IMG/VR virus record: IMGVR_UViG_3300014494_000005
Coordinates: 62,001 to 126,000 of that record
Direction: 5' to 3' (one strand)
Length of the DNA stretch: 64,000 nt
Positions 1 to 64,000 of this stretch are shown here, in pieces (within the stretch, counting starts at the first letter, position 1; the number at the start of each line of letters is the position of its first letter). The notes beneath the pieces were generated by a model. The model saw only the letters and a list, made by a program, of their open reading frames with translations. It did no database searches and was not told where the DNA came from. A program made the position numbers and the translations under genes.

Positions 1-508
1 CCTGTGTTGCATTTGGGTCTTGTAAATAGATTAACATGATATTACTGAAACTATATTTATGAAATTTATGAGAAAAATCTAAAAATTTTTGAAATTCTGC
101 ACTTGCTGCTCTTTCATCAGTAGCATTTGCAATATCTTCAATATATTGTTCTATTTTTGTTTCAAGTTCTGATTTTGTTTTTGCTGGCATACTTGAATTT
201 TGAACTTCGGATTTAAGATTTTCTAATTGTGACATAAAATCTTCAAGATTACCAGTTTGACCACCTTGTGTTTCTAATTCAGCATTAATTGTTTTTAATC
301 CATCAAGAACTGCAGTACTTAATTTATTTCCGAACATCCACCATTCTTTACCATTCCATTGAAAACCAAGTGCAGATAATTTTTCTTTTACTTTTTTTGT
401 TTCTAAATTTACATCAGAAACTACAATATATCTCACATAAGATTTTCCTTCTTTACTGGTAAGATTTTGCTTTTGTAGATTAACATACTCGAAAATACCT
501 TTTTTCAT
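1..508 (-). CDS. ArdC-like ssDNA-binding (antirestriction) domain protein, partial (runs off left edge; absent from ORF track)
   Basis: Hand translation from ATG at 508: MKKGIFEYVNLQ...EFQKFLDFSHKFHKYSFSNIMLIYLQDPNATQ, open to position 1. The ending matches the ArdC N-terminal pattern F..YSF.N..LI..Q.P.AT. Upstream motif at 525-533. Confidence 0.7.
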   Translation of the reverse strand, partial: MKKGIFEYVNLQKQNLTSKEGKSYVRYIVVSDVNLETKKVKEKLSALGFQWNGKEWWMFGNKLSTAVLDGLKTINAELETQGGQTGNLEDFMSQLENLKSEVQNSSMPAKTKSELETKIEQYIEDIANATDERAASAEFQKFLDFSHKFHKYSFSNIMLIYLQDPNATQ

Positions 509-524
509 AGTATCAAATATTTTT

Positions 525-533
525 TATAAATAC
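525..533 (-). promoter_or_regulatory. Phage GTATTTATA upstream motif
   Basis: Plus TATAAATAC, 17 nt before ATG 508. Confidence 0.7.
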
Positions 534-538
534 TTGAT

Positions 539-1156
539 TTAATTGTAAATTATCTCTGGGTTATTTTTTTTGAGTTTGGTTTTTATATAATTAACTCTAT
601 TACTAATTGTAGAACTTGTAACATTAAATTCTTTTCCAATTTCGCAATAATCGTATCCTTGAACGTATTTCATATCAAGCAATGTAAAATCTTGTGGTGA
701 TATTTGTGTTGAAATATAACTTATTGAACTATTATTTTCGAATTCCATATTATTTGTAGTACATATTCCATTTGCCATAAATGTTAAACTGCATGTATTA
801 TTGGATGTCGTGGTGAATGAATTACTAATATCTGCTGATGATGTAAATGATATATTACCAGTTATTGATGTAGCGGTACAAGAATTATTTCTCCATTTAT
901 CAATCATATAATTTTTAGCAATACTAAAAACCCATGACCTAAATTTTGATTTTGTACAATCAAATGATTTTAAATTTAAAAAAACTTTAATCATTATTTC
1001 AGATACATCATCTTCAAGGTCGTAATAAATAGAATATTTACTTTTTAAAAAATTTTTAACAGATTTTTTATATTTGTTATATAGTTTTTCTTGTGCTTGT
1101 TGATTTCCATTCAAAATATTTTGAATAAGTATCGTATCTTCCTGTTCTATTATCAT
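539..1156 (-). CDS. ECF-type (sigma-70 family) RNA polymerase sigma factor
   Basis: Region 2 (D..LI..IL.GN..A.EKLY..Y; FRSWVFSIAKNYMIDKWR) and region 4 HTH (YDYCEIGKEFNVTSSTISNRVNYIKTKLK). Start moved to MIIEQED at 1156. Confidence 0.85.
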   Translation of the reverse strand: MIIEQEDTILIQNILNGNQQAQEKLYNKYKKSVKNFLKSKYSIYYDLEDDVSEIMIKVFLNLKSFDCTKSKFRSWVFSIAKNYMIDKWRNNSCTATSITGNISFTSSADISNSFTTTSNNTCSLTFMANGICTTNNMEFENNSSISYISTQISPQDFTLLDMKYVQGYDYCEIGKEFNVTSSTISNRVNYIKTKLKKNNPEIIYN

Positions 1157-2147
1157 ATGGTTTTTGTAACTTATTAATAAAATAATCATCTATAGTTAAA
1201 CCTCTTGCAGTATAAAGACTTTTAATTACTTCATCAATTCCTTTATTTTTACGAAGTTCATCTAAATCTTTTTCATTTGGAATTTTAACTAATTTAACCC
1301 TTTCTTCACAGCCAACATAAATAGTATGTAACATATAATATAGTTCTATAGCATTTTTATAGGCATCAGGGTCTAACAAAATAACGACATCAGGTTTTAA
1401 TTCTTGCAGTTTCAAAAACAATGTGGCTGATAATGTTTTTCCTAATATTGGTATAATATTGACGGGAAATGATAACATTTCAAACGCACCTTCAACAAGG
1501 TATACAGTAGAATCCCAATTTACAAAACCTTCATTAAAAATGATTTTATCTTTATCCGCAAATGGATTTAAATATTTTTTTCTTTTTTCTTTCGGGTCAT
1601 AACTTCTACCAACAAAATAATTTATTTCACCGTTCTTATCATAAGATGGAATAATTATTCTTTTAGCATATTTTCCAGTAGTACAAAAACCAAGCCGATA
1701 TTTTAAAATAATATCTCGACTTATTTTTCTTTCATTAATGATATAATTATATGCTTCAAAATGTTCAGGATTTCCTTCTTCTAATTGAGAAAACGATATC
1801 ATTTCATTAGGAAGTTTAATTTGTACAAATTCTTTTTCATCTTCATTATTACTATAATCAATTAAAATGTTAGCATATGACTTATATATATCATAATCCA
1901 TATGACTACCAAACATTCTAATTAACCTACCCAAAGAACCAGAAAATTTAGGTTCATCACATTTCCAACAACGAAACATTCGTTTGGCAGTATTTATTTC
2001 CAAATTAAATTTTTCATCTGGATAAGATAAACCTTCTCTTTCTTGACAACGAGGACAATTTACTTGCAATTGTTCGCTTTGCAAATAACCATTAACATCA
2101 CCAAAAATATTTTGAATGATAGCGTGAAATTCTTGTCCTCTAACCAT
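1077..2147 (-). CDS. dnaG: DNA primase (Zn-ribbon + TOPRIM)
   Basis: CPRC...CWKC zinc finger, IIIPSYD..G...YFVGR, VYLVEG TOPRIM, LLDPDA, KDLDE. Confidence 0.85.
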   Translation of the reverse strand: MVRGQEFHAIIQNIFGDVNGYLQSEQLQVNCPRCQEREGLSYPDEKFNLEINTAKRMFRCWKCDEPKFSGSLGRLIRMFGSHMDYDIYKSYANILIDYSNNEDEKEFVQIKLPNEMISFSQLEEGNPEHFEAYNYIINERKISRDIILKYRLGFCTTGKYAKRIIIPSYDKNGEINYFVGRSYDPKEKRKKYLNPFADKDKIIFNEGFVNWDSTVYLVEGAFEMLSFPVNIIPILGKTLSATLFLKLQELKPDVVILLDPDAYKNAIELYYMLHTIYVGCEERVKLVKIPNEKDLDELRKNKGIDEVIKSLYTARGLTIDDYFINKLQKPYDNRTGRYDTYSKYFEWKSTSTRKTI

Positions 2148-2151
2148 TATA

Positions 2152-2182
2152 CAAATATAAAAAAAAAATGCCCTAAATCAAA
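2152..2182 (-). promoter_or_regulatory. Bacteroidota-type housekeeping promoter upstream of primase
   Basis: Sense TTTG (2182-2179), N19, TATATTTG (2159-2152); exact match to TTTG-N19-21-TAnnTTTG. Confidence 0.65.
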
Positions 2183-2195
2183 GGAATTTAAGGCA
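2159..2195 (-). terminator. Intrinsic terminator
   Basis: Stem TGCCCTAAAT/ATTTAAGGCA (one G-U pair on minus) followed by a U10 run on minus. Confidence 0.65.
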
Positions 2196-2217
2196 AATCA
2201 TATAAATATTTTTAATT

Positions 2218-2568
2218 TTATTTTTTCATTTCATTAATTTTCTTTTCAGAAAATTCAGTACAAAAAGCTAGTTCTTTATCGTTTTCATATAATTCTTCAT
2301 CAAAAGTATTATATTCATAATATTGTTCTTTAATTTCTTGAACAATATTTTCTATATCATCAGTGGTAATATCAACAACTGCACCAATTCGTCTTATTAT
2401 TGGAAATGAGAGTGATTCAATATCTCCATTATTAGATATATCATTTTCTACTAAATAATTTAATAAGAATTCAAATGATGTTGCAACCATTTCTTTTCTA
2501 TCTTCAGGAAGACCATCTAACATTCCAGTTTTAGACCATCTTTCAATAATTTGTTCATTTGTTTTCAT
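2218..2568 (-). CDS. Hypothetical protein resembling a major-capsid-protein N-terminal segment
   Basis: 116-aa ORF; N-terminal IERWSKTGMLDGL..RKEMVA..FE pattern. Confidence 0.55.
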   Translation of the reverse strand: MKTNEQIIERWSKTGMLDGLPEDRKEMVATSFEFLLNYLVENDISNNGDIESLSFPIIRRIGAVVDITTDDIENIVQEIKEQYYEYNTFDEELYENDKELAFCTEFSEKKINEMKK

Positions 2569-2608
2569 AAATATTATATTTAAAAATTCATTTATTTATA
2601 TCAATAAT

Positions 2609-3121
2609 TTAAAACCTTCTAATATTTTCCAAGAAAGGAAAGAATAATATTAAACGATTTAAGAAACCCGGACAATAAATTCTAAAATTACCAATACCTG
2701 ATATAGGGTCAGTACCTAATTGATTATGATTATTTTGTAATTCATTAAACAACTCAATTATTTTTAATTTTATTGCACCATCTCCAACACCATCTTTAAG
2801 ATGTTGATTTTCTTCGAAAATTCTTACATAATCATCTTTTGCAAGGGTTAATTCTGATTTAAGATTTTCATTTGCATTAGAAAGTAATTGAATTTGTTCT
2901 TCAAGCCATTCAATTCCTTTTGGTTCTTCATCAACTTCAAGCAATTCTTCTTCTTTTTTTTCTGATGTTAATTGTACATCTTGTAATAGTTCTTCAACTT
3001 TTTGTTTTGCCTTTAAGTCACGTTCTTCTGCAGGACTAATTATTTTTTCTTCTTCTTTTTCTGGTGTAGATATTTTATTATCTTTTGCCAATTTTATTAA
3101 ATTATTATCTTTTTTTGCCAT
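2609..3121 (-). CDS. Hypothetical acidic coiled-coil protein
   Basis: 170-aa ORF, E/K-rich heptad-like middle, in operon context. Confidence 0.7.
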   Translation of the reverse strand: MAKKDNNLIKLAKDNKISTPEKEEEKIISPAEERDLKAKQKVEELLQDVQLTSEKKEEELLEVDEEPKGIEWLEEQIQLLSNANENLKSELTLAKDDYVRIFEENQHLKDGVGDGAIKLKIIELFNELQNNHNQLGTDPISGIGNFRIYCPGFLNRLILFFPFLENIRRF

Positions 3122-3125
3122 ATTA

Positions 3126-4244
3126 TTAAATTATTTGAGGTTTTAAAATATTTATTAATTTATTATTTAGAAATTCATTAATGTTTTTTTCTTTATATGA
3201 AATTCTTATTAATTGAATATTATTATTCGAACAATATTCATTTTTTATTATATCATTTTGTTTTAAATTTAAAAATTCAATCAATGCCTCATTATCTGAT
3301 AATAATTTATTAAATTTTACTATTTCAAAATGTTGTTTTCCATCAAATTCAATTAATATATTATGATTTGGTAAATAAAAATCAAAAGGAAGTTTAAATA
3401 TTTTTCCAATACAATCGTCAAATTTTTTTTGATGTTCAAATTTAATATTATTATTTTTTAGATAATTAATTATTTGTTGTTCACCTTTACTACTTTTACA
3501 TATAGGACAACCACTACCAACTAAATGATTACTTGTTTTTTGAATAAAAGAACCATGAATAGGACAAATAATTTCAATTTTACTTCTATTTGAAATATAG
3601 ATACTATTGGAATAATCATATTTATTACCATGAATCTTTTTTGCTTTTTCAATAAAAACATCTTTATTACATTTATGACCACAACAATATGAACAACCTG
3701 AACCACCTAAATGGTAATTTGGTTTTTGCTCAAACTCACCATGTTTGGGACATATTATTTTTACTTTACTAATATTATCGACATAAACTACTTTAGAATA
3801 ATCATATTTATTGCTATGAATTTTATTTGCTTTCTCAATAAAATATTCAGTATTCATAAATAGACCAGCACATTTAGCACATCCCTTACCAATTAAATGC
3901 GATTTTGGTTCTTGAAAAAATTCTCCATGTTTAGGACAAATTATAGAAATTGGAGAAGTATTATTAATATAAACTGATTTAGAATAATCATATTTATTAT
4001 TGTGTATAATTTTTACTTTATTGATAAATTCATTTATGTTAGATTTTAATTTTCCATAACAAATAGGACAACCCCGACCACGTAAATGTGAATCTGGTTG
4101 TTGTTCAAATATACCATGCGTCAAACATATAATTTTAATTTTTGTTCTATTATTAAGATAATTAACTAAAGAATAATCATATTCATTGTGATGAATATGA
4201 TTAGCTTTCATTATAAATTCTTTAGTTGTTAATCTTTTTGACAT
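3126..4244 (-). CDS. Homing-endonuclease-like protein: 4 Zn-binding repeats (DUF723-like) + C-terminal PD-(D/E)XK/Vsr-like nuclease
   Basis: Four ~60-aa repeats K.H..KYDYS.V.Y.N....IIC..HG.F.Q.P..HL.G.GC..C, then FDFYLP..NILIEFDG.QH. Start moved to MSKRLTT (4244). Confidence 0.8.
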   Translation of the reverse strand: MSKRLTTKEFIMKANHIHHNEYDYSLVNYLNNRTKIKIICLTHGIFEQQPDSHLRGRGCPICYGKLKSNINEFINKVKIIHNNKYDYSKSVYINNTSPISIICPKHGEFFQEPKSHLIGKGCAKCAGLFMNTEYFIEKANKIHSNKYDYSKVVYVDNISKVKIICPKHGEFEQKPNYHLGGSGCSYCCGHKCNKDVFIEKAKKIHGNKYDYSNSIYISNRSKIEIICPIHGSFIQKTSNHLVGSGCPICKSSKGEQQIINYLKNNNIKFEHQKKFDDCIGKIFKLPFDFYLPNHNILIEFDGKQHFEIVKFNKLLSDNEALIEFLNLKQNDIIKNEYCSNNNIQLIRISYKEKNINEFLNNKLINILKPQII

Positions 4245-4260
4245 TAATGTTTTAATTATA

Positions 4261-5688
4261 TTAATCAATATTTAAATTAGCGTTTAAATGCGCCAATAAT
4301 CCTGTCTTATCGTTCCAGATAAAACCATCTGCAGCTTTTATAGCACCTATAAAACCTTTCGAAAAATGCCATTGGTCAGTACCTGTCAAACTTGATAAAT
4401 ATCTAACAGTAACACCAAGGTCTTCGCTTAATACTTTTGCTTTATCTAAAACTGTGAATTTAATATCTTTTTTACGATGAATGTGCCCAATATGAAATTC
4501 ATGATATAAAGTATTACTCCAATATGGTTTAGATTCAATATCACTTGCCATTAATAATGGTAATGAATTTTCTTTTTCTTCACTACCATGAGTAAATCCA
4601 AGTAAAACATTACCGTGTTTATAATATTTTCGTGGTAAAGCATCGTTATTAACACATACTTGTTCATCACCATTAAACCATGCTTCTAAATATGAACCCA
4701 TATAATAACTACGTTCAAAATCATGATTGCCGGGAATTACAATTATATCAATTGGTACACCAATTTGTTTTAATATATTAATGCCATCAACCAAAAGTTT
4801 AACACCCACTGTAAATGTTTTTTGCCATCTAACATCTTCATCTTGACTAGTTTGATGACTTGTCGTATCAAACATATTATCTGAATTAAAAAAATCATTT
4901 CCAACTGGAAATAATATTCGGGTAATAGGAAATCCACTTGCATGTCTTAATAATGTTTCAATTGCATTAATAAATCTTTTACTTGCGATTTTTATGTCAT
5001 AATCCTCACCAGTTTCGCCATGCCATGCTAATTTACCAAAATGTAAATCAAATATGCTAATTTCGAGTAAATTATTCTCTTCAGATTTTTTTTGTAATTT
5101 TGGAGTAACATTTAAAATAGGTGGTTTATACGTTTGTGCCATGTCAGCAAATATCTTTTGAATATCTATTGCTTCACTAAGTTGAACATCTTTTTCAAGA
5201 CGTGCTTTAACTTGAAAGTTTTGAATTGTTTCAGGATTTTCTTTTTTCCATGAAGTAACATCCCATTTATTAATTACAAAATCTTTTACTTTCCAAATAT
5301 CTAAATCAACATCAGCTACTTCAAGTAATTCATCAAGAGTTTTTATGTGATTTACCGGATAATTTGAACCAGTTTTCCATTCAACTTCCATTTCATTTCC
5401 TTTACCAGTAATAGTTGTTTTTCCATCTGATTTTTCTTTATTTATAATATTATCTTCTTTTATACTAAAACCACGATAATATTTATATTCTTCATATGCT
5501 TGATTAAATAATTCAAATAGTTCATCTTCAAGAATTCCATTATAATATTCATCATATGCCAATGCTTTGATGTTTTTTACATATGTATCTGAATACCCAC
5601 ATTTTACTGAGGCTTCTTTAACCGATATTTGATTTTTTGTTGCGTAATTAAGGATTTCTACTGCTTTTTCTATTCGTTCTTTTTTCAT
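4261..5688 (-). CDS. Calcineurin-like metallophosphoesterase with N-terminal HTH
   Basis: DLHFG, GND, GNHD, THG, GHIH motifs. Likely ATG start at 5688 (MKKERIEK); the track start at 5730 is a TTG. Confidence 0.8.
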   Translation of the reverse strand: MKKERIEKAVEILNYATKNQISVKEASVKCGYSDTYVKNIKALAYDEYYNGILEDELFELFNQAYEEYKYYRGFSIKEDNIINKEKSDGKTTITGKGNEMEVEWKTGSNYPVNHIKTLDELLEVADVDLDIWKVKDFVINKWDVTSWKKENPETIQNFQVKARLEKDVQLSEAIDIQKIFADMAQTYKPPILNVTPKLQKKSEENNLLEISIFDLHFGKLAWHGETGEDYDIKIASKRFINAIETLLRHASGFPITRILFPVGNDFFNSDNMFDTTSHQTSQDEDVRWQKTFTVGVKLLVDGINILKQIGVPIDIIVIPGNHDFERSYYMGSYLEAWFNGDEQVCVNNDALPRKYYKHGNVLLGFTHGSEEKENSLPLLMASDIESKPYWSNTLYHEFHIGHIHRKKDIKFTVLDKAKVLSEDLGVTVRYLSSLTGTDQWHFSKGFIGAIKAADGFIWNDKTGLLAHLNANLNID

Positions 5689-5732
5689 GTATATATAATT
5701 AGATAAAATTATTTTTTGATGTTTTGTCAAAC

Positions 5733-6071
5733 TTAATACAAATATACCAAAAACACAAGGTTTTTTATAAATACATTTCCACTTTTTTTCAAAAATACTA
5801 GATTTTCCTCAATTTTTTGACATTCTTTATTGAAAGTGGTTTCATTAATTACAGATAAATCAAACCATTCACCTTCTTTTTTTAAGTGTGAATATCTTCG
5901 TTGTAATGTTCTTTCGATTTGATGTGCAAATTCTGATTGATATGAATCAATTAATTTTAATTCAGAAGAGTTTCCCGTTTGCAATTCTTTTAGACGTTTA
6001 TTTGGATGCTTAGATACTCCAATTTTATAATAACTATTTTCTAATGATTGAATTAAATATATGTATTTCAT
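5733..6071 (-). CDS. GIY-YIG superfamily protein (T5orf172/MUG113-like)
   Basis: YIYLI...YYKIGVSK.P.KRLKELQTGN...GEWF. Confidence 0.8.
   Translation of the reverse strand: MKYIYLIQSLENSYYKIGVSKHPNKRLKELQTGNSSELKLIDSYQSEFAHQIERTLQRRYSHLKKEGEWFDLSVINETTFNKECQKIEENLVFLKKSGNVFIKNLVFLVYLY
5739..5746 (-). promoter_or_regulatory. Bacteroidota-type -7 element upstream of metallophosphoesterase
   Basis: Sense TATATTTG; no clear -33 box. Confidence 0.4.
5766..5774 (-). promoter_or_regulatory. Phage GTATTTATA upstream motif (inside GIY-YIG gene)
   Basis: Plus TATAAATAC, 78 nt before ATG 5688. Confidence 0.45.
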
Positions 6072-6679
6072 TTAATTATTTTCAATTGTTTTAATCCAGC
6101 AAATCCAACAGCATAACTATCAGACATATCAAAACACATATCTTTTGGTTCTTTACTATCTTTTTTATAAAACCATTCAATTTGGGGTTCTAATTTACAA
6201 ACTTTTTCCCAGATATACAACTTTTTCTTATCACGATATTCAGGTGGAAATGAAAGCGTTTCAACTTTTTCTCCCTTTTTAAATGTAACTTTAACTAATT
6301 CAGAACAAAATATTTTACGTGAGTCATATACACTTATTTTCTTAGGATATAAACCAAATATAGTAAATAAAATATATCTACAAATACCATTGAATCCATA
6401 TAATAATGATACTGTGTTCGCATTATTGCTTCCACCAAGTGGTTCTTCTACAATAATATGTATTATTTCACCGTTAAGTTCATGTAATATACGTTCTTTA
6501 TATTCATTTACATATTTTCTAAAAATTTCTGCTTTATGAATATCTCTAATTTCAACAGGAATATTTTTATCAGTCTTTAATTCAAGATGTTTTAGTTCAA
6601 TAAGTTTTCCTTTATCAGACCATAAAGCACTTCCAATATTAGTTGTACTTATATCTAATGACCATATGTATTTTTCCAT
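6068..6679 (-). CDS. RuvC-like Holliday junction resolvase
   Basis: SLDISTTNIG (D), IIVEEP (E), DMSDSYAVG (DxxD) RNase H-fold catalytic pattern. Confidence 0.75.
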   Translation of the reverse strand: MEKYIWSLDISTTNIGSALWSDKGKLIELKHLELKTDKNIPVEIRDIHKAEIFRKYVNEYKERILHELNGEIIHIIVEEPLGGSNNANTVSLLYGFNGICRYILFTIFGLYPKKISVYDSRKIFCSELVKVTFKKGEKVETLSFPPEYRDKKKLYIWEKVCKLEPQIEWFYKKDSKEPKDMCFDMSDSYAVGFAGLKQLKIIK

Positions 6680-6696
6680 AATAGCATCTTTATATA

Positions 6697-6930
6697 TTAT
6701 ACGTAATTTAAATGTTTTTCTTTAAATTCGTCAATCATTTTTTGAATTGCTTTGGGGTTATCCAAATACAATTGTATAAGGTCTTCGATAACACCACCAA
6801 TTTTTAAACTTTTTCCTTTACATAATAACTTAAATCTATTATGTAAATCACCTTCAATTATAATAGATTTTGGTTTTGTATTACTGAGCGTAAGTAAATC
6901 TTTCATATTTTTATTATAAATTTTATCCAT
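6697..6930 (-). CDS. Ribbon-helix-helix DNA-binding protein
   Basis: KSIII..DLHNRFKLLC....KIGGVIEDLIQLYL; 77 aa; upstream motif. Confidence 0.6.
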   Translation of the reverse strand: MDKIYNKNMKDLLTLSNTKPKSIIIEGDLHNRFKLLCKGKSLKIGGVIEDLIQLYLDNPKAIQKMIDEFKEKHLNYV

Positions 6931-6937
6931 AATTTAT

Positions 6938-6946
6938 AATAAATAC
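6938..6946 (-). promoter_or_regulatory. Phage GTATTTAT upstream motif
   Basis: Plus AATAAATAC, 8 nt before ATG 6930. Confidence 0.6.
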
Positions 6947-6984
6947 TAAGAAACTATAAAAAAATATAAAATTTTATGATTATT

Positions 6985-7728
6985 TTAAAAATCAATTGCA
7001 AAAAGAAGTGTTCTGGAAATTGTTTCATCTTTTGGCACAGGGTCATTCAGTTTACCAATAGCAACTAAATTTTTATTACTATCAAATAATGCAACTTCAC
7101 TAATATAAACTTTAGAAAAACCACCTTCCCAAGATAAATTAGTACTTGAATTAAATTCATTTAAATTTACATTGATTGACATGTCTGTAGTATAAACATC
7201 TGCTTTAATTTCGGTAGTTACATTTCCAAAAAAATATTCTTCATCACCAAAACATAATTGACCTGTTTGACTTGCTGATGGATAATTAAGATAGTCTAAA
7301 TCATAAGTTAAATAATGAGTATAATTTATGAATGGTATTTTAAAAACAATACTTGTTAAATCTTTTGCAGTTAATGGATTATGATGTCCAATAATTTGGT
7401 CGGTAACATCTAAATATTTCCAATCAGTTGATACTGGTTTTGGTATTGGTTGTCCGGGTTGATTAAAAATTCTTTGAAATATTACATATATTCTATTAAC
7501 AGTATATCCTGTTGCAAGTGTAATAGCAGTATATCCTGTTGCACTACTTAAGAATTTAAAATCACTATTGTTTACAAAATTAATGCGAAGTTCTTCTACA
7601 TTAATATTAGTAGTAATAAGTTGTGTGCTATTAATATAATTACAATGAATTGCTCGTCTATATCCTGCTGCTGTATTTCCAGTTGGAACTAATGCGTATG
7701 TTGCATAAATTGTATAAGTAGATGCCAT
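6985..7728 (-). CDS. Virion structural protein (baseplate/tail-collar type)
   Basis: C-terminal ISEVALFDSNKNLVAIGKLNDPVPK resembles the tail-collar/fibre-anchor domain; lies in structural operon. Confidence 0.65.
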   Translation of the reverse strand: MASTYTIYATYALVPTGNTAAGYRRAIHCNYINSTQLITTNINVEELRINFVNNSDFKFLSSATGYTAITLATGYTVNRIYVIFQRIFNQPGQPIPKPVSTDWKYLDVTDQIIGHHNPLTAKDLTSIVFKIPFINYTHYLTYDLDYLNYPSASQTGQLCFGDEEYFFGNVTTEIKADVYTTDMSINVNLNEFNSSTNLSWEGGFSKVYISEVALFDSNKNLVAIGKLNDPVPKDETISRTLLFAIDF

Positions 7729-7733
7729 ATTAT

Positions 7734-9047
7734 TTATGTATTAATTGTATAATTAGGAAGAGTCCAAGACCTATTTGATTTATATGACATTGCATATAAT
7801 AGTTCTTGGTCTTCTATAACAAATATTTTTAATTCAAGAAATACTTTACCAACAGAATATGGCGTTGATGATGTATCATTAACATCAACAAGATAATAAT
7901 AAGCAGTTCTTAATCCATGATTAACATTTTTATCTGCAATATCATACATAGGATTTCCATCTGCTGAATATGCTTTTAATTTAAGTCCTAATTCTGTTTT
8001 TTTTGATTTATGCCACATTATTGTAGGAATTTCTAATACTGGTGAATCTAATAAAAATCCTTCCCCATAAACATTAGCTGGACTTGAATTTGTATAATGA
8101 ATAACCCCCAATTTTTTATAAATAGGTGCTTGATTTTGAATATATGATACAAAACTACCAAATGCTTTGTTTTTAAATTGTGTATATTTTATATTTGCTG
8201 CTTTTACTCCTGCAATTTCTTCTGTAAATATAATTGACATATTCCAAAAAGGAAATATAATTGTTGGACATTGACTATTTTGTAAAAAAGATAAAACACT
8301 TTCATCAAGATATTCAGTAGAAGACATATTTGCTATAGTATCACCAGTATAATGAATTGTATTATAATAAATCATTGCACCTACAGTAATTCCTGAAGAA
8401 AGTCCCAACATACTAAAATCAGGTAATTCTCTATCAACAGTAATATGACGACCATTTTTTGCTAAAGTACCTGATTTTATAGTAATAATTTTATACCATA
8501 AATAAGGTGAGGGATGATTTTTATAAACATAATATCCTGTATGGGGTGTCCATTTTATAAGTAATAAATCACCAGCTTTGGGTTCATTTCCACTTTTGCC
8601 ATATGTTGGTGCTTTATATAATACAAGGTCTAAACCACCCACAATTTCATTTACTCGAACCATTGCATCTGGTTGTTTTACGTGATTACTATCTACAATA
8701 AAATAATCACCATCATTTGTAAAAAATCCTATAGAATCTACTTTATTTTCAACACTATATGAACTAACTGGTATGCTTGATATTACATTATATGGGTCAC
8801 CACTTAAATTTCTTGGAATGAAACTTAATACATTCGGATTCTTATCAACGGGTTTTAATATATTTGTATTAAATGCAGTATATCCAGTAGAAACAGCATT
8901 AACTGCATCTGTATATGCATAATCTACTTCACTATCACCAATAGTATAATATTTAAAATTTAATTTACCTTGAGATAATAATTCTCTACCTTTTGATGTT
9001 AATTTTATGTCTATAACAATAGGGTCTTTTTTTTCAATAAATGCCAT
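7734..9047 (-). CDS. Virion structural protein (baseplate/tail-collar type)
   Basis: N-terminal LTSKGRELLSQG.LNFKYYTIGDSEVDY resembles tail-collar domain start; upstream motif 9064. Confidence 0.65.
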   Translation of the reverse strand: MAFIEKKDPIVIDIKLTSKGRELLSQGKLNFKYYTIGDSEVDYAYTDAVNAVSTGYTAFNTNILKPVDKNPNVLSFIPRNLSGDPYNVISSIPVSSYSVENKVDSIGFFTNDGDYFIVDSNHVKQPDAMVRVNEIVGGLDLVLYKAPTYGKSGNEPKAGDLLLIKWTPHTGYYVYKNHPSPYLWYKIITIKSGTLAKNGRHITVDRELPDFSMLGLSSGITVGAMIYYNTIHYTGDTIANMSSTEYLDESVLSFLQNSQCPTIIFPFWNMSIIFTEEIAGVKAANIKYTQFKNKAFGSFVSYIQNQAPIYKKLGVIHYTNSSPANVYGEGFLLDSPVLEIPTIMWHKSKKTELGLKLKAYSADGNPMYDIADKNVNHGLRTAYYYLVDVNDTSSTPYSVGKVFLELKIFVIEDQELLYAMSYKSNRSWTLPNYTINT

Positions 9048-9063
9048 TTAATTATTATTTAGA

Positions 9064-9072
9064 TATAAATAC
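9064..9072 (-). promoter_or_regulatory. Phage GTATTTATA upstream motif
   Basis: 17 nt before ATG 9047. Confidence 0.7.
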
Positions 9073-9086
9073 AGAATAATTATTTT

Positions 9087-10040
9087 TTATATTATCTTGT
9101 ATCTTGTATCTGCAAAAATACTATATGGTGAACCAACAGTATAATGACCAATACAATTACATATACTACTAATATTTGCTGATGCAGTAGTATATGATGA
9201 ACCATCAGTATTTGCTTCAGCACATAATACAATAACATCATTTGAATCAACGAGAAATGGTGCGAATGAACCACTACATGAAAATGCTAATCTACTAACT
9301 CTTCCACCACCACGAATACAAGCACCATTACAATAAACACTAACTGTACCACCTTCTGGGTCTGATGTTGCTCCTTTTACTACTGTCCAATTAATTGTTG
9401 GATAGAAACAATCGCCAGCAGTTCTTGTTATTGAATATATAAAACATGCACTTGATTCTACACTATCACCACTTCCAGATGTATCACAAAGACTACAAAG
9501 TGAAACTGTATTAACTAATGTTTGTTTACATTGAACACTGCCATATCCAATACCAACAGCACTTTTTGCAAATGCTCGAAAATATGTCATAGTATTTGAT
9601 GCAAGACCACATGCTAAATTACTAAAAGGAACTCCTGCACCAATTACAGAACAAGTTGAATTTATTTTCAAATAAGTTGGATAATTTGAGTAAATTAAAT
9701 TAGAATCTGTTCCCCATGCACTAAGTTGGGTATATAATATTCCATATTCCATAATTGGAGCATCACCTATAGTATTTACCTCACTATTATTTACAGGAAA
9801 TTCTGTTGGTAAAGCAGCACCTGCAGTACCAGTACTTACTGTCGGTGAAGCAAGTGTTGCTGGTAATGTTGTACCAGTAAGTATATTACCATAATATGCA
9901 GTACCATTAACAATAAAATATGCTCTATATTCATATATAGTACTTGCTGACAAATTTGGAATTGACATAGTATATGAATTACTTGCGAGAGGTCCTGCAG
10001 TCAGAGTTGTTGTTGTCCAAGTTGGTGTTGGTGTTGGCAT
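9087..10040 (-). CDS. Fn3/Ig-like Cys-rich virion protein, paralog of the C-terminus of the upstream 1509-aa protein
   Basis: Two Fn3-like units (L.ASTIYEYRAY; LASNTMTYFRAFA) and a C-terminal AGDC.Y...CNG...GSF...YTVGSPY domain. Confidence 0.65.
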   Translation of the reverse strand: MPTPTPTWTTTTLTAGPLASNSYTMSIPNLSASTIYEYRAYFIVNGTAYYGNILTGTTLPATLASPTVSTGTAGAALPTEFPVNNSEVNTIGDAPIMEYGILYTQLSAWGTDSNLIYSNYPTYLKINSTCSVIGAGVPFSNLACGLASNTMTYFRAFAKSAVGIGYGSVQCKQTLVNTVSLCSLCDTSGSGDSVESSACFIYSITRTAGDCFYPTINWTVVKGATSDPEGGTVSVYCNGACIRGGGRVSRLAFSCSGSFAPFLVDSNDVIVLCAEANTDGSSYTTASANISSICNCIGHYTVGSPYSIFADTRYKII

Positions 10041-10064
10041 ATTATATTATTTTATTATATTATT

Positions 10065-10073
10065 TATAAATAC
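10065..10073 (-). promoter_or_regulatory. Phage GTATTTATA upstream motif
   Basis: 25 nt before ATG 10040; part of palindrome TATTTATAAATA. Confidence 0.7.
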
Positions 10074-10084
10074 TCATTATTTTA

Positions 10085-13000
10085 TTATTCTGGTGTTGGC
10101 TTACCACCACAACAGCAACAGCAAGAAATATTTGATGTTGTTTCACTTATTAAATATGGAGAACCAACAGTATATGTTCCAACACTATTTGTAATACCAC
10201 CAATCCAAAGTTCAGCAATATCTGATGCGCATTTTGTATTATCGCTTATAGCACATGTAAATAATTGTAAATTATCACTATGACATATAAGTTTAGTACC
10301 AAAACTACCATCATAATATCCACTACCTTTACCAAGATTAGCAACACTACAATTCCATCCACTAATTGTAGTACCATTACATTTTACACAAACACAAGTA
10401 ATATGATTTGCTGCACTTGTACCTTTACATATATAATAACAAATATTTACATAGTAACAATCACCAGCATTTGGTGGAGTAATAGTACCCGGTTGATATA
10501 CATTGGTAGGATAACAATATCCACCAGTACAAGTAATTACATTTACTACATGTGTTTGTGGTACACCATTTTGTTCAAATACAACAATTTTAGGTATTCC
10601 AACTGTTGGCGTATATATTGTACAGCCAGTTCTTGCAACTGTAGTTGATTGTATTGTAACACTTTGTGTTATACCTGCTGGAGTTGGTGGGGCAGGTGTT
10701 TGTGGTGTTAACCAAGTAATTGGTGTTACTCCACATACAGCAGATACTGTAAAAGTATTACTTATTTCACCAACAATAGTTACATTACATACTTGAGATG
10801 TTGCTGGAATATTTGTAAATAATGTTGGTGTTACATTAAATGTTGCAGTACTTCCAATTGGTCTGTATTGCATACCATACCATTGAACATCAGCATAACG
10901 TTGAATTGCATAACCACCAGTATAATAAAGTGCTGATGAAGAACTTGATGTACTTTGTTTTGTTTTACCTGATGGTGGTGTTGGGGGTGGTGTTGATAAC
11001 GTTTTTAATGATAATGTATTACCAGTATCCGCAAGAACATCTGAATGAACAACTGCTTTATAATTATATACAGTACCTTCTAATAAACCATTTATTGTAA
11101 AACTAAATGAATTAGTTGAAGGTTTACCTGATACAAAATGTTTTGTCCATGTTGTAGATGTTGATTTCTTATACATAACACCATATTCTCTTATAAGACT
11201 TAATCCGGTAATATTTTTACCACCAATATTTATCATCGAGCCAATACCAGCAGTACCTGCTTTAGTTTCAACATATAAATCAATAGGTGATGGTTCTGGA
11301 TTTTGTTTTATAATAAACATAGCACCATCATCGCCCAAATATTGTACTGTTCCTCTATATGTTAAATTACCAACACCAATAGGTGGAATAGAATTTCCAT
11401 AATCATAAGGATTTGGTTCTGGATTATAATAATATGTTGTTCCAGATGGAGAGACGTTTACACCTCTCTTATACATGAATTTTTGTTTAGTAAATACAGT
11501 ATTACGAATTAATAATCCACCCTTTTTTAATATAATTGTAGCTGACAATAATTGGTCTACAAATTTTTGAAAGAATGCATTATATTTACTTAAAAACGAA
11601 TATAAGTTTTCAAAAGTATATCCATTTGAATGCAAAGTATCTCCTGTTGGAAGCAATGCTCTTTGTAAATACATTTCATAAATTCTTAATAATGCAGGAT
11701 ACCAACCGCCTTTAAAATCTGATATAGTTTTTCTATTTCTTGCATTAATCATTTTTCTTTGAATTAATTCAATAAATTCTAAAAATGATAATTTACTTAT
11801 ATCCCCAATTCCAAAACTATCTGAAACAACTGGTGTGAATGCAGCATTTCCACCAACAAGATAATAAGCACTAAGAACATTCCCATATCTAAGACCATTT
11901 GGTAAATATACTTCGTATGGATTCATTACGTTAATATCATAATCTCTATATGGTTCTAATGCAATACCATCTACTAAAAATTTAATATCAGATGCTTTAT
12001 TTGCCTTATAATTTAATTTATAAACATACTTATTTGCACTAAGATTAAAATATATTTTACTATTATTAAAACTATCAATTCTTACCACTTCACTTCTTGC
12101 ATTAATATCATTACTACCATGAACTTCAACATATGCTACTTGAACTTCTGGATTAATTGCTAAAAATGAAATTACATCTGTATTTTGTAAAATAATTTGA
12201 CTATGACCAGTAGTATTATTTGGGTCAATAATATAATCTGCAGTAAATTGTGATGTGCCTTTTGTTAGTGCAATACCATTTATTGTTACTTGAACATCAC
12301 CACGTGGAAAACTTGGTAATGGAATATATGTATATGGAAATTGTGGTTTAATACGTGTTACAATATATTGAATCGTAATACCTGTAACTGGTCGTGTTCC
12401 ACCACTATAAATAAAAGTTGCTTCAATAACATCTCTACGATTATTTGAATTTGTTGCATAATTACCATTTAAAATTGTAAAACTATTTCCAGAAACACTA
12501 TAATCAGCACTTAAATATTCTGGGTCTAATACTTCTTCAGCAGTTAAATTACCCATACCAATAGGTGGAATATCACTACCATAACCATATGGGGGATTAA
12601 AAATACGTGGTGCGTTTAATAATATACCATTATAACGAACTTCAAAATAACCTTGAGTTTTATCATATGGTGTTGGAAGTTGAAATGTATTTGAAGTTCC
12701 AGTATAATCTAATGATATATTAACATATGAATATGGTAATGTATATCCACTATTATTTGCTGGAAAATCTACATTTTTAATATAATCATAAACATCATAT
12801 TCTATACCACGTGCCATATCTAATGCAATATCAACTTCTTTGGTATTAATTACAAGTTTACTATCTTTTTGATAATATTGTGGAGTATCATAATGAATTC
12901 TTGTTGTTGCACCCGTTTGAATCCAAGATTTTTTATTATCGACAGTTGAAGAAAGATTAAATCCTGCCATACGAAATACATCAAGATATGCTTGACCACT

Positions 13001-14614
13001 ATCTGTATCTCCTGAAATTTGAAAATAAAAATCATTAGTTTCTAATGGTGCAACAGGATAACCACTTGTATCATAAGGTAATGAATTTGAAGGAAAATCT
13101 TGTTGAGCAATATTAACACTATTTGGATTAATTTTACCATCAACAGTATAAACGTATTCTGTAATATTAATGAATGGTTCAGGTATACCAATCAATAAAA
13201 ACATTGATTTAATTGCTTCACGAGTTCCTTTTGATTTCCAAAAATAGTTCGTATTGTTTAATATTCTTCTCCATAATTCAATATCAATTTCTGCTGGTAA
13301 AAGATTTTCATTTAAATTTCTTTCTTCATCATTAACAGTTAAAAATCCTTGAACCAATTCATTTTCATTAACTAATGAAAAATAATCCCATCCAAATGTT
13401 CTGGACATATTTTTTATTAATTGGTCAGGTATATTATTTAATTTGTCATATGTAACTTTATTAATATAAACTAAAGAATCAATAAATTGTCTTAATTGGT
13501 CAAATTCTCTACCATAAATTCGTAGTAGTTTAGTTATTTTACCTTCTTCTGTTTGGTCATATGTTTTTAGTGAAGAAGGTGTTAAAAATCTTGCAATTAA
13601 ATCCGTTTTAATTTTATCATATTTTGCACCAATTGTTAATACAATTTGTAAAAATTTTTGATAATTTGGGGTGTTTATATCTATATTATATTTATCAGAT
13701 GTTGTCCAAAGCATTATTGCATCTGAATATATAATTGTACCATCATCAAGTAATGTGGGGTCTTTTAATACGAATTGAAATCCATCAGTTCCATTTCTTT
13801 GTGAAACGATATATTTTTCATAATCATTAAGTAATGCTCGATACTCTTCAAATATAATATTGTTTGGTTTTATATGAAAATCAACATTACCTGTTTTAAT
13901 TTTATAATTAGGTGTATTACCTGTTTTCATGAAAGAAAATGGGTCACCAGTAACTTGCACTTTCAAATAATATTTTGAAAGAGTATACATACTATTTGTA
14001 GAATTTCCTGTAAATCCAACTATAGGATAAAAAGATTCTGGAGTAAATGGTAACCAAACAACGTAATTATTATATGAAATATTTAAATTTTTAATATCAA
14101 CATCACTTGATGTAGTTGTATTTCCTGAATTAAAGACTAATCCAAAAATATTTGTTGTAAATGCTGTTGGTATATAAAATGTAGCAGTATTTCCAGTTGC
14201 ATTATATGAATAGCCAGAAAATGTTATATTACCACCACGAACTTTTTGAGAATTTGCAAAAAGACTTCCCGGATATGCAAGAATAATATTTTGTATTGAT
14301 ACTCTTAAAAATTCATAAGCAGAACCAAATCTAATAAATGTATTTAAATCTGATTTATCAAGATTCAATACAGCATTTGTTGTATATGTTTGTAATATTT
14401 GTGACTGAACATCAGTAACACCCATTGTTTCTAATGTAACTGGACGAACAAATGAACTAAGTGTATTGGTATAGTCTATGGTTAATTTACCATCAAAATT
14501 AGATGTAACATTAAAACTTCCAAACGTAAATATTGTTTTTGAAGGAAAGTCATTAAAAAAAGTTCCATTTAAATTTTGGTCGAGATTTGTGTTTATTACT
14601 TTTACTTTTGCCAC
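10085..14614 (-). CDS. Large virion structural (baseplate/tail-associated) protein, 1509 aa, GTG start
   Basis: LLRIYGREFDQ...IPDQLIKNMSRTFGW and YFWKSKGTREAIKSM..LIGIP pattern of baseplate/tail proteins; Fn3-like and Cys-rich C-terminus; upstream motif 14631. Confidence 0.75.
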   Translation of the reverse strand: MAKVKVINTNLDQNLNGTFFNDFPSKTIFTFGSFNVTSNFDGKLTIDYTNTLSSFVRPVTLETMGVTDVQSQILQTYTTNAVLNLDKSDLNTFIRFGSAYEFLRVSIQNIILAYPGSLFANSQKVRGGNITFSGYSYNATGNTATFYIPTAFTTNIFGLVFNSGNTTTSSDVDIKNLNISYNNYVVWLPFTPESFYPIVGFTGNSTNSMYTLSKYYLKVQVTGDPFSFMKTGNTPNYKIKTGNVDFHIKPNNIIFEEYRALLNDYEKYIVSQRNGTDGFQFVLKDPTLLDDGTIIYSDAIMLWTTSDKYNIDINTPNYQKFLQIVLTIGAKYDKIKTDLIARFLTPSSLKTYDQTEEGKITKLLRIYGREFDQLRQFIDSLVYINKVTYDKLNNIPDQLIKNMSRTFGWDYFSLVNENELVQGFLTVNDEERNLNENLLPAEIDIELWRRILNNTNYFWKSKGTREAIKSMFLLIGIPEPFINITEYVYTVDGKINPNSVNIAQQDFPSNSLPYDTSGYPVAPLETNDFYFQISGDTDSGQAYLDVFRMAGFNLSSTVDNKKSWIQTGATTRIHYDTPQYYQKDSKLVINTKEVDIALDMARGIEYDVYDYIKNVDFPANNSGYTLPYSYVNISLDYTGTSNTFQLPTPYDKTQGYFEVRYNGILLNAPRIFNPPYGYGSDIPPIGMGNLTAEEVLDPEYLSADYSVSGNSFTILNGNYATNSNNRRDVIEATFIYSGGTRPVTGITIQYIVTRIKPQFPYTYIPLPSFPRGDVQVTINGIALTKGTSQFTADYIIDPNNTTGHSQIILQNTDVISFLAINPEVQVAYVEVHGSNDINARSEVVRIDSFNNSKIYFNLSANKYVYKLNYKANKASDIKFLVDGIALEPYRDYDINVMNPYEVYLPNGLRYGNVLSAYYLVGGNAAFTPVVSDSFGIGDISKLSFLEFIELIQRKMINARNRKTISDFKGGWYPALLRIYEMYLQRALLPTGDTLHSNGYTFENLYSFLSKYNAFFQKFVDQLLSATIILKKGGLLIRNTVFTKQKFMYKRGVNVSPSGTTYYYNPEPNPYDYGNSIPPIGVGNLTYRGTVQYLGDDGAMFIIKQNPEPSPIDLYVETKAGTAGIGSMINIGGKNITGLSLIREYGVMYKKSTSTTWTKHFVSGKPSTNSFSFTINGLLEGTVYNYKAVVHSDVLADTGNTLSLKTLSTPPPTPPSGKTKQSTSSSSSALYYTGGYAIQRYADVQWYGMQYRPIGSTATFNVTPTLFTNIPATSQVCNVTIVGEISNTFTVSAVCGVTPITWLTPQTPAPPTPAGITQSVTIQSTTVARTGCTIYTPTVGIPKIVVFEQNGVPQTHVVNVITCTGGYCYPTNVYQPGTITPPNAGDCYYVNICYYICKGTSAANHITCVCVKCNGTTISGWNCSVANLGKGSGYYDGSFGTKLICHSDNLQLFTCAISDNTKCASDIAELWIGGITNSVGTYTVGSPYLISETTSNISCCCCCGGKPTPE

Positions 14615-14630
14615 AGTCTTTACAATTTAA

Positions 14631-14639
14631 TATAAATAC
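14631..14639 (-). promoter_or_regulatory. Phage GTATTTATA upstream motif
   Basis: 17 nt before GTG 14614, immediately after a terminator. Confidence 0.75.
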
Positions 14640-14642
14640 AAT

Positions 14643-14680
14643 AAAAAGAAAAATCCCAAATCTAAGATTGGGATTTTTTT
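14643..14680 (-). terminator. Intrinsic terminator (possibly bidirectional)
   Basis: AAAATCCCAAATCT / AGATTGGGATTTT stem with A/T runs on both sides. Confidence 0.75.
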
Positions 14681-14702
14681 GAAATTTAATTAAATTCGTT
14701 TA

Positions 14703-15605
14703 TTATAAACCATTTGTAACTGAATTAAAGTTTTGTGTTTCGTCTAGATTCACACGTTTTTCTTTGACTTCATATAATGGCACATTACCAACATCATCTT
14801 TTATTTCATAAATATTAAATTGTTTTGTAATAACCCTATTTTCATCGTAATATGTTAATATTCCATTGTCAACATCTTTAATTTGTTCACCAGCAACAAT
14901 ATTAGAAAGAGTATCAATTGTATTTGCAACTAAATCGACTTCAATTACAAGTGGTGAAAAAAATGTATTTGAAATAATAATTGTTTGATTTGGATTACCA
15001 ATAAATGGTGAAATATTTGGTTTTACGTCTGAAGAACTACTTGGTGTTAATTGTAAAAATAATAAAGAACCACTATCATCAAAACGATATCTAATAGCTT
15101 TTTGACTGGTATTTCCAACATTTTCACTAACAGGAACTACTTTATTTGAGGTTACTACATAACGAACAACATTTCTTATTTTTTTATTGGTAGTTGCATC
15201 AATATATTCAATTCGATATCCCTGTAATGCATTATTTGCTTTCATATTTGATGGTAATTGATTACTATCAAGTACAATTCCTCTTACACTTGGTAATGAA
15301 GATAATACACTACAATCAATAATTGTAGTTATGGTTTTTTTAGGTTTTATATATAATGTATAAATACCTAAATTAGAAAATACTGATGCTGGTAGTCTTA
15401 AATTATATAATCCTTCAAGAAGATTTTCATTACCAGAAATTTGTTCATCTGTTGGTAAATAATTATATGATAATATTTCAGAAGTATTTAATTTAAATAT
15501 ATCATTATTTAATGTTTCCCTATTAGGAATATAATTATAATAAATATCAATATCATCGATACTAACATCTGCTGGTCTTGTTATGCCAAATGTACCTACT
15601 GCCAT
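14703..15605 (-). CDS. Putative virion structural protein
   Basis: 300-aa ORF with its own upstream motif and downstream terminator, within structural cluster. Confidence 0.6.
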   Translation of the reverse strand: MAVGTFGITRPADVSIDDIDIYYNYIPNRETLNNDIFKLNTSEILSYNYLPTDEQISGNENLLEGLYNLRLPASVFSNLGIYTLYIKPKKTITTIIDCSVLSSLPSVRGIVLDSNQLPSNMKANNALQGYRIEYIDATTNKKIRNVVRYVVTSNKVVPVSENVGNTSQKAIRYRFDDSGSLLFLQLTPSSSSDVKPNISPFIGNPNQTIIISNTFFSPLVIEVDLVANTIDTLSNIVAGEQIKDVDNGILTYYDENRVITKQFNIYEIKDDVGNVPLYEVKEKRVNLDETQNFNSVTNGL

Positions 15606-15621
15606 ATTATGTTTTATTATT

Positions 15622-15630
15622 TATAAATAC
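15622..15630 (-). promoter_or_regulatory. Phage GTATTTATA upstream motif
   Basis: 17 nt before ATG 15605. Confidence 0.7.
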
Positions 15631-15637
15631 GTTCGTA

Positions 15638-16483
15638 TTAAATTTTAATTTCATTTAAAACTTCCATTTCATATTTATCAATCAAAGAATAATTATGTGG
15701 AAATTCTTGTCTAACCTTATTTTTCATTAATGTGATATTTCTATCAGTAAATTTATAACCAAACCATAAATGAGTATATTTTTTTATATCACCAGCACGT
15801 GATTTATTATATTTAACAATTAATTCGTGTGTTAATATATCATATAATTTTAAATTATAATGAATTGAAACTAAATATGCCGTTAATTCTTCCATTAAGA
15901 TACTAAGATTTTTACCAGTTACTACACCATTTTTAATTCCTGTATGTAATTTATCAACCGCATTGAAATATATATCTCTGACCCTTTTTTTAATTCCAAA
16001 AGTGCCACAACTTGTAAATCTATTATCATATTCATTTAAATAAATTATATCATTTTCACTTAAAAATTTTTCATTATCTTTTACAAAATCACCCATAACT
16101 ATATATGAATCTTTTGCTGGTGTTATATCTTGTACCATAATATCCCAATAATCATTATTAATGAATTCACTAAATAAATCATCGAAAATAAAAACATCAG
16201 AATCAACATGTATAATATCATCATCAATTATTTTCATTGCATCTATTTTATAGGCATTCCAAAAATTAATATCATTTTTATTTTCTTTTATAATTATTTC
16301 ATCATATGGTATATATTTTATAAAAGAATTATATGCTTCTTCATTACAAATCATTGTTACATTACCATAATATTTATTTAATGTTAAATAACTTAAATAA
16401 AATGAATAAAAATTTAAAAAAACGTTTTTGTTACTATAAGGACTACCTTCTTTAAATTGTGCAAAAGATTGAATTATTTTCAT
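15638..16483 (-). CDS. Glycosyltransferase-like protein (GT-A, DxD; DUF6734-like)
   Basis: FW..YKI.AM...IIHVDSDVFIF (DxD) and late YTHLW. Confidence 0.6.
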   Translation of the reverse strand: MKIIQSFAQFKEGSPYSNKNVFLNFYSFYLSYLTLNKYYGNVTMICNEEAYNSFIKYIPYDEIIIKENKNDINFWNAYKIDAMKIIDDDIIHVDSDVFIFDDLFSEFINNDYWDIMVQDITPAKDSYIVMGDFVKDNEKFLSENDIIYLNEYDNRFTSCGTFGIKKRVRDIYFNAVDKLHTGIKNGVVTGKNLSILMEELTAYLVSIHYNLKLYDILTHELIVKYNKSRAGDIKKYTHLWFGYKFTDRNITLMKNKVRQEFPHNYSLIDKYEMEVLNEIKI

Positions 16484-16486
16484 ATT

Positions 16487-16933
16487 TTATGTATTACTTA
16501 CTATATTAAAAAATCTACCACCAGCATATGTCGTTAAATCAATTAAACTTTTTATATATTCTAATCTATAATTTAAATCGAATGCCGATAATTCTTGTCT
16601 TATTATAAATATGTCATTATTAATTTCTGGATTGCTAATAATATTTTCTTTATTAAAATCTTTATAATATGGCTTATTAATAAAATCTGGACTATTATAT
16701 CCTTGTCCAGTAAAATTAAATGTTGTTGTTGTCGCACTTCCAATATAAGTATCAATAAATTTAATTCCACCAATATAATAAACAACAATCACATTTTCTG
16801 TTGAATTATTATAGTCAACACCATCAGTTAATGTTGAACCACCGTCAATATATTGTTGAAAAAATAGAACTCCTTTAGTATATTTTTTTAATTCCGTTAA
16901 TCTACTATTTATTGTTGTGCCTGTTATTATCAT
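16487..16933 (-). CDS. Hypothetical (likely virion) protein
   Basis: 148-aa ORF in baseplate operon. Confidence 0.6.
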   Translation of the reverse strand: MIITGTTINSRLTELKKYTKGVLFFQQYIDGGSTLTDGVDYNNSTENVIVVYYIGGIKFIDTYIGSATTTTFNFTGQGYNSPDFINKPYYKDFNKENIISNPEINNDIFIIRQELSAFDLNYRLEYIKSLIDLTTYAGGRFFNIVSNT

Positions 16934-16944
16934 ATAATTAAATT

Positions 16945-17166
16945 TTATAATAAATTTCCAAGTCCAATTGGTTCTTCATAACCATAAGGCAAAGAATCAA
17001 TCATATCTGCATCAAAAAAACCAAAATCATGTGTTTCTTGTACAAGACAAATTTTAATGTAATAAACTGCAACTAAATTTGGAATAATAATTCTGCAATT
17101 ACCTTTACATCCAGATGTTGTTCCAGTAGTTAGTGCTTGAAGTATAGTTTTTTTAATTATTTCCAT
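16945..17166 (-). CDS. Small hypothetical protein ending in the PYGY..PIG.GNL motif
   Basis: 73 aa; start abuts the gp6-like stop codon. Confidence 0.55.
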   Translation of the reverse strand: MEIIKKTILQALTTGTTSGCKGNCRIIIPNLVAVYYIKICLVQETHDFGFFDADMIDSLPYGYEEPIGLGNLL

Positions 17167-19013
17167 TATCCCACTTTTTTTCTTAAAAACACTGTAATAT
17201 CTTTTTGTGGATATTTAATTTCAAACATTGAATCTTGCATTGAATGAATTGTATTATTAACCACAGAAATTTCACCAGTAGTTGTATTTACTATTGGTTG
17301 TGCGATTATATTATTTGAATATTGTCCACCTACTTTATTATAAACCGTTATACCAATAACATTTATAACACCATTTGCTGCCAAAATTTCTTTTTGGAGT
17401 TGACCAAGAAATATGTCTTGATTCATTTCATGTGTATTAATATCAAGAAAATTTATAACAAGTGTTATAATACTATTCGCAACTTGATTATCTGATATAT
17501 TTTCAACATATACATCAATATCAAATGCTAAATTAAATATTTGACCATCCCTGATTTCAATGTAATCATTAATCATTCGATATTGTGATAAATATTCTGC
17601 AATATTTGCTTTTAATAAAGAATTACTTGTATTAGATAATTTACCATCCGAACCAATACCAAGTATTGGAATAACCACTTTATTATTTTCTTTATATGCA
17701 TTGGCTCGAAATGGAGAGCCAAATTTTCCCGGCATTTTATATACCTGTAATAAGTAATCTGTTAATGTTACACTTCTTTCTTGACTTGAAAAATTATATT
17801 TGATTAATTGTCTAATTTGTTCTACACTCAAACCATCATTTCCACCAATTGCTGGAATTGGATTTGTTACTTTTAAACTTCTTTGTACTGTTTGGTTATA
17901 ATCTTGACGAGAACCTGCTATTCTAAGATTATATGAACCAAATTGTGTAAGCACATCAGTACCGATATTTGAACTAATACCGCCACCTGTTCTATATCGT
18001 ACAAATAATGTATAATTTGCTTTAAGTTTTTCACCTAAAGCAGTATTATTTAAAAAATTTTCAAGAAAATAAACATTACTTACACCTTCTTTTAGAAAAC
18101 CTTCTTTAAATGCATTTACATCAGCATCACCAGAACCAAATGTTAATTTACAATAACCTTGTGGAGTATATTCTTTAATGAATTTTTTTGTTACATCAAT
18201 CCATGTTGCAGATTTCAATCCTTGTGTATTTGTATTAGCACTTGAACTTTGTGTATCTTCAACAAATACACGTTGTTGCGCTAAATAATCAACTTCAAAA
18301 TATCTATTATTTGTATTATAAAATTCACTAATTGGTGGATTTGTTGTATAATTAGTTCCTTCTAAAAGTATTATATTTTCAATTTCAATTACATCTGGGT
18401 CAGGTAATGTTATACTAAAAAATGGTATTACATCTGTTGAATTAATTATTTTTTTATATATATTTGTTCCACCATTTATAACAACTTCTCTTTTAGTAAC
18501 AAAATAACTTACAGGAATACCATTTGAATCTAAATTTGGTATAATTCTACGATTAGGGTCACCTAAACTACTAAATGGTGAATTCCAATCAATATTTGAT
18601 TGAGTTTCAAAAATTTTACCACCACCAATTACTTGTGCCCCCATATCTAAAACAGGATAATATGATGAGTCTGGAGCATTACCTAAAACAGGAACTACTA
18701 CTGTAAAATCTACAACTGTAACACTTGGTCTTCTTGCAGGAATATTAAATCCCATATTTTTTGCAATATTAAGAATCGATGACTTTTGTTGTGCATATTC
18801 TAAAATATTTTCCTGAAACGCCCTATCAGTATTGATACTCAAGTTATTGGCAACACCAGCATTTAAATCAATAAGCATTGCACCAACGCTTGAATCGGTA
18901 AAATCTTTAAGTACTTCAGGATACATTTGTTTAATTAAGGAAATTAAATCCATTCTTATTTCACTAAATGTTCGTGAACCATATTGAATTATATTTGTTG
19001 TATTATTAGCCAT
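17166..19013 (-). CDS. Baseplate wedge protein, T4 gp6-like
   Basis: RTFSEIR.DL..LIKQ.YP...DF..SSVG.MLIDL; LA...SI.NIAKNMG; NP..A.GG.D..SVEQIR; R.VT..DY. Confidence 0.85.
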   Translation of the reverse strand: MANNTTNIIQYGSRTFSEIRMDLISLIKQMYPEVLKDFTDSSVGAMLIDLNAGVANNLSINTDRAFQENILEYAQQKSSILNIAKNMGFNIPARRPSVTVVDFTVVVPVLGNAPDSSYYPVLDMGAQVIGGGKIFETQSNIDWNSPFSSLGDPNRRIIPNLDSNGIPVSYFVTKREVVINGGTNIYKKIINSTDVIPFFSITLPDPDVIEIENIILLEGTNYTTNPPISEFYNTNNRYFEVDYLAQQRVFVEDTQSSSANTNTQGLKSATWIDVTKKFIKEYTPQGYCKLTFGSGDADVNAFKEGFLKEGVSNVYFLENFLNNTALGEKLKANYTLFVRYRTGGGISSNIGTDVLTQFGSYNLRIAGSRQDYNQTVQRSLKVTNPIPAIGGNDGLSVEQIRQLIKYNFSSQERSVTLTDYLLQVYKMPGKFGSPFRANAYKENNKVVIPILGIGSDGKLSNTSNSLLKANIAEYLSQYRMINDYIEIRDGQIFNLAFDIDVYVENISDNQVANSIITLVINFLDINTHEMNQDIFLGQLQKEILAANGVINVIGITVYNKVGGQYSNNIIAQPIVNTTTGEISVVNNTIHSMQDSMFEIKYPQKDITVFLRKKVG

Positions 19014-19915
19014 TATATTATTCCCCCCAATATTTGATTGATATTATTAATTTCGTTATATTTTATTCTCAATAATTTAAAATTATTATTTTTTGTAAAT
19101 AAATTTTTAATTTCGTCATTTTTTTGTCGTAATTTAAATGCAATCTTACCACCAAAATAGTTAACCAATTTTAAATGTTGCAAACCATCATATTCAATTA
19201 ATAAATTTTGTTTAGGTAAATAAAAATCATAATATAGCAAACGTTTATTCTTACAACCATCAAATGTTTTTTCTCTAATATATTTAATATTTCGTTTATC
19301 TAAATATTTTTTTATGATTATTTCGCCCTTTGATTCGTTACATAATTTACATCCTTTACCACATAAATGAGCACCAGCCATTTGTTCAAAAATACCATGT
19401 TTATTACAAATAATTTTTATTTTATTGTTCCACCCATTATATTCAACTAATTTATAATTATATTTATTTTCGTGTATATTTTTTGCTCTATTTATAAATT
19501 CCAAATTATCTAATTTAAATATTTTACCATTTTCATTATATCCGCAATCAGGACAACCATTACCATTTAAATGATTTGTTGGCATTTGGTTAAAAACACC
19601 ATGTATTTTACAAACAATATTAACATTAGCGTGTGAACCGCAATACTTCACTAAATTATATTCATATTTATTACCATGAATAACTTTAGACTTTTCAATA
19701 AAATTAATCGTATTCATTTTTTTATTTTTCACACAATCAGGACAACCATTGCCATTTAAATGATTATTTGGTGTTTGTTCAAATTTACCATGCTTTGGAC
19801 AAATAATTATTATTTTATTTTGTGAACCATAATATTCAACTAAAGAATAATCATATTTATTTCCATGTATATTTATTGCTTTTTTTATAAACTCATTGGT
19901 TGTATATTTTTTCAT
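19013..19915 (-). CDS. Homing-endonuclease-like protein: 3 DUF723-like repeats + PD-(D/E)XK/Vsr-like nuclease
   Basis: Same repeat and YDFYLP..NLLIEYDG.QH nuclease as 3126-4244. Confidence 0.8.
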   Translation of the reverse strand: MKKYTTNEFIKKAINIHGNKYDYSLVEYYGSQNKIIIICPKHGKFEQTPNNHLNGNGCPDCVKNKKMNTINFIEKSKVIHGNKYEYNLVKYCGSHANVNIVCKIHGVFNQMPTNHLNGNGCPDCGYNENGKIFKLDNLEFINRAKNIHENKYNYKLVEYNGWNNKIKIICNKHGIFEQMAGAHLCGKGCKLCNESKGEIIIKKYLDKRNIKYIREKTFDGCKNKRLLYYDFYLPKQNLLIEYDGLQHLKLVNYFGGKIAFKLRQKNDEIKNLFTKNNNFKLLRIKYNEINNINQILGGII

Positions 19916-19919
19916 ATTA

Positions 19920-20669
19920 TTAATTTAATTTTCCAAAATCAATTCCTTCAAATTCGTTTGGATTCATAATATTATTATCATCATAATAATTCATAATTGT
20001 TTTATTATATTCCATTGTTTGATATATATCAGTAAAAATTATTCCATTAGGTAATTCTTTTTTCATATTGATAAATTTAACCTCATCATTTTGATGAATA
20101 ACACAATTTTTATTATAAAAAAATTCTTCTGGTAATAATATTTCTAAGCAATGAAGATATTTTTTAATTCTTAATTTTATGTCTTTATCATCATAACCAT
20201 ATGAAAATAAATTTTCATTATAACCACCTAATTTAAAATAATTAAATCTACTTAATCCTATAAATCCTAAACATTCTAAATCACATAAACATATGTTATT
20301 AATGTCATTTGATAAAAATGTTTGATATATAAAATTTATAATATTTTTATTTAATATATTATCACAATCAAAATTAATTAATACCTCTCCTGTTGAATAT
20401 TTATGTGCAATATTTTTGGAATGAGATGAATTATAATATTTTTTATTATTTATTTTAATATACCTTAATAGTCCTAAATTTATATATTCTTGAAGATTAT
20501 TCGAAACAAAATTATCCATATCATCTTTAGAATCATAATTACATAATGATATTTCAAATTTATCACTATTAGAAGCATTAAATTCTTTAATTAATTCAAT
20601 ATTTTTAAATATAGTTAAATTTAAAAACTCTATTCTATTCATACATGTAGTACACAAAGATATTATCAT
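19920..20669 (-). CDS. Glycosyltransferase (GT2/GT7-like)
   Basis: ISLCTTCMNR, INFDCD (DxD), GGYNENLFSYGYDDKDI..R. Confidence 0.75.
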   Translation of the reverse strand: MIISLCTTCMNRIEFLNLTIFKNIELIKEFNASNSDKFEISLCNYDSKDDMDNFVSNNLQEYINLGLLRYIKINNKKYYNSSHSKNIAHKYSTGEVLINFDCDNILNKNIINFIYQTFLSNDINNICLCDLECLGFIGLSRFNYFKLGGYNENLFSYGYDDKDIKLRIKKYLHCLEILLPEEFFYNKNCVIHQNDEVKFINMKKELPNGIIFTDIYQTMEYNKTIMNYYDDNNIMNPNEFEGIDFGKLN

Positions 20670-20671
20670 AT

Positions 20672-21070
20672 TTAAAAATTTAAATCAATATTACCTTCTT
20701 CATTAAGTACACCTTCAGTATATACAAACTTAATATTAACATTTAATTGACTATCAGATATTGGTTGTCCATTATCATCAACAAGTTTATTAAATGTTAC
20801 AGAAGTTATTTTAATCTCTGGAATATATAATGAAACAGTATTTTTTATTTCCTCTTCTATTTGACTTGAAGTTAAATCATCATTTGGTTCAAATATATAT
20901 TTTAATAAATTTGTACCATAATCAGGTTCATAATATCTTTCATTTTTTTGTGTCAATAAAAGTAAAAGCAAGTTAGAACTATATGAATCTTTAGTTACTT
21001 GATTCATTAAAAGAAACGAATTAGTTGCTTGGTCATCTTGAAATGGATAGGTAATATTATAAGAATTCAT
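20672..21070 (-). CDS. Baseplate wedge subunit, T4 gp25-like
   Basis: NL..LLLTQKNERYYEPDYGTNL.KYIFEP...IEEEIK.TV..YIPEI. Confidence 0.85.
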   Translation of the reverse strand: MNSYNITYPFQDDQATNSFLLMNQVTKDSYSSNLLLLLLTQKNERYYEPDYGTNLLKYIFEPNDDLTSSQIEEEIKNTVSLYIPEIKITSVTFNKLVDDNGQPISDSQLNVNIKFVYTEGVLNEEGNIDLNF

Positions 21071-21085
21071 TGTAATTATTTTTTA

Positions 21086-21094
21086 TATAAATAC
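21086..21094 (-). promoter_or_regulatory. Phage GTATTTATA upstream motif
   Basis: 16 nt before ATG 21070 (gp25-like), immediately after a terminator. Confidence 0.75.
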
Positions 21095-21102
21095 TTAATA
21101 AA

Positions 21103-21132
21103 TAAAAAATCCCGACAAACTTGCCGGGATTT
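21103..21132 (-). terminator. Intrinsic terminator
   Basis: AAATCCCGACAA / TTGCCGGGATTT stem (G-U on minus) then U-tract. Confidence 0.75.
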
Positions 21133-21151
21133 AATATTATTAATAATTTAT

Positions 21152-21616
21152 TTACATTTGCTTTGGTTTTCTACCTCGTTTACCTTTTGTTAATGCTTTT
21201 GCCTCATCCTCTTTTTGTTTTTTTACATCATAAAGGCTTTTAATTGATTCATGTAATGTAATAATTGGAGCATGTCCATATTTTTCTAATACACCAGTAT
21301 GTGTATTGAAATTAGGTTTCTCTAATGAAACTGTGTCTGTTTCATTGACACTTACACCTGCAAGACATTCAACAATTGCAATTTCTTGTAAGTCTGGGGG
21401 TAATTGGTCGAAAATTTCTTCGTTAAAAATGACCGCAAAATTAATACCATTTGTTAATACCTCTACAAGGTCATTTGTTTTAACGATTTTATAAAGTTCC
21501 TTTTGTTTATTGTTACAAAGAACTTCAAATTCAAGCCAATTTTTGATTGTTGTTTTACTTTTAATTTCACCGAAAAGATTAATCATTTCTTCTGATGCTT
21601 TTTCAATTTTTGCCAT
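21152..21616 (-). CDS. Phage metallopeptidase-like fold, apparently lacking HExxH
   Basis: FAVIFNEE.FD.L...Q.IAIVECLAG...P.F..H..V..KYG resembles the putative phage metallopeptidase family. Confidence 0.45.
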   Translation of the reverse strand: MAKIEKASEEMINLFGEIKSKTTIKNWLEFEVLCNNKQKELYKIVKTNDLVEVLTNGINFAVIFNEEIFDQLPPDLQEIAIVECLAGVSVNETDTVSLEKPNFNTHTGVLEKYGHAPIITLHESIKSLYDVKKQKEDEAKALTKGKRGRKPKQM

Positions 21617-21627
21617 AATAATTATTT

Positions 21628-22137
21628 TTAATTGTTAATAATAGAATTCTTATATTTCATATTTATTTGATTAATTTTTTCAAGTAAGTTTGTAAATATT
21701 GGATTCTTTGCTTCAAATTCTTTACCAAATTTTTCTTCAAGTTCTTTGGTAAAAGATAATAAATCTTGAATGCTTGCTTTCAACATATCTTCAATTTCGA
21801 TAAGTGTTTCAAGTTGTTTATCAGCCAAATTTGTTAATCCAGCAATTCGTTTATTTTCTTCATCACTTTCTTTCATTTCTTGCATTTTTTTTTCATATTC
21901 TGAATTAAGTATAAGTACTTCTTCTTCACTTACAGTTTTAATACCTGCTTTTTTTACACGGTCATTAATTGATTTTGATAAATCACTATCATCAATAGAT
22001 ATATTAGGTTTTGTCATTGTTGATAATTTTTCATCTGCTAATTTATCAATTTCAATTATTTTTTTTGCTGCTTCTGAATTAAACTCACCAGTATCAACTG
22101 CTTTTTTGAGTTTTTCTAAAAAACTTGAATCTGCCAT
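21628..22137 (-). CDS. Hypothetical coiled-coil protein
   Basis: 169-aa E/K-rich ORF. Confidence 0.65.
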   Translation of the reverse strand: MADSSFLEKLKKAVDTGEFNSEAAKKIIEIDKLADEKLSTMTKPNISIDDSDLSKSINDRVKKAGIKTVSEEEVLILNSEYEKKMQEMKESDEENKRIAGLTNLADKQLETLIEIEDMLKASIQDLLSFTKELEEKFGKEFEAKNPIFTNLLEKINQINMKYKNSIINN

Positions 22138-22157
22138 AATATTTCGTTTTAGTTTTA

Positions 22158-23069
22158 TTATAATTTTATTGTTTCCATTTCAATTCCTTCAAATTTCAGG
22201 ACTTCATATATGTCATTATGTATTAATCTTTTCACGAATTTAATAATTCTAAATGCTTTCAATTCGCCATATTCATCTCTCACATAAATTTCTTTAATAT
22301 CTTGAATTTCCTTAAATGCATTTGAATCATCATCTAATTCTAAAGTTTTAAACTTCAATGGTATGAAAAATTCTAATATCCTATATTCAAAACCGATTCT
22401 TTTTATGTGTAAATATTCTGTTAATTCCTCAATTTTATTTATAATATTTTCATTAATATGTGTTGCTTTAATTGGAAATTCAAAAGATTTGGATTTCTTG
22501 AACATATCTTGTACCTCATATTTAAAATCCGCATTTTCTTTTTGGGTTTTTTCTACAACATCCAATACTTTTGCAAAACCCACTTCAATTGGTTTATTAT
22601 TAAAAATGTACATTATTTTATAATTGTCATCTTTAGTACGCCTTTCTTCAAATTCTAAAGTCAAAACCTCACCCAATGTCTTACCAGCATGTTTATGCTT
22701 ATCATCGAAAAATCCATAATGTTCATATCTACGACCATATTGGTCTTTCATTCCATAACTCATGCCATGTTTATCTGCAGCAACAGCCATTTGATGTGGT
22801 GTTGATTTGCACATAAATTTATCTGCTTTCTTAAGAAGTTCATAATAATCTTTAACATAGCGTTCATCACGTTGACCAGCATAAAATTTTTCAAGCAAAG
22901 GATTTTTATGAAGTTTTCTTGTTGTTTTTTTATCTTTATCCTGAATATCAATAGCAGATGATTTTAATATGTCTTCTTCAGTCCTATATAATGCCAAAGA
23001 AACATATATAATAATTGTATGAATTTTTATATATGTCCAAAGAATTATTTTTTGAAATAAATGTTTCAT
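22158..23069 (-). CDS. Hypothetical protein
   Basis: 303-aa ORF with hydrophobic N-terminus. Confidence 0.65.
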   Translation of the reverse strand: MKHLFQKIILWTYIKIHTIIIYVSLALYRTEEDILKSSAIDIQDKDKKTTRKLHKNPLLEKFYAGQRDERYVKDYYELLKKADKFMCKSTPHQMAVAADKHGMSYGMKDQYGRRYEHYGFFDDKHKHAGKTLGEVLTLEFEERRTKDDNYKIMYIFNNKPIEVGFAKVLDVVEKTQKENADFKYEVQDMFKKSKSFEFPIKATHINENIINKIEELTEYLHIKRIGFEYRILEFFIPLKFKTLELDDDSNAFKEIQDIKEIYVRDEYGELKAFRIIKFVKRLIHNDIYEVLKFEGIEMETIKL

Positions 23070-23082
23070 CTAAATTTATTAA

Positions 23083-23694
23083 TTAACTATTATTTGCTTC
23101 ATTAGTCATATTATTAATTTTTTGTTCAACATTTTCTTTTTTCAATTCATCCAAATCAATTACTAATTTATTATTAATAATTGATTCTTTTTTTAAATCA
23201 TTCAAAGTAGTGGAAATATTATTTAATTCATTATTTAATGATAATTCTTTTTTTGCCTTATTATAATACACATCATTATAATCGTCAACAAATTTTTTAA
23301 ATTCATTAAAAAGATTCTTATAATATTCACCTTTCCAATTTCCATCTCGTTTAATAATTCTTTTATTTAATAAAACAGCTTCTGCTAAATAGTTAACAAA
23401 CCTAGTTTCAACACCAGAAGGAAACCTAGTTTCAACACCAGAAGGAAAAAAAGTTTGTTGAACTTTATTTTTAATTTCATCGATTTCTGGATATTCTTTC
23501 TTGATATTATCAAATCTCACATCCTCATCGAATGTAGTATTTGATTTATTGTCAACATTTTCTACTTTACCAATATCATCAGATTTGTTATAAATGTTCT
23601 GATATTTTACTGCATTTAATAATTCTTCTATTAAGAAAGGAAGTATTTTGTTAATTTCTTTTCTTATTAATTTTTTAATTTTACTTTTTTTCAT
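23083..23694 (-). CDS. Hypothetical protein with internal 8-aa tandem duplication
   Basis: 203-aa ORF containing FPSGVETR twice. Confidence 0.6.
   Translation of the reverse strand: MKKSKIKKLIRKEINKILPFLIEELLNAVKYQNIYNKSDDIGKVENVDNKSNTTFDEDVRFDNIKKEYPEIDEIKNKVQQTFFPSGVETRFPSGVETRFVNYLAEAVLLNKRIIKRDGNWKGEYYKNLFNEFKKFVDDYNDVYYNKAKKELSLNNELNNISTTLNDLKKESIINNKLVIDLDELKKENVEQKINNMTNEANNS
23398..23448. repeat. Exact 24-bp tandem duplication (in frame)
   Basis: aaacctagtttcaacaccagaagg x2. Confidence 0.95.
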
Positions 23695-23705
23695 GTTTTT
23701 GTTTT

Positions 23706-25094
23706 TTAAATTACTACTAATGTTTTAGCAACTACTGCCTTATAAAATTCTGCACGTTTCTGGGTTACATTTTTTAATGAATATTCAACCTTAAAGTCTT
23801 CATATAATTGTTCACCAAGTTTTTTTCTTAAATCTGCATCCAATATAAGTCTCTTTAAATACTTAACCCAATATTTTCTTGCATTTTTTGGTAATTCCAT
23901 CGGAATTAATACACAATTTTCCATGTGCTTACCATGTACATTATATGGTGGAATATCTGAACATACTATAGGAAGTTTTCTTGTCCAACATTCAACTTGT
24001 TTAAGATTCGACTTCATTTTATTAAATGGATTATTGGCAAGTGGAGCAATAACTATATCAGTTTCATCAAGTACTTGTGCATATGTATTTGCTTTTTGTG
24101 TCCAACGTCTACCAAAATTACCCTCATTTTCATATTTTACGTTTCTTTCAAAATTCATAAGCCATTGAAGATAATCTGGATTTTTAATCATATGATGATT
24201 ATCAGTTAAAATTTTTTCATAAATTAAATACACACTTTCAACTGATTTAATATCTCTTTGTTTTTGATTAAAAACATTATTTCTATATTTTTCTTTCAAA
24301 TCTATGGGTAATTTAGGGATTATATCAACATTACCTCTGGAATTATTAATTGCTTTTACTGTTTGAGGTGTCCATAAACCTCTTTTTTGTAATTCATCAC
24401 CAAATTCTTGATTGAAAGTAATATCTGTTGTATTACCTTCAGTATCCCAACCGGAAATAATTACTTTGAATTTATTTCTAGTATTTATGTCATTTGATAA
24501 TACATTCATAACTCCTTCAAGTTGCTCCATATCACCTAAATGCGAACTACCTGCCATATAAGTAATTCGAACCAAACCATCAGGGTCAGGTTTCCAATTA
24601 TTTTGAAATTGTTTCATCCAAATAGGGTCAACAGAATTATAAAATACTTCAACATTATCTTTACCAGTTATTGTACGAATTTCTGAAGCAAATAAATCAG
24701 TTGTTGTTGTAACATAATCAGCAATTTTAAGATTTTCAATGATTGGAATATGTAATTTTTTTTCTTGACTCATTATATAAAAAGGATGTTGCCTATGTAA
24801 TTTCCAATAGTCATCAATATCAACAATTAATATTGTCCCAGCTTTTCTTAGTTCATTCGCTAATTGAATCATTTTTTGTGTTTCGCCAAGAAATTGGCGG
24901 TGATAATGTATGATATGAAATGTTTTAAGATAATCAATGTATTTAGGGTCATTAAAATCAATTTGTGGGTTAATTTCAACATAAAAATCTTCTGAATGAT
25001 TTCTTTCAAGTTCCATTGCTGGTGTTAATGTTCTAAAATAATTTACTCCAGCACCATCAAGATTGTAAAATAAAACTCTGATTTTTCCGTCCAT
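23706..25094 (-). CDS. Glycosyltransferase (GT-B, GT4-like)
   Basis: GVNYFR...P, IVDIDDYW, ADYVTTTT..., DIVIAPL....FNKMKSNLK.VE.....PIVCSD..PY. Confidence 0.8.
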   Translation of the reverse strand: MDGKIRVLFYNLDGAGVNYFRTLTPAMELERNHSEDFYVEINPQIDFNDPKYIDYLKTFHIIHYHRQFLGETQKMIQLANELRKAGTILIVDIDDYWKLHRQHPFYIMSQEKKLHIPIIENLKIADYVTTTTDLFASEIRTITGKDNVEVFYNSVDPIWMKQFQNNWKPDPDGLVRITYMAGSSHLGDMEQLEGVMNVLSNDINTRNKFKVIISGWDTEGNTTDITFNQEFGDELQKRGLWTPQTVKAINNSRGNVDIIPKLPIDLKEKYRNNVFNQKQRDIKSVESVYLIYEKILTDNHHMIKNPDYLQWLMNFERNVKYENEGNFGRRWTQKANTYAQVLDETDIVIAPLANNPFNKMKSNLKQVECWTRKLPIVCSDIPPYNVHGKHMENCVLIPMELPKNARKYWVKYLKRLILDADLRKKLGEQLYEDFKVEYSLKNVTQKRAEFYKAVVAKTLVVI

Positions 25095-25128
25095 GTTTAT
25101 AATTTATTATAAAATAATGTAATTTATT

Positions 25129-25137
25129 ACTAAATAC
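25129..25137 (-). promoter_or_regulatory. Variant motif (sense GTATTTAGT)
   Basis: Plus ACTAAATAC, 35 nt before ATG 25094. Confidence 0.4.
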
Positions 25138-25184
25138 GTAAAAATAATACAAAGTCATCAAATATGAAAGGGTTTTTAAAAAAA

Positions 25185-25967
25185 TTAAATAAAATTTAAT
25201 GTGCTTTTTGGTTTAATTTTATTTTCTATTGTTGGACATAATCCACAACACAATTCTTCTTTTGTAGATAAAAATTTTTTTAATTCATCATTTGAACAAT
25301 TTGAACTTAATGGTTGATACATATCAAATTCTTTCCAATATTGTTTTATTTCAGGATATTTTATTTTTTGTAATTGATAATATGTTACAATTGGACATTT
25401 CCATAATTTGCCATCATATAATTGTTTGCAAGAAACATCCCAACATACACTATAACTTTTTTTGGGATTATTTTCATTATGAAATGGTCGTATTAAATTA
25501 TCAATTCCGTTATATCTTTTAGACCAAATTTTAGTATTATCTATCACATCATATTTTATATCATATTTATTAACCCATTGATTTACCAATTCTAAATTTT
25601 CGTTTAAATTATGACCATGTAATGATATTTTTAAAAATATATTATTATTTTTTAAATAAATGGGCAAATTTGGATATTTATGTAATAATAATCCGTTAGT
25701 TAATAATTTTATATTACTATTTTTAAAATAATTTCTTATTAATTCTAATATTTCGTATATTTGGGGATTTAAAAGTGGTTCACCACCAAGTAAATGTATA
25801 CTACAAGGTTGAATTTTTTTGTACCATAATAAAAAATCATTTTCAATTTCTTTTAATGTTAATATTTTATTATGTTTACTATTTGTAAGATGATTACAAC
25901 TTTCACAACTTAAATTACAAAGATGAGATATGTGATAATCAATATGAAAATTTGTTTCTATATCCAT
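25185..25967 (-). CDS. Radical SAM protein
   Basis: CNLSCESC (CxxxCxxC), LLGGEPLLNP, LLTNG, C-terminal Cys cluster (CWDVSC...KCP...CCGLC). Confidence 0.85.
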   Translation of the reverse strand: MDIETNFHIDYHISHLCNLSCESCNHLTNSKHNKILTLKEIENDFLLWYKKIQPCSIHLLGGEPLLNPQIYEILELIRNYFKNSNIKLLTNGLLLHKYPNLPIYLKNNNIFLKISLHGHNLNENLELVNQWVNKYDIKYDVIDNTKIWSKRYNGIDNLIRPFHNENNPKKSYSVCWDVSCKQLYDGKLWKCPIVTYYQLQKIKYPEIKQYWKEFDMYQPLSSNCSNDELKKFLSTKEELCCGLCPTIENKIKPKSTLNFI

Positions 25968-25987
25968 AATTTTATTACTAAAAACAT

Positions 25988-26011
25988 AAAAAAAGCCAAT
26001 AAAATATTGGC
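25988..26011 (-). terminator. Intrinsic terminator
   Basis: GCCAATA-aaa-TATTGGC then U7 on minus. Confidence 0.65.
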
Positions 26012-26038
26012 ATTATATTATTTAAAAATAAATATATT

Positions 26039-26410
26039 TTATATATGTGGTATATCTATCTCAGTATCTGTTTCTTCTTCTTTTTTAACTGATTTTTTTT
26101 TACTTTTTTGAACCGATTTTTTTTCTTCATCATCAATAACTTCTTTAGTAACTGTTTTGGTTTTTATATTATTCATTGATATAGCAAGTTCTGTACCATC
26201 AATTTCATCTACAGTTATTAAATTTTTAACTCTTAATCTATGTGCTGACAATGGTAATGATGATACCGTTAAATAAACAACATCACCCGGTTTTATACTA
26301 ATAACTTTTTTAGTCATTTTATCTACATAATCAATATCAAGTATTGATTTGTATTTAAAATCACGCTTTGAAGCGAGATTTGTTATGTTTGTAATTTTAA
26401 ATGTACCCAT
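26039..26410 (-). CDS. Hypothetical protein with basic/acidic tail
   Basis: 123-aa ORF followed by terminator. Confidence 0.6.
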   Translation of the reverse strand: MGTFKITNITNLASKRDFKYKSILDIDYVDKMTKKVISIKPGDVVYLTVSSLPLSAHRLRVKNLITVDEIDGTELAISMNNIKTKTVTKEVIDDEEKKSVQKSKKKSVKKEEETDTEIDIPHI

Positions 26411-26418
26411 ATTTTTAA

Positions 26419-27261
26419 TTATTTTAATCCTTGTATTAATGTATCGTTATATTTAATTCCATCATAACCATTTTTCATTGCTTTTTCTGCAATTGCTTTA
26501 TTTTTTAGATTCATTGATGGCACATTATATTGCTCACTTAATTTCTCAAAATTTACATGTGGAAACCAATTTTTTGCTAATATATCAACTGGTTCTTGTC
26601 CATCTTTATAAATAACACCTAATGCTTGTATGTCCAATAAATTTTCAAAATCAATTTCATATTTATCATATCCATCAATTGGTTTTAACATAAAAAAGTT
26701 TCCAATAACTGAATTTTCTTTAATTGGTTCTTTTCTATATGCGACAATTGTTTTTTCATTTTTACTTGGTGTTTCTGCTTGTAATGCAAGATTATCTTCT
26801 TCCAGAGAATCTAAAAATTCTGTATTTGTATTACCCTTACCACTTTCAGCATTATTATAATAATTGATTGCACCTTGATTTTCTACTTCTTCCATATTAC
26901 GTGCTTGCTCATATTCGTAAATATCTTGAATCTTATTTAATACCCTTGCTGTATCTTTTTCATTTAAATCAATTTTAATTGCTTTAAGTAACTCATTGTC
27001 AATTAATGCTTTAGTATATCTGTGGTGTCCATCAATTATTTGATTATCAATGCTTAACCAAATTGGATTCATATCATTAATATTACATTTTTCCATTTCA
27101 TCTGAATATACGACAGGTTGTGATGTTTTAATATCATCGTCTTCACTTGGATTTAATGAAATTAATTCATAATTTATACCTTCTTCATCAAGTTTTTGAA
27201 GAACTATTTCAAACGGTGCACTAACTTGTGGTAGATGATATGGTCTTCCATTTTTAAGCAT
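26419..27261 (-). CDS. ParB/Srx-like nuclease-domain protein
   Basis: PIWLS.DNQIIDGHHRY..A; upstream motif 27282. Confidence 0.65.
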   Translation of the reverse strand: MLKNGRPYHLPQVSAPFEIVLQKLDEEGINYELISLNPSEDDDIKTSQPVVYSDEMEKCNINDMNPIWLSIDNQIIDGHHRYTKALIDNELLKAIKIDLNEKDTARVLNKIQDIYEYEQARNMEEVENQGAINYYNNAESGKGNTNTEFLDSLEEDNLALQAETPSKNEKTIVAYRKEPIKENSVIGNFFMLKPIDGYDKYEIDFENLLDIQALGVIYKDGQEPVDILAKNWFPHVNFEKLSEQYNVPSMNLKNKAIAEKAMKNGYDGIKYNDTLIQGLK

Positions 27262-27281
27262 AATGTGTTATTAAATTTTAT

Positions 27282-27290
27282 TATAAATAC
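27282..27290 (-). promoter_or_regulatory. Phage GTATTTATA upstream motif
   Basis: 21 nt before ATG 27261. Confidence 0.7.
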
Positions 27291-27297
27291 AGTTCTT

Positions 27298-27864
27298 TTA
27301 ATTTTTTAATATATTTTGAATTTCTTCACGAATAATATTTAATATTGTAAATTTGTTTTCTAATAAAGATATTTTACCTTCTTTAGCTAAATATATGTTA
27401 AATCTAATACCTTTTGGAATCTGTTTCTTTATTGCTTCATAAGATTGAATATCAGTATCACGGTCTTCATAAACATTTATTTCCTTTAATTCTGGAAATT
27501 GCTGAATATAACGTAATGTTTTTTTACCCTTATCTGGTTCAGCACGTTTCATATCTACTTTATCAACACTAATATGATTTGCATCAAGTATTGCTTGAAC
27601 TTGTGGACGTAGTTTTTCCATTCTTGATGTAAGAATTACCACATAAGTATTTGGTTTTGCTTGTTCTTCTTTTAATTGTTTTAATACACTTGGAAATGGT
27701 TTAATATTGAAAACATTTAAATCCAAACTCTCAGGTCTGCCCCACCAACCTTGATATGGATATGGTTTTCCTATTTTCTCAGACCACTGAACTTTACCTA
27801 TTTCTTTTTCAGGACTCATTATGAGTGTCGAGTCAAAATCAAATACACAAAGTCTTTTTATCAT
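27298..27864 (-). CDS. HAD-family phosphatase (RNA-repair 'Swiss army knife' HAD type)
   Basis: CVFDFDSTL (DxD motif I), VILTSR (motif II), VYEDR (motif IV). Start moved to ATG 27864, overlapping the upstream TGA (ATGA). Confidence 0.8.
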   Translation of the reverse strand: MIKRLCVFDFDSTLIMSPEKEIGKVQWSEKIGKPYPYQGWWGRPESLDLNVFNIKPFPSVLKQLKEEQAKPNTYVVILTSRMEKLRPQVQAILDANHISVDKVDMKRAEPDKGKKTLRYIQQFPELKEINVYEDRDTDIQSYEAIKKQIPKGIRFNIYLAKEGKISLLENKFTILNIIREEIQNILKN

Positions 27865-28364
27865 AACAAACAATTATATTTCATTTCATTAATATTTCCT
27901 ATTTCTTCGCAATAAGGTTCAAAAAATCTTTTTGGTATTATATACATATCCATTTCTTTGAAAACACCTTTCTTTTGTTCAATCCTTGCTTTTTTCTTAT
28001 ATTCAATTTGATTTATATTTTCAACAATACAATCATGTATTCTTTTTGTTTTAGCAATATATGTAATTTTACCATCACTAATAATCCAATAATCAGCTTT
28101 TGTAATTAATAATCCTGATTGTCTTCCCCAATATCCGGTTTCAATACAAATATTGCCACTAATACTACCCATTTTATCAAATTTACATTCAATTGTTTTT
28201 TGTTTTTCTGCAAAGTTACCATTAAAAAGTATAATATCATAATAACTATATTCTTCTTTTTTCATATTTTTATATGCAAGAGGAAATAATTTTTCATTTA
28301 AATCTTTTAAACAAAAATCCTCAAATTCAAATCCCATTCTTGATGATTCTTTCCAATCAGCCAT
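27861..28364 (-). CDS. PD-(D/E)XK-family nuclease-like protein
   Basis: G.EFE.F, YDIILF, TIECKFD, then ICIET. Confidence 0.6.
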   Translation of the reverse strand: MADWKESSRMGFEFEDFCLKDLNEKLFPLAYKNMKKEEYSYYDIILFNGNFAEKQKTIECKFDKMGSISGNICIETGYWGRQSGLLITKADYWIISDGKITYIAKTKRIHDCIVENINQIEYKKKARIEQKKGVFKEMDMYIIPKRFFEPYCEEIGNINEMKYNCLL

Positions 28365-28365
28365 G

Positions 28366-28749
28366 TTATTTATATTCTACTTCAGTTACTTTACCTGTCA
28401 CAAATATAGGTCTTTTTAATGGTTGCCAATTAATTAATTTATTTGACATCATTGGTTTACCACCATTTGCTCGATTAACAGCCATTGTTATATGTGCTTT
28501 AGCATTATGCGTTTCAAAACCACTGACACCAACAGCCATTACTTTATCATCTATAGCGAATTCATTAACACTTAATCGTACTGGTAATCCTAAATATTTT
28601 TCAAGTTCTGGGTCAATTTCACCCATGTTTATTGTCATATGGTCACAAATTATTTTCCAATCATTAGGAATTATTGAACTAAAACGTTCAATAAGTCGTT
28701 GTTTTGACCTATCATCAAGAACGACTGCACTATAAGATATGTTATTCAT
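28366..28749 (-). CDS. 2H phosphoesterase (cyclic phosphodiesterase, tRNA-ligase CPD-like)
   Basis: Two HxT motifs: CDHMTIN and KAHITMA. Confidence 0.75.
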   Translation of the reverse strand: MNNISYSAVVLDDRSKQRLIERFSSIIPNDWKIICDHMTINMGEIDPELEKYLGLPVRLSVNEFAIDDKVMAVGVSGFETHNAKAHITMAVNRANGGKPMMSNKLINWQPLKRPIFVTGKVTEVEYK

Positions 28750-29405
28750 TAATATGTAAATTTTGTTAAAACATTATAATTTTTGTTTAATGCTTTTAAT
28801 GCTATTTCAACTTCTTTAAAGCATTCATTAATACCACCACCACATATTACTAATTTACCTGAAAATTTTTTTAAATAATCCATTAAGTCTGGTATATTAA
28901 TACAATCTTGTGCTGGTTCTAAAAGGTCACGAACAACACTTGTATCATAATCATATTGTCGCATAAATCCATTCCACATTTCTTCATCAATATCACGACT
29001 ATCATTAATATTGTGTTGAATCATATATTTAACAAGATTAACTGTTTCATCTTCTTCAGCACCTTCATCCATACAGGTTCTAAAAAAAGCATAACCTTTA
29101 TCTAAGTATTTGATAACCTGTAAATTATCTTCTTCCAATCCATTTTCTAACAACCACATTTTATAATCATTTTCACTTATCATACCTAATGTATCAGCAC
29201 CATTATATAATAAAGTAATTGAATTCATGTTATAAATATTTTCATTAATAAATTTTGTAAATTGATAAATATTAAAAGTAAAACCTTTTTCATATTCTGG
29301 TTGAATATCAACAGAAATTAAATTAGCGTTTTGAACAAGATTAATTCCAGAATCTTCCAATAATTTATTACGTTGCTGTTCTTTAATTATAATTTCTCTT
29401 TTCAT
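28749..29405 (-). CDS. Cysteine hydrolase (isochorismatase/nicotinamidase-like) fold protein
   Basis: LISVDIQP (catalytic D) and LVICGGGINECF (catalytic C); leader MKREIII.EQQ...LLE. Confidence 0.5.
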   Translation of the reverse strand: MKREIIIKEQQRNKLLEDSGINLVQNANLISVDIQPEYEKGFTFNIYQFTKFINENIYNMNSITLLYNGADTLGMISENDYKMWLLENGLEEDNLQVIKYLDKGYAFFRTCMDEGAEEDETVNLVKYMIQHNINDSRDIDEEMWNGFMRQYDYDTSVVRDLLEPAQDCINIPDLMDYLKKFSGKLVICGGGINECFKEVEIALKALNKNYNVLTKFTY

Positions 29406-29435
29406 TTAGTTAAAATTTCTTTTATGAAGATGTTT

Positions 29436-32400
29436 TTAAGCATAAAATATTTTATTTTTAATTGGTATTGCTTGCGGAGAATCCATAATATCTTCACCAT
29501 TTATATATAATTCTTCAATTTTTAATGATGTATTTTTAAATAATGTTATTTCTTTTTCATCTTCGCCAAGAGCCAAATCCATATTAGCATATATTGTATT
29601 AGTCCAATCAATATTGTCTTCTTTCACAGATGTTTTTATTATTGCTTTATTATATTTTTTACTATCTCCCCAATGTGCTTCAGCAGCATTTTCTTCCCAA
29701 GACCAATAAATACCTAAATGTTTTCCTTGTGTACCAATATGATAAATCCAATTATCATCAACTGTCATTTCTCTCCAAATATCAATAGTATCATTTGGTT
29801 TTATTTTTTCTTTTATTTTATCTATTACATCATCATATTTATATTTTAATTCCCATATAAACCATTCTTTAAAATCTTCATTTTGTTCAATAACTTCCTT
29901 ATCTTCATCCTCCAAATTATTTTCATATTTATAATATTCAATATATCTTTCATAATTATCACTACGTTTCACATCTTTTATATATTGCGGTGTTATTATA
30001 TTATCTGAAGTTATTGAATCAATTGGTGTTTCATTTAAAACATCATTATCTGTAAGTTTCCATAATAATTTATGTTTTAATTTTTCATTATGGCTAAAAT
30101 CTTCATAATTATTTTGTAAAAATTCTAATACTGATGCTTCATTTGGGTCTGAATATTCTGCTCTTCCTCTTCCACTTTCAGTATTCCATATATCATATTC
30201 TTTAGCAAAGAAATTAATATCAACTATTTTATTGTTTACAACATATTTACCATCACCAACTTCATGATATTCTTCAGTAAGATTAATAGGCATACTACCA
30301 TATTTAATAAGACCATAATATTCTAAATAAAAATCATATTGTGGATTTTTTCTTTTTGTTGCACGTAATATTTCAATTGATGTTTCTTTTTGGTCTTCAC
30401 CTCTTTGAATAAATTCTTCACCCGAATCACTCAATCCAAAATTATTAGAATCACTTACTCTTTGTAATACTTGATAATTGAAATTATTATATACATATTC
30501 GGTAATTCCTAATATATCTGCCATATCTGCATGATTAAAAGCACCATCAGATTGTGCAACAAATAAGTTTCCATCACTATCAGCAATTGCTCTAACATTT
30601 TTATCAAAATTAGTTAACGATTTTGGATTCTTAAAAAATAAATCACCCTCTTCACTAATTGCATATGGTTTTTCTTTATTTTTTTCTATACCACCCATTG
30701 CTTTAACATCCATTGCAGTATTTGAATCAGGAACATTAAAAGTTTTTTCTGCATATTTATCTGCAACACCTTCTTGTTTTATTGATTTATTTTTTTGACT
30801 TGTCAAATTTAATAAATCATCTCGATTATTCCTAACATTATTTGAATATACCTTTAACAATAATGATTTTAACATATCACCAATCTCTTTACCTTTTAAT
30901 CCAAATTGAATTAAATCATTGCCATTAATTGCTAGTTCACCAACTGCTTTTGGATATTTGCCTTGTAATAATTCTTGTGCTGCGGTTTCAATTACACTAG
31001 GTATTATTTGGCTTTGAAGTGATTGTGGTGATGTTACATACATATTATGCACAACTGTTCGTGCTTCAATTAAATTAGTTGCTTCACCACTATCAAATGC
31101 CATTTCAAGTGCTTTAATTTCCTTATAAGTATCAATATCACCCTTTAAATTATTTTTATAAAATTCTGCAGGATTTGGTAATAATCGTATTAATAAATAA
31201 ATAAACTCACCTATTGTTTTAACTTCTTCAAATGGACTTCTATCAATTGTTGATTGTTTTAAATCAAAATTAAAAATTTGTTGAAATAAACCAGTGTCTT
31301 TAAGTAGTTGTATACCAATACGTTTGTCACCTTTTTTTAAAATTTTATCGAACTCAATTAATATTCTTTCTGGCGGAATTTCTTTAATACGACTTGCATT
31401 ATCTTTAATCATTTGCATTGTTTGTGGTTCAATTGTAAAATCAAAACGACTTGCAAACCCTATCATTCGCATCATACGTAATGGGTCATCTGAAAATGCC
31501 TGTGGATTTGCAGCAGAAATTTGTTTATTTTTTATATCTTCCAATCCACCGAGTGGGTCAATAAATTTACCTGAATTAATATTAATTGCCATTGCATTCA
31601 GCTTTGCGTCACGTCTCGTCAAATCATCTTCAATTGGAAGATTTTCATCACTCTGAACATCAAAACCATGATAACCACCTTCACCATTTGGTTTTTCTTT
31701 ACGTGGTAACGCTATATCATAATCAGTACCATCTTTATCAATAAATTTTATAACACCAAATGATTTGCCAACAACATCAACTTTACCAAATTTTTGTAAT
31801 TGCGATATTAATAAATCAATTGATGTGTTTCTAACAATTAAATCAATATCTTTATTGGGTTTGTTAAGTACCAAATCTCTCACAACCCCACCAACAGCAT
31901 AAATTTCAGACCCTAAGTCATTTATAAGTGATTGAATAAATGGTTTTTGTTTTAAATTATTTACAAATTCAGTAATTTTATTATTTGGTTGTATATTGTT
32001 TTCGCACATATTCTCTGCAATATTTATTGAATCTAAATCAAAAACTACTTTAGCTGGAAATGATGAAATTCCTAATTCTCGTAATGCATCAAATCTATGA
32101 CCACCTTCTAAAACATATGAACCATCTTCATCAATAACAACAATTAGTGGACTAATTTCTTTATTATATTCAATCTGTTTTGCTAATTTTTTTGTTTTTT
32201 GTTCTTCATCAGGAGAATAATATTTTAAATCTCCCATTTGTGGAAATGAATTGAATGAAACTTCTCTAATTCCATTAAGTATTTCATAATTTGTTAATGA
32301 TGCTTCAATTGAATTCATGTTTGGAACATCATTTCGAATTATTAATCCATTAATATTATTTCCATTTATTATTGGAAATTCATGATTTAATGTTTCATAA

Positions 32401-32498
32401 CTAAAATTTTGTGCATTACTGATAACAGATTCATTAATTTGTTTTCTCATATAATTTTCAAATAATATTATTTCACTATTAATAATGTCTATTAGCAT
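29436..32498 (-). CDS. Polyvalent protein: ParB-like + class II CCA-adding/poly(A) polymerase-family nucleotidyltransferase + two unknown domains + ADP-ribosyltransferase-like domain
   Basis: EGGHRFDAL (ParB); YAVGGVVRDL...KDIDL, DDLTRRDAKLNAMA, FSDDPLRMMR, PERI..EF.K (CCA); IWRE / GIYWSW / EDEKEI (R-S-E ART). Start moved to MLIDII (32498), 13 nt from the motif. Confidence 0.85.
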   Translation of the reverse strand: MLIDIINSEIILFENYMRKQINESVISNAQNFSYETLNHEFPIINGNNINGLIIRNDVPNMNSIEASLTNYEILNGIREVSFNSFPQMGDLKYYSPDEEQKTKKLAKQIEYNKEISPLIVVIDEDGSYVLEGGHRFDALRELGISSFPAKVVFDLDSINIAENMCENNIQPNNKITEFVNNLKQKPFIQSLINDLGSEIYAVGGVVRDLVLNKPNKDIDLIVRNTSIDLLISQLQKFGKVDVVGKSFGVIKFIDKDGTDYDIALPRKEKPNGEGGYHGFDVQSDENLPIEDDLTRRDAKLNAMAININSGKFIDPLGGLEDIKNKQISAANPQAFSDDPLRMMRMIGFASRFDFTIEPQTMQMIKDNASRIKEIPPERILIEFDKILKKGDKRIGIQLLKDTGLFQQIFNFDLKQSTIDRSPFEEVKTIGEFIYLLIRLLPNPAEFYKNNLKGDIDTYKEIKALEMAFDSGEATNLIEARTVVHNMYVTSPQSLQSQIIPSVIETAAQELLQGKYPKAVGELAINGNDLIQFGLKGKEIGDMLKSLLLKVYSNNVRNNRDDLLNLTSQKNKSIKQEGVADKYAEKTFNVPDSNTAMDVKAMGGIEKNKEKPYAISEEGDLFFKNPKSLTNFDKNVRAIADSDGNLFVAQSDGAFNHADMADILGITEYVYNNFNYQVLQRVSDSNNFGLSDSGEEFIQRGEDQKETSIEILRATKRKNPQYDFYLEYYGLIKYGSMPINLTEEYHEVGDGKYVVNNKIVDINFFAKEYDIWNTESGRGRAEYSDPNEASVLEFLQNNYEDFSHNEKLKHKLLWKLTDNDVLNETPIDSITSDNIITPQYIKDVKRSDNYERYIEYYKYENNLEDEDKEVIEQNEDFKEWFIWELKYKYDDVIDKIKEKIKPNDTIDIWREMTVDDNWIYHIGTQGKHLGIYWSWEENAAEAHWGDSKKYNKAIIKTSVKEDNIDWTNTIYANMDLALGEDEKEITLFKNTSLKIEELYINGEDIMDSPQAIPIKNKIFYA

Positions 32499-32510
32499 AA
32501 AAATCTTTAA

Positions 32511-32519
32511 TATAAATAC
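32511..32519 (-). promoter_or_regulatory. Phage GTATTTATA upstream motif (leftward of divergent pair)
   Basis: 13 nt before ATG 32498. Confidence 0.75.
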
Positions 32520-32589
32520 AATAAAAAAAATCAATATTTAAAATTTTAAATAAAATTTTGTCCATCATAATAAAATATTAATTATTGTA

Positions 32590-32598
32590 GTATTTATA
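32590..32598 (+). promoter_or_regulatory. Phage GTATTTATA upstream motif on plus strand (rightward of divergent pair)
   Basis: Reads GTATTTATA on plus, 67 nt before ATG 32665 of the only plus-strand gene. Confidence 0.7.
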
Positions 32599-32664
32599 TA
32601 CATTAGAAGAAGATTTAAATTTTTTCCGTAATTATATGTTCTATTTTTAATAAAAAACAAATGT

Positions 32665-33669
32665 ATGAAAAATTATGATATAAACGAAATTGCAAATTTA
32701 TATTTTATAAAAAAATACTCATTAGAAAAAATAGGAAAACTCATGCACGTACAGCCAAAAAAAATTAGCAATTTATTAAAGATAAATGGATATGTTTTAG
32801 ATAATAGGTCTCATGATGGTAATAGTAGAAGATATTATGTTGATAAAAATTTTTTTAAAAAAATTGATAATAAAAATAAAGCATATGTATTAGGATTAAT
32901 TATTTCAGATGGTTGCATTTATAAAAATGCAATTACATTCACATCTAAAGATATTGAGTTGGTTGAAATCTTAAAGAGAGAACTTAAATCCGAACATAAA
33001 TTAGCAACATATAATGTTTTTGATAAAAGAACAAATAAATATTATTTAAGAAATTCATTATCAATTCCATCTAAAGAAATTATTAATGATTTAAATAATT
33101 TGGGTGTTTTTTCTAAGAAATCCTTTGATTGTCAAATGCCAAATATACCTGAAGAATATTTTTGGCATTTTGTTAGAGGTATTTTTGATGGTGATGGAAC
33201 AATATTTAAAGCAACATCAAATAAGGAAGGATGTTTATATTTTTCAATTATTGGGTCGGAAAATTTATTGACAGAAATAAAAAATAAATTTAATTTAGTG
33301 GGAATATCTAATACAAAAATAATTAATACTGATTATAAATCAAACAATGGACATCTTATTAGAATTAATTACCATTCATTTCATGATGTTAATATATTAA
33401 AAAATAAAATATATTGTGATTCTGAAGACTTAAGGTTATCAAGAAAATATGATTTATTTCAAACACTAAGAGAATATAAAAAAGGTAATTTTGACCACAC
33501 AAAACAATTACGACAAATAAAAATGTATGATTTAAATAATAATTTTATTAAACATTTTAATAATTTTCATGAAGTAAAAAAAGAAACAGGATTATCATAT
33601 AAATCAATTCATAGAGTTGCGATGGGTATTAGAAAAAACACCAAAAAATATATATTTAAATATATTTAA
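32665..33669 (+). mobile_element. Free-standing two-motif LAGLIDADG homing endonuclease with C-terminal NUMOD1-like HTH
   Basis: AYVLGLIISDGCI and FVRGIFDGDGTI; C-terminal IKMYDLNNNFIKHF.N..E....G...I; only plus-strand gene. Confidence 0.85.
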
Positions 33670-36600
33670 TTTATTTTTTTCTTGTGTTCTCTTGCATAAT
33701 TATTTACAAACTTATTATATATATTTTCACTTATTTTATGATTCATACCGCTTTTTACTTTTTTTCTAAATTCTACTTCTGCTTTATTGGCAATTTCATG
33801 TGCACCATCTTTGCCACTATCGTCATTACTATACTTTAAGCCATAATATTTCATTAAATGTCTTTCTAGCGTTTCATGTAAAAGTATTGCACCTAAATCA
33901 TCAGGTTTAATTAAAAATACATCATCAATCCAAATTTCGTCTTCAGGAATATATTTAGCATATTTTTGCTCTTTCTTTGGTAAATCCAAATCAACGTAAT
34001 GATGTCCACCGTCAACATATTCATCGAACGAATTTTTTCTCACATGGTCACCATTAATTGCATATACTTTATAGTCATCTTCTTGAAATAAGAACAATTT
34101 ATCTAATCCATGTATTTTATTGTCTTTTTCAATTTGCTTTTCAAAATCCTTAAATGATTGTTCATTAAGATTATTATTTTTCATTAAAACTAAATAACCA
34201 CCATCACCATCTTCAGCAATAATTTCGCCAGTTAAATCAAATTCATCAATATCTGAAAAATCATTTTCATTTGAATATCTTGTAGCATCTTCAAATGTTT
34301 TTGTAACCCAGACAATATTATTAGCAGGATATTTATTCAATTCAGCTAATTTTTCTTCAGGTATATTCATTTCTTCATTACCAAGTTCATCTCTTTCAAA
34401 CCTAACAACATCTCCAGCAGATGTACCTTTTTTTTGTGAAAATAAACTATCTACCCGATATGCTTTACCAATATAATTAACATTTTCATTAATTGTTTTA
34501 ATATCAAGATTATTAATATCACCTTGATTACAAGCTACACTTGTATTTCCCAAACCACCTAATCTACATTTCTTTTTTACTGTAACAGCTTGTGCTCCTT
34601 TCATAAATGATTTTTTTCCAATTTCATCAAGAGCAAATTTATCTTGTGTTGCATCACCTACAACATGATGATATTCTAAATCTTCTTTTACACTTTCTGG
34701 AGTTGTTGGTACGTTATTATCTGTAACTGGAGATGTATCATTATTTTCATATGGTGGAAAATTATCCTGTCCAATACTATTTGGTGTTGAGAATTTTGAA
34801 GTTCCATCTTCAGTTATTTTTATATTTTCTGCACCATTCGGTTGTAAGTAACCATTACTAAATCCCACATCAAAAAATGCAATTACTCCATTTTTTTTAT
34901 ATCCTAAATTAGTATAATTAAAATAATCCAAACTTTCAACTCCATATTGTTTTGCTTCTTCAGCAATTCTTAATATAGAATAAAAAAATTCAGCATCTTC
35001 TGGATTTTTTGACATATATCCATCAATTTTTTTTGTATCTATGTCCCCATATCCATTTATATAATAATCAATAATATCATAAAGTCTGAGATTAAATATT
35101 TTTCCAAAAATAAAATCAATTCTTTCTTTAAGTCTTTTAAATTTTTGTGGGTCTGTTTTTAATTTTTCCAAAACAATTGCATATGTTTTAGAAATATATG
35201 TATTTTTTGAATCGATTGTAAATACATTATATGGTTGTGCTATATATTTTAATGGTTTATTTATAAGTTTTAAATTTTCTGCTGCTTCACTATTATCTGC
35301 AGTTATTTTTAAAATTTTATCATCACCAATATCATAAGCAACACCATATTCACCAGCATCAATAAATTTTGGTTCGTTATATCCTCTTATTTTAGCAATT
35401 TGTTTTGCGATATTATCTGCAATATTTCTATTATATTTTTCATCTAATATTTCTTCGTTTTCAGGTAAAAATATAATATTTGCATCTCCCAAATCAGGTT
35501 CATTAACGCCATAATAATCACCAACATCAAAAAATTTTAAAATACCATCCTCATATCCAAGATTTTTGGGATTACTATAATCATCTGATTTAATATTATA
35601 ACTCAACAGTTCTTTTTTTATTTCAAATAATTCTATTAACCAATCATATGCTTGTTGTCTTTCAATATTAGAAATATTTACTTCAGGTTTTTCTGTAAGT
35701 ATATTTTTTGCCAAATTAACTAAATTATTATAATCAAAACGTTTTTTCATTATAATATAGAAATCAACTGTCGTCATATCATTTGGCATAATAGTATCTA
35801 TTATTTCAACATTTCGAACAAATTGTTGAACTGGTTTGTCAATAATATTACGTTCAATTATTCCAAAAAATGATTTATTTTTTTCAGTATCAACTATTTT
35901 ATATATATTGTAAACAATTGCAATATGTATTGGTTTTACTCTTATTAATTTAGCTGCAGCATCTGCTTCACTAATATCAGTAGTAAGTTTTAAAATCTTT
36001 GTATCTCCAATATCAAATACATGACCACCAGTACTACCTGCCATATATTCTATAGTTTTTATTCCTAATTTTTCTGCAATTGAATTTGCTAATTGAATTG
36101 CATAATTTTTATCAAATACGATGTCTTGAACTTGTGGTACTTCATGTTTAATATCTTCATTTATAACATATTCTTCACTACTAAGTGGTTCTCTATCATA
36201 ATAATTTTGTGAAATAAGATATTTTTGAAGTTCTAATAAATTATTATAAAATTTTTTCTTATCATCAACATGATTTAATGTTTCCTTAAGATTATTTACA
36301 CATTCATGAAAATTATCTACAAGTTGTGGCATATTTTTTATAGGCTTATTTGGATATATGCTTCTTCTTATAATAAATTCTTTAAATTCTTCATTTATTA
36401 CACCATCGCCATCACCTACACCATATGGCATTAATGCCCACATTCCATGTCTTTGGTCTTGTCCAACGTTACCTATATCGGAAAGAATATCATCATTACC
36501 ATTAGCAAAATTATACAATTCATACATGTGATATTTTTGTTTTTTTTGAGGACTATAATGAGTATCATATACTTCATCATTAAGACCATAATCAGTTAAT

Positions 36601-37157
36601 ACAATTGTGGGTTGACCATCATGAAGTACTTCACCATAAGAACTTGGTCTACTTAAATCACCAACATTTATTGAATAATTTGCAACAAAATCAATTAAAT
36701 CAATAACAAATTCATTATTATCTAATTGATTTTTAATATTTTCATCTTGTCCAAATATTGGTCTACCACCTCTATTTTCAGATTCATAGTTTCTTAAATA
36801 ATAAAATAAATCGCTAAGACTTGGAATACCAGTTAATTCTTTGATTCTCTTTTCACCCACCTTTTTTACTTTTTCCGCAATCAACCAACTATCATCATCT
36901 GCATTGTCATAAATAATTGTAACAATATGTTGTGTATCTCTATAATATCCAATATTGGCTTCGGCTTCATTTTGTGCAATACCTTTTTGATTTTTTGCTA
37001 ATTTTAATACTTTCTGACCATCAATATCATAAACAATTCTACCACTACCACTACCAATTCTTGATAGATGTTCATTAGCATATTGTATTCTACTTGCAAA
37101 TGATTTTATGTTAAGAAATTCCGTTAAGAAATTCTGTTTAAATTCATCGTATGTCAT
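33666..37157 (-). CDS. Polyvalent protein: three tandem protein-kinase-like domains + ART-like domain + zincin metallopeptidase
   Basis: Gly loops GSGSGRIVY / AGSTGGHVF / AGEYGVAY; VLKL / ILKL / ILKI; D...N.G and DYG/DVG x3; AYR...WVT..A.RY; LLHETLE...AHEIA. Confidence 0.85.
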   Translation of the reverse strand: MTYDEFKQNFLTEFLNIKSFASRIQYANEHLSRIGSGSGRIVYDIDGQKVLKLAKNQKGIAQNEAEANIGYYRDTQHIVTIIYDNADDDSWLIAEKVKKVGEKRIKELTGIPSLSDLFYYLRNYESENRGGRPIFGQDENIKNQLDNNEFVIDLIDFVANYSINVGDLSRPSSYGEVLHDGQPTIVLTDYGLNDEVYDTHYSPQKKQKYHMYELYNFANGNDDILSDIGNVGQDQRHGMWALMPYGVGDGDGVINEEFKEFIIRRSIYPNKPIKNMPQLVDNFHECVNNLKETLNHVDDKKKFYNNLLELQKYLISQNYYDREPLSSEEYVINEDIKHEVPQVQDIVFDKNYAIQLANSIAEKLGIKTIEYMAGSTGGHVFDIGDTKILKLTTDISEADAAAKLIRVKPIHIAIVYNIYKIVDTEKNKSFFGIIERNIIDKPVQQFVRNVEIIDTIMPNDMTTVDFYIIMKKRFDYNNLVNLAKNILTEKPEVNISNIERQQAYDWLIELFEIKKELLSYNIKSDDYSNPKNLGYEDGILKFFDVGDYYGVNEPDLGDANIIFLPENEEILDEKYNRNIADNIAKQIAKIRGYNEPKFIDAGEYGVAYDIGDDKILKITADNSEAAENLKLINKPLKYIAQPYNVFTIDSKNTYISKTYAIVLEKLKTDPQKFKRLKERIDFIFGKIFNLRLYDIIDYYINGYGDIDTKKIDGYMSKNPEDAEFFYSILRIAEEAKQYGVESLDYFNYTNLGYKKNGVIAFFDVGFSNGYLQPNGAENIKITEDGTSKFSTPNSIGQDNFPPYENNDTSPVTDNNVPTTPESVKEDLEYHHVVGDATQDKFALDEIGKKSFMKGAQAVTVKKKCRLGGLGNTSVACNQGDINNLDIKTINENVNYIGKAYRVDSLFSQKKGTSAGDVVRFERDELGNEEMNIPEEKLAELNKYPANNIVWVTKTFEDATRYSNENDFSDIDEFDLTGEIIAEDGDGGYLVLMKNNNLNEQSFKDFEKQIEKDNKIHGLDKLFLFQEDDYKVYAINGDHVRKNSFDEYVDGGHHYVDLDLPKKEQKYAKYIPEDEIWIDDVFLIKPDDLGAILLHETLERHLMKYYGLKYSNDDSGKDGAHEIANKAEVEFRKKVKSGMNHKISENIYNKFVNNYAREHKKKIN

Positions 37158-37176
37158 TTTTGAATATAAGTATATT

Positions 37177-37185
37177 CATAAATAG
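37177..37185 (-). promoter_or_regulatory. Variant motif (sense CTATTTATG)
   Basis: 20 nt before ATG 37157. Confidence 0.6.
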
Positions 37186-37227
37186 TTAAGTTTTTAATGA
37201 ATTTTATAAAAATAATGAATTTATATG

Positions 37228-37941
37228 TTATTTTACTGTTTTTGCTTTACTCTTTGCTTGTATTTCTCGAATAGTTTCGTATACAAGTGTTTTTATCATT
37301 TCACGATTTTCCTGTAAAACTTCTTTAATTCTTTCAACTGCATACATTTCAATGATTGTACCTTTAATTGCTTCTTCTACAACAGGACCAAAATTATCTA
37401 TTAGATAATTATCAACAATTTTCTTTACATTCTCAACCAAATAACCTTCATTAATTTGCATTGGTTGTCCAGAATTTGGATTGTAAGATGATATTCCAGT
37501 ATTCATACCCTTATTCGATACTATTCCTGCAGATATTGCTTCAGCAAGTGTTTGTTTTCTTTTATTTTCAAGGTCTTTATATAATAATTCATCTCTTTCC
37601 GGTGACATATCAACTGCTTCATGTATAACTGGATGTTGTTGCGGACGTTGTTGTTGTGGATGTTGTTGTTGTGGATGTTGTGGTTCAACAGTTTCATTAA
37701 TCGGTAGTCTTGTTGTTTCTTTTTTCTTTACAGCCACTTGATTATCAACAATTTTAACTAAATTACTTGATGCTGTATCTCTACCAGTTTTTAAAGATTC
37801 TATTAATCCATATAAAAATGTATCTCTTGGTGATGCTCCGAATTGATTCTGTTCACCCATACCATCAGGTGCTATATTTTTCTCTTTTCTACGACTTGCT
37901 ATTTCGGTTTTAAGTTTATTTAAATCAGGTTTTGTTGCCAT
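37228..37941 (-). CDS. Hypothetical protein with Q/H/P-rich linker
   Basis: 237 aa, PQHPQQQHPQQQRPQQHP; own upstream motif. Confidence 0.7.
   Translation of the reverse strand: MATKPDLNKLKTEIASRRKEKNIAPDGMGEQNQFGASPRDTFLYGLIESLKTGRDTASSNLVKIVDNQVAVKKKETTRLPINETVEPQHPQQQHPQQQRPQQHPVIHEAVDMSPERDELLYKDLENKRKQTLAEAISAGIVSNKGMNTGISSYNPNSGQPMQINEGYLVENVKKIVDNYLIDNFGPVVEEAIKGTIIEMYAVERIKEVLQENREMIKTLVYETIREIQAKSKAKTVK
37631..37682. repeat. 15-bp imperfect tandem repeat (QQQHP)
   Basis: ggatgttgttgttgt-like units x3. Confidence 0.75.
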
Positions 37942-37963
37942 TTTATAAAATTTTATATTTTTT

Positions 37964-37972
37964 TATAAATAC
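37964..37972 (-). promoter_or_regulatory. Phage GTATTTATA upstream motif
   Basis: 23 nt before ATG 37941. Confidence 0.7.
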
Positions 37973-37973
37973 T

Positions 37974-38921
37974 TTATTGTTTGAAAAAAGTTTTTCTTTG
38001 AACAAGATTTTTTTCATTTTCTTTAACCATTGTAGGTGTTTTATTTATATTTGGTTGTTTTTTCATGACCGAATCTTTTTGTTGTTTAATGAAACTTTGT
38101 TCTGCAGGTACGGTTGTTTTTGTTGTTCTAACCAATTTATCATAAAGATTTGTTAATTTTCCAACAATTGCTTCTGGTGGAAGTTTATCTTTTTGAGCAA
38201 TATCAACAAGATGAAAATCTCCTTTTTTATCAATAGCAACTAAATATCTATCAGGTGATTTTTTCATAACTCTTTTAGCCACATCATATAAATTTTGAAT
38301 ATCTTTTGCTGTTGCATCTCTTTTTTGCTTACCAGCATTATAAAATTTCTTAAATTTATTTGTTTGTGTATCAAATTGTGATTTATCTACTTTTGCTGCA
38401 ACAACTGAAGGTGCTGCAACCTTACCTAAACCTTTTGTTTGTACTGATTTTGGCTCTTTTGGTGAAACGGAAGCAATAATATTTGTCATTTGTTTATCGT
38501 TTTGATTATATAATGGTGGAATCATTACATTACCATCTTCATCAACAAAACGTTTTCCTGTTGGATATGCTGAACTAATTTTGTCTACAAGAAATAATCT
38601 CCAACCAGCTTTTTCTTTACCATCATTATCTCTATGGTATTCATGGTCAATTCTTTTTCTTGGACTATCTGCTCTAAGACTATCACTTTTACCTTTATCT
38701 TGCCATGCCCTCAAAACTTTATTACCTGCAGTACTTGTACCTAATACAAATGGTCGTATTGTTCGATAACCTCTTTCAATTGTATTATCACCAGCATAAT
38801 AAATATAAATATACTCATGATTTTGAATTGCATTGACAATATCATTCTCACCGACACCTTCTTTTAAAAGATGACGAAAATTTTTAATATTATTGAATAA
38901 TATTTTAATTTCAGTTAACAT
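37974..38921 (-). CDS. WYL-like (Sm/SH3-fold) domain protein
   Basis: IYIYYAG......RTIRPFVLG......VLRAWQ...WRLFLVDKISS. Start moved to MLTE (38921). Confidence 0.6.
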   Translation of the reverse strand: MLTEIKILFNNIKNFRHLLKEGVGENDIVNAIQNHEYIYIYYAGDNTIERGYRTIRPFVLGTSTAGNKVLRAWQDKGKSDSLRADSPRKRIDHEYHRDNDGKEKAGWRLFLVDKISSAYPTGKRFVDEDGNVMIPPLYNQNDKQMTNIIASVSPKEPKSVQTKGLGKVAAPSVVAAKVDKSQFDTQTNKFKKFYNAGKQKRDATAKDIQNLYDVAKRVMKKSPDRYLVAIDKKGDFHLVDIAQKDKLPPEAIVGKLTNLYDKLVRTTKTTVPAEQSFIKQQKDSVMKKQPNINKTPTMVKENEKNLVQRKTFFKQ

Positions 38922-38926
38922 TATAA

Positions 38927-39208
38927 TTATGCTGTTGCTGAACAATATTCGTGTCCCGGAATATAACGTTTACTGTTTTTTGCAATTGAACAAGTTCTAT
39001 CTGCAATATCTTCATTAGTACCAATTGGAGCACCCGGTGTTTGTGGGTCTCTACCTTTACAATCGCCATCAGAAATTGTGTCTGGACTTCCTGCACAATA
39101 TTCTTTAGCACAAGTATAACGACCTGAATTCCTAACAAGATTTTCATCTCTAAAACTTGCACTATTTACTAATAGTCTACTACTATTATCACATGTAATA
39201 TCTGCCAT
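38927..39208 (-). CDS. Small putative virion protein
   Basis: 93 aa, P..ISDGD.KG...IGT..DI..R pattern, six Cys; upstream motif 39241. Confidence 0.55.
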   Translation of the reverse strand: MADITCDNSSRLLVNSASFRDENLVRNSGRYTCAKEYCAGSPDTISDGDCKGRDPQTPGAPIGTNEDIADRTCSIAKNSKRYIPGHEYCSATA

Positions 39209-39240
39209 TTTTTATGTTTTAATTTTTTATTATTATTTAC

Positions 39241-39249
39241 TATAAATAG
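39241..39249 (-). promoter_or_regulatory. Variant motif (sense CTATTTATA)
   Basis: 33 nt before ATG 39208. Confidence 0.6.
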
Positions 39250-39261
39250 TTCTAAACTAAA

Positions 39262-40044
39262 TTATTTTTCATCTTCATATGACTTAAACACAAGTGTAAT
39301 ATATTCTATTAAATGAGGTACAATATCTAAATATTTCATTTCAGAAACACTATACCAACCATATTTTGTATTTTCATCATTTAATTTAACATCTGTTTCT
39401 TCACCAGTATATCTACAAGCAAATACATGTTCAATACTATCAGTATGTCTTTGAATACTAAATGTTTTTATAAATTTTTTAATTTCTAATTTAGTTTCTT
39501 CAAGAATTTCTCTTTCAATCGCTTGTTGTGGTTTTTCACCCTTTTTAATTTCACCGCCAACTAATGACCATTTATTTGGCATCCAAATTTTACTATCATC
39601 TGCTCTTTTAAGTAATAAAATTTTGTTATTATTATTAACAATTACTGCAACTGCGTTTTTTTTTAATTCTTTCTTTTCTTCATTTAACCTTGGTGTTTGA
39701 TATGGCATTAATTCTGAATTAGGATTTGTTGTCATATCTTGTTTAATTTTTTTTGACCTTTCAATACTTGCACGGTCTTGATTTAATGTTGTTTCAATAA
39801 AATTTTTCATTAAATCACCGCCAGCAAGTGCGTATTGTATTTTATCTCCAGTTTGTGGATTAAAATAATCAAAAAAATTCTTTAATCTTTTTAATGCTTG
39901 ATATGTCAAAACACCGTTTTTAAGTATAAAATTAGCTCGTTTTAGACCATCTGTATCTGAAGTGGATGCTTTTGCTATCTCAATACTTTTAAGTATATTT
40001 TGAGGTATATAATATTGTTTATTTAGTAATTCTTGATTTGCCAT
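39262..40044 (-). CDS. Two-domain protein: N-terminal unknown + Nudix hydrolase
   Basis: Nudix box GGEIKKGEKPQQAIEREILEETKL; ILLLKRA; W.LVGG. Confidence 0.85.
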   Translation of the reverse strand: MANQELLNKQYYIPQNILKSIEIAKASTSDTDGLKRANFILKNGVLTYQALKRLKNFFDYFNPQTGDKIQYALAGGDLMKNFIETTLNQDRASIERSKKIKQDMTTNPNSELMPYQTPRLNEEKKELKKNAVAVIVNNNNKILLLKRADDSKIWMPNKWSLVGGEIKKGEKPQQAIEREILEETKLEIKKFIKTFSIQRHTDSIEHVFACRYTGEETDVKLNDENTKYGWYSVSEMKYLDIVPHLIEYITLVFKSYEDEK

Positions 40045-41285
40045 TATGATGTCATTATATTAACTGTAGATTTATTTATTATTCTTATCATATCTTTAAT
40101 TTTATCACAAGTAATATTAATTTGATTATCAATATCTTTCAAAAATTCTTTTTCATTAATTCTTATAATATGACAATTGTGTTTTTCCTTAAGATAATTT
40201 TCACGTATAATATCTCTTTCTTTACATTTTATTTTATTATGATTAATTTCATCCCATTCAATACATATATTATATTTCTCAATATAACCATCCACCCAAT
40301 ATCTTATAAATTTTTTCTCACCGCCATTTAATGCATGTTGAATTGGTAAACCTAGCTTTTCGGAAATCATATCTAAATAAATTATTGAATTCGCATTATA
40401 TGATGGAACACGTTTTTTCCAAATTTCACCATATCTTTCAATCATAGTATTTACAATTTTTTCTGAAACCAATTTATTTTGTGAGGGATATTCAACACCA
40501 AATCTTTCTAAACTCGTTTTTTTTATTTTATCTTTAATCTCTAAAGAAGAATTTGGATTCTTCACACCATATCTTTTCAAATTTGTTTTATTTGCCTTTT
40601 CTTTAACATTTTTATTCAATAATGAACATTCAACACCATATTTAATTAAATTAGTTCTTTTAATTTTTTCTTTGGTATCAGATGATTGTAAATTATATTC
40701 AACACCAAATTTTTTCAAACATGTTTGTTTTTTCTTTTCTTTAATTTTGGCAGATTGTGAATTATGTTCAACACCAAATTTTAATAAATTGGTTTGTTTT
40801 ATTTTATTTTTAGTATCTTTACACAATAAATTTGTTGTTGTGCCAAATTTTTTCAAACATGTTTGTTTTCTCTTTTCTCTAACTTCTGCTAATTGTGATT
40901 GATGCTCAACACCATGTTTTTCGAAAAATAATTTTTTTCTTTTTTCTTGTACTTCTAGTGATTGTAATGGATTTTCAACGCCATATTTTTTCAAATAACC
41001 TTGTTTTATTCTATTTTTAATATCCTCATCAGAACCTTTACATTTTACTGAACAATGCGTAGTATAACCTCTATTAAATTTTATAAATTTAACTAAATTA
41101 CCACACTTACATTTCGGTAATTCAGATATATTATTTAGATAATTAAATAACATTTGTCCCCAATTTGTTATCTTAAAATTTTTGTTAAATTCTATTATGT
41201 TATTAAGTTCATTAGGAAATTCAGTTCTTATTTGCGAAATTCCTTTATAACCACCATCTAAAAAATTTAAAAAATTATTATTCAT
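40044..41285 (-). CDS. Homing-endonuclease-like protein with KQT.LKKFGV repeats and C-terminal PD-(D/E)XK-like domain
   Basis: About 8 repeats K.KQTCLKKFGV....QS..IK; C-terminal YWVDGYIEKYNICIEWDE..H. Confidence 0.7.
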   Translation of the reverse strand: MNNNFLNFLDGGYKGISQIRTEFPNELNNIIEFNKNFKITNWGQMLFNYLNNISELPKCKCGNLVKFIKFNRGYTTHCSVKCKGSDEDIKNRIKQGYLKKYGVENPLQSLEVQEKRKKLFFEKHGVEHQSQLAEVREKRKQTCLKKFGTTTNLLCKDTKNKIKQTNLLKFGVEHNSQSAKIKEKKKQTCLKKFGVEYNLQSSDTKEKIKRTNLIKYGVECSLLNKNVKEKANKTNLKRYGVKNPNSSLEIKDKIKKTSLERFGVEYPSQNKLVSEKIVNTMIERYGEIWKKRVPSYNANSIIYLDMISEKLGLPIQHALNGGEKKFIRYWVDGYIEKYNICIEWDEINHNKIKCKERDIIRENYLKEKHNCHIIRINEKEFLKDIDNQINITCDKIKDMIRIINKSTVNIMTS

Positions 41286-41916
41286 TTTTTCTTTCTAATA
41301 AATTTATTAATTTGTCAATATCTTTTTTATCAAGTTTATTAATTAAACCCGCAACTTTTTGAAGTTTTTTGTCTTTAATTTCTTCATCTTCTGATTTCTT
41401 TGACATTTCATCTTCAGATTTTTTATTAACAAGTTTGTCTTCTTCTACTTTCGATTCAGTAATTGAATTCACCTCATCAATTGGTTCTTTAAATGCTTTT
41501 TCAAAATGTGGTTCCATTAATTTAATTATTTTTTTGGACCATTCTATATCTGCTTTCTGACATTCCTCTGAATGTCCACCTTCACTTGCTTTTCTATAAT
41601 CACTTTTTAATTTATTTGGATTTTTATAAAAATATTGTAAATCCTTCATATATTTTTCATGAACAAGTTCAGCCAAATCTTTTAATAATTCTATTTGACT
41701 ATCATTTTCTTTTCCTTCCATGAATGGTAGTAAGGAAAAACCTAGGCGACCTAAGAAATCATATCTAAAGGGTTGCGTACCAATTTTAGAATTATAGTCT
41801 GTAGTATTATTAGCTTGACTTTCTAAATCACTGCCATTTGTAGGTATATCGTTCTTACCAATTAACTCACCATTCGAATCAATTATTTCGAGTAAGTCTT
41901 TCTTTTTTAATTTCAT
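41278..41916 (-). CDS. Hypothetical protein (possible head-internal protein)
   Basis: 212 aa; leader MKLKKKDLLE; own upstream motif. Confidence 0.65.
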   Translation of the reverse strand: MKLKKKDLLEIIDSNGELIGKNDIPTNGSDLESQANNTTDYNSKIGTQPFRYDFLGRLGFSLLPFMEGKENDSQIELLKDLAELVHEKYMKDLQYFYKNPNKLKSDYRKASEGGHSEECQKADIEWSKKIIKLMEPHFEKAFKEPIDEVNSITESKVEEDKLVNKKSEDEMSKKSEDEEIKDKKLQKVAGLINKLDKKDIDKLINLLERKNE

Positions 41917-41930
41917 ATAATTAATTTAAA

Positions 41931-41939
41931 TATAAATAC
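41931..41939 (-). promoter_or_regulatory. Phage GTATTTATA upstream motif
   Basis: 15 nt before ATG 41916. Confidence 0.7.
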
Positions 41940-41947
41940 TCTTTATA

Positions 41948-44900
41948 TTAAGATTCACCATCATCAACATCTAAAAATTCTGCTGCTTCTTCCTCACCAT
42001 TTTCATGTTTTTCAATAACAAAATCTTCAAATGCTTCATCAGAATGTTCCATTTCAGCAAATACCCATTCCATAGTTTTATCTAATGGAATTTCGTATTT
42101 TTGTTTGAATTCTGCAAACGCAGTCATTCTAAATTTTCTTTCTTTTTCTAAAAACAATTCTCTATCACTTTTAGTTGCCAATTCAGTAATTTTTAATTCT
42201 TGAAGTTTCTTTTGATGTTCTTCTCTTTGTTTGTCAAGTTCAAGTTCAATTTGACTTTTAGGAATATCAACATTACTTCTGATTATTTGAATATAAACAC
42301 CATTATACAAACCAACATGATAATCACAACCATCTTTTACAAGTACTAAATCGCCTTCTTTATATTCATCATTTATTGATTTGATTCTTGGCTTATTACT
42401 TATTGTCATTTTTTCATTAAGATAAATTAATGCATTATCATATATTTCATAATGAACGCAATATTCTTCATTCATTTTAAAACCATTCCAAATCTTTCTT
42501 GGGTCATATCCGGTTTTATTCCAGAAATCAACTTCAAGGTCTTCCAAATGCATTGATTCATCAAAATTATCCGAATCAAAATTTCTTAATACTAATTCAT
42601 CAAGTAATGGACTAAAATCTGCTTTTATTAAATTATCTTCTTTATCCATTTTAACTAATATTTTTTTCTGAACATCTGGTGCAAATCCAACCAAAAGTGT
42701 TTCAACTCTTTTATTAAAAGCATCGAGATATTTCGCATAATTATAAACCCCTGTCATATTTGGATTTTGTTGAAGGTCTTCATTATTAATTAATGTGGCA
42801 CAATATCTTTCTTCACCAGTAATTTTATCAATAATTTTACGTGAATCTCCATGAGATTTTTTATATCCACTATTTACATAATATACCACGCTATCTAATT
42901 CAGGTTCTGCTGGCATGTAATTAGCAATTAACTTCATTTTATCATCAATAGTGGGTTCTTTTTTTAATTTTTCAAGATTAAGACTATCTTTATGCTTTTC
43001 AAAAAGTTCTTCTCCAATTTTTTCACGTTTTTCAATTAATAATTCCATATGTGCTTGCATGCCCTTTTCTCTACCATTTTTATCATCACCTCTTTTTTTA
43101 TAAGCACTTAAAGTTTTTTTAATTTTACTCTTACTTGCAATTTTCTTTAAAGGAATTCTCATATAACGAATATCATCAGCATAATCATAATAATACTTTA
43201 CAAATTCTTTACCTTGACCATGAAGAATCATTTTTAATCCCTCATCAATAAATTCTTCAATATATTCAGGCATTACTTTAGACTTGATAGTATTACCAGT
43301 TAATTTAATTTTTTCTTTCATTTCACCAGTTTTCTTATCTTTAGCCATTGAAAGTGTACCATAATTAATACGTGAAAGATTTAAACAAGAAATACTTTTG
43401 CCATCGTTATCTATGCTTATATAATTAGTTTTATTTGATGTATTACTTTGAAACTCTTCCTTATTATATTTTTCAATAAGTGCATCAATACCTACTTTAT
43501 CATCATACTTCCACATTTCTTCAATTGTACCATCGTAATCCATTATTCCTTCAATTGCTCCATTTAAACTAATATTAGTTCTTTCAGGATATTGAAAATT
43601 AATACCATCAGTAACCGCAAGTAATGCAATACAACCATATTTACTAAACCAATTAATTGCATGTCTTAAATGAATTCTACCCACACAAGTAATTCTTGCT
43701 GCACAAACATTATCTGACCAGTTAAATGAAATATTCGAACCCAATGCACCAAATAATGAATTATTTAAAATCTTAATAGGTAATTGTTTGACTTTAGACA
43801 TTGCAACATCTGCTGCAGTAAGTTCATTATTAATATATTTCACATGTATTTCAGGGTCAATTTGTCTTAACAATTCAACTTCTTCCTTATCCAATTTAGT
43901 ACTATTTGCCAATTTTTTGTAAATATTACGAGTAGTTGTAAGATAAAGTAATAATTTTTTCATAACACCTGTAATATCAAAAATTGGAAATACTCCTTCT
44001 GTTAATTGAATCATAGGATAAAGACTGGCATAATCAATTTTAATAATACGTTTTGAATATCCTGTTTTATAACATCTTGCTAAACCACCACTAAATTTTT
44101 CATATTTATCTGATTGAGGTATTGCCAAATCATTTTCATAACTCCACGCAGTCATAAGCAAATTCCATATTGCTGCAGTACCCATTGTACAAATACGTTG
44201 ATATGTAGTAGGTACTATTTTAGCAAGCATAAATGATGATTGATTATATAATTCATCGACTTGTTCTGTTTCCCACAAGTCATCAAGAAGATATTGTTTT
44301 ACAAGTTTCTTACCACCAATAAATATAATTAAATTTTTTGGAAGTGCTTCTATTTTAAACCAATCTATAAAACCCTTACATTCATCAAGATATGTCTTTT
44401 TTAATACTTTATATTGTTCATCATCAAAATTGGTTTTATTAATTTGAAGTTTGTATAAATTTCTTGATACTTCCTGATATTCATCAGGTACTTGAACATA
44501 ATTATTTTTTTCATCGATAAGAAATATTTTATTTTCATTATAATATTTACCAATTGAATTATCTTCTCCTTCGATATATGTTCTATTCTGTCTTGCCAAT
44601 TTTTCAAACTTTGCAATATATTTTAATCCTGTTGATTTTAAATCAGAATTTACTGCTGCAGTTCGTTTTGCAGCATGTAATGTATCAATAATTGAATATC
44701 CCCACATTTCTGTAGCAGTATATTTGTCAGCAGTGTTACCATACTTAACAGAAACATTACCTCTTCTTTTTAATTGTATTCCTTCTTTAAGTCCGGTAGG
44801 TACTTCAGTTAAATCCATTTTTAATAATTTTGCTCTACCTAGAATAAAGTCAAAATCGAATGTTTCAGAATTATGTCCTAAAATAACTGCTGGATGTAAA

Positions 44901-45619
44901 TGATTAATTAAATTAAAAAAATCTTGAATTAGTCGAATTTCAGATTCATCATCATTTGTTTTATCTACTTCCAGAATTGTTTCAAAACCACGATTATCTC
45001 TAACCCCAATTGCAAATACTCTGGCAATTTGATAACGTAAACCAGTGGTTTCAATATCAAATGTTAATTTATGAACATTTTTATATTCTTCATATCCTTT
45101 ATAAAGTCTTGTTTGTGTTGAAATAAAAAATTGTTCAGTTGTTCTTGGTGCATAAAACAAATCCCTATATAAATAAATTGGTTCACCTTTTTTATCTTTA
45201 ACTATCTGGTCATTATCATCAATTAATTTTTCATATGGGTCAATACCACCATCTTTAAAATAATTTCTAATATCATTATATGACCTACTACTGGTTATTT
45301 TATAACAATAACCTTCCACTAATCTTTTTTGATTACCAGTTTTTAATGGAATAATAGTAATTCCATATTTAATTTTTTTACTTTCAATATATTGTTCAGA
45401 TTGACCTTCATATAATTTCTTTACTTTTGATAAATCTTTCATATAAAGAAATGGAATATATTTAATGTTTTCTATTCTTGATTCTTTATTTGGTTCATGT
45501 ATTATGCATTGGGCAATATTTGTTCTTGGGTCGGTTTCAACATTAACTAAATATTTTAAATCATTATTATAACCTTCAAGAAATCCTTTAATTTCACCCA
45601 ATATGTTTTGTTTATTCAT
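41948..45619 (-). CDS. polB: Family B DNA polymerase with 3'-5' exonuclease
   Basis: Exo I FDIETTG, Exo II GHNSETFDFDFI, Exo III Y..DD; motif A IDYASLYPMI; motif B KILNNSLFG; motif C AVTDG. Confidence 0.95.
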   Translation of the reverse strand: MNKQNILGEIKGFLEGYNNDLKYLVNVETDPRTNIAQCIIHEPNKESRIENIKYIPFLYMKDLSKVKKLYEGQSEQYIESKKIKYGITIIPLKTGNQKRLVEGYCYKITSSRSYNDIRNYFKDGGIDPYEKLIDDNDQIVKDKKGEPIYLYRDLFYAPRTTEQFFISTQTRLYKGYEEYKNVHKLTFDIETTGLRYQIARVFAIGVRDNRGFETILEVDKTNDDESEIRLIQDFFNLINHLHPAVILGHNSETFDFDFILGRAKLLKMDLTEVPTGLKEGIQLKRRGNVSVKYGNTADKYTATEMWGYSIIDTLHAAKRTAAVNSDLKSTGLKYIAKFEKLARQNRTYIEGEDNSIGKYYNENKIFLIDEKNNYVQVPDEYQEVSRNLYKLQINKTNFDDEQYKVLKKTYLDECKGFIDWFKIEALPKNLIIFIGGKKLVKQYLLDDLWETEQVDELYNQSSFMLAKIVPTTYQRICTMGTAAIWNLLMTAWSYENDLAIPQSDKYEKFSGGLARCYKTGYSKRIIKIDYASLYPMIQLTEGVFPIFDITGVMKKLLLYLTTTRNIYKKLANSTKLDKEEVELLRQIDPEIHVKYINNELTAADVAMSKVKQLPIKILNNSLFGALGSNISFNWSDNVCAARITCVGRIHLRHAINWFSKYGCIALLAVTDGINFQYPERTNISLNGAIEGIMDYDGTIEEMWKYDDKVGIDALIEKYNKEEFQSNTSNKTNYISIDNDGKSISCLNLSRINYGTLSMAKDKKTGEMKEKIKLTGNTIKSKVMPEYIEEFIDEGLKMILHGQGKEFVKYYYDYADDIRYMRIPLKKIASKSKIKKTLSAYKKRGDDKNGREKGMQAHMELLIEKREKIGEELFEKHKDSLNLEKLKKEPTIDDKMKLIANYMPAEPELDSVVYYVNSGYKKSHGDSRKIIDKITGEERYCATLINNEDLQQNPNMTGVYNYAKYLDAFNKRVETLLVGFAPDVQKKILVKMDKEDNLIKADFSPLLDELVLRNFDSDNFDESMHLEDLEVDFWNKTGYDPRKIWNGFKMNEEYCVHYEIYDNALIYLNEKMTISNKPRIKSINDEYKEGDLVLVKDGCDYHVGLYNGVYIQIIRSNVDIPKSQIELELDKQREEHQKKLQELKITELATKSDRELFLEKERKFRMTAFAEFKQKYEIPLDKTMEWVFAEMEHSDEAFEDFVIEKHENGEEEAAEFLDVDDGES

Positions 45620-45627
45620 TTTTAATG

Positions 45628-45990
45628 TTATTTATTTAACGTAACATATTTCAACGTTTTAGTTTTGTTATTAAAAGTATATATTTTATCACCATATTTA
45701 TATTTATTGTCTTTCATTACCATGCTGGGATTTTCCATTAAAATACCTATACTCCAAAGACTTGTTGGTAAATTATTTGCAATAAATTTATAATACTCTT
45801 TAGATTTTTTTATCTTAAAATCTAAATAAATTAAATCACCTTCATTTTTTAAATAAGGTTTAAAGATTTCAATGAAAATATTGTGAATTTCTTCCTTTAT
45901 ATTATCATCAGATATATTAGCATTTGATAATAACATATTTAATAAAACATCTCGAATTGGATTCATATTCCAAGTATAAAGTGTAGCCAT
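45628..45990 (-). CDS. Hypothetical protein
   Basis: 120-aa ORF coupled to neighbours. Confidence 0.6.
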   Translation of the reverse strand: MATLYTWNMNPIRDVLLNMLLSNANISDDNIKEEIHNIFIEIFKPYLKNEGDLIYLDFKIKKSKEYYKFIANNLPTSLWSIGILMENPSMVMKDNKYKYGDKIYTFNNKTKTLKYVTLNK

Positions 45991-45991
45991 G

Positions 45992-47128
45992 TTATATGGT
46001 TGTATTAATTAAATTTATAATATTATTTATTTTATTACAAACAATGTTAATTTGATTGTCAATATCTTTAAGAAATTCTTTTTCATTAATTCTTATAATA
46101 TGACAATTGTGCTTTTCTTTAAGAAAATTTTCTCTAATTAAATCACGTTCTTTTTGTTTTGTTTCGTTATGACTAATTTCATCCCATTCAATACAAATAT
46201 TATATTTTTCAATATATCCATCAACCCAATATCTTATAAATTTCTTTTCACCGCCATTTAATGCATGTTGTATTGGTAAACCCAATTTTTCTGAAATTAT
46301 ATCTAAATAAATTATTGAATTTGCATTATATTTGGGAGCGTGTTTTAGCCATAATTCACCATATCTTTCAATCATTGTGTTTTTTGCTTTTTCAGAATAT
46401 TTTTTATTCATAGTAATATTTTCAACACCGTATTTTTTAAGATTGGTTTGTTTTATCTTTTCTCTTACTTCTTTATTTTGTAGCGTATATTCACAGCCAT
46501 ATCTTTTTAAATTAGTTTGTTTTGTTTTTTCTTTAATTTCATTAGAATTAACTGGATTTTTATATCCATATCTTTCCAAATTGGTTTTTTCTGATTTTTC
46601 TTTAAATTCTTTAGTATTAAAAAAGTAATTAACACCATATTTTTTCAAATCATTTTGTTTTTTCTTTTCTTTAATTATATTAGATTGTGAATTATGTTTA
46701 CAACCAAATTTTTTTATAGTCGTTTCTTTTATTTTATTTTTGGTGTCTTCACATAATAAATTTGTTGTAACACCAAATTTTTTTAAACACGTTTGTCTTG
46801 TTTTTTGTTTAATTTCATCTGAATTAACTGGATTTTTATATCCATATTTTTTTAAATTTGTTTCATAATATTTATTAATTGAACATTTGTCTGAACATCC
46901 GTAATAACCACCAGATTTAATATTTTTATTATAAACCTTATATGTTAAATATTTTTCTTTTCCACATATATCACATTTAACATGAACCATACAATGACTT
47001 CCATTTTTTAAATCAGAAACTTTAATTAAAATTTTATTATTAATTTTTGTAAAAACATAACCTTTATTTTGATAATATTTTTTATTACTTGCATGCCATA
47101 TTGTTTCAACAAATTCATCCAATATCAT
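45992..47128 (-). CDS. Homing-endonuclease-like protein, paralog of 40044-41285
   Basis: N-terminal CDIC/C..C Zn module, KQT.LKKYG repeats, near-identical C-terminal domain. Confidence 0.7.
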   Translation of the reverse strand: MILDEFVETIWHASNKKYYQNKGYVFTKINNKILIKVSDLKNGSHCMVHVKCDICGKEKYLTYKVYNKNIKSGGYYGCSDKCSINKYYETNLKKYGYKNPVNSDEIKQKTRQTCLKKFGVTTNLLCEDTKNKIKETTIKKFGCKHNSQSNIIKEKKKQNDLKKYGVNYFFNTKEFKEKSEKTNLERYGYKNPVNSNEIKEKTKQTNLKRYGCEYTLQNKEVREKIKQTNLKKYGVENITMNKKYSEKAKNTMIERYGELWLKHAPKYNANSIIYLDIISEKLGLPIQHALNGGEKKFIRYWVDGYIEKYNICIEWDEISHNETKQKERDLIRENFLKEKHNCHIIRINEKEFLKDIDNQINIVCNKINNIINLINTTI

Positions 47129-47149
47129 TTCATATTTATTAACATAGTA

Positions 47150-47314
47150 TTATTTTTTTATTTCAATTTTACCTTCAATATCTTTTTCCATGAAAAACCT
47201 TAATCTTTTGGAAAGTGATAAGCCATTGTCATCACAAAATTTTTTATATTTTTCAGATAAAACTTTCGATATTTTAATCGTAATTGTATCAACTAATATT
47301 TTTTCTCTTTTCAT
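47150..47314 (-). CDS. Small ribbon-helix-helix protein (54 aa, absent from ORF track)
   Basis: Hand translation MKREKILVDTITIKISKVLSEKYKKFCDDNGLSLSKRLRFFMEKDIEGKIEIKK*; upstream motif 47334-47342. Confidence 0.7.
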   Translation of the reverse strand: MKREKILVDTITIKISKVLSEKYKKFCDDNGLSLSKRLRFFMEKDIEGKIEIKK

Positions 47315-47333
47315 ATTACTACTTATCTTTATA

Positions 47334-47342
47334 TATAAATAC
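47334..47342 (-). promoter_or_regulatory. Phage GTATTTATA upstream motif
   Basis: 20 nt before ATG 47314. Confidence 0.7.
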
Positions 47343-47362
47343 TTTTAATTTTTAAAATAATT

Positions 47363-49156
47363 CTATTTTTTATGTTTATTTTTAATAATTTCGATTAAAT
47401 CATTAATAATACTTTGATTAATGTCTGATTCGGATTTTTTCCCATCAATTACCATTGAAAGTTCTTGATGTTTCTTTTCACATAAATCGAAAACGTATTC
47501 ATCTATAGTATCTTTATATACAAAAAAATATGCATTAACTGCATTGCGCTGATTTATGCGATAAATTCGAAAAACTATCTGGTCCATATCAGAAGGTGTC
47601 CACGGTACTGTAATAATACCAATCTTATTTGCTGCTGTTAATGTAAGTCCTTCAGAAATTGTACTTTGAGAACCCAATAATAATTTGGTTTTTCCATTTT
47701 CATCTTGAAAATCTCTAACAATTTCGGCTCTTTCAGTATCAGAAACATCTCCAATATGAAGTTTTGATATTTCAGGATATTTATCATGTAATTCATGTAA
47801 ACTTTTTTTGAAAAAATCTACAATTACTAATTTATCGCCACATTCTAAAATTGAATCTATTAATTCTCTCACACTATTTGTTTTCAAATGACTAGTATAT
47901 TCTCGTAACTTACTTAATATTGCTAATGGATGTATGATTTTTTTATCATTAAACTCATTAATTGTTCCATCTTCTAATTCATAATATATTTCATATTCTT
48001 TAGGTGTCATTTCAAGAACTATTTTTTGTACTGTTTTCTCTGGCAAATCGAGAAGCATTTCTTCAAGTTTTTTTCTGTATGTAAATGGGCTTATTTTATT
48101 AAATAATTCTTCGAATTTTGTTAAACTAATATCTGTTTCCCAACCAAAGCCATCAATATTATACGACATTCCACAATAAATTTTATAAAATTTATCTTTT
48201 GTTGGAAATTCTAATGGTGAAATTTGATGTAACACGCTATATAACTGATATGCGTGCGATTTTGCTGGAGTCCCGGACATAAAAATTTTTGATATTTTTC
48301 CATCATTAAAAATATCGTCTTTAAATAATCTTTTAAACGCTTTATACGTATTTGTTGAGGTTGAAGAAATACGATGACACTCATCTGCAATTAAACAATC
48401 TATTTTACCTATATTTAATTTATCAAACTTATCTTTTACCTTATTAAAATCAGATGAATTAAAATAATCATAATTGAAGATAATGTATTTACTATTTTCA
48501 ATATTACACGTATTTTTTTTACCAACAATAAAAACTTGTGAATTGTTTGAAAATTTTTTTACTTCATTTAAGTAATTGTATTTCAATGAGTTGGGTGTTA
48601 TAACAATTACTTTTTTAAAATCATTCATTTCTACATAACCTATTGAGATTAAAGTTTTTCCTGAACCCATCCCTAGAGCTAATAATGCATTTCTTACTAC
48701 ATTTAAAAACATTATTCCTACAACTTGATGTTTAAATAATGTTATATTTGGTTTTAAATTTTTTTGTACAACATCTATATATTTTTCATAAGTTTCTTCT
48801 AATTCTTGCTTGTATTTAACCCAAAATTCTTTCTTAATATTTAATTCGGCAATAAATTTACGTTTCTCTGCTTCAGCAATTTCAAGTTTTTGTATTTGTT
48901 GAATGAAAATATTTCGACTATCATCATTACCAAAGTCAAAATGAATTTTATTTGAACCTTTATATTTTTTGATTAAAGAAAATAATGACATTGTAGTTAC
49001 TTCCCATACCATCATACCAGCATTCCATTTACGAGTTTCTTCAGGTAATGATTTAAGATTATTTATTAATCCTTCATTATATTGAAACCTAAGATAATAT
49101 GCTTGTCTTTTAGAAATTCTTTCACAACAAACTATGAATGGGGGTAGTGATTGCAT
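47363..49156 (-). CDS. SNF2-family helicase with N-terminal HARP-like domain
   Basis: LGMGSGKT (Walker A), IADECH (Walker B), SGTP, EGLTLT, W.P..MDQ...RIYRINQ. ATG start 49156 (MQSLPP). Confidence 0.9.
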   Translation of the reverse strand: MQSLPPFIVCCERISKRQAYYLRFQYNEGLINNLKSLPEETRKWNAGMMVWEVTTMSLFSLIKKYKGSNKIHFDFGNDDSRNIFIQQIQKLEIAEAEKRKFIAELNIKKEFWVKYKQELEETYEKYIDVVQKNLKPNITLFKHQVVGIMFLNVVRNALLALGMGSGKTLISIGYVEMNDFKKVIVITPNSLKYNYLNEVKKFSNNSQVFIVGKKNTCNIENSKYIIFNYDYFNSSDFNKVKDKFDKLNIGKIDCLIADECHRISSTSTNTYKAFKRLFKDDIFNDGKISKIFMSGTPAKSHAYQLYSVLHQISPLEFPTKDKFYKIYCGMSYNIDGFGWETDISLTKFEELFNKISPFTYRKKLEEMLLDLPEKTVQKIVLEMTPKEYEIYYELEDGTINEFNDKKIIHPLAILSKLREYTSHLKTNSVRELIDSILECGDKLVIVDFFKKSLHELHDKYPEISKLHIGDVSDTERAEIVRDFQDENGKTKLLLGSQSTISEGLTLTAANKIGIITVPWTPSDMDQIVFRIYRINQRNAVNAYFFVYKDTIDEYVFDLCEKKHQELSMVIDGKKSESDINQSIINDLIEIIKNKHKK

Positions 49157-49177
49157 ATAACTTTTTGACTTTACATG

Positions 49178-49208
49178 CAAAGATAATTAAAAAAATTTAA
49201 ATGTCAAT
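49178..49208 (-). promoter_or_regulatory. Bacteroidota-type promoter upstream of SNF2 helicase
   Basis: Sense ATTG (49208-49205), N19, TATCTTTG (49185-49178). Confidence 0.55.
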
Positions 49209-49215
49209 TAATATT

Positions 49216-49638
49216 TTAAATTACTGTGGTTTTTGTAATACTATTAGATATTATAACATTTATATATCCATTAACAGGTAATGTTATTTTACCGCAACCG
49301 CCCTCATTTCCAGATGAAATAAAGTCTAATTTAAATTCCATTTTATAATTACCTGCTTTTCTTGTATCTCTTAACTTAAACCTATATGTTAATGTATATT
49401 TTTCTTCTGCAGGAAAATCTGGTCTATCATTATTAACAACAAGATTTGCTGGTGCGTTAGCAATTCGATATAATCCATTTTCATCAATCATTGATACAGT
49501 AACTGCAACATTTTCTAACATATCTGCAGTAATATCATATTGTTCTAATGTATGTTGAATTAATGGATATTTTAATTCAGGAAGTGTGCTATCTTTCTTA
49601 ATAAAAAAATTATTAATATTAAATGTTGAATAGTCCAT
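49216..49638 (-). CDS. BppU-like baseplate upper/Ig-fold protein
   Basis: FFIKKDSTLP.L...L; Y.F...DT..AG.Y..EF.L...ITLP..GYI.V.I. Confidence 0.55.
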   Translation of the reverse strand: MDYSTFNINNFFIKKDSTLPELKYPLIQHTLEQYDITADMLENVAVTVSMIDENGLYRIANAPANLVVNNDRPDFPAEEKYTLTYRFKLRDTRKAGNYKMEFKLDFISSGNEGGCGKITLPVNGYINVIISNSITKTTVI

Positions 49639-49640
49639 TT

Positions 49641-49952
49641 TTATTTATCAGTTTTAGTACTACTATCAGTATTGTCTATATTATTTATTTTATTATCTAT
49701 CAACTTACCGTCATTTTCAATTGTTTTCGCTTTGTTTTTACCATAAATAACACTACCTAAAAATAATGAATTAGCACCAATTACTGCTGCAATTTCAACT
49801 CCAGTATATTTAATAATATGAATTGCGAACTTTATATCTATAGTAAGTAATCCAGTTAATGTAGTTAATGCAGTTAATATAAATATTAATCTCATACTAC
49901 TTTCAGAACCACTACCTCTAAAAAAATTTGCAATAAAATTAGTTAATTTCAT
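49641..49952 (-). CDS. Small membrane protein, possible holin
   Basis: ESSMRL followed by two hydrophobic segments and a charged C-tail. Confidence 0.45.
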   Translation of the reverse strand: MKLTNFIANFFRGSGSESSMRLIFILTALTTLTGLLTIDIKFAIHIIKYTGVEIAAVIGANSLFLGSVIYGKNKAKTIENDGKLIDNKINNIDNTDSSTKTDK

Positions 49953-49967
49953 GATTATATTTTTAAT

Positions 49968-49976
49968 TATAAATAC
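49968..49976 (-). promoter_or_regulatory. Phage GTATTTATA upstream motif
   Basis: 16 nt before ATG 49952. Confidence 0.7.
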
Positions 49977-49988
49977 TAATATTTTATT

Positions 49989-50660
49989 TTAAAAAAATGA
50001 AACTTCACAATAAGTAATAACAATTTTTCCACTTGCTCCTGTACCACCAATTGATGTTCCACCCGTATATGCTCTAATAGCACCACCACCTCCACCACCC
50101 GGAGCAGTACCCGGATAACCATTTGAACTAGGTAATGTTATAGTACCATTTCCACCTGCACCACCACCAGCTACTCCTCCAGTACCACCTGAAGCCATAA
50201 TTGCGTTTCCACCAGCATTTTTATTTCCAGCAGCACCGCCACCTCCACCACCTCTTGGAGCACCAAGAATACCACCCGGATAACTATTTGCACCATTTCC
50301 ACCATTATATTTTATAGTTCCTGTACCACTACTTGCTTGTCCACCTTGTGTACCTCCCGTACTATCAAGTATTACTCCTGTACCACCTTTTGCAACAACA
50401 GTAGTAACATTAAAACTACTATCACCACCATTTATACCTGCAGCACCACCACTTCCAACTATAATAGTATAACCAGAACCGGGAATAACATTAACAAAAC
50501 CACTTGAATATGCACCACCACCTGCTCCACCACCACCATATGTAATAGTTGTCTTTGTTGCACCACCACCACCAGCACCCCAACATTCAACTCTTATTTG
50601 TGTTAGATATAATGGACATGTCCAAATAAAAGTACCTGATGTATTATATGTTATAACCAT
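49989..50660 (-). CDS. Glycine-rich tail-associated protein
   Basis: GTFIWTCP.....VECWGAGGGG...GGGGGGA...GASGKIVITY. Confidence 0.75.
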   Translation of the reverse strand: MVITYNTSGTFIWTCPLYLTQIRVECWGAGGGGATKTTITYGGGGAGGGAYSSGFVNVIPGSGYTIIVGSGGAAGINGGDSSFNVTTVVAKGGTGVILDSTGGTQGGQASSGTGTIKYNGGNGANSYPGGILGAPRGGGGGGAAGNKNAGGNAIMASGGTGGVAGGGAGGNGTITLPSSNGYPGTAPGGGGGGAIRAYTGGTSIGGTGASGKIVITYCEVSFF

Positions 50661-50662
50661 TA

Positions 50663-53600
50663 TTATATATTTAATCCTACTAAATAACCATCATAAGTAT
50701 TACTTGATGTACTAAAGAAACCCAATACATCACGTTTACTTGCTGTTGTTGTTAATATTGGAGCAGTACCACCTGCCCATCTAATTGTACTAAACCAAGT
50801 AACTGTACGTCCACCAACACCATCTTGTGTAATATGTACAAAAAATTTTAATCCGTTTGTTGCGTTAGATACTGCAATTGTTATATTTCCTGCTGGCATT
50901 GTAATTTGATGATTCATTACCCTTGCATCAATAGTAACAGTAGCACCTGTACCGGGTGTATAACCACTATAACTTATTAATGATATTTTATTTGTATCAC
51001 TTGGATGTACATGGTCTTGTCTTGACCAATATGTTGAACTACCACTTGTTGCTGTACTATCCATTAATGGAAGTGCAGTACTACCTTGTTTGATATACCA
51101 TGCTGTTGTTGCAATACAAGTACTATTATTATTTACTGCAGGAGTAGGAGCGAATGCACTTGTTCCACCAGAAATCAATGGACTTTTTATACATGATGTA
51201 CCGCAAACAATAGGTGAACATACTCTTGTACTACCTGTTATTATTGGTGAACATATATAAGTACTTGCATTAATATTACCAGTTACAGATAAAGTACTAC
51301 CATTAAAAGTCATATTAGGTTGTGAACATATACAACTCATATTAACATATGTACCAACACCATTAGCAGTAGTACCTACCCAACAGAAAGGAACTGATGC
51401 TGCTTGATTACACCAACAACCTGTTCCATCTGCTGCCGAAGTTAAAACTTTTCCTATACCAGCACCTGTTTTTATTCTAATAACTGATGTTATCATACAA
51501 GTTGAACCTGATATAATAGCACCACTTACACATGAAGTACCACATACTATTGGAGAACATACTCTTGTTGAACCTGTTATTATAGTTCCTTTTACTGTAC
51601 CTGTTGAACATAATAATGCTGTTTGAACACATGAAGTACCACATACTATTGGAGAACATACTCTTGTTGAACCTGTTATTATAGTTCCTTTTAATGTACC
51701 ACTCATTGTACCACCACTTGTAAATAATTTACTTGTATCACTTGGATGTGTATGGTCTTGTTTTGCCCATAATGTTGAAGTACCAACTGTAGCAGTACCA
51801 TCCATTAAAGGCATTGCTGTTGCACATTGACCAATATACCATGCACTATTTATTACACAATTACTATTATCATTTGTTGCTGGTGTACATACATTAACTA
51901 CACCTGTAAATGTCACGCCACTTATATTTGCTTTTTTATTTAATATTGCATTTGTTGTTCCAGTATAACCACTTACAAATGACTTTGAAGCAAAAGTATT
52001 AGGTGCTGTTGTTCCAGTATAACCACTTACAAATGACTTTGAAGCAAAAGTATTAGGTGCTGTTATTCCAGTATAACCACTTACAAATGATTTACTTGCA
52101 TATGTTGCAGGTGCTGTTGTACCAGTATATGTTTGATATATACTTGTATTTAATTTACTTGTTAAAGTAGTACTAAGTGTACCACTATTAACATTTACAT
52201 TAAAACTATTACCTGACCAACAAATACTGTTTCCTGCAAGACTTGAACCATTTAAATTAATAACACCAGTACTATATTGTAAACCAATTCCTGCAATGGC
52301 TGAATTTACATATAAACCACTTACATCACTACATAAACTTGAATTGCTTGCTAATTTAACTGCAATATTATAGTTTCCACCTACTGATGTAACACAAATA
52401 CCATTACCACTAACAGTACCTTGGGTAGAATTGAATAATACAAATGTTAAAGGTGTAATTCCAATATAAATTGGGTTAGGTGTTGTGAGAATCCATGAAG
52501 TATTTTTATTGGTTGCACCACTGATAACTGACATATAAGCACCTGAAACAACATCACCAAAAACTGAGCCATTAAAATCTGATGCACGACCCCAATTGGT
52601 TGTTGATGCGGTATAAACACCATTTGTAGCACCACTTGCTTGATTTTTAACTAAAACTCTCATACCTATGGTAAGTTGAACACCACCAATTATTGTTAAA
52701 CCTGAAAGTGTTACAGGACCTGTTGTTGCTACTTCAACAGCAGCATGTACTTGTAAACCTGTTGCAACTGTATCAACATATGCTCTTGAAACCAAAGAAT
52801 TTGAACTGAAAGTACTACTATAATCATTATTATATTCAAAACCTCTTGGTATTGCTCTACTATCAGTAATTGTTACTTGAGTATTACTTAATTGAAAACG
52901 TATTGCTTCTGTACCATCACTTGTCATACCTTTTATAGAAATAGTACCACCACTGCTATAAAATTCCATACCACAACCATTTTTATCATATATTTGAGCA
53001 CCACATGAACTTGCAATATTAATTCTTCTACTTTGTAAACAAAAATCTTGATTTCCACAAATTATTATTGGTGCAGTTAATATACCACCAAGGCAAATAT
53101 TATGATTATCATATTTACAAATACCATTTGTTGCGCCAGTAATTACTTTAACGATTGCTGGTTGTGTACTACCAGTATATGCATTAAAATCACATGTTTT
53201 GAATAAAGTGTTGTTATTAGTACCACCGGAATTTAATATAAAATTACATAAATTTATATTATTTAAACAAGTACTTACTGGTAATTCTGGATTTCCAGTA
53301 AATATTGGACTTTCAAGAGATGAGAATGTTTTTCTTATTGTACTACCAGTTATAGTAAAATAAAAATTATAACCATCAAATTCAACTGCCCCCACTTCTG
53401 GACTACTAAGTAATGAACCACTTGTAAATTTAAGTGGTGCATTTGTTATAGTACCTGCTTTCAAATGTATAACAGCAGTTGGTACTATGCCAAAACCTGT
53501 GTTTCCAACAGCAGTAATTCTTACCTTTTCAGTCGGAACTGAATTAGTTGCAGTGTTAAATAATATATCACCATTATATGAACCAAGTAAACCATTACCT

Positions 53601-55840
53601 GTATATTGTGATATAATTGAGTTTACTGTTGCACCAGTATTAGCAATACGTGCTCTGAACCAAACGTGTCCAATTTCGTCACCATTTTGTACTCCACATA
53701 CTGAACATAAAGTACCTCTCGTCTTAACAATTGCTAAACCAGTACCAATCGCATCATTTGAACTTAATTTTATTCTTAAATCAGCAGCATTAGCATTATT
53801 GGAATCCATTTCAATAAGACTCTGACTACCAACAGCAACATCAAGAAAATTTGCTTCATTGATTTGAAATTTATTTAGTCTTGTTATTACGCCACCACCA
53901 ATATTTACACGACCTAAACTATCAACATACATATGTGGAACAGTATCATTTGGTGAAGACATTATTGCAAATCTATAATTACCACCACGAGCAAAACTAT
54001 TTGCAATAGGAGCAATGATTGGATTTGTTGTTGTTCTTATTCGTATCCAATATAAATAATTTTCATCTCCCGGTAAGTCAGACAAATCATCTTGAATCCA
54101 ATTTGTCATTAATGTACTATCCCATGATAATGAACCACTTTGTGTTAAATTTTTTGTACAATCTATATAATTATTATTAAAATTATTAATATCAACCCAC
54201 ATACTACCTGTCCAATATTCTGTAACTAAAATAATACCTGAAGCAATATTTAACATATTTACATAGATACTATCTATTTTAACTTGTGTTCCAAAATAAA
54301 TAGCATTAACAGTAGTACCAGAATTAAATATAATAACATCACCACCTAAAGTACTACTATTTGCTTCTGCAGTTATATTATTATAAATAATAGGATTTGC
54401 AGTATAATCTAATGTTTGTTGAACATCAGTAAAACCAACAGTTGATACAACAAAAGTTCCAATTGGTAATTGTCCAAAAGCGGCAAAAATAAATGTTGTT
54501 CCTAAACCATGTCCAGTAATATTTTTAAATTGAACTGTAATACCAGCATAAATTAATGTTGCACCAGTTGTACAACCGCTACTTATTGACCAAGCACTAA
54601 AAGTTTGTCCTTGGTCAATACTTATTTTCCATCTAAAAGTATCTGTTGTACCAGTAATACTATCAATTTCAAACTCAAAAATACTTATATAATTTCGAGT
54701 ATATATTCCACCAATCGATATATCATTTGGACCACCTATTACTAATGCAGCATGACTATTCATAATATTACTTGGGCTATTGACACCAAATCTACCAGTT
54801 TCTGAAATCACTATTGGACTATTATTATCGTCAATATTATAAAGATACCAAAATTTTGCATTTTCATCTCTATAAGTTTCTGCAAGCCATTTAGCAACGC
54901 CATTTTCTGCCCATTGAACATTTTTATCAACATCTAAAGAACCGTCTATAATAAGCGCATTAGTTTCAGTACCAATTAAATCACCAATAGTATCTATTCC
55001 ATATGCATGTACAAGACCTTTTGGTGTTATTGTTCCAAAACCAGTTAATCCACTTATTGTATTTATTGTAATAATTGGCGTTATACCATCTGCTTTATTA
55101 ATTGTAATGGCAGATACTGTGTCACCAGTTGGTCTAATTTTACTTGAAACTAAACCCCCATTAAAACTACTTTCAATATTTGTACTAGCATTAATTTCAG
55201 TAACTTGTTGCAAACCTGTTGAACCAGTATAATTATTAATTTGAGTCTTATTGTAATAATTTGTAGGTAATGTAGTACCAGTAAAGTTATTAAAATTAAT
55301 TATATTTAATTTAGTTCCAATTAATGTATTTGTTTTACCAGTATAGCTATTAATTTGTGCTTTATTATAATAAAATGTTGGTAATGTAGTACCCGTAAAG
55401 TTATTAAAAACACTGACATCTACTTTAGTATTTAAATCAGTAAGATACGCTAAAGTACCATCCGAATTTTGAATAGTTAAATTTCTAAAATTATTTGTAC
55501 TAATACCTGATGTAATAAACATTACACCTTTAGCATTATCTACACTATCATATATTTGAAAATTATTTGATTTAAAATAATCAGGTGTATCACCAAGAAA
55601 TTTCCAACTACTACCATTACTAAAATAAAATCCAGATGATTTTCTATTAGCAACATAAGTGCCACTACCACTTCTAACAACATAAATTTTACCACTTGAC
55701 GTACCTGCAGCAGGTAAATCTGTATATAAATTTACTTGTGGATATGTTGAACCTGTTGTTGGTGTACTTCCGCTACCACTGAAATTACCATTAAATAAAA
55801 ATATGTTTCCAGATAACAAATCTACTGTGAAAGTTGCCAT
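50663..55840 (-). CDS. Long tail fibre protein (~1725 aa)
   Basis: Modular Gly/Thr/Cys-rich repeats, VATT...RVLVKNQ module, QDHxHP modules, C-terminal QD..GGRTVTW...WAGG..P.LT domain. Start moved to MATFTVD (55840), 15 nt from the motif. Confidence 0.85.
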   Translation of the reverse strand: MATFTVDLLSGNIFLFNGNFSGSGSTPTTGSTYPQVNLYTDLPAAGTSSGKIYVVRSGSGTYVANRKSSGFYFSNGSSWKFLGDTPDYFKSNNFQIYDSVDNAKGVMFITSGISTNNFRNLTIQNSDGTLAYLTDLNTKVDVSVFNNFTGTTLPTFYYNKAQINSYTGKTNTLIGTKLNIINFNNFTGTTLPTNYYNKTQINNYTGSTGLQQVTEINASTNIESSFNGGLVSSKIRPTGDTVSAITINKADGITPIITINTISGLTGFGTITPKGLVHAYGIDTIGDLIGTETNALIIDGSLDVDKNVQWAENGVAKWLAETYRDENAKFWYLYNIDDNNSPIVISETGRFGVNSPSNIMNSHAALVIGGPNDISIGGIYTRNYISIFEFEIDSITGTTDTFRWKISIDQGQTFSAWSISSGCTTGATLIYAGITVQFKNITGHGLGTTFIFAAFGQLPIGTFVVSTVGFTDVQQTLDYTANPIIYNNITAEANSSTLGGDVIIFNSGTTVNAIYFGTQVKIDSIYVNMLNIASGIILVTEYWTGSMWVDINNFNNNYIDCTKNLTQSGSLSWDSTLMTNWIQDDLSDLPGDENYLYWIRIRTTTNPIIAPIANSFARGGNYRFAIMSSPNDTVPHMYVDSLGRVNIGGGVITRLNKFQINEANFLDVAVGSQSLIEMDSNNANAADLRIKLSSNDAIGTGLAIVKTRGTLCSVCGVQNGDEIGHVWFRARIANTGATVNSIISQYTGNGLLGSYNGDILFNTATNSVPTEKVRITAVGNTGFGIVPTAVIHLKAGTITNAPLKFTSGSLLSSPEVGAVEFDGYNFYFTITGSTIRKTFSSLESPIFTGNPELPVSTCLNNINLCNFILNSGGTNNNTLFKTCDFNAYTGSTQPAIVKVITGATNGICKYDNHNICLGGILTAPIIICGNQDFCLQSRRINIASSCGAQIYDKNGCGMEFYSSGGTISIKGMTSDGTEAIRFQLSNTQVTITDSRAIPRGFEYNNDYSSTFSSNSLVSRAYVDTVATGLQVHAAVEVATTGPVTLSGLTIIGGVQLTIGMRVLVKNQASGATNGVYTASTTNWGRASDFNGSVFGDVVSGAYMSVISGATNKNTSWILTTPNPIYIGITPLTFVLFNSTQGTVSGNGICVTSVGGNYNIAVKLASNSSLCSDVSGLYVNSAIAGIGLQYSTGVINLNGSSLAGNSICWSGNSFNVNVNSGTLSTTLTSKLNTSIYQTYTGTTAPATYASKSFVSGYTGITAPNTFASKSFVSGYTGTTAPNTFASKSFVSGYTGTTNAILNKKANISGVTFTGVVNVCTPATNDNSNCVINSAWYIGQCATAMPLMDGTATVGTSTLWAKQDHTHPSDTSKLFTSGGTMSGTLKGTIITGSTRVCSPIVCGTSCVQTALLCSTGTVKGTIITGSTRVCSPIVCGTSCVSGAIISGSTCMITSVIRIKTGAGIGKVLTSAADGTGCWCNQAASVPFCWVGTTANGVGTYVNMSCICSQPNMTFNGSTLSVTGNINASTYICSPIITGSTRVCSPIVCGTSCIKSPLISGGTSAFAPTPAVNNNSTCIATTAWYIKQGSTALPLMDSTATSGSSTYWSRQDHVHPSDTNKISLISYSGYTPGTGATVTIDARVMNHQITMPAGNITIAVSNATNGLKFFVHITQDGVGGRTVTWFSTIRWAGGTAPILTTTASKRDVLGFFSTSSNTYDGYLVGLNI
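51528..51693. repeat. Direct repeat of ~67 bp, period 99, in long tail fibre
   Basis: Encodes KGTIITGSTRVCSPIVCGTSCV twice; a third diverged copy near 51195-51245. Confidence 0.85.
51960..52128. repeat. 54-bp tandem repeat x3 in long tail fibre
   Basis: ccagtataaccacttacaaatgactttgaagcaaaagtattaggtgctgtt(g/a)tt; encodes TG(T/I)TAPNTFASKSFVSGY. Confidence 0.9.
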
Positions 55841-55854
55841 TATAATATCTTTTT

Positions 55855-55863
55855 TATAAATAC
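55855..55863 (-). promoter_or_regulatory. Phage GTATTTATA upstream motif
   Basis: 15 nt before ATG 55840. Confidence 0.75.
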
Positions 55864-55928
55864 TAAATAGATTTAAATTGGCTTTTGTTTTTGCCAAAAT
55901 AAAAATGATTATTGTATTATATATAATC

Positions 55929-56177
55929 TTATGCCGAATATGTGAAACCAAATCTACAATCCCAAGCAAAACCAAATTCTTGAGAACCATTTGGAAAACC
56001 TATGCTCCATTCACTACCTGATTTACAAATTCTTTTTATTTTCCAAGTATCTTTACTTATGTCTTTACTATTTGCTGAAACACCAATATAAATTTCATTT
56101 GATGATACTTCATCAATCAACATTGGTGATTCAATATTAGAAGGTAATTGAATGCTAAAATCTAATCCTTGTGCCAT
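55929..56177 (-). CDS. Small tail-associated protein
   Basis: 82 aa; IYIG.......WKIKRI......F..AWD.R..FTY; own upstream motif. Confidence 0.6.
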   Translation of the reverse strand: MAQGLDFSIQLPSNIESPMLIDEVSSNEIYIGVSANSKDISKDTWKIKRICKSGSEWSIGFPNGSQEFGFAWDCRFGFTYSA

Positions 56178-56190
56178 AATTTTATTTTAA

Positions 56191-56199
56191 TATAAATAC
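56191..56199 (-). promoter_or_regulatory. Phage GTATTTATA upstream motif
   Basis: 14 nt before ATG 56177. Confidence 0.7.
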
Positions 56200-56230
56200 T
56201 TGAATTGTTACAACAAAATTCAATTCTAAT

Positions 56231-57142
56231 TTACTTTTGTTTATTAACTGCTTCAATAATTTTATTTATATCTAATACATTTACCGTATCATAAGGAAAC
56301 TGCTGTATCTGTCCTGCGATATCGAATTGGTCAAGATAACTAAATTTATTTAATTCTCTTACATAATTTGCACTTGGTATAACATTAATGTTTTCAGCAT
56401 AACCAAAAACTTCTGGTTTATTTCCAATCCATACAACAGTACTTTGTAAATCCAAAGCTGCTGCTACATGCTGAGCAAAACTATCGATAAATAATCTTTT
56501 AGTACTTAATGGAAATACTGCATATAATTCTCTATGTGGTAAATTAAGTTGTTCCACTCCTTGAAGAACTGGTTGTTCTGGAGATTTAATATGTAAAATC
56601 CTATATGATTTATTGAAATAATTTACAAGTTTTTGAGCAATTTCAATTGGCATATCTCTATACCAAGATTTTTTTGAATATTGTCCTTGTGGAGAACCAC
56701 CATGTGTTTGTAATAACATAATTGGTCTATTATCCGGTTTTATTTTATCTTTAGCAATTTCAATTTCTCTTGGATTTAAATATATTTTTGGTTTATATCC
56801 ATCATAAGGAATATTAAACATATCACACCAAGATTGTGTAAGATGTTTTCTTTGAAGAATATGGTCTTCACTATGATAAACTTCATGTCTGAAAATTTTA
56901 GTTGTTGGTCGAATAAAATCTGAAAAAAAGTACTGCATTTGACCAAAAGTATAAAATCTAAAAACGTCTGGATTATAAAAATAAGGTCCGTCCCATGCAC
57001 AAACAACCACAATTTTATATTCAGGATATGCTTTTTTTATTGCTCTTATTAAAGCACTAGACATTATACATTTACCATGACCACCTTCAACATGTACAAT
57101 TGCAAATTTATCATCATCTTTTATTTTGTCATCTATTATCAT
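56231..57142 (-). CDS. Glycosyltransferase (GT9 heptosyltransferase-like)
   Basis: GG.GK.IM..ALIRAIKKAYPE..I.V; FIDSFAQHVAAAL....VVW. Confidence 0.75.
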   Translation of the reverse strand: MIIDDKIKDDDKFAIVHVEGGHGKCIMSSALIRAIKKAYPEYKIVVVCAWDGPYFYNPDVFRFYTFGQMQYFFSDFIRPTTKIFRHEVYHSEDHILQRKHLTQSWCDMFNIPYDGYKPKIYLNPREIEIAKDKIKPDNRPIMLLQTHGGSPQGQYSKKSWYRDMPIEIAQKLVNYFNKSYRILHIKSPEQPVLQGVEQLNLPHRELYAVFPLSTKRLFIDSFAQHVAAALDLQSTVVWIGNKPEVFGYAENINVIPSANYVRELNKFSYLDQFDIAGQIQQFPYDTVNVLDINKIIEAVNKQK

Positions 57143-57186
57143 AAATTTTCTTATTTATCATACTATTATAATTTTTTATAATATTT

Positions 57187-57195
57187 TATAAATAC
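57187..57195 (-). promoter_or_regulatory. Phage GTATTTATA upstream motif
   Basis: 45 nt before ATG 57142. Confidence 0.6.
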
Positions 57196-57235
57196 TAAAA
57201 TATTTATAAAAAGTTAATAATATTAAAAATATTTT

Positions 57236-59986
57236 TTATGGATTATCTAATTGTTTCCAACCACCACCATTATAGAAATATAAATGATTATCTGTGCAAC
57301 AAGTAAATATTGTACCTAGTGTTGGATTTGCTGGTGTTGTTGTTGGTGTTAAATTTAATATGTTATTTATTGTAACAGTACAACCAGTAACATTACCACA
57401 AATTATATTACCTATGGAAATTGAACAATTAATTGTTGATATACCACCAAGCATTGCTATTGAACAATCGCTACATGAAATACTATCACAACCAATTGCT
57501 ACTGAATATTTACCACACGTACGACTATCAGCCATTGCTACTGAATAACAACCATCTGCTTGACCACCAGCCATTGCTACAGAACTATAACCACCTGCAA
57601 CACCACTTGCCATTCCTACTGAATATGTTGCACTACCATATGTACTACTACCAGCTATTGCTATTGAACAAATACTACATGCAATACTATCAATCATTGC
57701 TATTGAACCACAACAATATGTAATGCTACCCACACCAATCGCTACAGAACAAGTTGCACCAGTATCAGTATAACCATTAATCATTGCCACTGAATTACAA
57801 CCAAATGTAGTTCCACCAATCATTGCTATTGAATTTATTGCTCCAGTTTGTGTTGTTCCATTAATCATTGCCACTGAATTACAACCAAATGTAGTTCCAC
57901 CAATCATTGCTATTGAACAATCGCTACAAACAATTCCATTAATCATTCCCACTGAATTAATTCCATATGTTTGACTACAAACCATTGCTACTGAAAAACA
58001 ACCAACTGCATGAGCACAAACCATTCCTACTGAAAAACAATTATTTGCTTGACCACCAGCCATTGCTACTGAATATGTTGCACCGCTTTGCGTTGCACCT
58101 AAAGCCATTGCTACTGAATTAATTCCGTTTGTTTGACCACCAGCCATTGCTACGGATTCATCACTAAAAGTAACACTTTCAGTATTCATTGCAATTGAGT
58201 TAATTCCGTTTGTGTAACCACAAGCCATTGCAACTGAATTAATTCCGTTTGTGCAACCACAAGCCATTGCAACTGAATTACAACAATTTGAAATACTACC
58301 ATTCATTGCTACTGAACATTCAGCACAAGTTAAACCACCAGTCATTGCTACTGAATTACAAGCCCAAGTACTACTATTAATACCAATTGCAATAGAACAA
58401 TCAGCACAAGTAATACCACCAAGCATTGCTACTGAATTAATACAATTTGTCTGACCACTAACCATTGCTACTGAATTAAAACCATTAGTAGTACCACCAG
58501 CCATTGCTACTGAAGAACAAGCATTAGTAAAACCATTAACCATTGCTACTGAATTATCACAAAATGTAATACCACCAGCCATTGCTACTGTATTACATCC
58601 AATACATGTAATACTATTACATCCAATAGCTACTGAATTACTACCAAAAGTAGTACCACCAGCCATTGCTACTGAAAAATAACCGCATGCTTGACCACAA
58701 GCCATTGCTACTGAACAATCAGAATATGTAATACCACAAACCATTGCTACTGAATTAAAACCACATACAGCAGTTCCACTAGCCATTGCTACTGAATTTG
58801 TTGCACCACTACAAGTAATACCACCAGCCATTGCTATTGAATTAATACCATATGTAGTTCCATCATTCATTGCTATTGAACAATCTCCATATGCTTCTCC
58901 AATCATTGATATTGAACAACAACCATGTGTTGCACCAATCATTGCTACTGACATACAACCAAATGCAGCACCACTAGCCATTGCTACTGAATTTGTTGCA
59001 CCAGTGTCTGTAAAACCATTAGCAATTGCCACTGAATTACAACCATGTGTTGCACCAACAGCCATTGCTACTGAATTACAACCATAAGTAATAGCATTAC
59101 CAATTGCTATTGAATTAATACCACAAGCAGTACCATTAGCCATTGCTATTGAATAATCAGCACAAGTATAACCACCAGCCATTGCTACAGAATTTGTTGC
59201 ACCACTATAAGTAGTACTACCACCAGCCATTGCTACTGAACCACAACCTAATGCTTGACTTCCATTATTAATTTGTAATGCATCTATTGTGTGGCAATAA
59301 ATTAAACCTGTACTACCACTTAATATATTATTTTTATTGAATATTATTTGTGTATCACTTGAACAAATATTAGTTCCACCAGTACTACCAGAAATTACAC
59401 TAATAACATAACCTTTGTCAACTAATGAACGATTAGTATAATTTACGCTATAATCACAATAATATTCAATACCTTTAAAACTACCAATATCGCTACAAAC
59501 TGTAATACCTGTTGGTATTATAGTTATTGCACTTCTTGAACCACTTCTTGCACCAATAAACACTTTATTATTACATGCTAAAATACAATCTCTTGTTACA
59601 GAAAAATATCCACCATTAAAATTAGCAGGATTACCTTGACCAACAGTTAATGTTATTTGGGAATTAAGTGGTAATGATATTAATGTATCACCAGTTAATA
59701 TACCACCTAACGATACTATATTACCATTTTTTGCTAAACCATTATTTGCACATAAAGTTGTACCACTGGCATTTTTAATTACCAAATTACCATCATTAGT
59801 ACCTGTTTGATACCAATATTCAGTATTAAGTATATTTACTGTTAAACCACTATATCTTTGTGATTGAGGAATGTCAGCATTAACTGCTGCAACACTCACA
59901 TATGGATAATTACAAGAATTTAAATATCTTGAATCAATTGGATTTCCAACATTAATCTTTAAATTATCATTTAATTGTATTGCCAT
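57236..59986 (-). CDS. Fibre/spike protein with YadA-head (Hep_Hag)-like beta-roll repeats
   Basis: Over 40 ~14-aa repeats S(V/I)AM.GG.(T/A); N-terminal NVGNPIDSRY domain. Confidence 0.8.
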   Translation of the reverse strand: MAIQLNDNLKINVGNPIDSRYLNSCNYPYVSVAAVNADIPQSQRYSGLTVNILNTEYWYQTGTNDGNLVIKNASGTTLCANNGLAKNGNIVSLGGILTGDTLISLPLNSQITLTVGQGNPANFNGGYFSVTRDCILACNNKVFIGARSGSRSAITIIPTGITVCSDIGSFKGIEYYCDYSVNYTNRSLVDKGYVISVISGSTGGTNICSSDTQIIFNKNNILSGSTGLIYCHTIDALQINNGSQALGCGSVAMAGGSTTYSGATNSVAMAGGYTCADYSIAMANGTACGINSIAIGNAITYGCNSVAMAVGATHGCNSVAIANGFTDTGATNSVAMASGAAFGCMSVAMIGATHGCCSISMIGEAYGDCSIAMNDGTTYGINSIAMAGGITCSGATNSVAMASGTAVCGFNSVAMVCGITYSDCSVAMACGQACGYFSVAMAGGTTFGSNSVAIGCNSITCIGCNTVAMAGGITFCDNSVAMVNGFTNACSSVAMAGGTTNGFNSVAMVSGQTNCINSVAMLGGITCADCSIAIGINSSTWACNSVAMTGGLTCAECSVAMNGSISNCCNSVAMACGCTNGINSVAMACGYTNGINSIAMNTESVTFSDESVAMAGGQTNGINSVAMALGATQSGATYSVAMAGGQANNCFSVGMVCAHAVGCFSVAMVCSQTYGINSVGMINGIVCSDCSIAMIGGTTFGCNSVAMINGTTQTGAINSIAMIGGTTFGCNSVAMINGYTDTGATCSVAIGVGSITYCCGSIAMIDSIACSICSIAIAGSSTYGSATYSVGMASGVAGGYSSVAMAGGQADGCYSVAMADSRTCGKYSVAIGCDSISCSDCSIAMLGGISTINCSISIGNIICGNVTGCTVTINNILNLTPTTTPANPTLGTIFTCCTDNHLYFYNGGGWKQLDNP
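57400..59260. repeat. ~42-48-bp degenerate repeat array (SVAM repeats)
   Basis: Recurrent ccattgctactgaa core throughout. Confidence 0.9.
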
Positions 59987-60005
59987 TTTTTTATATTTTT
60001 ATTTA

Positions 60006-61082
60006 TTAACTTATTAACATTGATGATGTTACACATGTTTGTTTATTACTAATATAAACTTTATAACTTTGTCCTGACCAACAAACTGTTGTAACACTAG
60101 TTATATTAGATGATGGAAATAAATTACATGCAGGACTAATACCGCCACCAATAGAACCATTATTAAGTGCAGTTATACACCAACATGTTTTATCTGTATT
60201 TGATGCTGGATATGCAAACCACAAATAATCATCACTACCACTATTAAAATTAATACTAATAGAACTTGATGAACTTGCAACAATTTTAGTTCCACCACCT
60301 ACCATAGCACTTGTTGCTGTTGGACGATTTGCTCCCGCAGCACCGGGACAAGTACATTTACCCCAAAAATATGGATAAATACCTGTTAATGATGCTGTTT
60401 GTTGTGTTGTATCACCAGCAGAAAGAGGTGAACCATAATTACCACCTGCACTATTTTTTGGCTGAACACCAGCACAATATGTTACACATGAACACCATGT
60501 TTGTGTACCCGCAGAAATAACATAAGAAGCAGCACATTTAGTTACACTTAATGCAGTGCATGCATAATTTCCAGTAACACCAACACCATTATATTTATAA
60601 CAACATGCACCATTACTTATTTTATTACATGTTGCTGTATATTGTGGATTAATACATCCTTGATTTAATGTAGTTATTACGCATAATGTTGAAATACTAC
60701 AACCAACTTCAAAAGTTCCTGAAGGATTTAAAGAAATTGAACTTGATGGATTAGTTAAAACTGGATTTAAAGTAGGAACTAATATTTCTTTTAGTATTTC
60801 GTTTGATGTTTTACCAGTTAAAATTGTTCCAACATCAATACCACCGACACATACTGAAGTAGGACTTGCTAATTTATAAACAGTACTACCAGTAGCACCA
60901 CTTGCTTGAAGGTCGACATATCTTTTATCAACAACTTGTGTATTTCCAGTAAAATCAGGATGTATTTGATATCTTAAATCACCAACTGTTGCAACTTGAG
61001 TTTTACCACTTAATACTAATGAACTATTTTGAGTTTGTTCAACATGTTGATTTGTTAATTTAATTTTTGTATTAAATGCCAT
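60006..61082 (-). CDS. Tail-associated structural protein
   Basis: VVDKRYVD; VGGI..GT.LTG.T..EIL..IL.PT..P; C-terminal YLWFAYP. Confidence 0.7.
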   Translation of the reverse strand: MAFNTKIKLTNQHVEQTQNSSLVLSGKTQVATVGDLRYQIHPDFTGNTQVVDKRYVDLQASGATGSTVYKLASPTSVCVGGIDVGTILTGKTSNEILKEILVPTLNPVLTNPSSSISLNPSGTFEVGCSISTLCVITTLNQGCINPQYTATCNKISNGACCYKYNGVGVTGNYACTALSVTKCAASYVISAGTQTWCSCVTYCAGVQPKNSAGGNYGSPLSAGDTTQQTASLTGIYPYFWGKCTCPGAAGANRPTATSAMVGGGTKIVASSSSSISINFNSGSDDYLWFAYPASNTDKTCWCITALNNGSIGGGISPACNLFPSSNITSVTTVCWSGQSYKVYISNKQTCVTSSMLIS

Positions 61083-61124
61083 AATTTTATTTATTATATA
61101 TTATAATTTTATTTTTCTTTTAAT

Positions 61125-61133
61125 AATAAATAG
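61125..61133 (-). promoter_or_regulatory. Variant motif (sense CTATTTATT)
   Basis: 43 nt before ATG 61082. Confidence 0.5.
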
Positions 61134-61174
61134 TTTTTTTATTCTTAATTATTTAACTATTTAAATATTATTCG

Positions 61175-63409
61175 TTAGTTAACAAAAGCAATTGCACTCC
61201 AAAAAATTCCATTATATACAAATGTTATTGAACCATAATCAGTATTAATTGTAGAATAACCACCATTGTTAATACATGTTCCATTACCATTAATTGTTAT
61301 TGGGTCTGCTAACGCATTTCCACAAATGTCGACAATTGTTATTTTTTGAGTGTAATTACAAACAACAACTGGTAATGATGGTAAAAATATTGGATGTGAT
61401 GAAACACCAGATACAGCAATAATATCATCGCAACTATATGTATAATAATTTTGATTTAATGTACAATAATAACCATTAAGTTTTATCTTAACAAGATTTG
61501 AAGTACCGCTTATTTGTTCATCAACATATTCTTTATCAGGAATCCAACGTGGATTATTATTACAATAATTACCGCCATATGTTAAACCACTATTACCAAG
61601 ATTAACTATTTTTAATGCACTTGAACATTTATTTGTAAATGTAATTCCAGTATTATAGATATTAATATTACTTCCATTTGAAAGATTTATACAATGATAC
61701 ATGCCAATATTTACACTATTACCAGATAATCCCCATTGTGCACTACTTCCATTTTGAGAACATATATTAAATTTTGAATCTGAATATATAGTATTTAAAC
61801 TAAAATCTGCAAGTCCATAAATATTTGTACTATCTGATTGTAAACGCAAACTATTATTACATAAATTAATAGTAGTAACACCAGTTAAATTACCACCAAG
61901 TTTAACTTGTCGTCCTTGTTTTGTTAAACCATTTGTTGCACCAGTTAGTGCTGAATTAAGTATTGTTTGAATTGTATTATCAAGACAAACATTATGACTA
62001 TCGTATTTACAAACACCATTTGTTGCACCAGTAACTGAAGTATTTAATGTGTTTTGTGTAATTGTAGTAAGACAAACATTATGACTATCGTATTTACATA
62101 TACCATTTGTAGCACCTGTTAATACTGAATTAAAAACAGTACCATCAAGACAAATATTATGATTATCATATTTACAAATGCCATTTGTTGCACCAGTAAC
62201 TGAAATATTTAATATGTTTTGTGTAATTGTACTGAGACAAGCATCATGACAACTATATTTTGTTAATCCACCAGTTACACCCGTTAATGTAGAATTAAGT
62301 ATTGTTTGAATTGTATTATCGAGACAAACATTATGACTATCGTATTTACAAACACCATTTGTTGCACCAGTAATTGTAACAGCAAGTATATCTTGTGTTG
62401 CATCATTAAGACTAATAATATGTGTTGTACCTGAAGTTGTAACAGTAATTCCTGTTCCTGCTTTAACATCAGTAACATGATTAAAATAAACAAATAATAA
62501 TGGAGTAGTGTCAACAATTATAGGGTCATCCGTTGCTAATACCCATGAAGTATTTTTATTTGTATCACCACTTAAAACCCATGCATATGAACCAGAAACT
62601 ACTTCACCACTTGGTGTACCATCGAAATCTATTGCACGTGTCCACGTACTTGCACTTGCAATCCAAATACCATTTGTTTTACCACTTGGTATAAATGGTA
62701 TTTGATTTTTTATTAAAACTCTATCACCATTTAAAAGTATAATACCATCAATTGTTGATAATCCACTGAAAGGATATGTTAAATTTGTTGTAGTAGCTAC
62801 TTTAACTACTTGTTTAGGTTTTAAACCAGTAACTATTTCATCCGCATATTGTTTAGTTATAAGAGAACGATTAGTGAAATAACTTTCATAATCACCACCA
62901 TATTTTATACCACCATTGTCTTCATAAGAAAATGAACCACCTGAAAATAAAAAAAGTAAACCAACATTATCAATACCAAAAATAGTTGTTAAACCACTTG
63001 TAGATACTTGAAAATCGGTGAGATTTGATAAACTTATATTATGTAAACCAATACCATTAATTGTTGTTCCACTTAAAAGATTACCACCTAATGCAACTGT
63101 TGTTCCACTATTTGCAAGATGTAAACCATTTGTTGCACCAGTTAATGTACCACTTCCACTTCCAACTTTTATCCAACTACTTGTTGAAGTATAGTTGTTA
63201 GCATCACATAAATAGAATAATCCTCTATTTACACCTGAAGCAACTGAAACTACTGCACCATCATAAAGCCAAACACTACCACTTCCACACCATGTTGCAG
63301 GTAATGTTAGGTCAGCATATGTACCAACTAATTGTTTTGCATCGATAGGTGCTTTTAAAAGACCTTCGAAATTTGCTGCAAAATTAAATGTACCTATATT
63401 TCTTGACAT
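61175..63409 (-). CDS. Tail fibre protein with 29-aa TGATNG.CKYD.HN.CL repeats
   Basis: N-terminal PIDAKQLV; VKVATT...RVLIKNQ module; C-terminal TIVDI.GNA...ITING..I...Y.S.TFVYNG.W. Confidence 0.8.
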   Translation of the reverse strand: MSRNIGTFNFAANFEGLLKAPIDAKQLVGTYADLTLPATWCGSGSVWLYDGAVVSVASGVNRGLFYLCDANNYTSTSSWIKVGSGSGTLTGATNGLHLANSGTTVALGGNLLSGTTINGIGLHNISLSNLTDFQVSTSGLTTIFGIDNVGLLFLFSGGSFSYEDNGGIKYGGDYESYFTNRSLITKQYADEIVTGLKPKQVVKVATTTNLTYPFSGLSTIDGIILLNGDRVLIKNQIPFIPSGKTNGIWIASASTWTRAIDFDGTPSGEVVSGSYAWVLSGDTNKNTSWVLATDDPIIVDTTPLLFVYFNHVTDVKAGTGITVTTSGTTHIISLNDATQDILAVTITGATNGVCKYDSHNVCLDNTIQTILNSTLTGVTGGLTKYSCHDACLSTITQNILNISVTGATNGICKYDNHNICLDGTVFNSVLTGATNGICKYDSHNVCLTTITQNTLNTSVTGATNGVCKYDSHNVCLDNTIQTILNSALTGATNGLTKQGRQVKLGGNLTGVTTINLCNNSLRLQSDSTNIYGLADFSLNTIYSDSKFNICSQNGSSAQWGLSGNSVNIGMYHCINLSNGSNINIYNTGITFTNKCSSALKIVNLGNSGLTYGGNYCNNNPRWIPDKEYVDEQISGTSNLVKIKLNGYYCTLNQNYYTYSCDDIIAVSGVSSHPIFLPSLPVVVCNYTQKITIVDICGNALADPITINGNGTCINNGGYSTINTDYGSITFVYNGIFWSAIAFVN
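61925..62385. repeat. ~87-bp degenerate tandem repeats in 744-aa fibre
   Basis: Recurrent gacaaacattatgactatcgtatttacaaacaccatttgttgcaccagt units, 5-6 copies. Confidence 0.85.
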
Positions 63410-63419
63410 ATTTTATATT

Positions 63420-64000
63420 TTAAAAAACTAATCTTATGCATACTGCGCTTCTATCAACACCATTATATGTATATCTACAATAACCAATTGAATTTCCTTG
63501 TATTGTTTCTGATGATGTGCTACAATTCCATAATGCTAATGAACTTCCTTGTGAACCACCCGGATATTCCCATTGTGCTGAAACAGTATTATATTGTTGA
63601 ACACCTACTAATGGTCTATTAGTTGGTGTACTGAGCCAAGCACATGGAATTTCAAATTTTTGTTTATTTGGACTACTATCTGAAACTAAATTCATTTGAA
63701 CATTATTTGCTGTGGTCATATCTACTAATGATTGTTTAGTTAAAACAGTAATACTTGAAGTTGTTCCAAAAAGAGGATAAACACCTACAATTGAACTGTT
63801 TGCAGCACTTGTACAACCTGCTGATAGTGCTGTACAATATTGTGTACCTTTACTACCTAAAGCAGGACTACCTGCATCATAACAAGTACAAACTCCCCAA
63901 CTTTGTGAACTTATTATAACACTATAACTTGGATTTGTTTGTATTGCAGGTGATGATGCACAACTCTGAAAACCAGAAGGCATTCCACAACCAGTAAAAC
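63420..64000 (-). CDS. Tail-associated protein, partial (frame open to right edge)
   Basis: Frame continues ...FTGCG-MPSGFQ upstream of 63983 with no stop before the window end. Confidence 0.7.
   Translation of the reverse strand, partial: FTGCGMPSGFQSCASSPAIQTNPSYSVIISSQSWGVCTCYDAGSPALGSKGTQYCTALSAGCTSAANSSIVGVYPLFGTTSSITVLTKQSLVDMTTANNVQMNLVSDSSPNKQKFEIPCAWLSTPTNRPLVGVQQYNTVSAQWEYPGGSQGSSLALWNCSTSSETIQGNSIGYCRYTYNGVDRSAVCIRLVF

What the first reader, a model, noticed from the sequence alone, without database searches (positions are those of the whole stretch)
525..61133. Genome-wide upstream motif GTATTTATA is the reverse complement of the T4 late promoter
Seen: about 22 copies, mostly 8-45 nt before start codons. 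Many sit in tiny intergenic gaps or just after terminators. On plus they read TATAAATA(C/G) for minus-strand genes. For the only plus-strand gene the motif flips (GTATTTATA at 32590-32598), giving an internal orientation control. Established: T4 sigma gp55 recognises TATAAATA on the sense strand, so this is the opposite polarity. Inference: a distinct single-box phage promoter, plausibly read by the ECF-like sigma at 539-1156. It also corrects several ORF-track starts (32498, 55840).
Basis: partly seen in the sequence, partly recalled or inferred. Interest (0 to 1): 0.68.

Follow-up and report, generated by a model that had tools for sequence, protein, structure and literature searches.

The report
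Late promoter box of jumbo phage

Summary
The window has 18 exact GTATTTATA copies (17 on the minus strand, 1 on the plus) against 3.8±2.0 in shuffles. Sixteen lie 12-66 nt before a start codon on the same strand, and a seventeenth lies 77 nt before one. The whole 348,923-bp phage genome has 80 copies, 62 of them in the 8.8% that is intergenic. The box is the only invariant block in aligned orthologous upstream regions of relatives. It has no -35 partner. It precedes tail sheath, portal, capsid-operon, baseplate and fibre genes, so it is a single-box late promoter.

The genome has a second class, TGYAAC-N16-CGTA. This is a textbook ECF-type two-box promoter, it sits before rIIA/rIIB and small early genes, and it is the natural target of the two ECF sigmas. 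Outside the window lies a highly conserved 254-aa sigma. T4 gp55 is its best structural match among 48,161 PDB chains (Z 10.3).

A cultured Flavobacterium phage carries that protein but has no ECF sigma and no ECF-type promoter. It still has TATTTATA before its late genes. "Opposite polarity" is literally true, but the box shares 6 of 8 bases with the T4 box in the same polarity. No transcript data could be obtained.

The parts
525..533 (-). GTATTTATA box, 16 nt before the ATG at 508 of the gene that runs off the window start (454 aa in the full genome)
   Evidence: the same box is conserved just downstream of the ECF sigma gene in relatives
539..1189 (-).
   Evidence: Pfam Sigma70_r2 4e-13, Sigma70_ECF 4e-6, r4 9e-5; phrog_1740. 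Last gene of an operon that starts at about 5688
5766..5774 (-). GTATTTATA box 77 nt before the ATG at 5688, heading the operon that ends with ECF sigma #1
   Evidence: conserved in at least 10 relatives with the downstream host-type promoter
5728..5758 (-). Host-type (Bacteroidota sigma-A-like) promoter: TTG, 20 nt, TAAGTTTG, in tandem with the box above
   Evidence: TTG-N20-TAnnTTTG is kept in relatives L019, L023 and others; consensus from PMC6847099
6938..6946 (-). Variant box GTATTTATT, 7 nt before the ATG at 6930 (77-aa gene)
   Evidence: GTATTTATT is the only common variant enriched in intergenic DNA (23 of 45)
9064..9072 (-). GTATTTATA box, 16 nt before the ATG at 9047 (437-aa gene)
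   Evidence: the only invariant non-coding block in nine aligned orthologous upstream regions
10065..10073 (-). GTATTTATA box, 24 nt before the ATG at 10040 (317-aa gene)
14631..14639 (-). GTATTTATA box, 16 nt before the GTG at 14614 (1509-aa gene), directly behind a terminator-like hairpin at 14649-14678
15622..15630 (-). GTATTTATA box, 16 nt before the ATG at 15605 (300-aa gene)
21086..21094 (-). GTATTTATA box, 15 nt before the ATG at 21070 (baseplate wedge subunit, 132 aa)
   Evidence: phrog_261, 5e-18
27282..27290 (-). GTATTTATA box, 20 nt before the ATG at 27261 (280-aa gene)
32511..32519 (-). GTATTTATA box, 12 nt before the ATG at 32498. It sets the start of the 1020-aa poly(A)-polymerase/CCA-enzyme-like gene (ORF track gave TTG at 32534)
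32590..32598 (+). GTATTTATA box on the plus strand, 66 nt before the only plus-strand gene (32665-33669, endonuclease)
   Evidence: (phrog_4645, 8e-44)
37964..37972 (-). GTATTTATA box, 22 nt before the ATG at 37941 (237-aa gene)
39241..39249 (-). Variant box CTATTTATA, 32 nt before the ATG at 39208 (93-aa gene); weaker candidate
41931..41939 (-). GTATTTATA box, 14 nt before the ATG at 41916 (212-aa gene)
47334..47342 (-). GTATTTATA box, 19 nt before the ATG at 47314 of a 54-aa ORF (47150-47314) missed by the 60-aa ORF track
49968..49976 (-). GTATTTATA box, 15 nt before the ATG at 49952 (103-aa gene)
55855..55863 (-). GTATTTATA box, 14 nt before the ATG at 55840. It sets the start of the 1725-aa tail-fibre-like gene (ORF track gave 55990)
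56191..56199 (-). GTATTTATA box, 13 nt before the ATG at 56177 (82-aa gene)
57187..57195 (-). GTATTTATA box, 44 nt before the ATG at 57142 (303-aa gene)
15359..15367 (-). Exact GTATTTATA inside the coding region of 14703-15605 with no start codon behind it; probably a chance copy

Best explanation
GTATTTATA (core GTATTTAT, then A or T) is the late-gene promoter of this phage and its whole family. These are T4-related jumbo myoviruses with a gp23-type capsid protein, and their host is probably a member of the Bacteroidota/Flavobacteriia.

The box is a single -10-like element on the non-template strand, without a -35 box. Transcription would start a few bases downstream. That gives leaders of about 8-12 nt, or leaderless mRNAs where the ATG follows after 3-5 nt.

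The phage encodes no RNA polymerase detectable by the Pfam models tried, so the box must be read by host core polymerase carrying a phage specificity factor. The most likely factor is the highly conserved 254-aa gp55-like sigma encoded outside the window (genome 175,942-176,706). The ECF sigma at window 539-1189 is less likely.

The two ECF sigmas more plausibly read a separate early/middle class, TGYAAC-N16-CGTA. ECF sigma #1 is itself made early from a host-type promoter (TTG-N20-TAnnTTTG).

Shown: the motif statistics, orientation, conservation, gene classes and protein folds. Inferred: the start sites, the timing and which sigma reads which class.
For: The box is real and promoter-like.
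- 18 copies in the window against 3.8 expected.
- 80 copies genome-wide, 62 of them in the 8.8% that is intergenic, strictly co-oriented with the downstream gene.
- It is the top oriented upstream k-mer in the genome.
- No -35 signal appears in the logo or in k-mer enrichment upstream.
- Only the last base tolerates change.

The box is conserved.
- It occurs in about 100 IMG/VR relatives: 123 copies against 16 for the control word in 719 kb of loci around the 254-aa gene, over a GC range of 24-40% (GC range).
- It stands before orthologous genes and is the only invariant non-coding block in an alignment of nine orthologous upstream regions.
- All 12 whole records of relatives searched have 21-82 copies.

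The box drives late genes.
- Downstream genes include tail sheath and portal, the gp23-type capsid operon, and baseplate wedge and fibre-like genes.
- The TGYAAC-N16-CGTA class instead drives rIIA, rIIB, a Mom-like gene and small ORFs.

No phage RNA polymerase was found.

The 254-aa protein is a gp55-like sigma.
- AlphaFold model with pLDDT 90.5.
- Its best match among 48,161 PDB representatives is T4 gp55 (7d7d_F, Z 10.3, 116 residues aligned). Rows 2-30 are sigma factors or sigma-like subunits, apart from one engineered scaffold.
- 14 of 73 family members hit phrog_234, which is the T4 gp55 family.
- hhalign against T4 gp55 gives E 7e-4.

Co-occurrence without an ECF sigma.
- Flavobacterium phage immuto gp118 belongs to the family (hhalign 99.7%).
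- That complete genome has no Sigma70_r2 hit and no ECF-type promoter.
- TATTTATA(A/T) lies 10-25 nt before its terminase, portal, tail spike and sheath genes.
- Two more distant contigs show the same box after the sigma-like gene.

ECF promoters are two-box (AAC / CGT[A/C]) in the literature (PMC5758882).

A parallel three-class layout with a gp55-like sigma is described for phage CBB (PMC5259590).
Against: - Promoter function and start sites are therefore inferred.
- The gp55 relationship is remote. The sequence evidence is weak (HMM E 1 against the gp55 chain in PDB, hhalign probability 27%) and rests mainly on the fold.
- No gp33 co-activator or gp45-type clamp was found. The T4 activation mechanism is therefore not reproduced.
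- The 254-aa protein has a C-terminal sigma4-like domain, although no -35 box exists.
- ECF sigma #1's operon is headed by a GTATTTATA box.
- All 12 close relatives carry both promoter classes and both kinds of sigma, so co-occurrence within the family is uninformative.
- The discriminating case is a single lineage (immuto), whose box lacks the 5' G.
- The box also precedes non-structural genes: an endonuclease, a poly(A)-polymerase-like gene and the primase/sigma operon. 'Late' may therefore mean middle plus late.
Confidence: 0.55

Rival explanations
1. One reading: GTATTTATA is read by the ECF-type sigma encoded at window 539-1189, acting as an unusual single-box ECF promoter.
For: - The sigma is real and is present in all relatives that carry the box.
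- Its operon is headed by a conserved GTATTTATA box, which would fit the usual autoregulation of ECF sigmas.
- There are two ECF sigmas and possibly only one ECF-type promoter class.
Against: - ECF sigmas characteristically need a -35 AAC box and a -10 CGT box (PMC5758882). The genome holds exactly such a class with a rigid 16-nt spacer, in two sub-types that could serve the two ECF sigmas.
- GTATTTATA has no -35 partner.
- Phage immuto uses the TATTTATA box without any Sigma70_r2 protein.
- The same operon also has a host-type promoter, which marks this sigma as an early product.
Confidence: 0.2
2. The box is not a promoter but an RNA-level signal in the 5' leader. It could be a processing site or a translation-initiation element suited to a host without Shine-Dalgarno pairing.
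For: - Spacing to the start codon is tight (mode 13-16 nt).
- The genome has no Shine-Dalgarno sequences (GGAG in 3 of 470 leaders). It has the Bacteroidota pattern of A at -3, -6 and -11 to -13, so unusual initiation signals are plausible.
- The A-rich patch after the box could be that translation signal.
Against: - Boxes also work at 20-77 nt from starts.
- 13 of 62 boxes lie directly behind terminator-like hairpins.
- They head operons rather than every gene. The capsid gene itself has none.
- Most genes (about 400 of 470) lack the box.
- Conserved orthologues have the ATG only 3-5 nt after the box. That fits leaderless transcripts but not a ribosome-contact element.
Confidence: 0.07
3. The box is the binding site of a phage or host transcription regulator (activator or repressor), or is read by a host alternative sigma. 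In this model the phage gp55-like protein does something else.
For: - No experiment links any protein to the box.
- The 5' G and the strict 8-base core would also suit a sequence-specific DNA-binding protein.
Against: - No second promoter element accompanies the box at a fixed distance.
- The box is invariant across relatives spanning 24-40% GC that probably infect different hosts. That favours a phage-encoded reader.
- A near-invariant 16-residue block lies in the region of the 254-aa protein equivalent to sigma regions 2.3-2.4. This mirrors the invariance of the box.
Confidence: 0.1

Closest known systems
Bacteriophage T4 late promoter (TATAAATA) read by gp55, with gp33 and the gp45 clamp
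   Same: - A single AT-rich octamer at about -10 with no -35 box.
- It stands before capsid, portal, sheath, baseplate and fibre genes, and before homing-endonuclease genes.
- The phage has a gp23-type capsid and rIIA/rIIB.
- A phage protein whose best structural match is gp55.
- 6 of 8 bases identical in the same polarity.
- T4's own box was checked before gene 34.
   Different: - The two central bases are TT instead of AA, so the word is the exact reverse complement of the T4 box.
- A strongly required 5' G in the jumbo family.
- Sense-oriented TATAAATA is not enriched (16 against 57 of 470 genes).
- No gp33 or gp45 homologue was found.
- The sigma is 254 aa with an extra C-terminal sigma4-like domain.
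- The host is probably Bacteroidota.
Rak2-like jumbo phage vB_PcaM_CBB / GAP32 promoter classes (PMC5259590)
   Same: - Genome of about 350 kb.
- Three predicted classes: host RpoD-like before small early genes; a variant with an ECF-like -35 (TGAAACG) near DNA-synthesis genes and a gp55-like sigma gene; and an ATAAATA late box before structural genes.
- No gp33 or gp45 was found there either.
   Different: - CBB's late box keeps the T4 word.
- CBB's hosts are enterobacteria with Shine-Dalgarno sequences.
- The middle class here has a CGTA -10 and a rigid N16 spacer, not a TATA -10.
ECF sigma promoters, e.g. Bacillus subtilis sigma-W/X/M/V (tgaAAC-N16/17-CGTA/CGTC; PMC5758882)
   Same: The genome's other class, TG(T/C)AAC-N16-CGTA(TA), matches this pattern. 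The match includes a T-tract after the -35 box in one sub-type.
   Different: GTATTTATA itself has neither an AAC -35 box nor a CGT -10 box. It does not fit this family.
Flavobacterium phage vB_FspM_immuto (NC_055915)
   Same: - A cultured T4-like myovirus of Flavobacterium.
- It carries a member of the same 254-aa sigma-like family.
- It has TATTTATA(A/T) 10-25 nt before its late genes.
   Different: - 160 kb, not jumbo.
- No ECF sigma and no ECF-type promoters.
- The base before the box is C or A, not G.
- No promoter analysis of this phage was found in the paper library.

Membership tests
T4-type late transcription system | Promoter is the octamer TATAAATA on the non-template strand at about -13 to -6 | tested here: not met
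   The sense-strand word is TATTTATA (6 of 8 identical). Sense-oriented TATAAATA occurs before 16 of 470 genes, against 57 for TATTTATA and 68 for GTATTTAT
T4-type late transcription system | Single box, no -35 element | tested here: met
   The position logo is flat from -50 to -2. No k-mer is enriched upstream except terminator T-tracts
T4-type late transcription system | Phage encodes a gp55-family sigma | tested here: met
   254-aa protein: best PDB match is gp55, Z 10.3. 14 of 73 family members hit phrog_234, and T4 gp55 defines phrog_234. A 108-aa paralogue also hits phrog_234 at 4e-7. The relationship is remote: hhalign probability 27%
T4-type late transcription system | gp33 co-activator present | tested here: not met
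   phrog_254 (the T4 gp33 family) has no match in the genome at E<=1. The C-terminal domain of the 254-aa protein shows no similarity to gp33
T4-type late transcription system | gp45-type sliding clamp present | tested here: not met
   PF09116 and PF02916 have no match at E<=1. A very divergent clamp cannot be excluded
T4-type late transcription system | Drives virion structural (late) genes | tested here: met
   Tail sheath and portal, gp23-type capsid operon, baseplate wedge and fibre-like genes
T4-type late transcription system | Transcripts start about 6 nt downstream of the box, late in infection | not testable with these tools
The only indirect hint is a bimodal distance to the ATG, 3-5 or at least 10 nt
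ECF sigma-dependent promoter | -35 box ending in AAC and -10 box CGT(A/C), 16-17 nt apart | tested here: not met
   GTATTTATA has neither. The separate class TGYAAC-N16-CGTA does meet it: 47 hits, and 37 of the 38 intergenic ones have N16
ECF sigma-dependent promoter | The sigma's own operon carries the cognate promoter (autoregulation) | tested here: inconclusive
   A GTATTTATA box and a host-type promoter head the operon about 4.5 kb upstream of ECF sigma #1. ECF sigma #2 sits behind a degenerate ECF-type promoter
Bacteroidota primary-sigma promoter (-33 TTTG / -7 TAnnTTTG) | -7 box TAnnTTTG | tested here: not met
   GTATTTATA does not contain it. TTG-N18-21-TAnnTTTG exists separately, 26 sense against 6 antisense
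Promoters of phage-encoded RNA polymerases (T7-like, phiKZ/AR9-like) | Phage encodes its own RNA polymerase | tested here: not met
   PF00940, PF00562 and PF00623 have no match in the genome. The PF00940 control rang nowhere, so that one test is weak

The most novel reading that the evidence does not exclude
The polarity is meaningful. In this reading, a gp55-like sigma in these Flavobacteriia phages reads the T4 word TATAAATA on the template strand, as the AR9 non-virion polymerase reads its promoter on the template strand. The AR9 specificity subunit is among the structural matches (7s01_A, Z 8.2). This would be a cellular polymerase holoenzyme with template-strand -10 recognition. Nothing here tests it. 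The same-polarity 6-of-8 match is the simpler account.
Probability: 0.04. Interest if true: 0.85.

Novelty: new variant of a known kind. Interest (0 to 1): 0.5.

Why it matters
Promoters of phages that infect Bacteroidota are almost unknown, and the host's own promoters and translation signals differ from the E. coli model. This result gives a usable transcription map for a large family of uncultured jumbo phages of about 350 kb, found on more than 160 IMG/VR contigs.

The map has three promoter classes:
- host-type promoters;
- an ECF-type early/middle class;
- a single-box late class.

It also includes four sigma-like proteins.

The result suggests that the T4 late system (gp55 plus a -10-like octamer) extends to Flavobacteriia phages with a changed word and without recognisable gp33 or gp45. 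The box improves gene-start calls and operon boundaries in these genomes. It also names a cultured system, phage immuto on Flavobacterium sp. LMO8, in which the sigma-promoter pairing can be tested directly.

Tried and rejected
- Nucleotide search of the phage collection found nothing.
- A tblastn search with ECF sigma #1 found only one weak fragment.
- Literature searches for the word as a phage promoter found nothing relevant. No promoter study of phage immuto was found.
- Sigma-70-type promoters are not enriched in the window: 182 against 178 in shuffles.
- Phylogenetic profiling within the family cannot discriminate between readers. All 12 whole records of relatives carry the GTATTTATA box and at least one ECF sigma, and 11 of the 12 also carry ECF-type promoters; the exception is a record only 45% complete.
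- The 108-aa gp55-like ORF is a less likely general reader. The complete relative G004 lacks a detectable orthologue, although it has 45 boxes.
- gp33 and gp45 homologues were not found.
- The first AlphaFold model, from a shallow alignment (pLDDT 72), gave only tied matches. It was replaced by a deeper one.
With the close alignment it returned only a mis-binned phage contig, which gives no host clue.
- Two look-ups of distant family members returned no DNA.
- A relaxed scan found no ECF-type promoter anywhere in the window.
Full report
**Setting.** The window is bases 62,001-126,000 of a single 348,923-bp virus record. IMG/VR holds the record and CheckV rates it 100% complete. GC content is 26%. 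Almost all genes in the window lie on the minus strand. The phage has a T4 gp23-type major capsid protein (PF07068, 5e-64). It also has baseplate wedge, tail sheath and portal genes and rIIA/rIIB homologues. No RNA polymerase of its own was found with Pfam models. It is therefore a T4-related jumbo myovirus that must use the host polymerase.

**The observation.** GTATTTATA occurs 18 times in the window, 17 on the minus strand and 1 on the plus. Dinucleotide-preserving shuffles give 3.77 ± 1.97, and none of 100 shuffles reaches 18.
- Sixteen copies lie 12-66 nt upstream of a start codon on the same strand. A seventeenth lies 77 nt upstream, beside a second promoter. One (15359-15367) is inside a gene and looks like chance.
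- Genome-wide there are 80 copies against about 20 expected. Of these, 62 lie in the 8.8% of the genome that my crude ORF map leaves intergenic. In 53 cases an ATG-ORF of at least 50 aa follows within 30 nt. Three control words score 1/14, 5/52 and 6/68 on that measure.
- It is the most enriched oriented word upstream of genes.
- Only the last base may vary. Replacing the 5' G cuts the intergenic share from 78% to 15-25%.
- The logo is a-GTATTTATA-w-n-a-A-A. Nothing is conserved further upstream, and no k-mer is enriched there apart from terminator T-tracts.
- About a fifth of sites follow a hairpin plus T-run, and a quarter sit in gaps of 60 nt or less.

**Conservation.** Relatives were fetched through the ECF sigma (30 loci, 44-69% identity) and through a 254-aa protein (80 loci).
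- They carry the box on the gene strand: 123 copies against 16 for the control word GTATAAATA in 719 kb of loci around the 254-aa gene. This holds in genomes of 24-40% GC.
- The box stands before orthologous genes.
- In an alignment of nine orthologous upstream regions, GTATTTAT is the only invariant non-coding block.
- All twelve whole records of relatives searched hold 21-82 copies with strong strand bias.

This is strong evidence of function.

**What the box drives.** Downstream genes include tail sheath, portal, the capsid operon, baseplate wedge and fibre-like proteins. They also include homing endonucleases and a transposase. The box is therefore a late promoter, or perhaps a middle-plus-late one.

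**Distance to the ATG.** The distance from the box to the ATG peaks at 13-14 nt here and at 13-20 nt in relatives. Values of 6-9 nt are almost absent. In a few conserved orthologues the distance is only 3-5 nt. That pattern fits a start site about 4-6 nt after the box, with short or absent leaders. This is an inference; no start site was mapped.

**Other signals in the genome.**
- A second oriented class, TG(T/C)AAC-N16-CGTA(TA), has 47 hits. Of the 38 intergenic hits, 37 have exactly a 16-nt spacer. Up to 58 copies occur in relatives, against 0-3 for the reversed control.
- That class lies outside the window, at 190-348 kb and 0-40 kb of the genome. It precedes rIIA, rIIB, a Mom-like gene and many small ORFs.
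- It matches the published ECF pattern, tgaAAC(nTTTT)…CGTA/CGTC (PMC5758882).
- It splits into two sub-types that differ just after each box. One sub-type is confined to the cluster that holds the second ECF sigma.
- A host-type class, TTG-N18-21-TAnnTTTG, is enriched 26 to 6 in the sense direction.
- Leaders have no Shine-Dalgarno sequence (GGAG in 3 of 470). They show A at -3, -6 and -11 to -13, the Bacteroidota pattern (PMC6847099).

**Candidate readers.** The genome has four sigma-like genes.
1. ECF sigma #1, at window 539-1189.
2. ECF sigma #2, at about 292.6 kb.
3. A 108-aa ORF at about 23.4 kb that hits phrog_234. T4 gp55 defines phrog_234.
4. A 254-aa protein at 175,942-176,706, found through its weak likeness to the 108-aa ORF.

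**The 254-aa protein** has no Pfam or PHROG hit of its own.
- It is 67-100% identical across 163 viral contigs and belongs to a family of 677 clusters.
- A model built on 73 diverse members has pLDDT 90.5.
- Of 48,161 PDB representatives, its best match is T4 gp55 (7d7d_F, Z 10.3, rmsd 5.0, 116 residues aligned). Rows 2-30 are sigma factors or sigma-like subunits, apart from one engineered scaffold. Foldseek also ranks sigma factors first.
- Fourteen of the 73 members hit phrog_234.
- The family profile finds SigA at E 0.017 and gp55 at E 1 among PDB sequences. hhalign against T4 gp55 gives E 7e-4 over 112 columns.
- A block of 16 invariant residues lies where sigma regions 2.3-2.4 contact the -10 element.

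**Which sigma reads the box.**
- Inside the family the question cannot be settled. Every relative has the box and at least one ECF sigma, and 11 of the 12 whole records also have ECF-type promoters.
- The wider family of the 254-aa protein helps. Its only cultured members are the Flavobacterium phages vB_FspM_immuto. Their gp118 is a clear member (hhalign 99.7%, E 3e-26).
- That complete 160-kb genome has no Sigma70_r2 match at E≤1 and no TGYAAC-N16-CGTA site. Even so, TATTTATA(A/T) lies 10-25 nt before its terminase, portal, tail spike, sheath and other late genes. The count is 28 on the gene strand and 12 on the other.
- Two still more distant contigs show the same box 14-15 nt before the gene that follows the sigma-like gene.
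- The layout fits a cascade. ECF sigma #1 sits behind a conserved host-type promoter. The 108-aa gp55-like gene sits behind an ECF-type promoter.

My estimates are: promoter 0.85, reader is the gp55-like protein 0.55, ECF sigma #1 0.2, something else for the remainder.

**The polarity claim.** T4's box is on the sense strand; I checked it before gene 34. The sense-strand word here is its reverse complement. However, TATAAATA and TATTTATA differ only at the two central bases when read in the same direction. No gp33 or gp45 homologue was found. The T4 activation mechanism is therefore not shown here. The extra C-terminal sigma4-like domain of the 254-aa protein might replace gp33, but that is speculation.

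**Closest description in the literature.** Phage CBB has three predicted classes and a gp55-like sigma behind an ECF-like -35 promoter. Its late box keeps the T4 word (PMC5259590).

**Limits.** There are no transcript data. My gene map is a greedy ORF call. The gp55 link is mainly structural. The discriminating case rests on one cultured lineage.

Noticed in passing
Outside the window: genome 190-348 kb and 0-40 kb (e.g. G000 27841-27866, 293195-293220, 317617-317642): A second promoter class, TG(T/C)AAC-N16-CGTA(TA), of canonical ECF type. It has 47 hits, and 37 of the 38 intergenic ones have exactly a 16-nt spacer. It precedes rIIA, rIIB, a Mom-like gene and many small ORFs, and it is conserved in relatives. 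None occurs in the window.
   Followed up: yes
G000 289-302 kb: A sub-type of the ECF-type promoters (TGTAACCTTTTT…CGTATACT) carries an extra conserved ATAAACCA box about 12 nt downstream. That box occurs upstream of 20 genes in the sense direction and 0 in the antisense. The second ECF sigma gene lies inside this cluster. The role of the extra box is unknown.
   Followed up: partly
window 5728-5774 (minus strand): Tandem promoters conserved in relatives: a GTATTTATA box followed by a Bacteroidota-type TTG-N20-TAAGTTTG. They lie upstream of the operon 5688→539, which encodes a primase-like protein and ECF sigma #1.
   Followed up: partly
whole genome; window gene starts: No Shine-Dalgarno sequences (GGAG in 3 of 470 leaders). 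A is enriched at -3, -6 and -11 to -13, the translation-initiation pattern described for Flavobacterium johnsoniae. This points to a Bacteroidota host.
   Followed up: partly
L127 / G006 (JBAZIW010000001.1, 362,763 bp): A complete relative of this phage is deposited in GenBank as 'MAG: Candidatus Paceibacterota bacterium'. The contig is a jumbo phage genome, apparently mis-binned.
   Followed up: no
window 32665-33669 (+); G000 184343-185911, 189100-190974, 3340-4611: Mobile-element genes each carry their own GTATTTATA box. They are the lone plus-strand endonuclease, two phrog_3339 homing endonucleases and a phrog_506 transposase.
   Followed up: partly
window 29436-32498 (-): A 1020-aa protein with poly(A)-polymerase/CCA-adding-enzyme head and RNA-binding domains at residues 211-576, flanked by large unannotated regions. 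It is driven by a late box.
   Followed up: no
window 1077-1189: The ECF sigma ORF (start at 1189) overlaps the end of the upstream primase-like ORF by 113 nt. Unresolved.
   Followed up: no
L060, L067-L069, L078, L079, L084, L092, L097, L103 (relatives): In several relatives the tblastn match to the 254-aa gene spans about 1,045-1,115 nt instead of about 750, although a complete ORF of about 250 aa is present. The extra matching stretch downstream was not examined.
   Followed up: no
G000 23376-23702 (-): A 108-aa gp55-like ORF (phrog_234, 4e-7) lies in an operon behind an ECF-type promoter. Orthologues were found in only some relatives. Its role beside the 254-aa paralogue is unknown.
   Followed up: partly

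What the first reader, a model, noticed from the sequence alone, without database searches (positions are those of the whole stretch)
26419..41916. Whole 15-kb island of small enzymes shares the same xxE leader/linker grammar
Seen: neighbouring standalone genes also have short leaders or linkers ending in L-x-E just before the enzyme domain: cysteine hydrolase MKREIII.EQQRNKLLE (29355-63), WYL-like ...RHLLKE (38859-67), Nudix ...PRLNE (39679-87), 212-aa MKLKKKDLLE, 237-aa PINE/QINE. Most carry the same upstream motif as the structural genes. Established: T4 internal proteins carry short N-terminal capsid-targeting leaders removed by gp21. Inference: the island is a co-regulated set of head-packaged cargo proteins.
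Basis: partly seen in the sequence, partly recalled or inferred. Interest (0 to 1): 0.65.

Follow-up and report, generated by a model that had tools for sequence, protein, structure and literature searches.

The report
Late-gene island of likely head-packaged enzymes
In a 349-kb uncultured peat jumbo phage with a T4-type head, a late-promoter-driven gene block encodes modular enzyme polyproteins and small proteins. Their conserved hydrophobic-x-Glu sites look like targets of the T4-family head protease, so part of the island, not all of it, is probably cargo packed into the head.

Summary
L-x-E is 1.6x over shuffles in the island against 1.25x genome-wide, and 11% of equal-sized gene windows are as dense.

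Comparative evidence is stronger:
- The phage has a T4 gp23-family capsid protein and a gp21-family (Peptidase_S77) prohead protease. T4 gp21 cuts after L/I-x-E.
- In about 15-120 homologues per protein, the named sites are kept in 81-100% of homologues with a variable middle residue.
- Hydrophobic-x-Glu pairs are conserved in excess of their flanks in the scaffold protein (p=1e-7), the small island proteins (p=2e-4; the 218-aa protein p=0.004) and the two giant proteins (p=0.004). They are not in PolB, the helicase or three other controls (pooled p=0.87).
- The 1163-aa and 1032-aa proteins are cassette-swapping polyproteins whose junctions end in hydrophobic-x-Glu. The standalone 2H, HAD and CCA genes begin where fused relatives carry such a junction.
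- An oriented promoter-like motif, aGTATTTATAnnAAA, heads every minus-strand island operon, and also the sheath, portal, protease and terminase genes, but not PolB.

"Whole island" is overstated. HAD, 2H, the 167-aa protein, the 123-aa and 93-aa proteins, the 280-aa ParB-like protein and the homing endonucleases carry no leader of the kind claimed. The leaders are not homologous to each other. Packaging itself is untested.

The parts
41278..41916 (-). 212-aa acidic protein of unknown fold. Its 10-residue N-terminal leader ends in L-x-E (41887-41895).
   Evidence: No Pfam or PHROG hit. The leader site is kept in 19/19 homologues with nine different middle residues. Its length and ending match the 10-residue T4 ipII/ipIII leader read.
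41931..41939 (-). Promoter-like motif GTATTTATA heading the operon 212-aa / homing endonuclease / Nudix.
   Evidence: Exact match, 23 nt before the ATG. Present in 17/17 distinct upstream regions of relatives.
40044..41285 (-). DUF7487-type homing endonuclease. A mobile insert, not cargo.
   Evidence: Pfam DUF7487 3.6e-42, PHROG homing endonuclease. Patchy in relatives. Four paralogues in the genome.
39262..40044 (-). Nudix hydrolase (residues ~125-260) behind a conserved 105-residue N-domain. L-N-E lies in the gap-rich linker (39679-39687).
   Evidence: Pfam NUDIX 1.5e-18. The linker site is kept in 88% of 17 homologues. The protein as a whole shows no excess conservation of such sites (p=0.47).
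38927..39208 (-). 93-aa Cys-rich protein with its own promoter variant CTATTTATA (39241-39249). No leader.
   Evidence: The promoter is exact in 8/10 relatives.
37974..38921 (-). WYL-like protein. Its 21-residue leader (counted from the ATG) ends in L-K-E (38859-38867).
   Evidence: Atlas lead to WYL, 0.90. The site is kept in 16/16 homologues with middle residue K, T or N. Site-excess p=0.039, from only two sites.
37228..37941 (-). 237-aa helical protein with many conserved hydrophobic-x-Glu sites. Two I-N-E sites (37693-37701 and 37447-37455) border hypervariable stretches. Promoter at 37964-37972.
   Evidence: 7 of 11 sites are kept in at least 85% of 16 homologues. Strongest single-protein signal, p=2.4e-4, resembling the scaffold. 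Promoter exact in 15/16 relatives.
33666..37157 (-). 1163-aa modular polyprotein. It holds three truncated kinase-like modules, a small Cys module and further modules. Junctions end in L-D-E (34623-34631), I-N-E (34485-34493) and L-N-E (34161-34169). The N-terminus starts MTYDEF, like the T4 leader. Promoter variant at 37177-37185.
   Evidence: Relatives insert or swap 150-300-residue modules exactly at these junctions. AlphaFold model of residues 1-208 has pLDDT 71, and every top Foldseek hit is a protein-kinase-like fold. It is the only one of 881 ORFs with that N-terminal pattern. Site excess p=0.019.
32665..33669 (+). LAGLIDADG homing endonuclease gene lying between the two halves of the polyprotein.
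   Evidence: Pfam LAGLIDADG_3, PHROG endonuclease 8e-44. In relative L063 the two halves form one 2317-aa ORF.
29436..32498 (-). 1020-aa protein. Order of parts: leader ending Q-I-N-E (32430-32438), ParB-like domain, class II CCA-adding / poly(A) polymerase core, then two variable C-terminal modules. Promoter at 32511-32519.
   Evidence: PolyA_pol 8.7e-22 and PHROG tRNA nucleotidyltransferase 4.5e-58. PDB CCA-adding enzymes 2.5e-23 and ParB 0.016. Fused relatives carry hydrophobic-x-Glu just before the CCA core, where standalone versions start. Site excess p=0.038.
28749..29405 (-). 218-aa protein with a weak isochorismatase-like lead. Its leader has I-K-E (residues 7-9) and L-L-E (29355-29363).
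   Evidence: No Pfam or PHROG hit. Atlas lead of only 0.83. 719 homologues found. Sites kept in 97% and 99% of 119 homologues. Site excess p=0.004.
28366..28749 (-). 2H phosphoesterase (tRNA-ligase CPD-like), standalone here with no leader.
   Evidence: Pfam tRNA_lig_CPD, 24.2 bits against a cut-off of 23. In 7 relatives it is the C-terminal module of 600-1900-aa polyproteins. In 6 of those 7 a hydrophobic-x-Glu lies 2-7 residues before the point where this gene starts.
27861..28364 (-). 167-aa protein of unknown function, no leader.
   Evidence: Only phrog_13596, function unknown. Site excess p=0.93.
27298..27873 (-). HAD phosphatase of the RNA-repair 'Swiss Army Knife' type. No leader; the catalytic DxD lies at the N-terminus.
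   Evidence: Pfam HAD_SAK_1, 32 bits against a cut-off of 25.6. Fused into a 1507-aa polyprotein in L052, behind L-I-E.
26419..27261 (-). 280-aa protein with a ParB-like DGHHR motif. Promoter at 27282-27290. No N-terminal leader seen.
   Evidence: phrog_2859 8.7e-8. Alignment. Promoter exact in 4/4 relatives. Site excess p=0.08 from only 4 homologues.
26039..26410 (-). 123-aa protein with a Lys/Glu-rich tail, last gene of the block. It contains no hydrophobic-x-Glu site.

Best explanation
The island is a late-transcribed block of a T4-superfamily jumbo phage. It encodes a modular, cassette-swapping enzyme polyprotein, here split into a 1163-aa and a 1020-aa gene by a homing-endonuclease gene, plus several small proteins.

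Shown:
- The phage has a gp23-family capsid protein and a gp21-family serine protease.
- The island's operons start with the same oriented promoter-like motif as the sheath, portal, protease and terminase genes.
- Hydrophobic-x-Glu tripeptides in the polyproteins and in the 237-, 218-, 323- and 212-aa proteins are conserved beyond their surroundings. The putative scaffold protein (assigned only by its position between protease and capsid genes) shows the same; replication proteins do not.
- Polyprotein modules are exchanged exactly at such tripeptides.

Inferred:
- These proteins are built into the prohead core late in infection.
- The prohead protease cuts them after the Glu, removing short leaders and separating polyprotein modules.
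- The pieces stay in the head and enter the next host with the DNA. Those pieces are kinase-like modules, a CCA-adding enzyme, ParB-like domains, and in relatives also 2H and HAD RNA-end enzymes.

The standalone HAD, 2H and 167-aa genes, the 93-aa and 123-aa proteins and the homing endonucleases show no sign of being substrates in this phage.
For: - Protease: Pfam Peptidase_S77 4.5e-14. It aligns with T4 gp21 in two blocks that include the HP and G-x-SSRG motifs, which I take from memory to hold the catalytic His and Ser. An intein lies between the blocks.
- Capsid protein: Pfam Gp23 2e-74. I-N-E at residues 59-61 is kept in 72 homologues, 16 residues before the block that aligns with T4 gp23 residue 98.
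- T4 gp21 cuts after L/I-x-E and removes leaders of 7-65 residues (PMC9026906). T4 ipII and ipIII leaders end in IAE.
- Excess conservation of hydrophobic-x-Glu over flanks, compared with hydrophobic-x-other: scaffold p=1e-7; 212/Nudix/323/237 pooled p=1.7e-4; polyproteins p=0.0036; 218-aa p=0.004. Controls: PolB 0.84, helicase 0.59, three others 0.31-0.77, pooled 0.87. Glu ranks first of the P1 residues observed in the island and 13th in the controls.
- Sites conserved inside poorly conserved flanks: 5/78 with Glu against 3/605 with any other residue (Fisher 7e-4).
- Module swaps and gene fusion or fission occur at the junctions.
Against: - No proteomic or structural datum exists. No cultured relative carries these genes.
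- The raw motif density is unexceptional.
- PolB also has a conserved N-terminal I-L-x-E, so a single conserved site proves little.
- The island's leaders are not homologous to each other. They are also not homologous to the real shared leader found on five genes elsewhere.
- 2H, HAD and the CCA core work as leaderless standalone genes in this or related phages. That suggests packaging is not required for their function.
- The phage has 33 tRNA genes and two RNA ligases, which gives these enzymes an ordinary cytoplasmic role.
- The Nudix protein shows no overall excess.
- The conservation tests use related sequences and automatic alignments, so the p-values are approximate.
Confidence: 0.5

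Rival explanations
1. The island proteins are ordinary cytoplasmic late enzymes. The CCA-adding enzyme, 2H phosphoesterase and HAD phosphatase mature or repair the phage's own tRNAs and cleaved RNA ends, and the Nudix protein does nucleotide housekeeping. The hydrophobic-x-Glu sites are structural features of helices and linkers. Nothing is packaged.
For: - HAD_SAK_1 and tRNA_lig_CPD are both above the Pfam cut-offs.
- The CCA-adding core matches PDB enzymes at 2.5e-23.
- The genome has 33 tRNA genes and Rnl1- and Rnl2-type RNA ligases.
- Leaderless standalone versions of 2H, HAD and the CCA core exist.
- The raw motif density is not unusual.
- PolB has a conserved N-terminal site too.
Against: - The excess is specific to Glu. 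It is shared with the scaffold protein and absent from five control proteins.
- Modules are swapped exactly at these tripeptides in about a dozen different junction types.
- The late promoter is shared with head and tail genes although the block sits beside replication genes that lack it.
Confidence: 0.28
2. The giant proteins are polyvalent proteins in the sense of Iyer et al. 2017. They are either processed by a peptidase of their own or not processed at all, and the junction tripeptides are just ends of modules. The prohead protease plays no part.
For: - The architecture resembles published polyvalent proteins: truncated kinase, Pol-beta-type nucleotidyltransferase and ParB-like domains, with cassette-like small genes nearby (PMC5512222).
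- The C-terminal module of the 1163-aa protein has invariant H-E-x-x-E and a later His on two confident helices.
Against: - No PolyVal Pfam family, including its metallopeptidase, is matched even at E=5.
- The fold search of the C-terminal module gave nothing, and H-E-x-x-E is not the zincin HExxH.
- The junction motif is the known specificity of the protease family this phage encodes.
Confidence: 0.15
3. The grammar is a reading artefact. In a 26% G+C genome rich in Leu, Ile, Lys, Asn and Glu, every protein holds several L/I-x-E tripeptides, so one can always be found before a domain.
For: - About 2.1 [LI]-x-E per 100 residues in the island and 1.5 elsewhere.
- 37-45 of 416 windows are as dense.
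- The finding allowed a site to be a 'leader or linker' at any position.
Against: - Site conservation is 81-100% across homologues of 40-88% identity, with a variable middle residue.
- The internal control against all other P1 residues.
- The negative controls.
Confidence: 0.07

Closest known systems
Phage T4 internal proteins IPI-III and Alt, with the capsid targeting sequence and gp21 processing
   Same: - The protease family is the same (Peptidase_S77), as is the capsid family (Gp23).
- Candidate leaders of 10-23 residues end in L/I-x-E, within T4's range of 7-65 residues.
- Expression is late.
- The 1163-aa protein begins MTYDEF, close to T4's MKTYQEF.
   Different: - T4 leaders are near-identical between cargo genes. 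The island's are unrelated to each other.
- T4 cargo consists of small proteins plus one enzyme. Here the candidates include polyproteins of more than 1000 residues with internal junction sites.
- Nothing here is shown experimentally.
Processed inner-body and ejection proteins of phiKZ, 201phi2-1 and SPN3US
   Same: Jumbo phages in which many head-internal proteins are cut after Glu at a three-residue motif by a diverged gp21 homologue, with redundant sites (PMC9026906).
   Different: - Their motif is S/A/G-x-E, not hydrophobic-x-E.
- Those phages have a different capsid lineage and virion RNA polymerases.
- No homology to the island proteins was found.
Polyvalent proteins of phages and conjugative elements (Iyer, Burroughs, Anand, de Souza, Aravind 2017)
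   Same: - Many conflict-type enzymatic domains sit in one polypeptide.
- There is a truncated protein-kinase-like module, reported for Bacteroidetes and Verrucomicrobia phages, plus a Pol-beta-superfamily transferase and a ParB-like domain.
- Cassette-like neighbouring genes are present.
- Capsid packaging is predicted.
   Different: - None of the PolyVal Pfam models matches.
- No zincin peptidase was recognised.
- Processing is proposed here to be by the prohead protease at hydrophobic-x-Glu junctions. As far as I read that paper, it does not describe this.
RNA-repair 'Swiss Army Knife' proteins and the T4 tRNA repair pathway
   Same: A HAD_SAK_1 phosphatase, a 2H/CPD phosphoesterase and a CCA-adding enzyme are present, with RNA ligases elsewhere in the genome.
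   Different: - No ligase or polynucleotide kinase lies in the island.
- In relatives the enzymes are modules of a late-expressed polyprotein.

Membership tests
T4-type prohead-protease-processed internal (cargo) proteins | The phage encodes a gp21-family (Peptidase_S77) prohead protease and a gp23-family capsid | tested here: met
   Pfam S77 4.5e-14 and Gp23 2e-74. BLASTP to T4 gp21 1e-9 and to gp23 1e-24.
T4-type prohead-protease-processed internal (cargo) proteins | An N-terminal leader or linker ends in L/I-x-E and is conserved in relatives | tested here: met
   Met for the 212-, 218-, 323- and 237-aa proteins, the Nudix linker and the polyprotein junctions. Not met for HAD, 2H, and the 167-, 123-, 93- and 280-aa proteins.
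T4-type prohead-protease-processed internal (cargo) proteins | A common capsid targeting sequence is shared by the cargo genes | tested here: not met
   A profile of the real shared leader on five genes elsewhere finds no island protein. The island leaders do not resemble each other. Only the 1163-aa N-terminus resembles the T4 leader.
T4-type prohead-protease-processed internal (cargo) proteins | Late expression together with head genes | tested here: inconclusive
   A conserved promoter-like motif is shared with the sheath, portal, protease and terminase genes. Timing is not measured. Contigs from RNA libraries cover the island but cannot prove transcription.
T4-type prohead-protease-processed internal (cargo) proteins | The protein is present in the virion and cut after the Glu | not testable with these tools
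   No isolate, and no proteome of a relative.
Polyvalent proteins (Iyer et al. 2017) | Several unrelated enzymatic conflict domains in one polypeptide of a portal-terminase phage | tested here: met
   Kinase-like fold. CCA/Pol-beta transferase and ParB-like domain. A 2317-aa single ORF in L063. Portal and terminase present.
Polyvalent proteins (Iyer et al. 2017) | Match to the family-specific Pfam models (kinase, ParB, metallopeptidase of polyvalent proteins) | tested here: not met
   No such family matched at E up to 5 on single modules or on whole proteins.
RNA repair module (SAK-type HAD + 2H phosphoesterase + CCA-adding enzyme) | Pfam matches above curated cut-offs for the component enzymes | tested here: met
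   HAD_SAK_1 32 bits against 25.6. tRNA_lig_CPD 24.2 against 23. PolyA_pol 78 against 23.
RNA repair module (SAK-type HAD + 2H phosphoesterase + CCA-adding enzyme) | A ligase and/or kinase sits in the same locus to complete the repair | tested here: not met
   The RNA ligases lie at genome positions 21 kb and 248 kb, not in the island. No RtcB.
   No Pfam or PHROG hit. Only a 0.83 language-model lead.
   No Pfam hit. Language-model lead of 0.90 with 191 shared features.

The most novel reading that the evidence does not exclude
In this widespread family of peat and bioreactor jumbo phages, the T4-type prohead protease doubles as a polyprotein-processing enzyme. It cuts a recombining, cassette-bearing polyprotein at hydrophobic-x-Glu junctions inside the prohead. 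Each virion would then inject a variable kit of free enzymes into the next host: truncated kinases, a CCA-adding enzyme, 2H and HAD RNA-end healing enzymes and ParB-like domains. That would amount to a virion-delivered tRNA/RNA repair and host-modification kit.
Probability: 0.3. Interest if true: 0.8.

Novelty: new variant of a known kind. Interest (0 to 1): 0.6.

Why it matters
If true, it joins two ideas that so far stand apart. One is the T4 leader-and-protease route for loading proteins into heads. The other is the computationally predicted polyvalent proteins of phages.

It would give the polyvalent proteins a concrete processing mechanism. It would show cargo evolving by swapping cassettes at protease sites. 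It would also suggest that phages can deliver RNA-repair enzymes ahead of their own gene expression, for example against host tRNA-cleaving defences.

It also yields a simple sequence test: excess conservation of hydrophobic-x-Glu relative to flanks. That test could nominate head cargo in uncultured T4-superfamily phages. If false, the island is an ordinary late auxiliary-enzyme block.

Tried and rejected
- Near-DNA search of the island in cultured phages found nothing. tblastn of the 237-, 323- and 212-aa proteins in cultured phages gave no useful match, so no virion proteome can be borrowed.
- A profile of the shared leader on five genes outside the window does not find island proteins. The idea of one common targeting sequence is rejected.
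- Pfam on single modules at E up to 5 gave no polyvalent-protein families.
- The 1163-aa protein has no PDB sequence match.
- The AlphaFold model of its C-terminal module is poor (pLDDT 62.5) and the Foldseek search is empty. An embedded peptidase is neither shown nor excluded.
- The N-terminal L-T-E of the 1163-aa protein is kept in only a minority of homologues (0.33 by the automated count; about 10/17 by eye). It is not counted as a site.
- Paralogue search of island proteins in the genome found only homing endonucleases and one 184-aa paralogue of a CCA-protein module.
- The sigma-70 and terminator scan was uninformative: 141 sites against 150 expected.
- Contigs from four peat metatranscriptome runs cover the island at about 100% identity. 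DNA carry-over cannot be excluded, and contigs show no transcript ends.
- Not used: complex prediction, the large representative search, and any alternative genetic code.

Full report
**Context.** The window is bases 62,001-126,000 of a 348,923-bp IMG/VR virus record with 26% G+C. There is no near-DNA match among cultured phages. PolB is only about 26% identical to that of the nearest cultured phages. The capsid protein is about 40% identical to those of uncultured huge phages, a Microcystis phage and Flavobacterium phages. The same DNA occurs in peat, permafrost and bioreactor metagenomes. IMG/VR holds many related contigs of 200-360 kb, with PolB at 55-88% identity and the capsid protein at 75-93%.

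**What the island encodes.** All genes are on the minus strand except one homing endonuclease. Reading from PolB downstream:
- A 212-aa acidic protein of unknown fold.
- A DUF7487 homing endonuclease.
- A Nudix hydrolase behind a conserved 105-residue N-domain.
- A 93-aa Cys-rich protein.
- A 315/323-aa protein with a WYL lead.
- A 237-aa helical protein.
- A 1163-aa protein.
- A LAGLIDADG endonuclease on the plus strand.
- A 1020-aa protein made of a ParB-like domain, a class II CCA-adding core (PDB 2.5e-23) and two further modules.
- A 218-aa protein with only a weak isochorismatase lead.
- A 2H/CPD phosphoesterase.
- A 167-aa protein of unknown function.
- A HAD_SAK_1 phosphatase.
- A 280-aa ParB-like protein.
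- A 123-aa protein.

The flanks are a glycosyltransferase and a radical-SAM gene on one side, and PolB, another endonuclease and a helicase on the other. Baseplate and fibre genes lie further out.

**Checking the observation by counting.** The quoted motifs are at the quoted coordinates.
- Island L-x-E is 1.63x its shuffle expectation, but the rest of the genome is 1.25x.
- 11% of windows of 14 consecutive genes are as dense.
- [LI]-N-E is in the top 3% of windows.
- An L-x-E within the first 30 residues is found in 8/14 ORFs against 23% genome-wide (Fisher 0.005, uncorrected; 12 of 416 windows as high).

With about two [LI]-x-E per 100 residues, a site 'before the domain' can nearly always be found. 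Counting alone does not carry the claim.

**The promoter-like motif.**
- GTATTTATA occurs 80 times in the genome, 66 of them in the 11.5% that is intergenic. It peaks 20-30 nt before start codons.
- It lies on the coding strand upstream of 50 genes, against 4 for its reverse complement. The extended consensus is aGTATTTATAnnAAA.
- It precedes the tail sheath, prohead protease, portal and terminase genes, and also some homing endonucleases, an RNR subunit and a transposase.
- In the island it, or a close variant (one mismatch; two before the 1163-aa gene), heads the operons that start at 41916, 39208, 37941, 37157, 32498 and 27261.
- In distinct relatives it is exact before the 212-aa gene (17/17), the 237-aa gene (15/16), the 93-aa gene (8/10) and the 280-aa gene (4/4). 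It is absent before PolB (0/28).
- By my own reading of the upstream sequences, the helicase, primase and exonuclease genes show TTGACA/TATAAT-like boxes instead, and PolB simply lacks the motif. The formal sigma-70 scan of 25,000-43,000 was uninformative.

Co-regulation with structural genes is therefore well supported in silico. Its timing is not measured.

**The head machinery is T4-type.** Outside the window, at genome 210.7-216.1 kb, lie three genes in the T4 order 21-22-23:
- A Gp23-family capsid protein (2e-74).
- A 561-aa scaffold-like protein.
- A Peptidase_S77 protease (4.5e-14) interrupted by an intein.

The protease aligns with T4 gp21 over the HP and G-x-SSRG motifs, which I recall hold the catalytic residues. 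T4 gp21 cuts after L/I-x-E and removes leaders of 7-65 residues. Short leaders target the internal proteins into the core (PMC9026906). The T4 ipII and ipIII leaders were read directly as ten residues ending IAE.

The capsid protein here has I-N-E at residues 59-61 in all 72 homologues (I/L, N/K). This is 16 residues before the block that aligns with T4 gp23 from residue 98. The position is analogous to the T4 Glu65 cut; equivalence is not shown. The scaffold-like protein has 24 such tripeptides in 561 residues. One is kept in 100% of 58 homologues inside flanks of 22% identity.

**Conservation of the named sites**.

| Protein | Site | Kept in | Middle residue |
|---|---|---|---|
| 212-aa | residues 8-10 | 19/19 | L, F, Y, V, T, K, S, D, N |
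| 323-aa | L-K-E | 16/16 | K, T, N |
| Nudix linker | L-N-E | 88% of 17 | variable |
| 237-aa | residues 81-83 | 81% of 16 | variable |
| 237-aa | residues 163-165 | 100% of 16 | N only |
| 218-aa | residues 7-9 | 97% of 119 | variable |
| 218-aa | residues 15-17 | 99% of 119 | variable |

Both 237-aa sites lie next to hypervariable stretches. But PolB also has a conserved N-terminal I-L-x-E, so conservation of a single site is not specific.

**A discriminating test.** For every [LIM]-x-X tripeptide of a query, I compared two quantities. The first is the joint conservation of the hydrophobic residue and the third residue. The second is the mean identity of the 16 flanking columns.

Hydrophobic-x-Glu exceeds all other third residues in:
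- The scaffold (p=1e-7).
- The pooled 212/Nudix/323/237 proteins (p=1.7e-4).
- The two giant proteins (p=0.0036).
- The 218-aa family (p=0.004).

It does not in PolB (0.84), the helicase (0.59), a 140-aa protein (0.76), or three proteins near the head module (0.31, 0.35, 0.77). Pooled controls give 0.87. The capsid protein and the protease are marginal (0.08, 0.10).

By protein, 237-aa gives 2.4e-4, 1163-aa 0.019, 1020-aa 0.038, 323-aa 0.039, 280-aa 0.08, 212-aa 0.135, HAD 0.17, Nudix 0.47, 2H 0.59 and 167-aa 0.93.

Sites that are conserved (at least 0.8) within poorly conserved flanks (at most 0.45) number 5/78 with Glu against 3/605 otherwise (Fisher 7e-4). This is robust over five threshold pairs, with p from 8e-4 to 0.04.

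The sequences are related and the alignments automatic, so these p-values are indicative only.

**The giant proteins are cassette polyproteins.**
- Aligned relatives of the 1163-aa protein carry different 150-300-residue modules, inserted or exchanged exactly after three short conserved junction peptides. In the query these end L-D-E (residues 843-845), I-N-E (889-891) and L-N-E (997-999). The inserted modules themselves end in hydrophobic-x-Glu.
- The CCA core is a standalone gene in several relatives, starting at the very point where fused versions carry hydrophobic-N/S/D-Glu.
- The 2H enzyme, standalone here, is the last module of 600-1900-aa ORFs in seven relatives. Six of these have hydrophobic-x-Glu 2-7 residues before the point where the standalone gene starts. 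HAD is fused behind L-I-E in one relative.
- In the closest non-identical relative the two giant genes are one 2317-aa ORF. In the window a LAGLIDADG gene lies between them, and the second half has acquired its own promoter, a leader ending Q-I-N-E and a ParB-like domain.
- The first module folds as a short protein-kinase-like domain (pLDDT 71; all top Foldseek hits are kinases or aminoglycoside phosphotransferases, probability 0.9-0.99, TM about 0.33).
- By eye, two further segments of the 1163-aa protein carry a similar glycine-rich motif, which is why I describe three kinase-like modules; only the first was modelled.
- The architecture is the theme of Iyer et al. 2017: a truncated kinase, a Pol-beta-type transferase, a ParB-like domain and nearby cassette genes (PMC5512222). 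None of that paper's Pfam families is matched.
- The 1163-aa N-terminus, MTYDEF, resembles T4's MKTYQEF. It is the only such start among 881 ORFs. This is a post hoc resemblance.

**Interpretation.** The best reading, about 50%, is that part of the island encodes substrates of the prohead protease that are loaded into the head. This part comprises the polyproteins, the 237-aa and 218-aa proteins, and probably the 212-aa and 323-aa proteins. The Nudix protein is uncertain.

The main rival, about 28%, is a cytoplasmic role. The phage has 33 tRNA genes and two RNA ligases, so a CCA-adding enzyme and RNA-end healing enzymes have an ordinary job. Their leaderless standalone forms argue that packaging is not needed for them.

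Processing by another protease, or none, gets about 15%. It cannot be excluded, because the C-terminal module with an invariant H-E-x-x-E could not be assigned a fold. Pure chance remains plausible only for the genes without a signal.

**Verdict.** 'Whole island' and 'same grammar' are overstated.

Noticed in passing
Outside the window: G000:C1 145932-148313, 148325-148777, 203377-204102, 233628-234182, 234208-234705 (all minus strand): Five genes share a truly homologous N-terminal leader of about 25 residues (consensus ..K.RLFEVM.K....KLNE) ending in L-N/T-E. These are better candidates for T4-like targeted internal proteins than anything in the island. A profile of this leader finds only these five.
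   Followed up: partly
Outside the window: G000:C1 214152-216080 (-): The prohead protease gene (Peptidase_S77) is interrupted by an intein of about 400 residues, placed between the HP block (which I take to hold the catalytic His) and the G-x-SSRG block (Ser).
   Followed up: partly
window 32665-33669 (+) and L063:5663-12616: A LAGLIDADG homing endonuclease gene lies between the 1163-aa and 1020-aa genes. In the closest non-identical relative the two are one 2317-aa ORF with a different module before the CCA core.
   Followed up: yes
Outside the window: G000:C1 134525-282791: ARAGORN finds 33 tRNA genes, including one with a CUA (amber-reading) anticodon at 268386-268463. TAG ends only 17 of 429 predicted genes. 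All island ORFs are open under code 11, so no other code was used.
   Followed up: no
Outside the window: G000:C1 about 21049-21546 (-) and 248207-248767 (+): Two RNA ligase genes (RNA_ligase and RNA_lig_T4_1 families) lie far from the island. No RtcB was found.
   Followed up: no
window 38927-39208 (-): A conserved 93-aa Cys-rich protein (SDGD..G, IG.N.DI motifs) has its own conserved late-type promoter. Function unknown; no hydrophobic-x-Glu site.
   Followed up: partly
window 3126-4268, 19013-19915, 40044-41285, 45992-47128 and elsewhere in the genome: The genome is dense in homing endonucleases (HNH/DUF7487 and LAGLIDADG). Several sit behind the late-type promoter motif and between conserved genes.
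   Followed up: no
window 45593-45601 (residues 7-9 of PolB, gene 41948-45619, minus strand): PolB has a conserved N-terminal I-L-x-E with a variable middle residue, in 96% of 27 homologues. This warns that one conserved site is not evidence of processing.
   Followed up: yes
window 36000-42000: Contigs from four peat metatranscriptome runs (three studies) cover most of this stretch at about 100% identity, with breaks in or near several intergenic regions. This is consistent with transcription in nature, but DNA carry-over is not excluded.
   Followed up: partly
Outside the window: G000:C1 225209-228878 (-): The terminase large-subunit match covers only a 398-aa ORF. The two ORFs downstream of it (386 and 435 aa) have no assignment, so the gene may be split by an intein or a mobile element.
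   Followed up: no

What the first reader, a model, noticed from the sequence alone, without database searches (positions are those of the whole stretch)
27298..31967. Putative tRNA 3'-end healing pathway: 2H phosphodiesterase + HAD phosphatase + CCA enzyme, with no ligase in view
Seen: adjacent 2H (two HxT motifs) and HAD (DxD) genes directly downstream of the CCA-containing polyprotein. Established: 2H enzymes open 2',3'-cyclic phosphates and HAD phosphatases remove 3'-phosphates. In eukaryotes, tRNAs whose CCA end was cut off are repaired by cyclic-phosphate removal followed by CCA re-addition (ELAC1/TRNT1). Inference: the phage may counter host tRNases that clip acceptor ends, which differs from T4 Pnk/Rnl1 anticodon repair.
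Basis: inference. Interest (0 to 1): 0.65.

Follow-up and report, generated by a model that had tools for sequence, protein, structure and literature searches.

The report
Phage tRNA 3'-end repair module
A 349-kb peat-soil phage encodes, in one tight gene row, a CCA-adding enzyme, a cyclic-phosphate-opening 2H enzyme and a HAD phosphatase that related phages fuse into single proteins, so the three most likely clean and rebuild tRNA 3' tails without a ligase.

Summary
The three enzymes are real. They are a class II CCA-adding nucleotidyltransferase inside a 1032-aa multidomain protein, a 127-aa mini-2H phosphodiesterase (two conserved HxT motifs, CNPase-like predicted fold), and a 191-aa HAD phosphatase of Pfam family HAD_SAK_1 with all four HAD motifs. 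They are not strictly adjacent: two variable genes (218 aa and 167 aa) lie between them.

The window holds no RNA ligase. The 349-kb genome holds two, 68 and 157 kb away, and only a remnant of a polynucleotide kinase gene.

The main new evidence is comparative. Of 81 related viral loci, 65 keep a CCA enzyme and 64 keep the HAD near the 2H, and 23 put CCA and 2H in one ORF. 2H-CCA-HAD and 2H-HAD fusions exist in two domain orders. That supports a coupled path: 2H, then HAD, then CCA addition.

The purpose is open. Only 2 of the phage's 33 tRNA genes encode CCA, so maturing its own tRNAs is as plausible as counter-defence. More distant copies of the same 2H family are fused to a kinase next to Rnl1.

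The idea parallels the E. coli CCA/HD repair enzyme and published jumbo-phage repair inventories. I rate it a new variant of a known kind, of moderate interest.

The parts
29436..32534 (-). 1032-aa multidomain protein holding the CCA-adding enzyme. A public gene call starts at residue 13.
   Evidence: ORF; Pfam and PHROG hits; the Atlas record starts at residue 13.
31980..32207 (-). ParB/Srx-like N-terminal domain (about residues 110-185, 'EGGHRF' at residue 143). It is fused to CCA in only 6 of 81 relatives.
   Evidence: phrog_1033 E 3.6e-7; PF02195 at 17.6 bits, below its cut-off.
30807..31910 (-). Class II CCA-adding nucleotidyltransferase core (residues 209-576). Motifs: GGVVRD at 215, DIDL at 229, RRD at 307, DDPLR at 349.
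   Evidence: PF01743 78 bits, PF12627 65 bits, PF13735 24 bits. The best NCBIfam hit is NF009814, a CCA tRNA nucleotidyltransferase model, full length at 165 bits, ahead of PcnB at 102 bits. Motif positions.
29439..30779 (-). C-terminal extension (residues 586-1032), function unknown. Domain D1 (30285-30776) occurs as 1-3 tandem copies in relatives. The last ~118 aa are found only in close relatives.
   Evidence: AlphaFold model pLDDT 77, with no PDB or Atlas fold match (best Z 5.0). No ligase or kinase fold was seen.
28749..29405 (-). 218-aa ORF, a variable insert present in 16 of 81 loci. A weak lead points to an isochorismatase-like hydrolase.
   Evidence: No Pfam, PHROG or NCBIfam hit. Atlas feature search ranks an Isochorismatase cluster 13th at 0.83..
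28366..28749 (-). 127-aa mini-2H cyclic phosphodiesterase. H37-M-T39 is at 28633-28641 and H86-I-T88 at 28486-28494.
   Evidence: PF08302 at 24.2 bits. 63-sequence alignment. Model pLDDT 95.3. Foldseek gives CNPase at E 1.7e-4, TMq 0.71-0.76, plus LigT-like 1vdx and 1iuh.
27861..28364 (-). 167-aa ORF, a variable insert present in 27 of 81 loci. It reads like a PD-(D/E)xK nuclease by eye only.
   Evidence: phrog_13596, unknown function. The nuclease reading rests on inspection of the sequence and was not tested.
27298..27873 (-). 191-aa HAD phosphatase of the HAD_SAK_1 family. Motif residues: D12, D14, T16, T82, K115, D137.
   Evidence: PF10307 at 32 bits. Motif conservation of at least 90% in 52 homologues..
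26419..27261 (-). 280-aa conserved neighbour of the HAD gene (63 of 81 loci), function unknown. It has a 'DGHHR' motif.
   Evidence: hhalign to the ParB-like domain is not significant. No PDB hit.
26039..26410 (-). 123-aa conserved neighbour (63 of 81 loci), function unknown. It is the last gene before a terminator-like hairpin at 25995-26011.
   Evidence: The terminator count does not exceed the shuffle expectation.
32665..33669 (+). Homing-endonuclease gene (334 aa) lying between g1163 and the CCA gene.
   Evidence: phrog_4645 endonuclease at E 8e-44. Paralogues in the genome and other insertion sites in relatives.
33666..37157 (-). 1163-aa protein of unknown function. In 12 related loci it is one ORF with CCA and 2H.
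   Evidence: Only phrog_4301 (unknown function) and no PDB hit.

Best explanation
The genes form a ligase-independent module that heals and rebuilds tRNA 3' ends. The proposed steps are all inferred:
1. A tRNA (or tRNA-like RNA) has its 3' tail cut by a metal-independent RNase and ends in a 2',3'-cyclic phosphate.
2. The mini-2H enzyme, which is CNPase/Trl1-CPD-like, opens the cyclic phosphate to a monoester, probably a 2'-phosphate.
3. The SAK-family HAD phosphatase removes the monoester.
4. The CCA-adding enzyme restores the missing C74, C75 and A76 on the free 3'-OH.

Only a few nucleotides are lost, not a 5' fragment, so neither a kinase nor a ligase is needed.

Shown here: the identity of the three enzyme families, the conservation of their catalytic residues, their tight same-strand arrangement, their conserved neighbourhood, and their fusion into single proteins in relatives. 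Inferred: the substrate, the order of steps and the product chemistry. Open: whether the module repairs host-inflicted damage (counter-defence), matures the phage's own CCA-less tRNAs, or does both.
For: **Family assignments.** Pfam, PHROG and NCBIfam hits. The 2H fold is supported by an AlphaFold model with pLDDT 95.3 that matches the CNPase catalytic domain. Both HxT motifs and all four HAD motifs are conserved.

**Gene arrangement.** The row from CCA to p123 has gaps of -13 to +36 nt on one strand, and no terminator-like site before 26011.

**Neighbourhood.** Among 81 IMG/VR loci with a 2H homologue (42-100% identity), a CCA core lies within 10 kb in 65 and the HAD in 64.

**Fusions.**
- 23 loci carry CCA and 2H in one ORF.
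- L087 (708 aa) and P0009 (714 aa) are 2H-CCA-HAD_SAK_1.
- L052 and L064 are CCA-2H, the opposite domain order, which implies independent fusion events.
- L089 is 2H-HAD.
- A search of 5.8 billion proteins lists dozens of ~700-aa (2H-)CCA-HAD and ~565-aa CCA-HAD proteins at 44-86% identity, on contigs up to 540 kb.

**Distance from ligase repair in this genome.**
- The RNA ligases lie 68 and 157 kb from the module.
- No AAA_33 kinase is detected.
- At the syntenic NADAR-kinase-HD site only a remnant of the kinase gene is left. This suggests that a separate kinase+HD pair, not 2H+HAD, serves the ligases in relatives.

**A ready substrate pool.** Only 2 of 33 phage tRNA genes encode CCA. Five related genomes carrying the module have 23-55 tRNA genes each.
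Against: - No biochemical data exist for any member of this clade.
- Most of the 81 loci belong to one phage clade with general synteny. g1163, p280, p123 and p462 are conserved to the same extent, so adjacency alone is weak. The argument rests mainly on the fusions.
- The same 2H family is fused to an AAA_33 kinase 2 kb from an Rnl1 homologue in L085 and L086, and to a weak RNA-ligase-like region in L091. The 2H is therefore not exclusive to the CCA route.
- The usual tRNA 3' processing enzymes (RNase Z, exonucleases) leave a 3'-OH and would need no 2H or HAD. No source of cyclic-phosphate tRNA 3' ends was found: no ribozyme appears in the tRNA island.
- The CCA core scores below NCBIfam equivalog cut-offs, and CCA-adding cannot be told from poly(A)-adding by sequence alone.
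- A complex prediction for the CCA core with the 2H gave no verdict.
Confidence: 0.6

Rival explanations
1. Classical heal-and-seal repair. The 2H and HAD enzymes prepare 3' ends of tRNAs broken in the anticodon loop for the phage's ATP-dependent RNA ligases (Rnl1-like, DRB0094-type), as T4 Pnkp does for Rnl1. Their position next to the CCA gene would then reflect a general RNA-repair neighbourhood, not a dedicated CCA pathway.
For: - The genome encodes an Rnl1-like ligase inside the tRNA island and a DRB0094-family ligase next to a Thg1-like enzyme.
- In L085 and L086 the same 2H family is fused to an AAA_33 kinase about 2 kb from an Rnl1 homologue. L091 joins the 2H to a weak RNA_ligase match.
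- Iyer et al. 2021 (PMC7824862) interpret jumbo-phage 2H and SAK-HAD enzymes this way.
- Related genomes each have an AAA_33 kinase.
Against: - In this genome the ligases are 68 and 157 kb away, and the kinase gene is reduced to a remnant. Sealing 5'-OH breaks would need that kinase.
- In relatives the kinase is paired with its own HD phosphoesterase.
- 23 of 81 loci fuse the 2H to CCA, and at most three to a kinase or a ligase-like region.
- The two roles are not mutually exclusive.
Confidence: 0.15
2. Unlinked housekeeping. The CCA enzyme only completes the phage's own CCA-less tRNAs after ordinary 3'-OH-leaving processing. The 2H and HAD genes do something else, and the fusions reflect the habit of these phages of stringing unrelated enzymes into polyvalent proteins.
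For: - Only 2 of 33 tRNA genes encode CCA, and relatives carry 23-55 tRNA genes.
- Relatives' CCA proteins also carry unrelated domains: ART-PolyVal, NUDIX, GNAT and an Acb1-like 2H. They are also fused to the unknown g1163. Fusion partners are therefore promiscuous.
- Kienbeck et al. 2024 (PMC10879173) report strong enrichment of CCA enzymes in tRNA-rich recoded phages.
Against: - The CPD-type 2H and HAD_SAK_1 are by far the most recurrent partners, and they recur in two domain orders and as a 2H-HAD pair without CCA.
- Both belong to families defined by RNA-end chemistry (PF08302, PF10307).
Confidence: 0.15
3. Signal quenching. The 2H enzyme degrades host immune nucleotide signals (2'-5' or cyclic oligonucleotides, ADP-ribose cyclic phosphates), and the HAD acts as a nucleotidase on the products. 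This is the role proposed for 2H domains of phage polyvalent proteins that are not linked to ligases.
For: - Iyer et al. 2017 (PMC5512222) propose this for ligase-unlinked phage 2H domains.
- Relatives' polyproteins include Acb1-like 2H and NUDIX domains.
Against: - The window's 2H matches the tRNA-ligase CPD family and CNPase, not Acb1.
- In P0082 a CPD-type and an Acb1-type 2H sit in the same protein, implying different jobs.
- Kinase-2H fusions next to Rnl1 tie this family to RNA ends.
Confidence: 0.08

Closest known systems
E. coli multifunctional CCA addition/repair protein (Cca: class II CCA enzyme with a C-terminal HD domain that has 2',3'-cyclic phosphodiesterase, 2'-nucleotidase and phosphatase activities; Yakunin et al. 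2004, from my own knowledge; NCBIfam NF008137)
   Same: It couples CCA addition to phosphoesterase activities that could clear a blocked tRNA 3' end, without a ligase. The head domains are homologous: NF008137 matches residues 15-226 of the core.
   Different: The phage protein has no HD domain (no PF01966 hit). The proposed healing activities sit in unrelated folds (2H and HAD), encoded as separate genes here and fused in relatives. This would be an analogous solution, not the same family.
Phage T4 Pnkp + Rnl1 (and Rnl2) anticodon-loop repair
   Same: It is a phage-encoded repair of tRNA ends left by metal-independent RNases. T4 Pnkp's phosphatase is also a DxDxT (HAD-type) enzyme (PMC3592404, listed).
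   Different: There is no kinase domain and no adjacent ligase here. The cyclic phosphate is assigned to a separate 2H enzyme, and the end is extended by a nucleotidyltransferase rather than sealed.
Fungal and plant tRNA ligase Trl1 CPD domain, and vertebrate CNPase (2H enzymes that open 2',3'-cyclic phosphates to 2'-phosphates)
   Same: These are the best sequence family (PF08302) and the best structural match (CNPase) for the 127-aa protein. Both HxT motifs are present.
   Different: The phage protein is about 40% smaller than the CNPase catalytic domains it matches (204-222 residues), and it stands alone. In Trl1 the 2'-phosphate stays at the junction and is removed by Tpt1. Here a HAD phosphatase is the likely remover.
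Eukaryotic ANKZF1/Vms1 - ELAC1 - TRNT1 tRNA recycling
   Same: The logic is the same: a tRNA lacking CCA and ending in a cyclic phosphate is cleaned and then re-extended by the CCA enzyme.
   Different: The cleaning enzyme there is a metallo-beta-lactamase (ELAC1), not 2H plus HAD. The context is ribosome quality control, not a phage.
Jumbo-phage RNA-repair inventory and 'Swiss Army Knife' HAD family (Iyer et al. 2021, PMC7824862; Burroughs & Aravind 2016, not readable here)
   Same: 2H enzymes, stand-alone SAK-type HAD phosphatases, CCA-adding enzymes, Thg1 and Rnl1/Rnl2 ligases are all listed as jumbo-phage RNA-repair parts.
   Different: In that text 2H and HAD are assigned to preparing ends for ligases, and the CCA enzyme is treated separately. 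A direct 2H-HAD-CCA linkage and its fusions are not described in the sections I read.
Polyvalent proteins of phages (Iyer et al. 2017, PMC5512222)
   Same: These are large proteins combining disparate enzymatic domains. ParB-like, 2H, ART-PolyVal, GNAT and NUDIX domains occur in the window's protein or in its relatives.
   Different: CCA-adding enzymes are not among the domains that paper describes: 'CCA' occurs 0 times, and its Pol-beta NTase is a minimal type from conjugative elements. The gene sits near a DNA polymerase gene, not among virion genes.

Membership tests
2H phosphoesterase superfamily (CNPase / tRNA-ligase CPD branch) | Two H-x-T/S motifs, one in each lobe | tested here: met
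   H37-M-T39 and H86-I-T88. In 63 homologues H37 and T39 are invariant and H86, I87 and T88 are at least 90% conserved.
2H phosphoesterase superfamily (CNPase / tRNA-ligase CPD branch) | 2H fold | tested here: met
   AlphaFold model with pLDDT 95.3. The top Foldseek PDB hits are CNPase catalytic domains (E 1.7e-4, TMq 0.71-0.76) and LigT-like proteins 1vdx and 1iuh. A profile search of PDB sequences found nothing.
2H phosphoesterase superfamily (CNPase / tRNA-ligase CPD branch) | Score above the Pfam PF08302 gathering threshold | tested here: met
   24.2 bits against 23, which is marginal and covers only residues 56-108. Fused relatives score 25-26 bits.
2H phosphoesterase superfamily (CNPase / tRNA-ligase CPD branch) | Hydrolysis of RNA 2',3'-cyclic phosphate, and which monoester results | not testable with these tools
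   Needs an enzyme assay.
HAD superfamily, HAD_SAK_1 family (PF10307) | Motifs I (DxDxT), II (T/S), III (K) and IV (acidic) | tested here: met
   D12, D14, T16, T82, K115 and D137 are each at least 90% conserved in 52 homologues.
HAD superfamily, HAD_SAK_1 family (PF10307) | Score above the Pfam gathering threshold | tested here: met
   32 bits against 25.6.
Class II CCA-adding tRNA nucleotidyltransferase | Head domain with GGxVRD and DxD, plus the neck RNA-binding domain | tested here: met
   PF01743 at 78 bits and PF12627 at 65 bits. GGVVRD at 215, DIDL at 229, RRD at 307.
Class II CCA-adding tRNA nucleotidyltransferase | Nucleotide-template motif EDxxR | tested here: inconclusive
   The sequence reads DDPLR at residue 349. 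The D and R are kept, but the first position is D, not E.
Class II CCA-adding tRNA nucleotidyltransferase | Equivalog-level match to a curated CCA-enzyme model | tested here: not met
   The best hit is NF009814 at 165 bits against a cut-off of 290. It covers model positions 15-394 of 396 and outscores PcnB poly(A) polymerase at 102 bits.
Class II CCA-adding tRNA nucleotidyltransferase | CCA (not poly(A)) addition on tRNA | not testable with these tools
   Needs an enzyme assay.
E. coli-type multifunctional CCA addition/repair protein | C-terminal HD phosphohydrolase domain | tested here: not met
   No HD (PF01966) hit in the 1032-aa protein. NF008137 aligns only to model positions 2-207 of 409.
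T4-type Pnkp/Rnl1 heal-and-seal system | 5'-OH polynucleotide kinase | tested here: not met
   No PF13671 match in the genome. None of the five Walker-A proteins scanned against Pfam is a polynucleotide kinase; the five are AAA+ ATPases, a helicase, a RecA-like protein and a methyltransferase. There is a kinase remnant at G000:~6072-6490.
T4-type Pnkp/Rnl1 heal-and-seal system | RNA ligase encoded with the healing enzymes | tested here: not met
   The ligases lie at G000:21016-22059 and 248051-249142. The module lies at G000:89298-94534.
Phage polyvalent proteins (Iyer 2017) | Several disparate enzymatic domains in one polypeptide | tested here: inconclusive
   The window's protein has a ParB-like domain, the CCA core and unknown domains. 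Relatives add ART-PolyVal, NUDIX, GNAT and 2H domains.
Phage polyvalent proteins (Iyer 2017) | Late or virion gene context, packaging into the virion | tested here: not met
   Of the nearby genes that could be named, one is a DNA polymerase (41948-45619) and one a radical SAM enzyme. Tail-fibre-like proteins start about 18 kb away. Packaging itself cannot be tested here.
Swiss Army Knife RNA repair proteins (Burroughs & Aravind 2016) | The defining architecture as given in the original paper | not tested
   The paper (PMC5062991) is not held in the library. Only the Pfam family names could be used.

The most novel reading that the evidence does not exclude
Huge phages carry a dedicated, ligase-independent tRNA 3'-end repair pathway (CPD-type 2H, then SAK-type HAD, then CCA-adding enzyme), often welded into one polyvalent protein. 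The pathway would exist because something regularly leaves phosphate-blocked, CCA-less tRNA ends during infection. That something could be a still-unrecognised class of host defence nucleases or 3'-end-modifying toxins aimed at the acceptor end, or an unconventional cyclic-phosphate-leaving step in the processing of the phage's own CCA-less tRNAs.
Probability: 0.3. Interest if true: 0.7.

Novelty: new variant of a known kind. Interest (0 to 1): 0.5.

Why it matters
If the coupling is real, there would be a second route of phage tRNA repair besides the T4 heal-and-seal model. This route would fix the acceptor end rather than the anticodon loop. It would predict that hosts, or the phages' own tRNA processing, produce phosphate-blocked, CCA-less tRNAs.

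It would also assign a function to over a thousand unannotated 127-aa 'hypothetical proteins' and to dozens of 560-750-aa CCA fusion proteins in environmental huge phages.

The natural single-chain 2H-CCA-HAD enzymes would be convenient reagents for a test in the tube.

The concept itself is not new: the E. coli Cca HD domain and the eukaryotic ELAC1/TRNT1 recycling follow the same logic. The gain is a new enzymatic implementation and a new biological setting.

Tried and rejected
- **Apparent 2H remnant in the C-terminal extension.** An iterative search (jackhmmer) suggested that residues ~835-908 of the 1032-aa protein are homologous to the 2H. A direct profile comparison gave probability 0.1%, so this was over-extension through the fusion proteins.
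- **Hidden ligase or kinase in the C-terminal 447 aa.** Pfam found nothing and a profile search of PDB sequences found nothing. The AlphaFold model (pLDDT 77) had no convincing match in PDB by Foldseek, PDB by VIA-align or the Atlas (best Z 5.0, a small winged-helix-like part). The Atlas feature search gave only chance-level leads.
- **Self-cleaving ribozymes after the tRNA genes.** HDV-like 'theta' ribozymes would leave cyclic-phosphate tRNA ends (PMC10879173). Rfam at E<=1 over 36 kb of the tRNA island found none. My strict structural descriptor found 0 hits genome-wide, but it was not validated on a known ribozyme. A relaxed version was uninformative: 15 of 33 tRNA ends against 9.2 at random positions. 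After the discriminator base, 31 of the 33 genes continue with C, not the G that starts HDV-like ribozymes. The idea is not supported and not strictly excluded.
- **Complex prediction, CCA core with 2H.** No verdict (score 0.00). This is neither evidence for nor against binding.
- **p280 as a ParB/Srx protein.** Only a 14-column motif match at probability 2%. It stays a lead.
- **Nucleotide search against isolated phages.** No match. The protein-level search found only 26-31% identity hits, in Agrobacterium phage Atu_ph07 and one uncultured phage.
- **Read laying.** Expression evidence is limited to the listing: 6 peat metatranscriptome runs hold 19-81% of the sampled words.
- **Burroughs & Aravind 2016.** This is the source of the 'Swiss Army Knife' name. 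It could not be read.
- **Promoter scan.** Uninformative in this AT-rich DNA: 106 sites found against 115 expected.

Full report
**Setting.** The window is bases 62001-126000 of a 348,923-bp IMG/VR virus record. GC content runs at about 22-37% across the window, mostly near 25%. Near-identical DNA is held by 14 peat, permafrost and bioreactor metagenome runs. Part of it is held by six peat metatranscriptome runs. Almost all genes of the window lie on the minus strand.

**The observation.** The finding covers five consecutive minus-strand genes:
- 29436-32534, 1032 aa
- 28749-29405, 218 aa
- 28366-28749, 127 aa
- 27861-28364, 167 aa
- 27298-27873, 191 aa

Gaps between neighbours run from -13 to +30 nt. 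The row continues with two more conserved genes, 26419-27261 and 26039-26410. The only terminator-like hairpin on that strand comes at 25995-26011.

The 1032-aa protein has four parts:
- A weak ParB-like region, residues ~110-185 (phrog_1033).
- A class II nucleotidyltransferase core, residues 209-576. It matches PF01743 at 78 bits, PF12627 at 65 bits and phrog_2244 at E 4.5e-58. Its best NCBIfam match is the CCA tRNA nucleotidyltransferase model NF009814 over the model's full length, ahead of poly(A) polymerase but below the equivalog cut-off.
- The motifs GGVVRD, DIDL, RRD and DDPLR within that core.
- A 447-aa C-terminal extension.

The 127-aa protein has H37-M-T39 and H86-I-T88 and just passes the Pfam threshold for the tRNA-ligase cyclic phosphodiesterase domain. 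The 191-aa protein has DFDST and passes the threshold for HAD_SAK_1.

So the three enzymes are real. Two further ORFs are interleaved, so '2H and HAD adjacent, directly downstream of CCA' is only approximately right.

**Is the 2H assignment sound?** A 24-bit Pfam hit and two tripeptides would be thin on their own. I collected 63 distinct homologues. H37 and T39 are invariant, and H86-I-T88 is at least 90% conserved. An AlphaFold model built on that alignment has mean pLDDT 95.3. Its best PDB matches are CNPase catalytic domains (E 1.7e-4, TM by query 0.71-0.76) and LigT-like proteins. CNPase and the Trl1 CPD domain open 2',3'-cyclic phosphates to 2'-phosphates (established knowledge). A sequence-profile search of PDB found nothing, so the family is remote.

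For the HAD, D12, D14, T16, T82, K115 and D137 are each at least 90% conserved in 52 homologues.

**Ligases, kinases and tRNAs in the whole genome.**
- There is no RtcB.
- An Rnl1-like ligase lies at G000:248051-249142, inside the tRNA island and next to a Mom-family gene.
- A DRB0094-family ligase, above the NCBIfam cut-off, lies at 21016-22059 beside a Thg1-like enzyme, a radical SAM enzyme and a DNA ligase.
- No AAA_33-type kinase is detected.
- Five related complete or near-complete genomes each have such a kinase.
- In two of them it sits between a NADAR gene and an HD-domain gene. G000 keeps the NADAR and HD genes, but between them only the last ~21 codons of the kinase are recognisable, with stops upstream.
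- The genome has 33 tRNA genes by ARAGORN, mostly at 238-268 kb, plus a tmRNA gene. Only 2 of the 33 encode CCA. Most read N73-C-A/T-A.

**Comparative evidence.** A profile of the 2H found 80 related loci in IMG/VR, on contigs of up to 461 kb. Iterative searches with the window's proteins against all ORFs of these loci gave three results.

*Neighbourhood.* A CCA core lies within 10 kb of the 2H in 65 of 81 loci, and the HAD in 64. The 218-aa and 167-aa ORFs are variable, present in 16 and 27 loci. This clade is broadly syntenic, so adjacency alone proves little.

*Fusions.* These are more telling:
- 23 loci carry the CCA core and the 2H in one ORF. Twelve of those also include the upstream 1163-aa protein, giving ORFs of 1300-2400 aa.
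- L052 and L064 are 530-540-aa CCA-2H proteins.
- L087 (708 aa) is 2H-CCA-HAD_SAK_1, and L089 is 2H-HAD. Pfam confirms all of these.
- A search of 5.8 billion proteins with L087 lists dozens of ~700-aa and ~565-aa proteins with CCA plus HAD_SAK_1, with or without the 2H. They share 44-86% identity, lie on contigs up to 540 kb, and are named only generically.
- P0009 passes all three Pfam thresholds.
- The 2H sits N-terminal in one group and C-terminal in another, so the fusion arose more than once.

*The other side.* The most distant 2H homologues point elsewhere. L085 and L086 are AAA_33-kinase-2H proteins with an Rnl1 homologue 2 kb downstream. L091 joins the 2H to a weak RNA-ligase match. 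The family is thus a general RNA-end healing domain that is recruited both to ligase pathways and to the CCA enzyme.

**Interpretation.** The best reading is a 2H, then HAD, then CCA pathway acting on tRNA 3' ends, which needs neither kinase nor ligase. This genome has an intact module, distant ligases and a decayed kinase. In relatives the kinase is paired with its own HD phosphoesterase. Together these suggest a division of labour: kinase and HD serve the ligases, and 2H and HAD serve the CCA enzyme.

What produces the phosphate-blocked ends is unknown. I tested one attractive source, HDV-like 'theta' ribozymes. These are known to sit at the 3' ends of phage tRNAs, in phages enriched for CCA enzymes and DRB0094 ligases (PMC10879173). 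I found none.

With so few of its tRNA genes encoding CCA, and with 23-55 tRNA genes in relatives, maturation of the phage's own tRNAs is as plausible a purpose as counter-defence.

**Rivals.**
- Healing for the ligases in trans.
- Unlinked functions joined by the promiscuous domain-stringing of these phages. Relatives' CCA proteins also carry ART-PolyVal, NUDIX, GNAT and Acb1-like 2H domains.
- Signal-nucleotide degradation, as proposed for ligase-unlinked phage 2H domains (PMC5512222).

The recurrence of the CPD-type 2H and HAD_SAK_1 as partners speaks against the last two, as do the kinase-2H/Rnl1 relatives. So does the coexistence of CPD-type and Acb1-type 2H domains in one protein.

**Comparison with what is known.**
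- The logic matches the E. coli CCA enzyme, whose HD domain has cyclic phosphodiesterase and phosphatase activities (my knowledge; NCBIfam calls it a 'multifunctional CCA addition/repair protein'). The phage protein has no HD domain, so this would be a different implementation.
- Iyer et al. 2021 list 2H, stand-alone SAK-type HAD, CCA enzymes, Thg1 and ligases as jumbo-phage repair parts. They assign 2H and HAD to ligation and treat CCA separately.
- Iyer et al. 2017 describe polyvalent proteins but no CCA enzyme among their domains.
- The paper that named the SAK family could not be read, so prior description of these fusions cannot be excluded.

I rate the finding a new variant of a known kind.

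**Limits.**
- The complex prediction gave no verdict.
- The C-terminal extension, the 1163-aa partner and the two conserved downstream genes remain without a fold or function.

Noticed in passing
G000:244010-244372 (L005:8010-8372), outside the window: The phage encodes a tmRNA (Rfam RF00023 at 68.6 bits, gathering score 47). ARAGORN did not report it. Its gene ends in an encoded CCA, unlike nearly all the tRNA genes.
   Followed up: partly
G000:268386-268463 (L006:12386-12463), outside the window: There is a tRNA with anticodon CTA (amber-suppressor type; ARAGORN labels it Pyl). The window's ORFs read open under table 11, so I saw no sign of recoding here, but I did not examine late genes elsewhere.
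   Followed up: no
33 tRNA genes, G000:134525-282791: After the discriminator base, 29 of 33 genes read C then A or T then A (mostly 'CAA' or 'CTA'), and only 2 read CCA. The first C of CCA is thus encoded and the rest is not. The regularity is unexplained.
   Followed up: partly
G000:19338-25118 (L004:8338-14118): A second RNA-end cluster holds a Thg1-like 3'-5' polymerase, a radical SAM protein (a paralogue of window 25185-25967), a DRB0094-family RNA ligase with an N-terminal OB domain, and an ATP-dependent DNA ligase.
   Followed up: partly
G000:5509-6967: NADAR and HD-domain genes flank what looks like a decayed polynucleotide-kinase gene. Only the last ~21 codons are recognisable, at 6072-6134. 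Relatives G001 and G004 have an intact AAA_33 kinase there.
   Followed up: partly
G000:247186-249142 (L005:11186-13142): A Mom-family protein (PF25680) lies directly upstream of the Rnl1-like ligase, inside the tRNA island. A 2026 paper in the search list (PMC13219725) describes a viral enzyme that drives tRNA-dependent DNA hypermodification at adenine. I did not read it, so whether that enzyme is Mom is my assumption.
   Followed up: no
window 32665-33669 (+): A homing-endonuclease gene sits between the 1163-aa gene and the CCA gene, which form one ORF in 12 relatives. The same endonuclease family lies between 2H and HAD in L018 and L019, and it has 3-4 paralogues in this genome. It looks mobile and may have split the polyprotein gene.
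   Followed up: partly
window 26419-27261 (-): A 280-aa protein is conserved next to the HAD gene in 63 of 81 loci, with 69% mean column identity and many invariant residues. It carries a 'DGHHR' motif reminiscent of ParB/Srx enzymes, but no significant family or PDB match.
   Followed up: partly
window 30285-30776 (-); paralogue G000:281050-281604: The first domain of the CCA protein's C-terminal extension occurs as 1-3 tandem copies in relatives' polyproteins. It has invariant N, P, R, G, H and R residues and no known fold match.
   Followed up: partly
G000:34590-35051 and 30458-31048: There are two copies of a second 'Swiss Army Knife' HAD family (PF18143 HAD_SAK_2, 83 bits). One lies next to a LAGLIDADG homing-endonuclease gene.
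   Followed up: no
P0187, the 362,763-bp contig of locus L028: A related huge-phage contig carrying the 2H is filed in NCBI as a 'Candidatus Paceibacterota bacterium' MAG. This is probably a binning error.
   Followed up: no
Nothing was laid, and the places were left out of all later searches.
   Followed up: no
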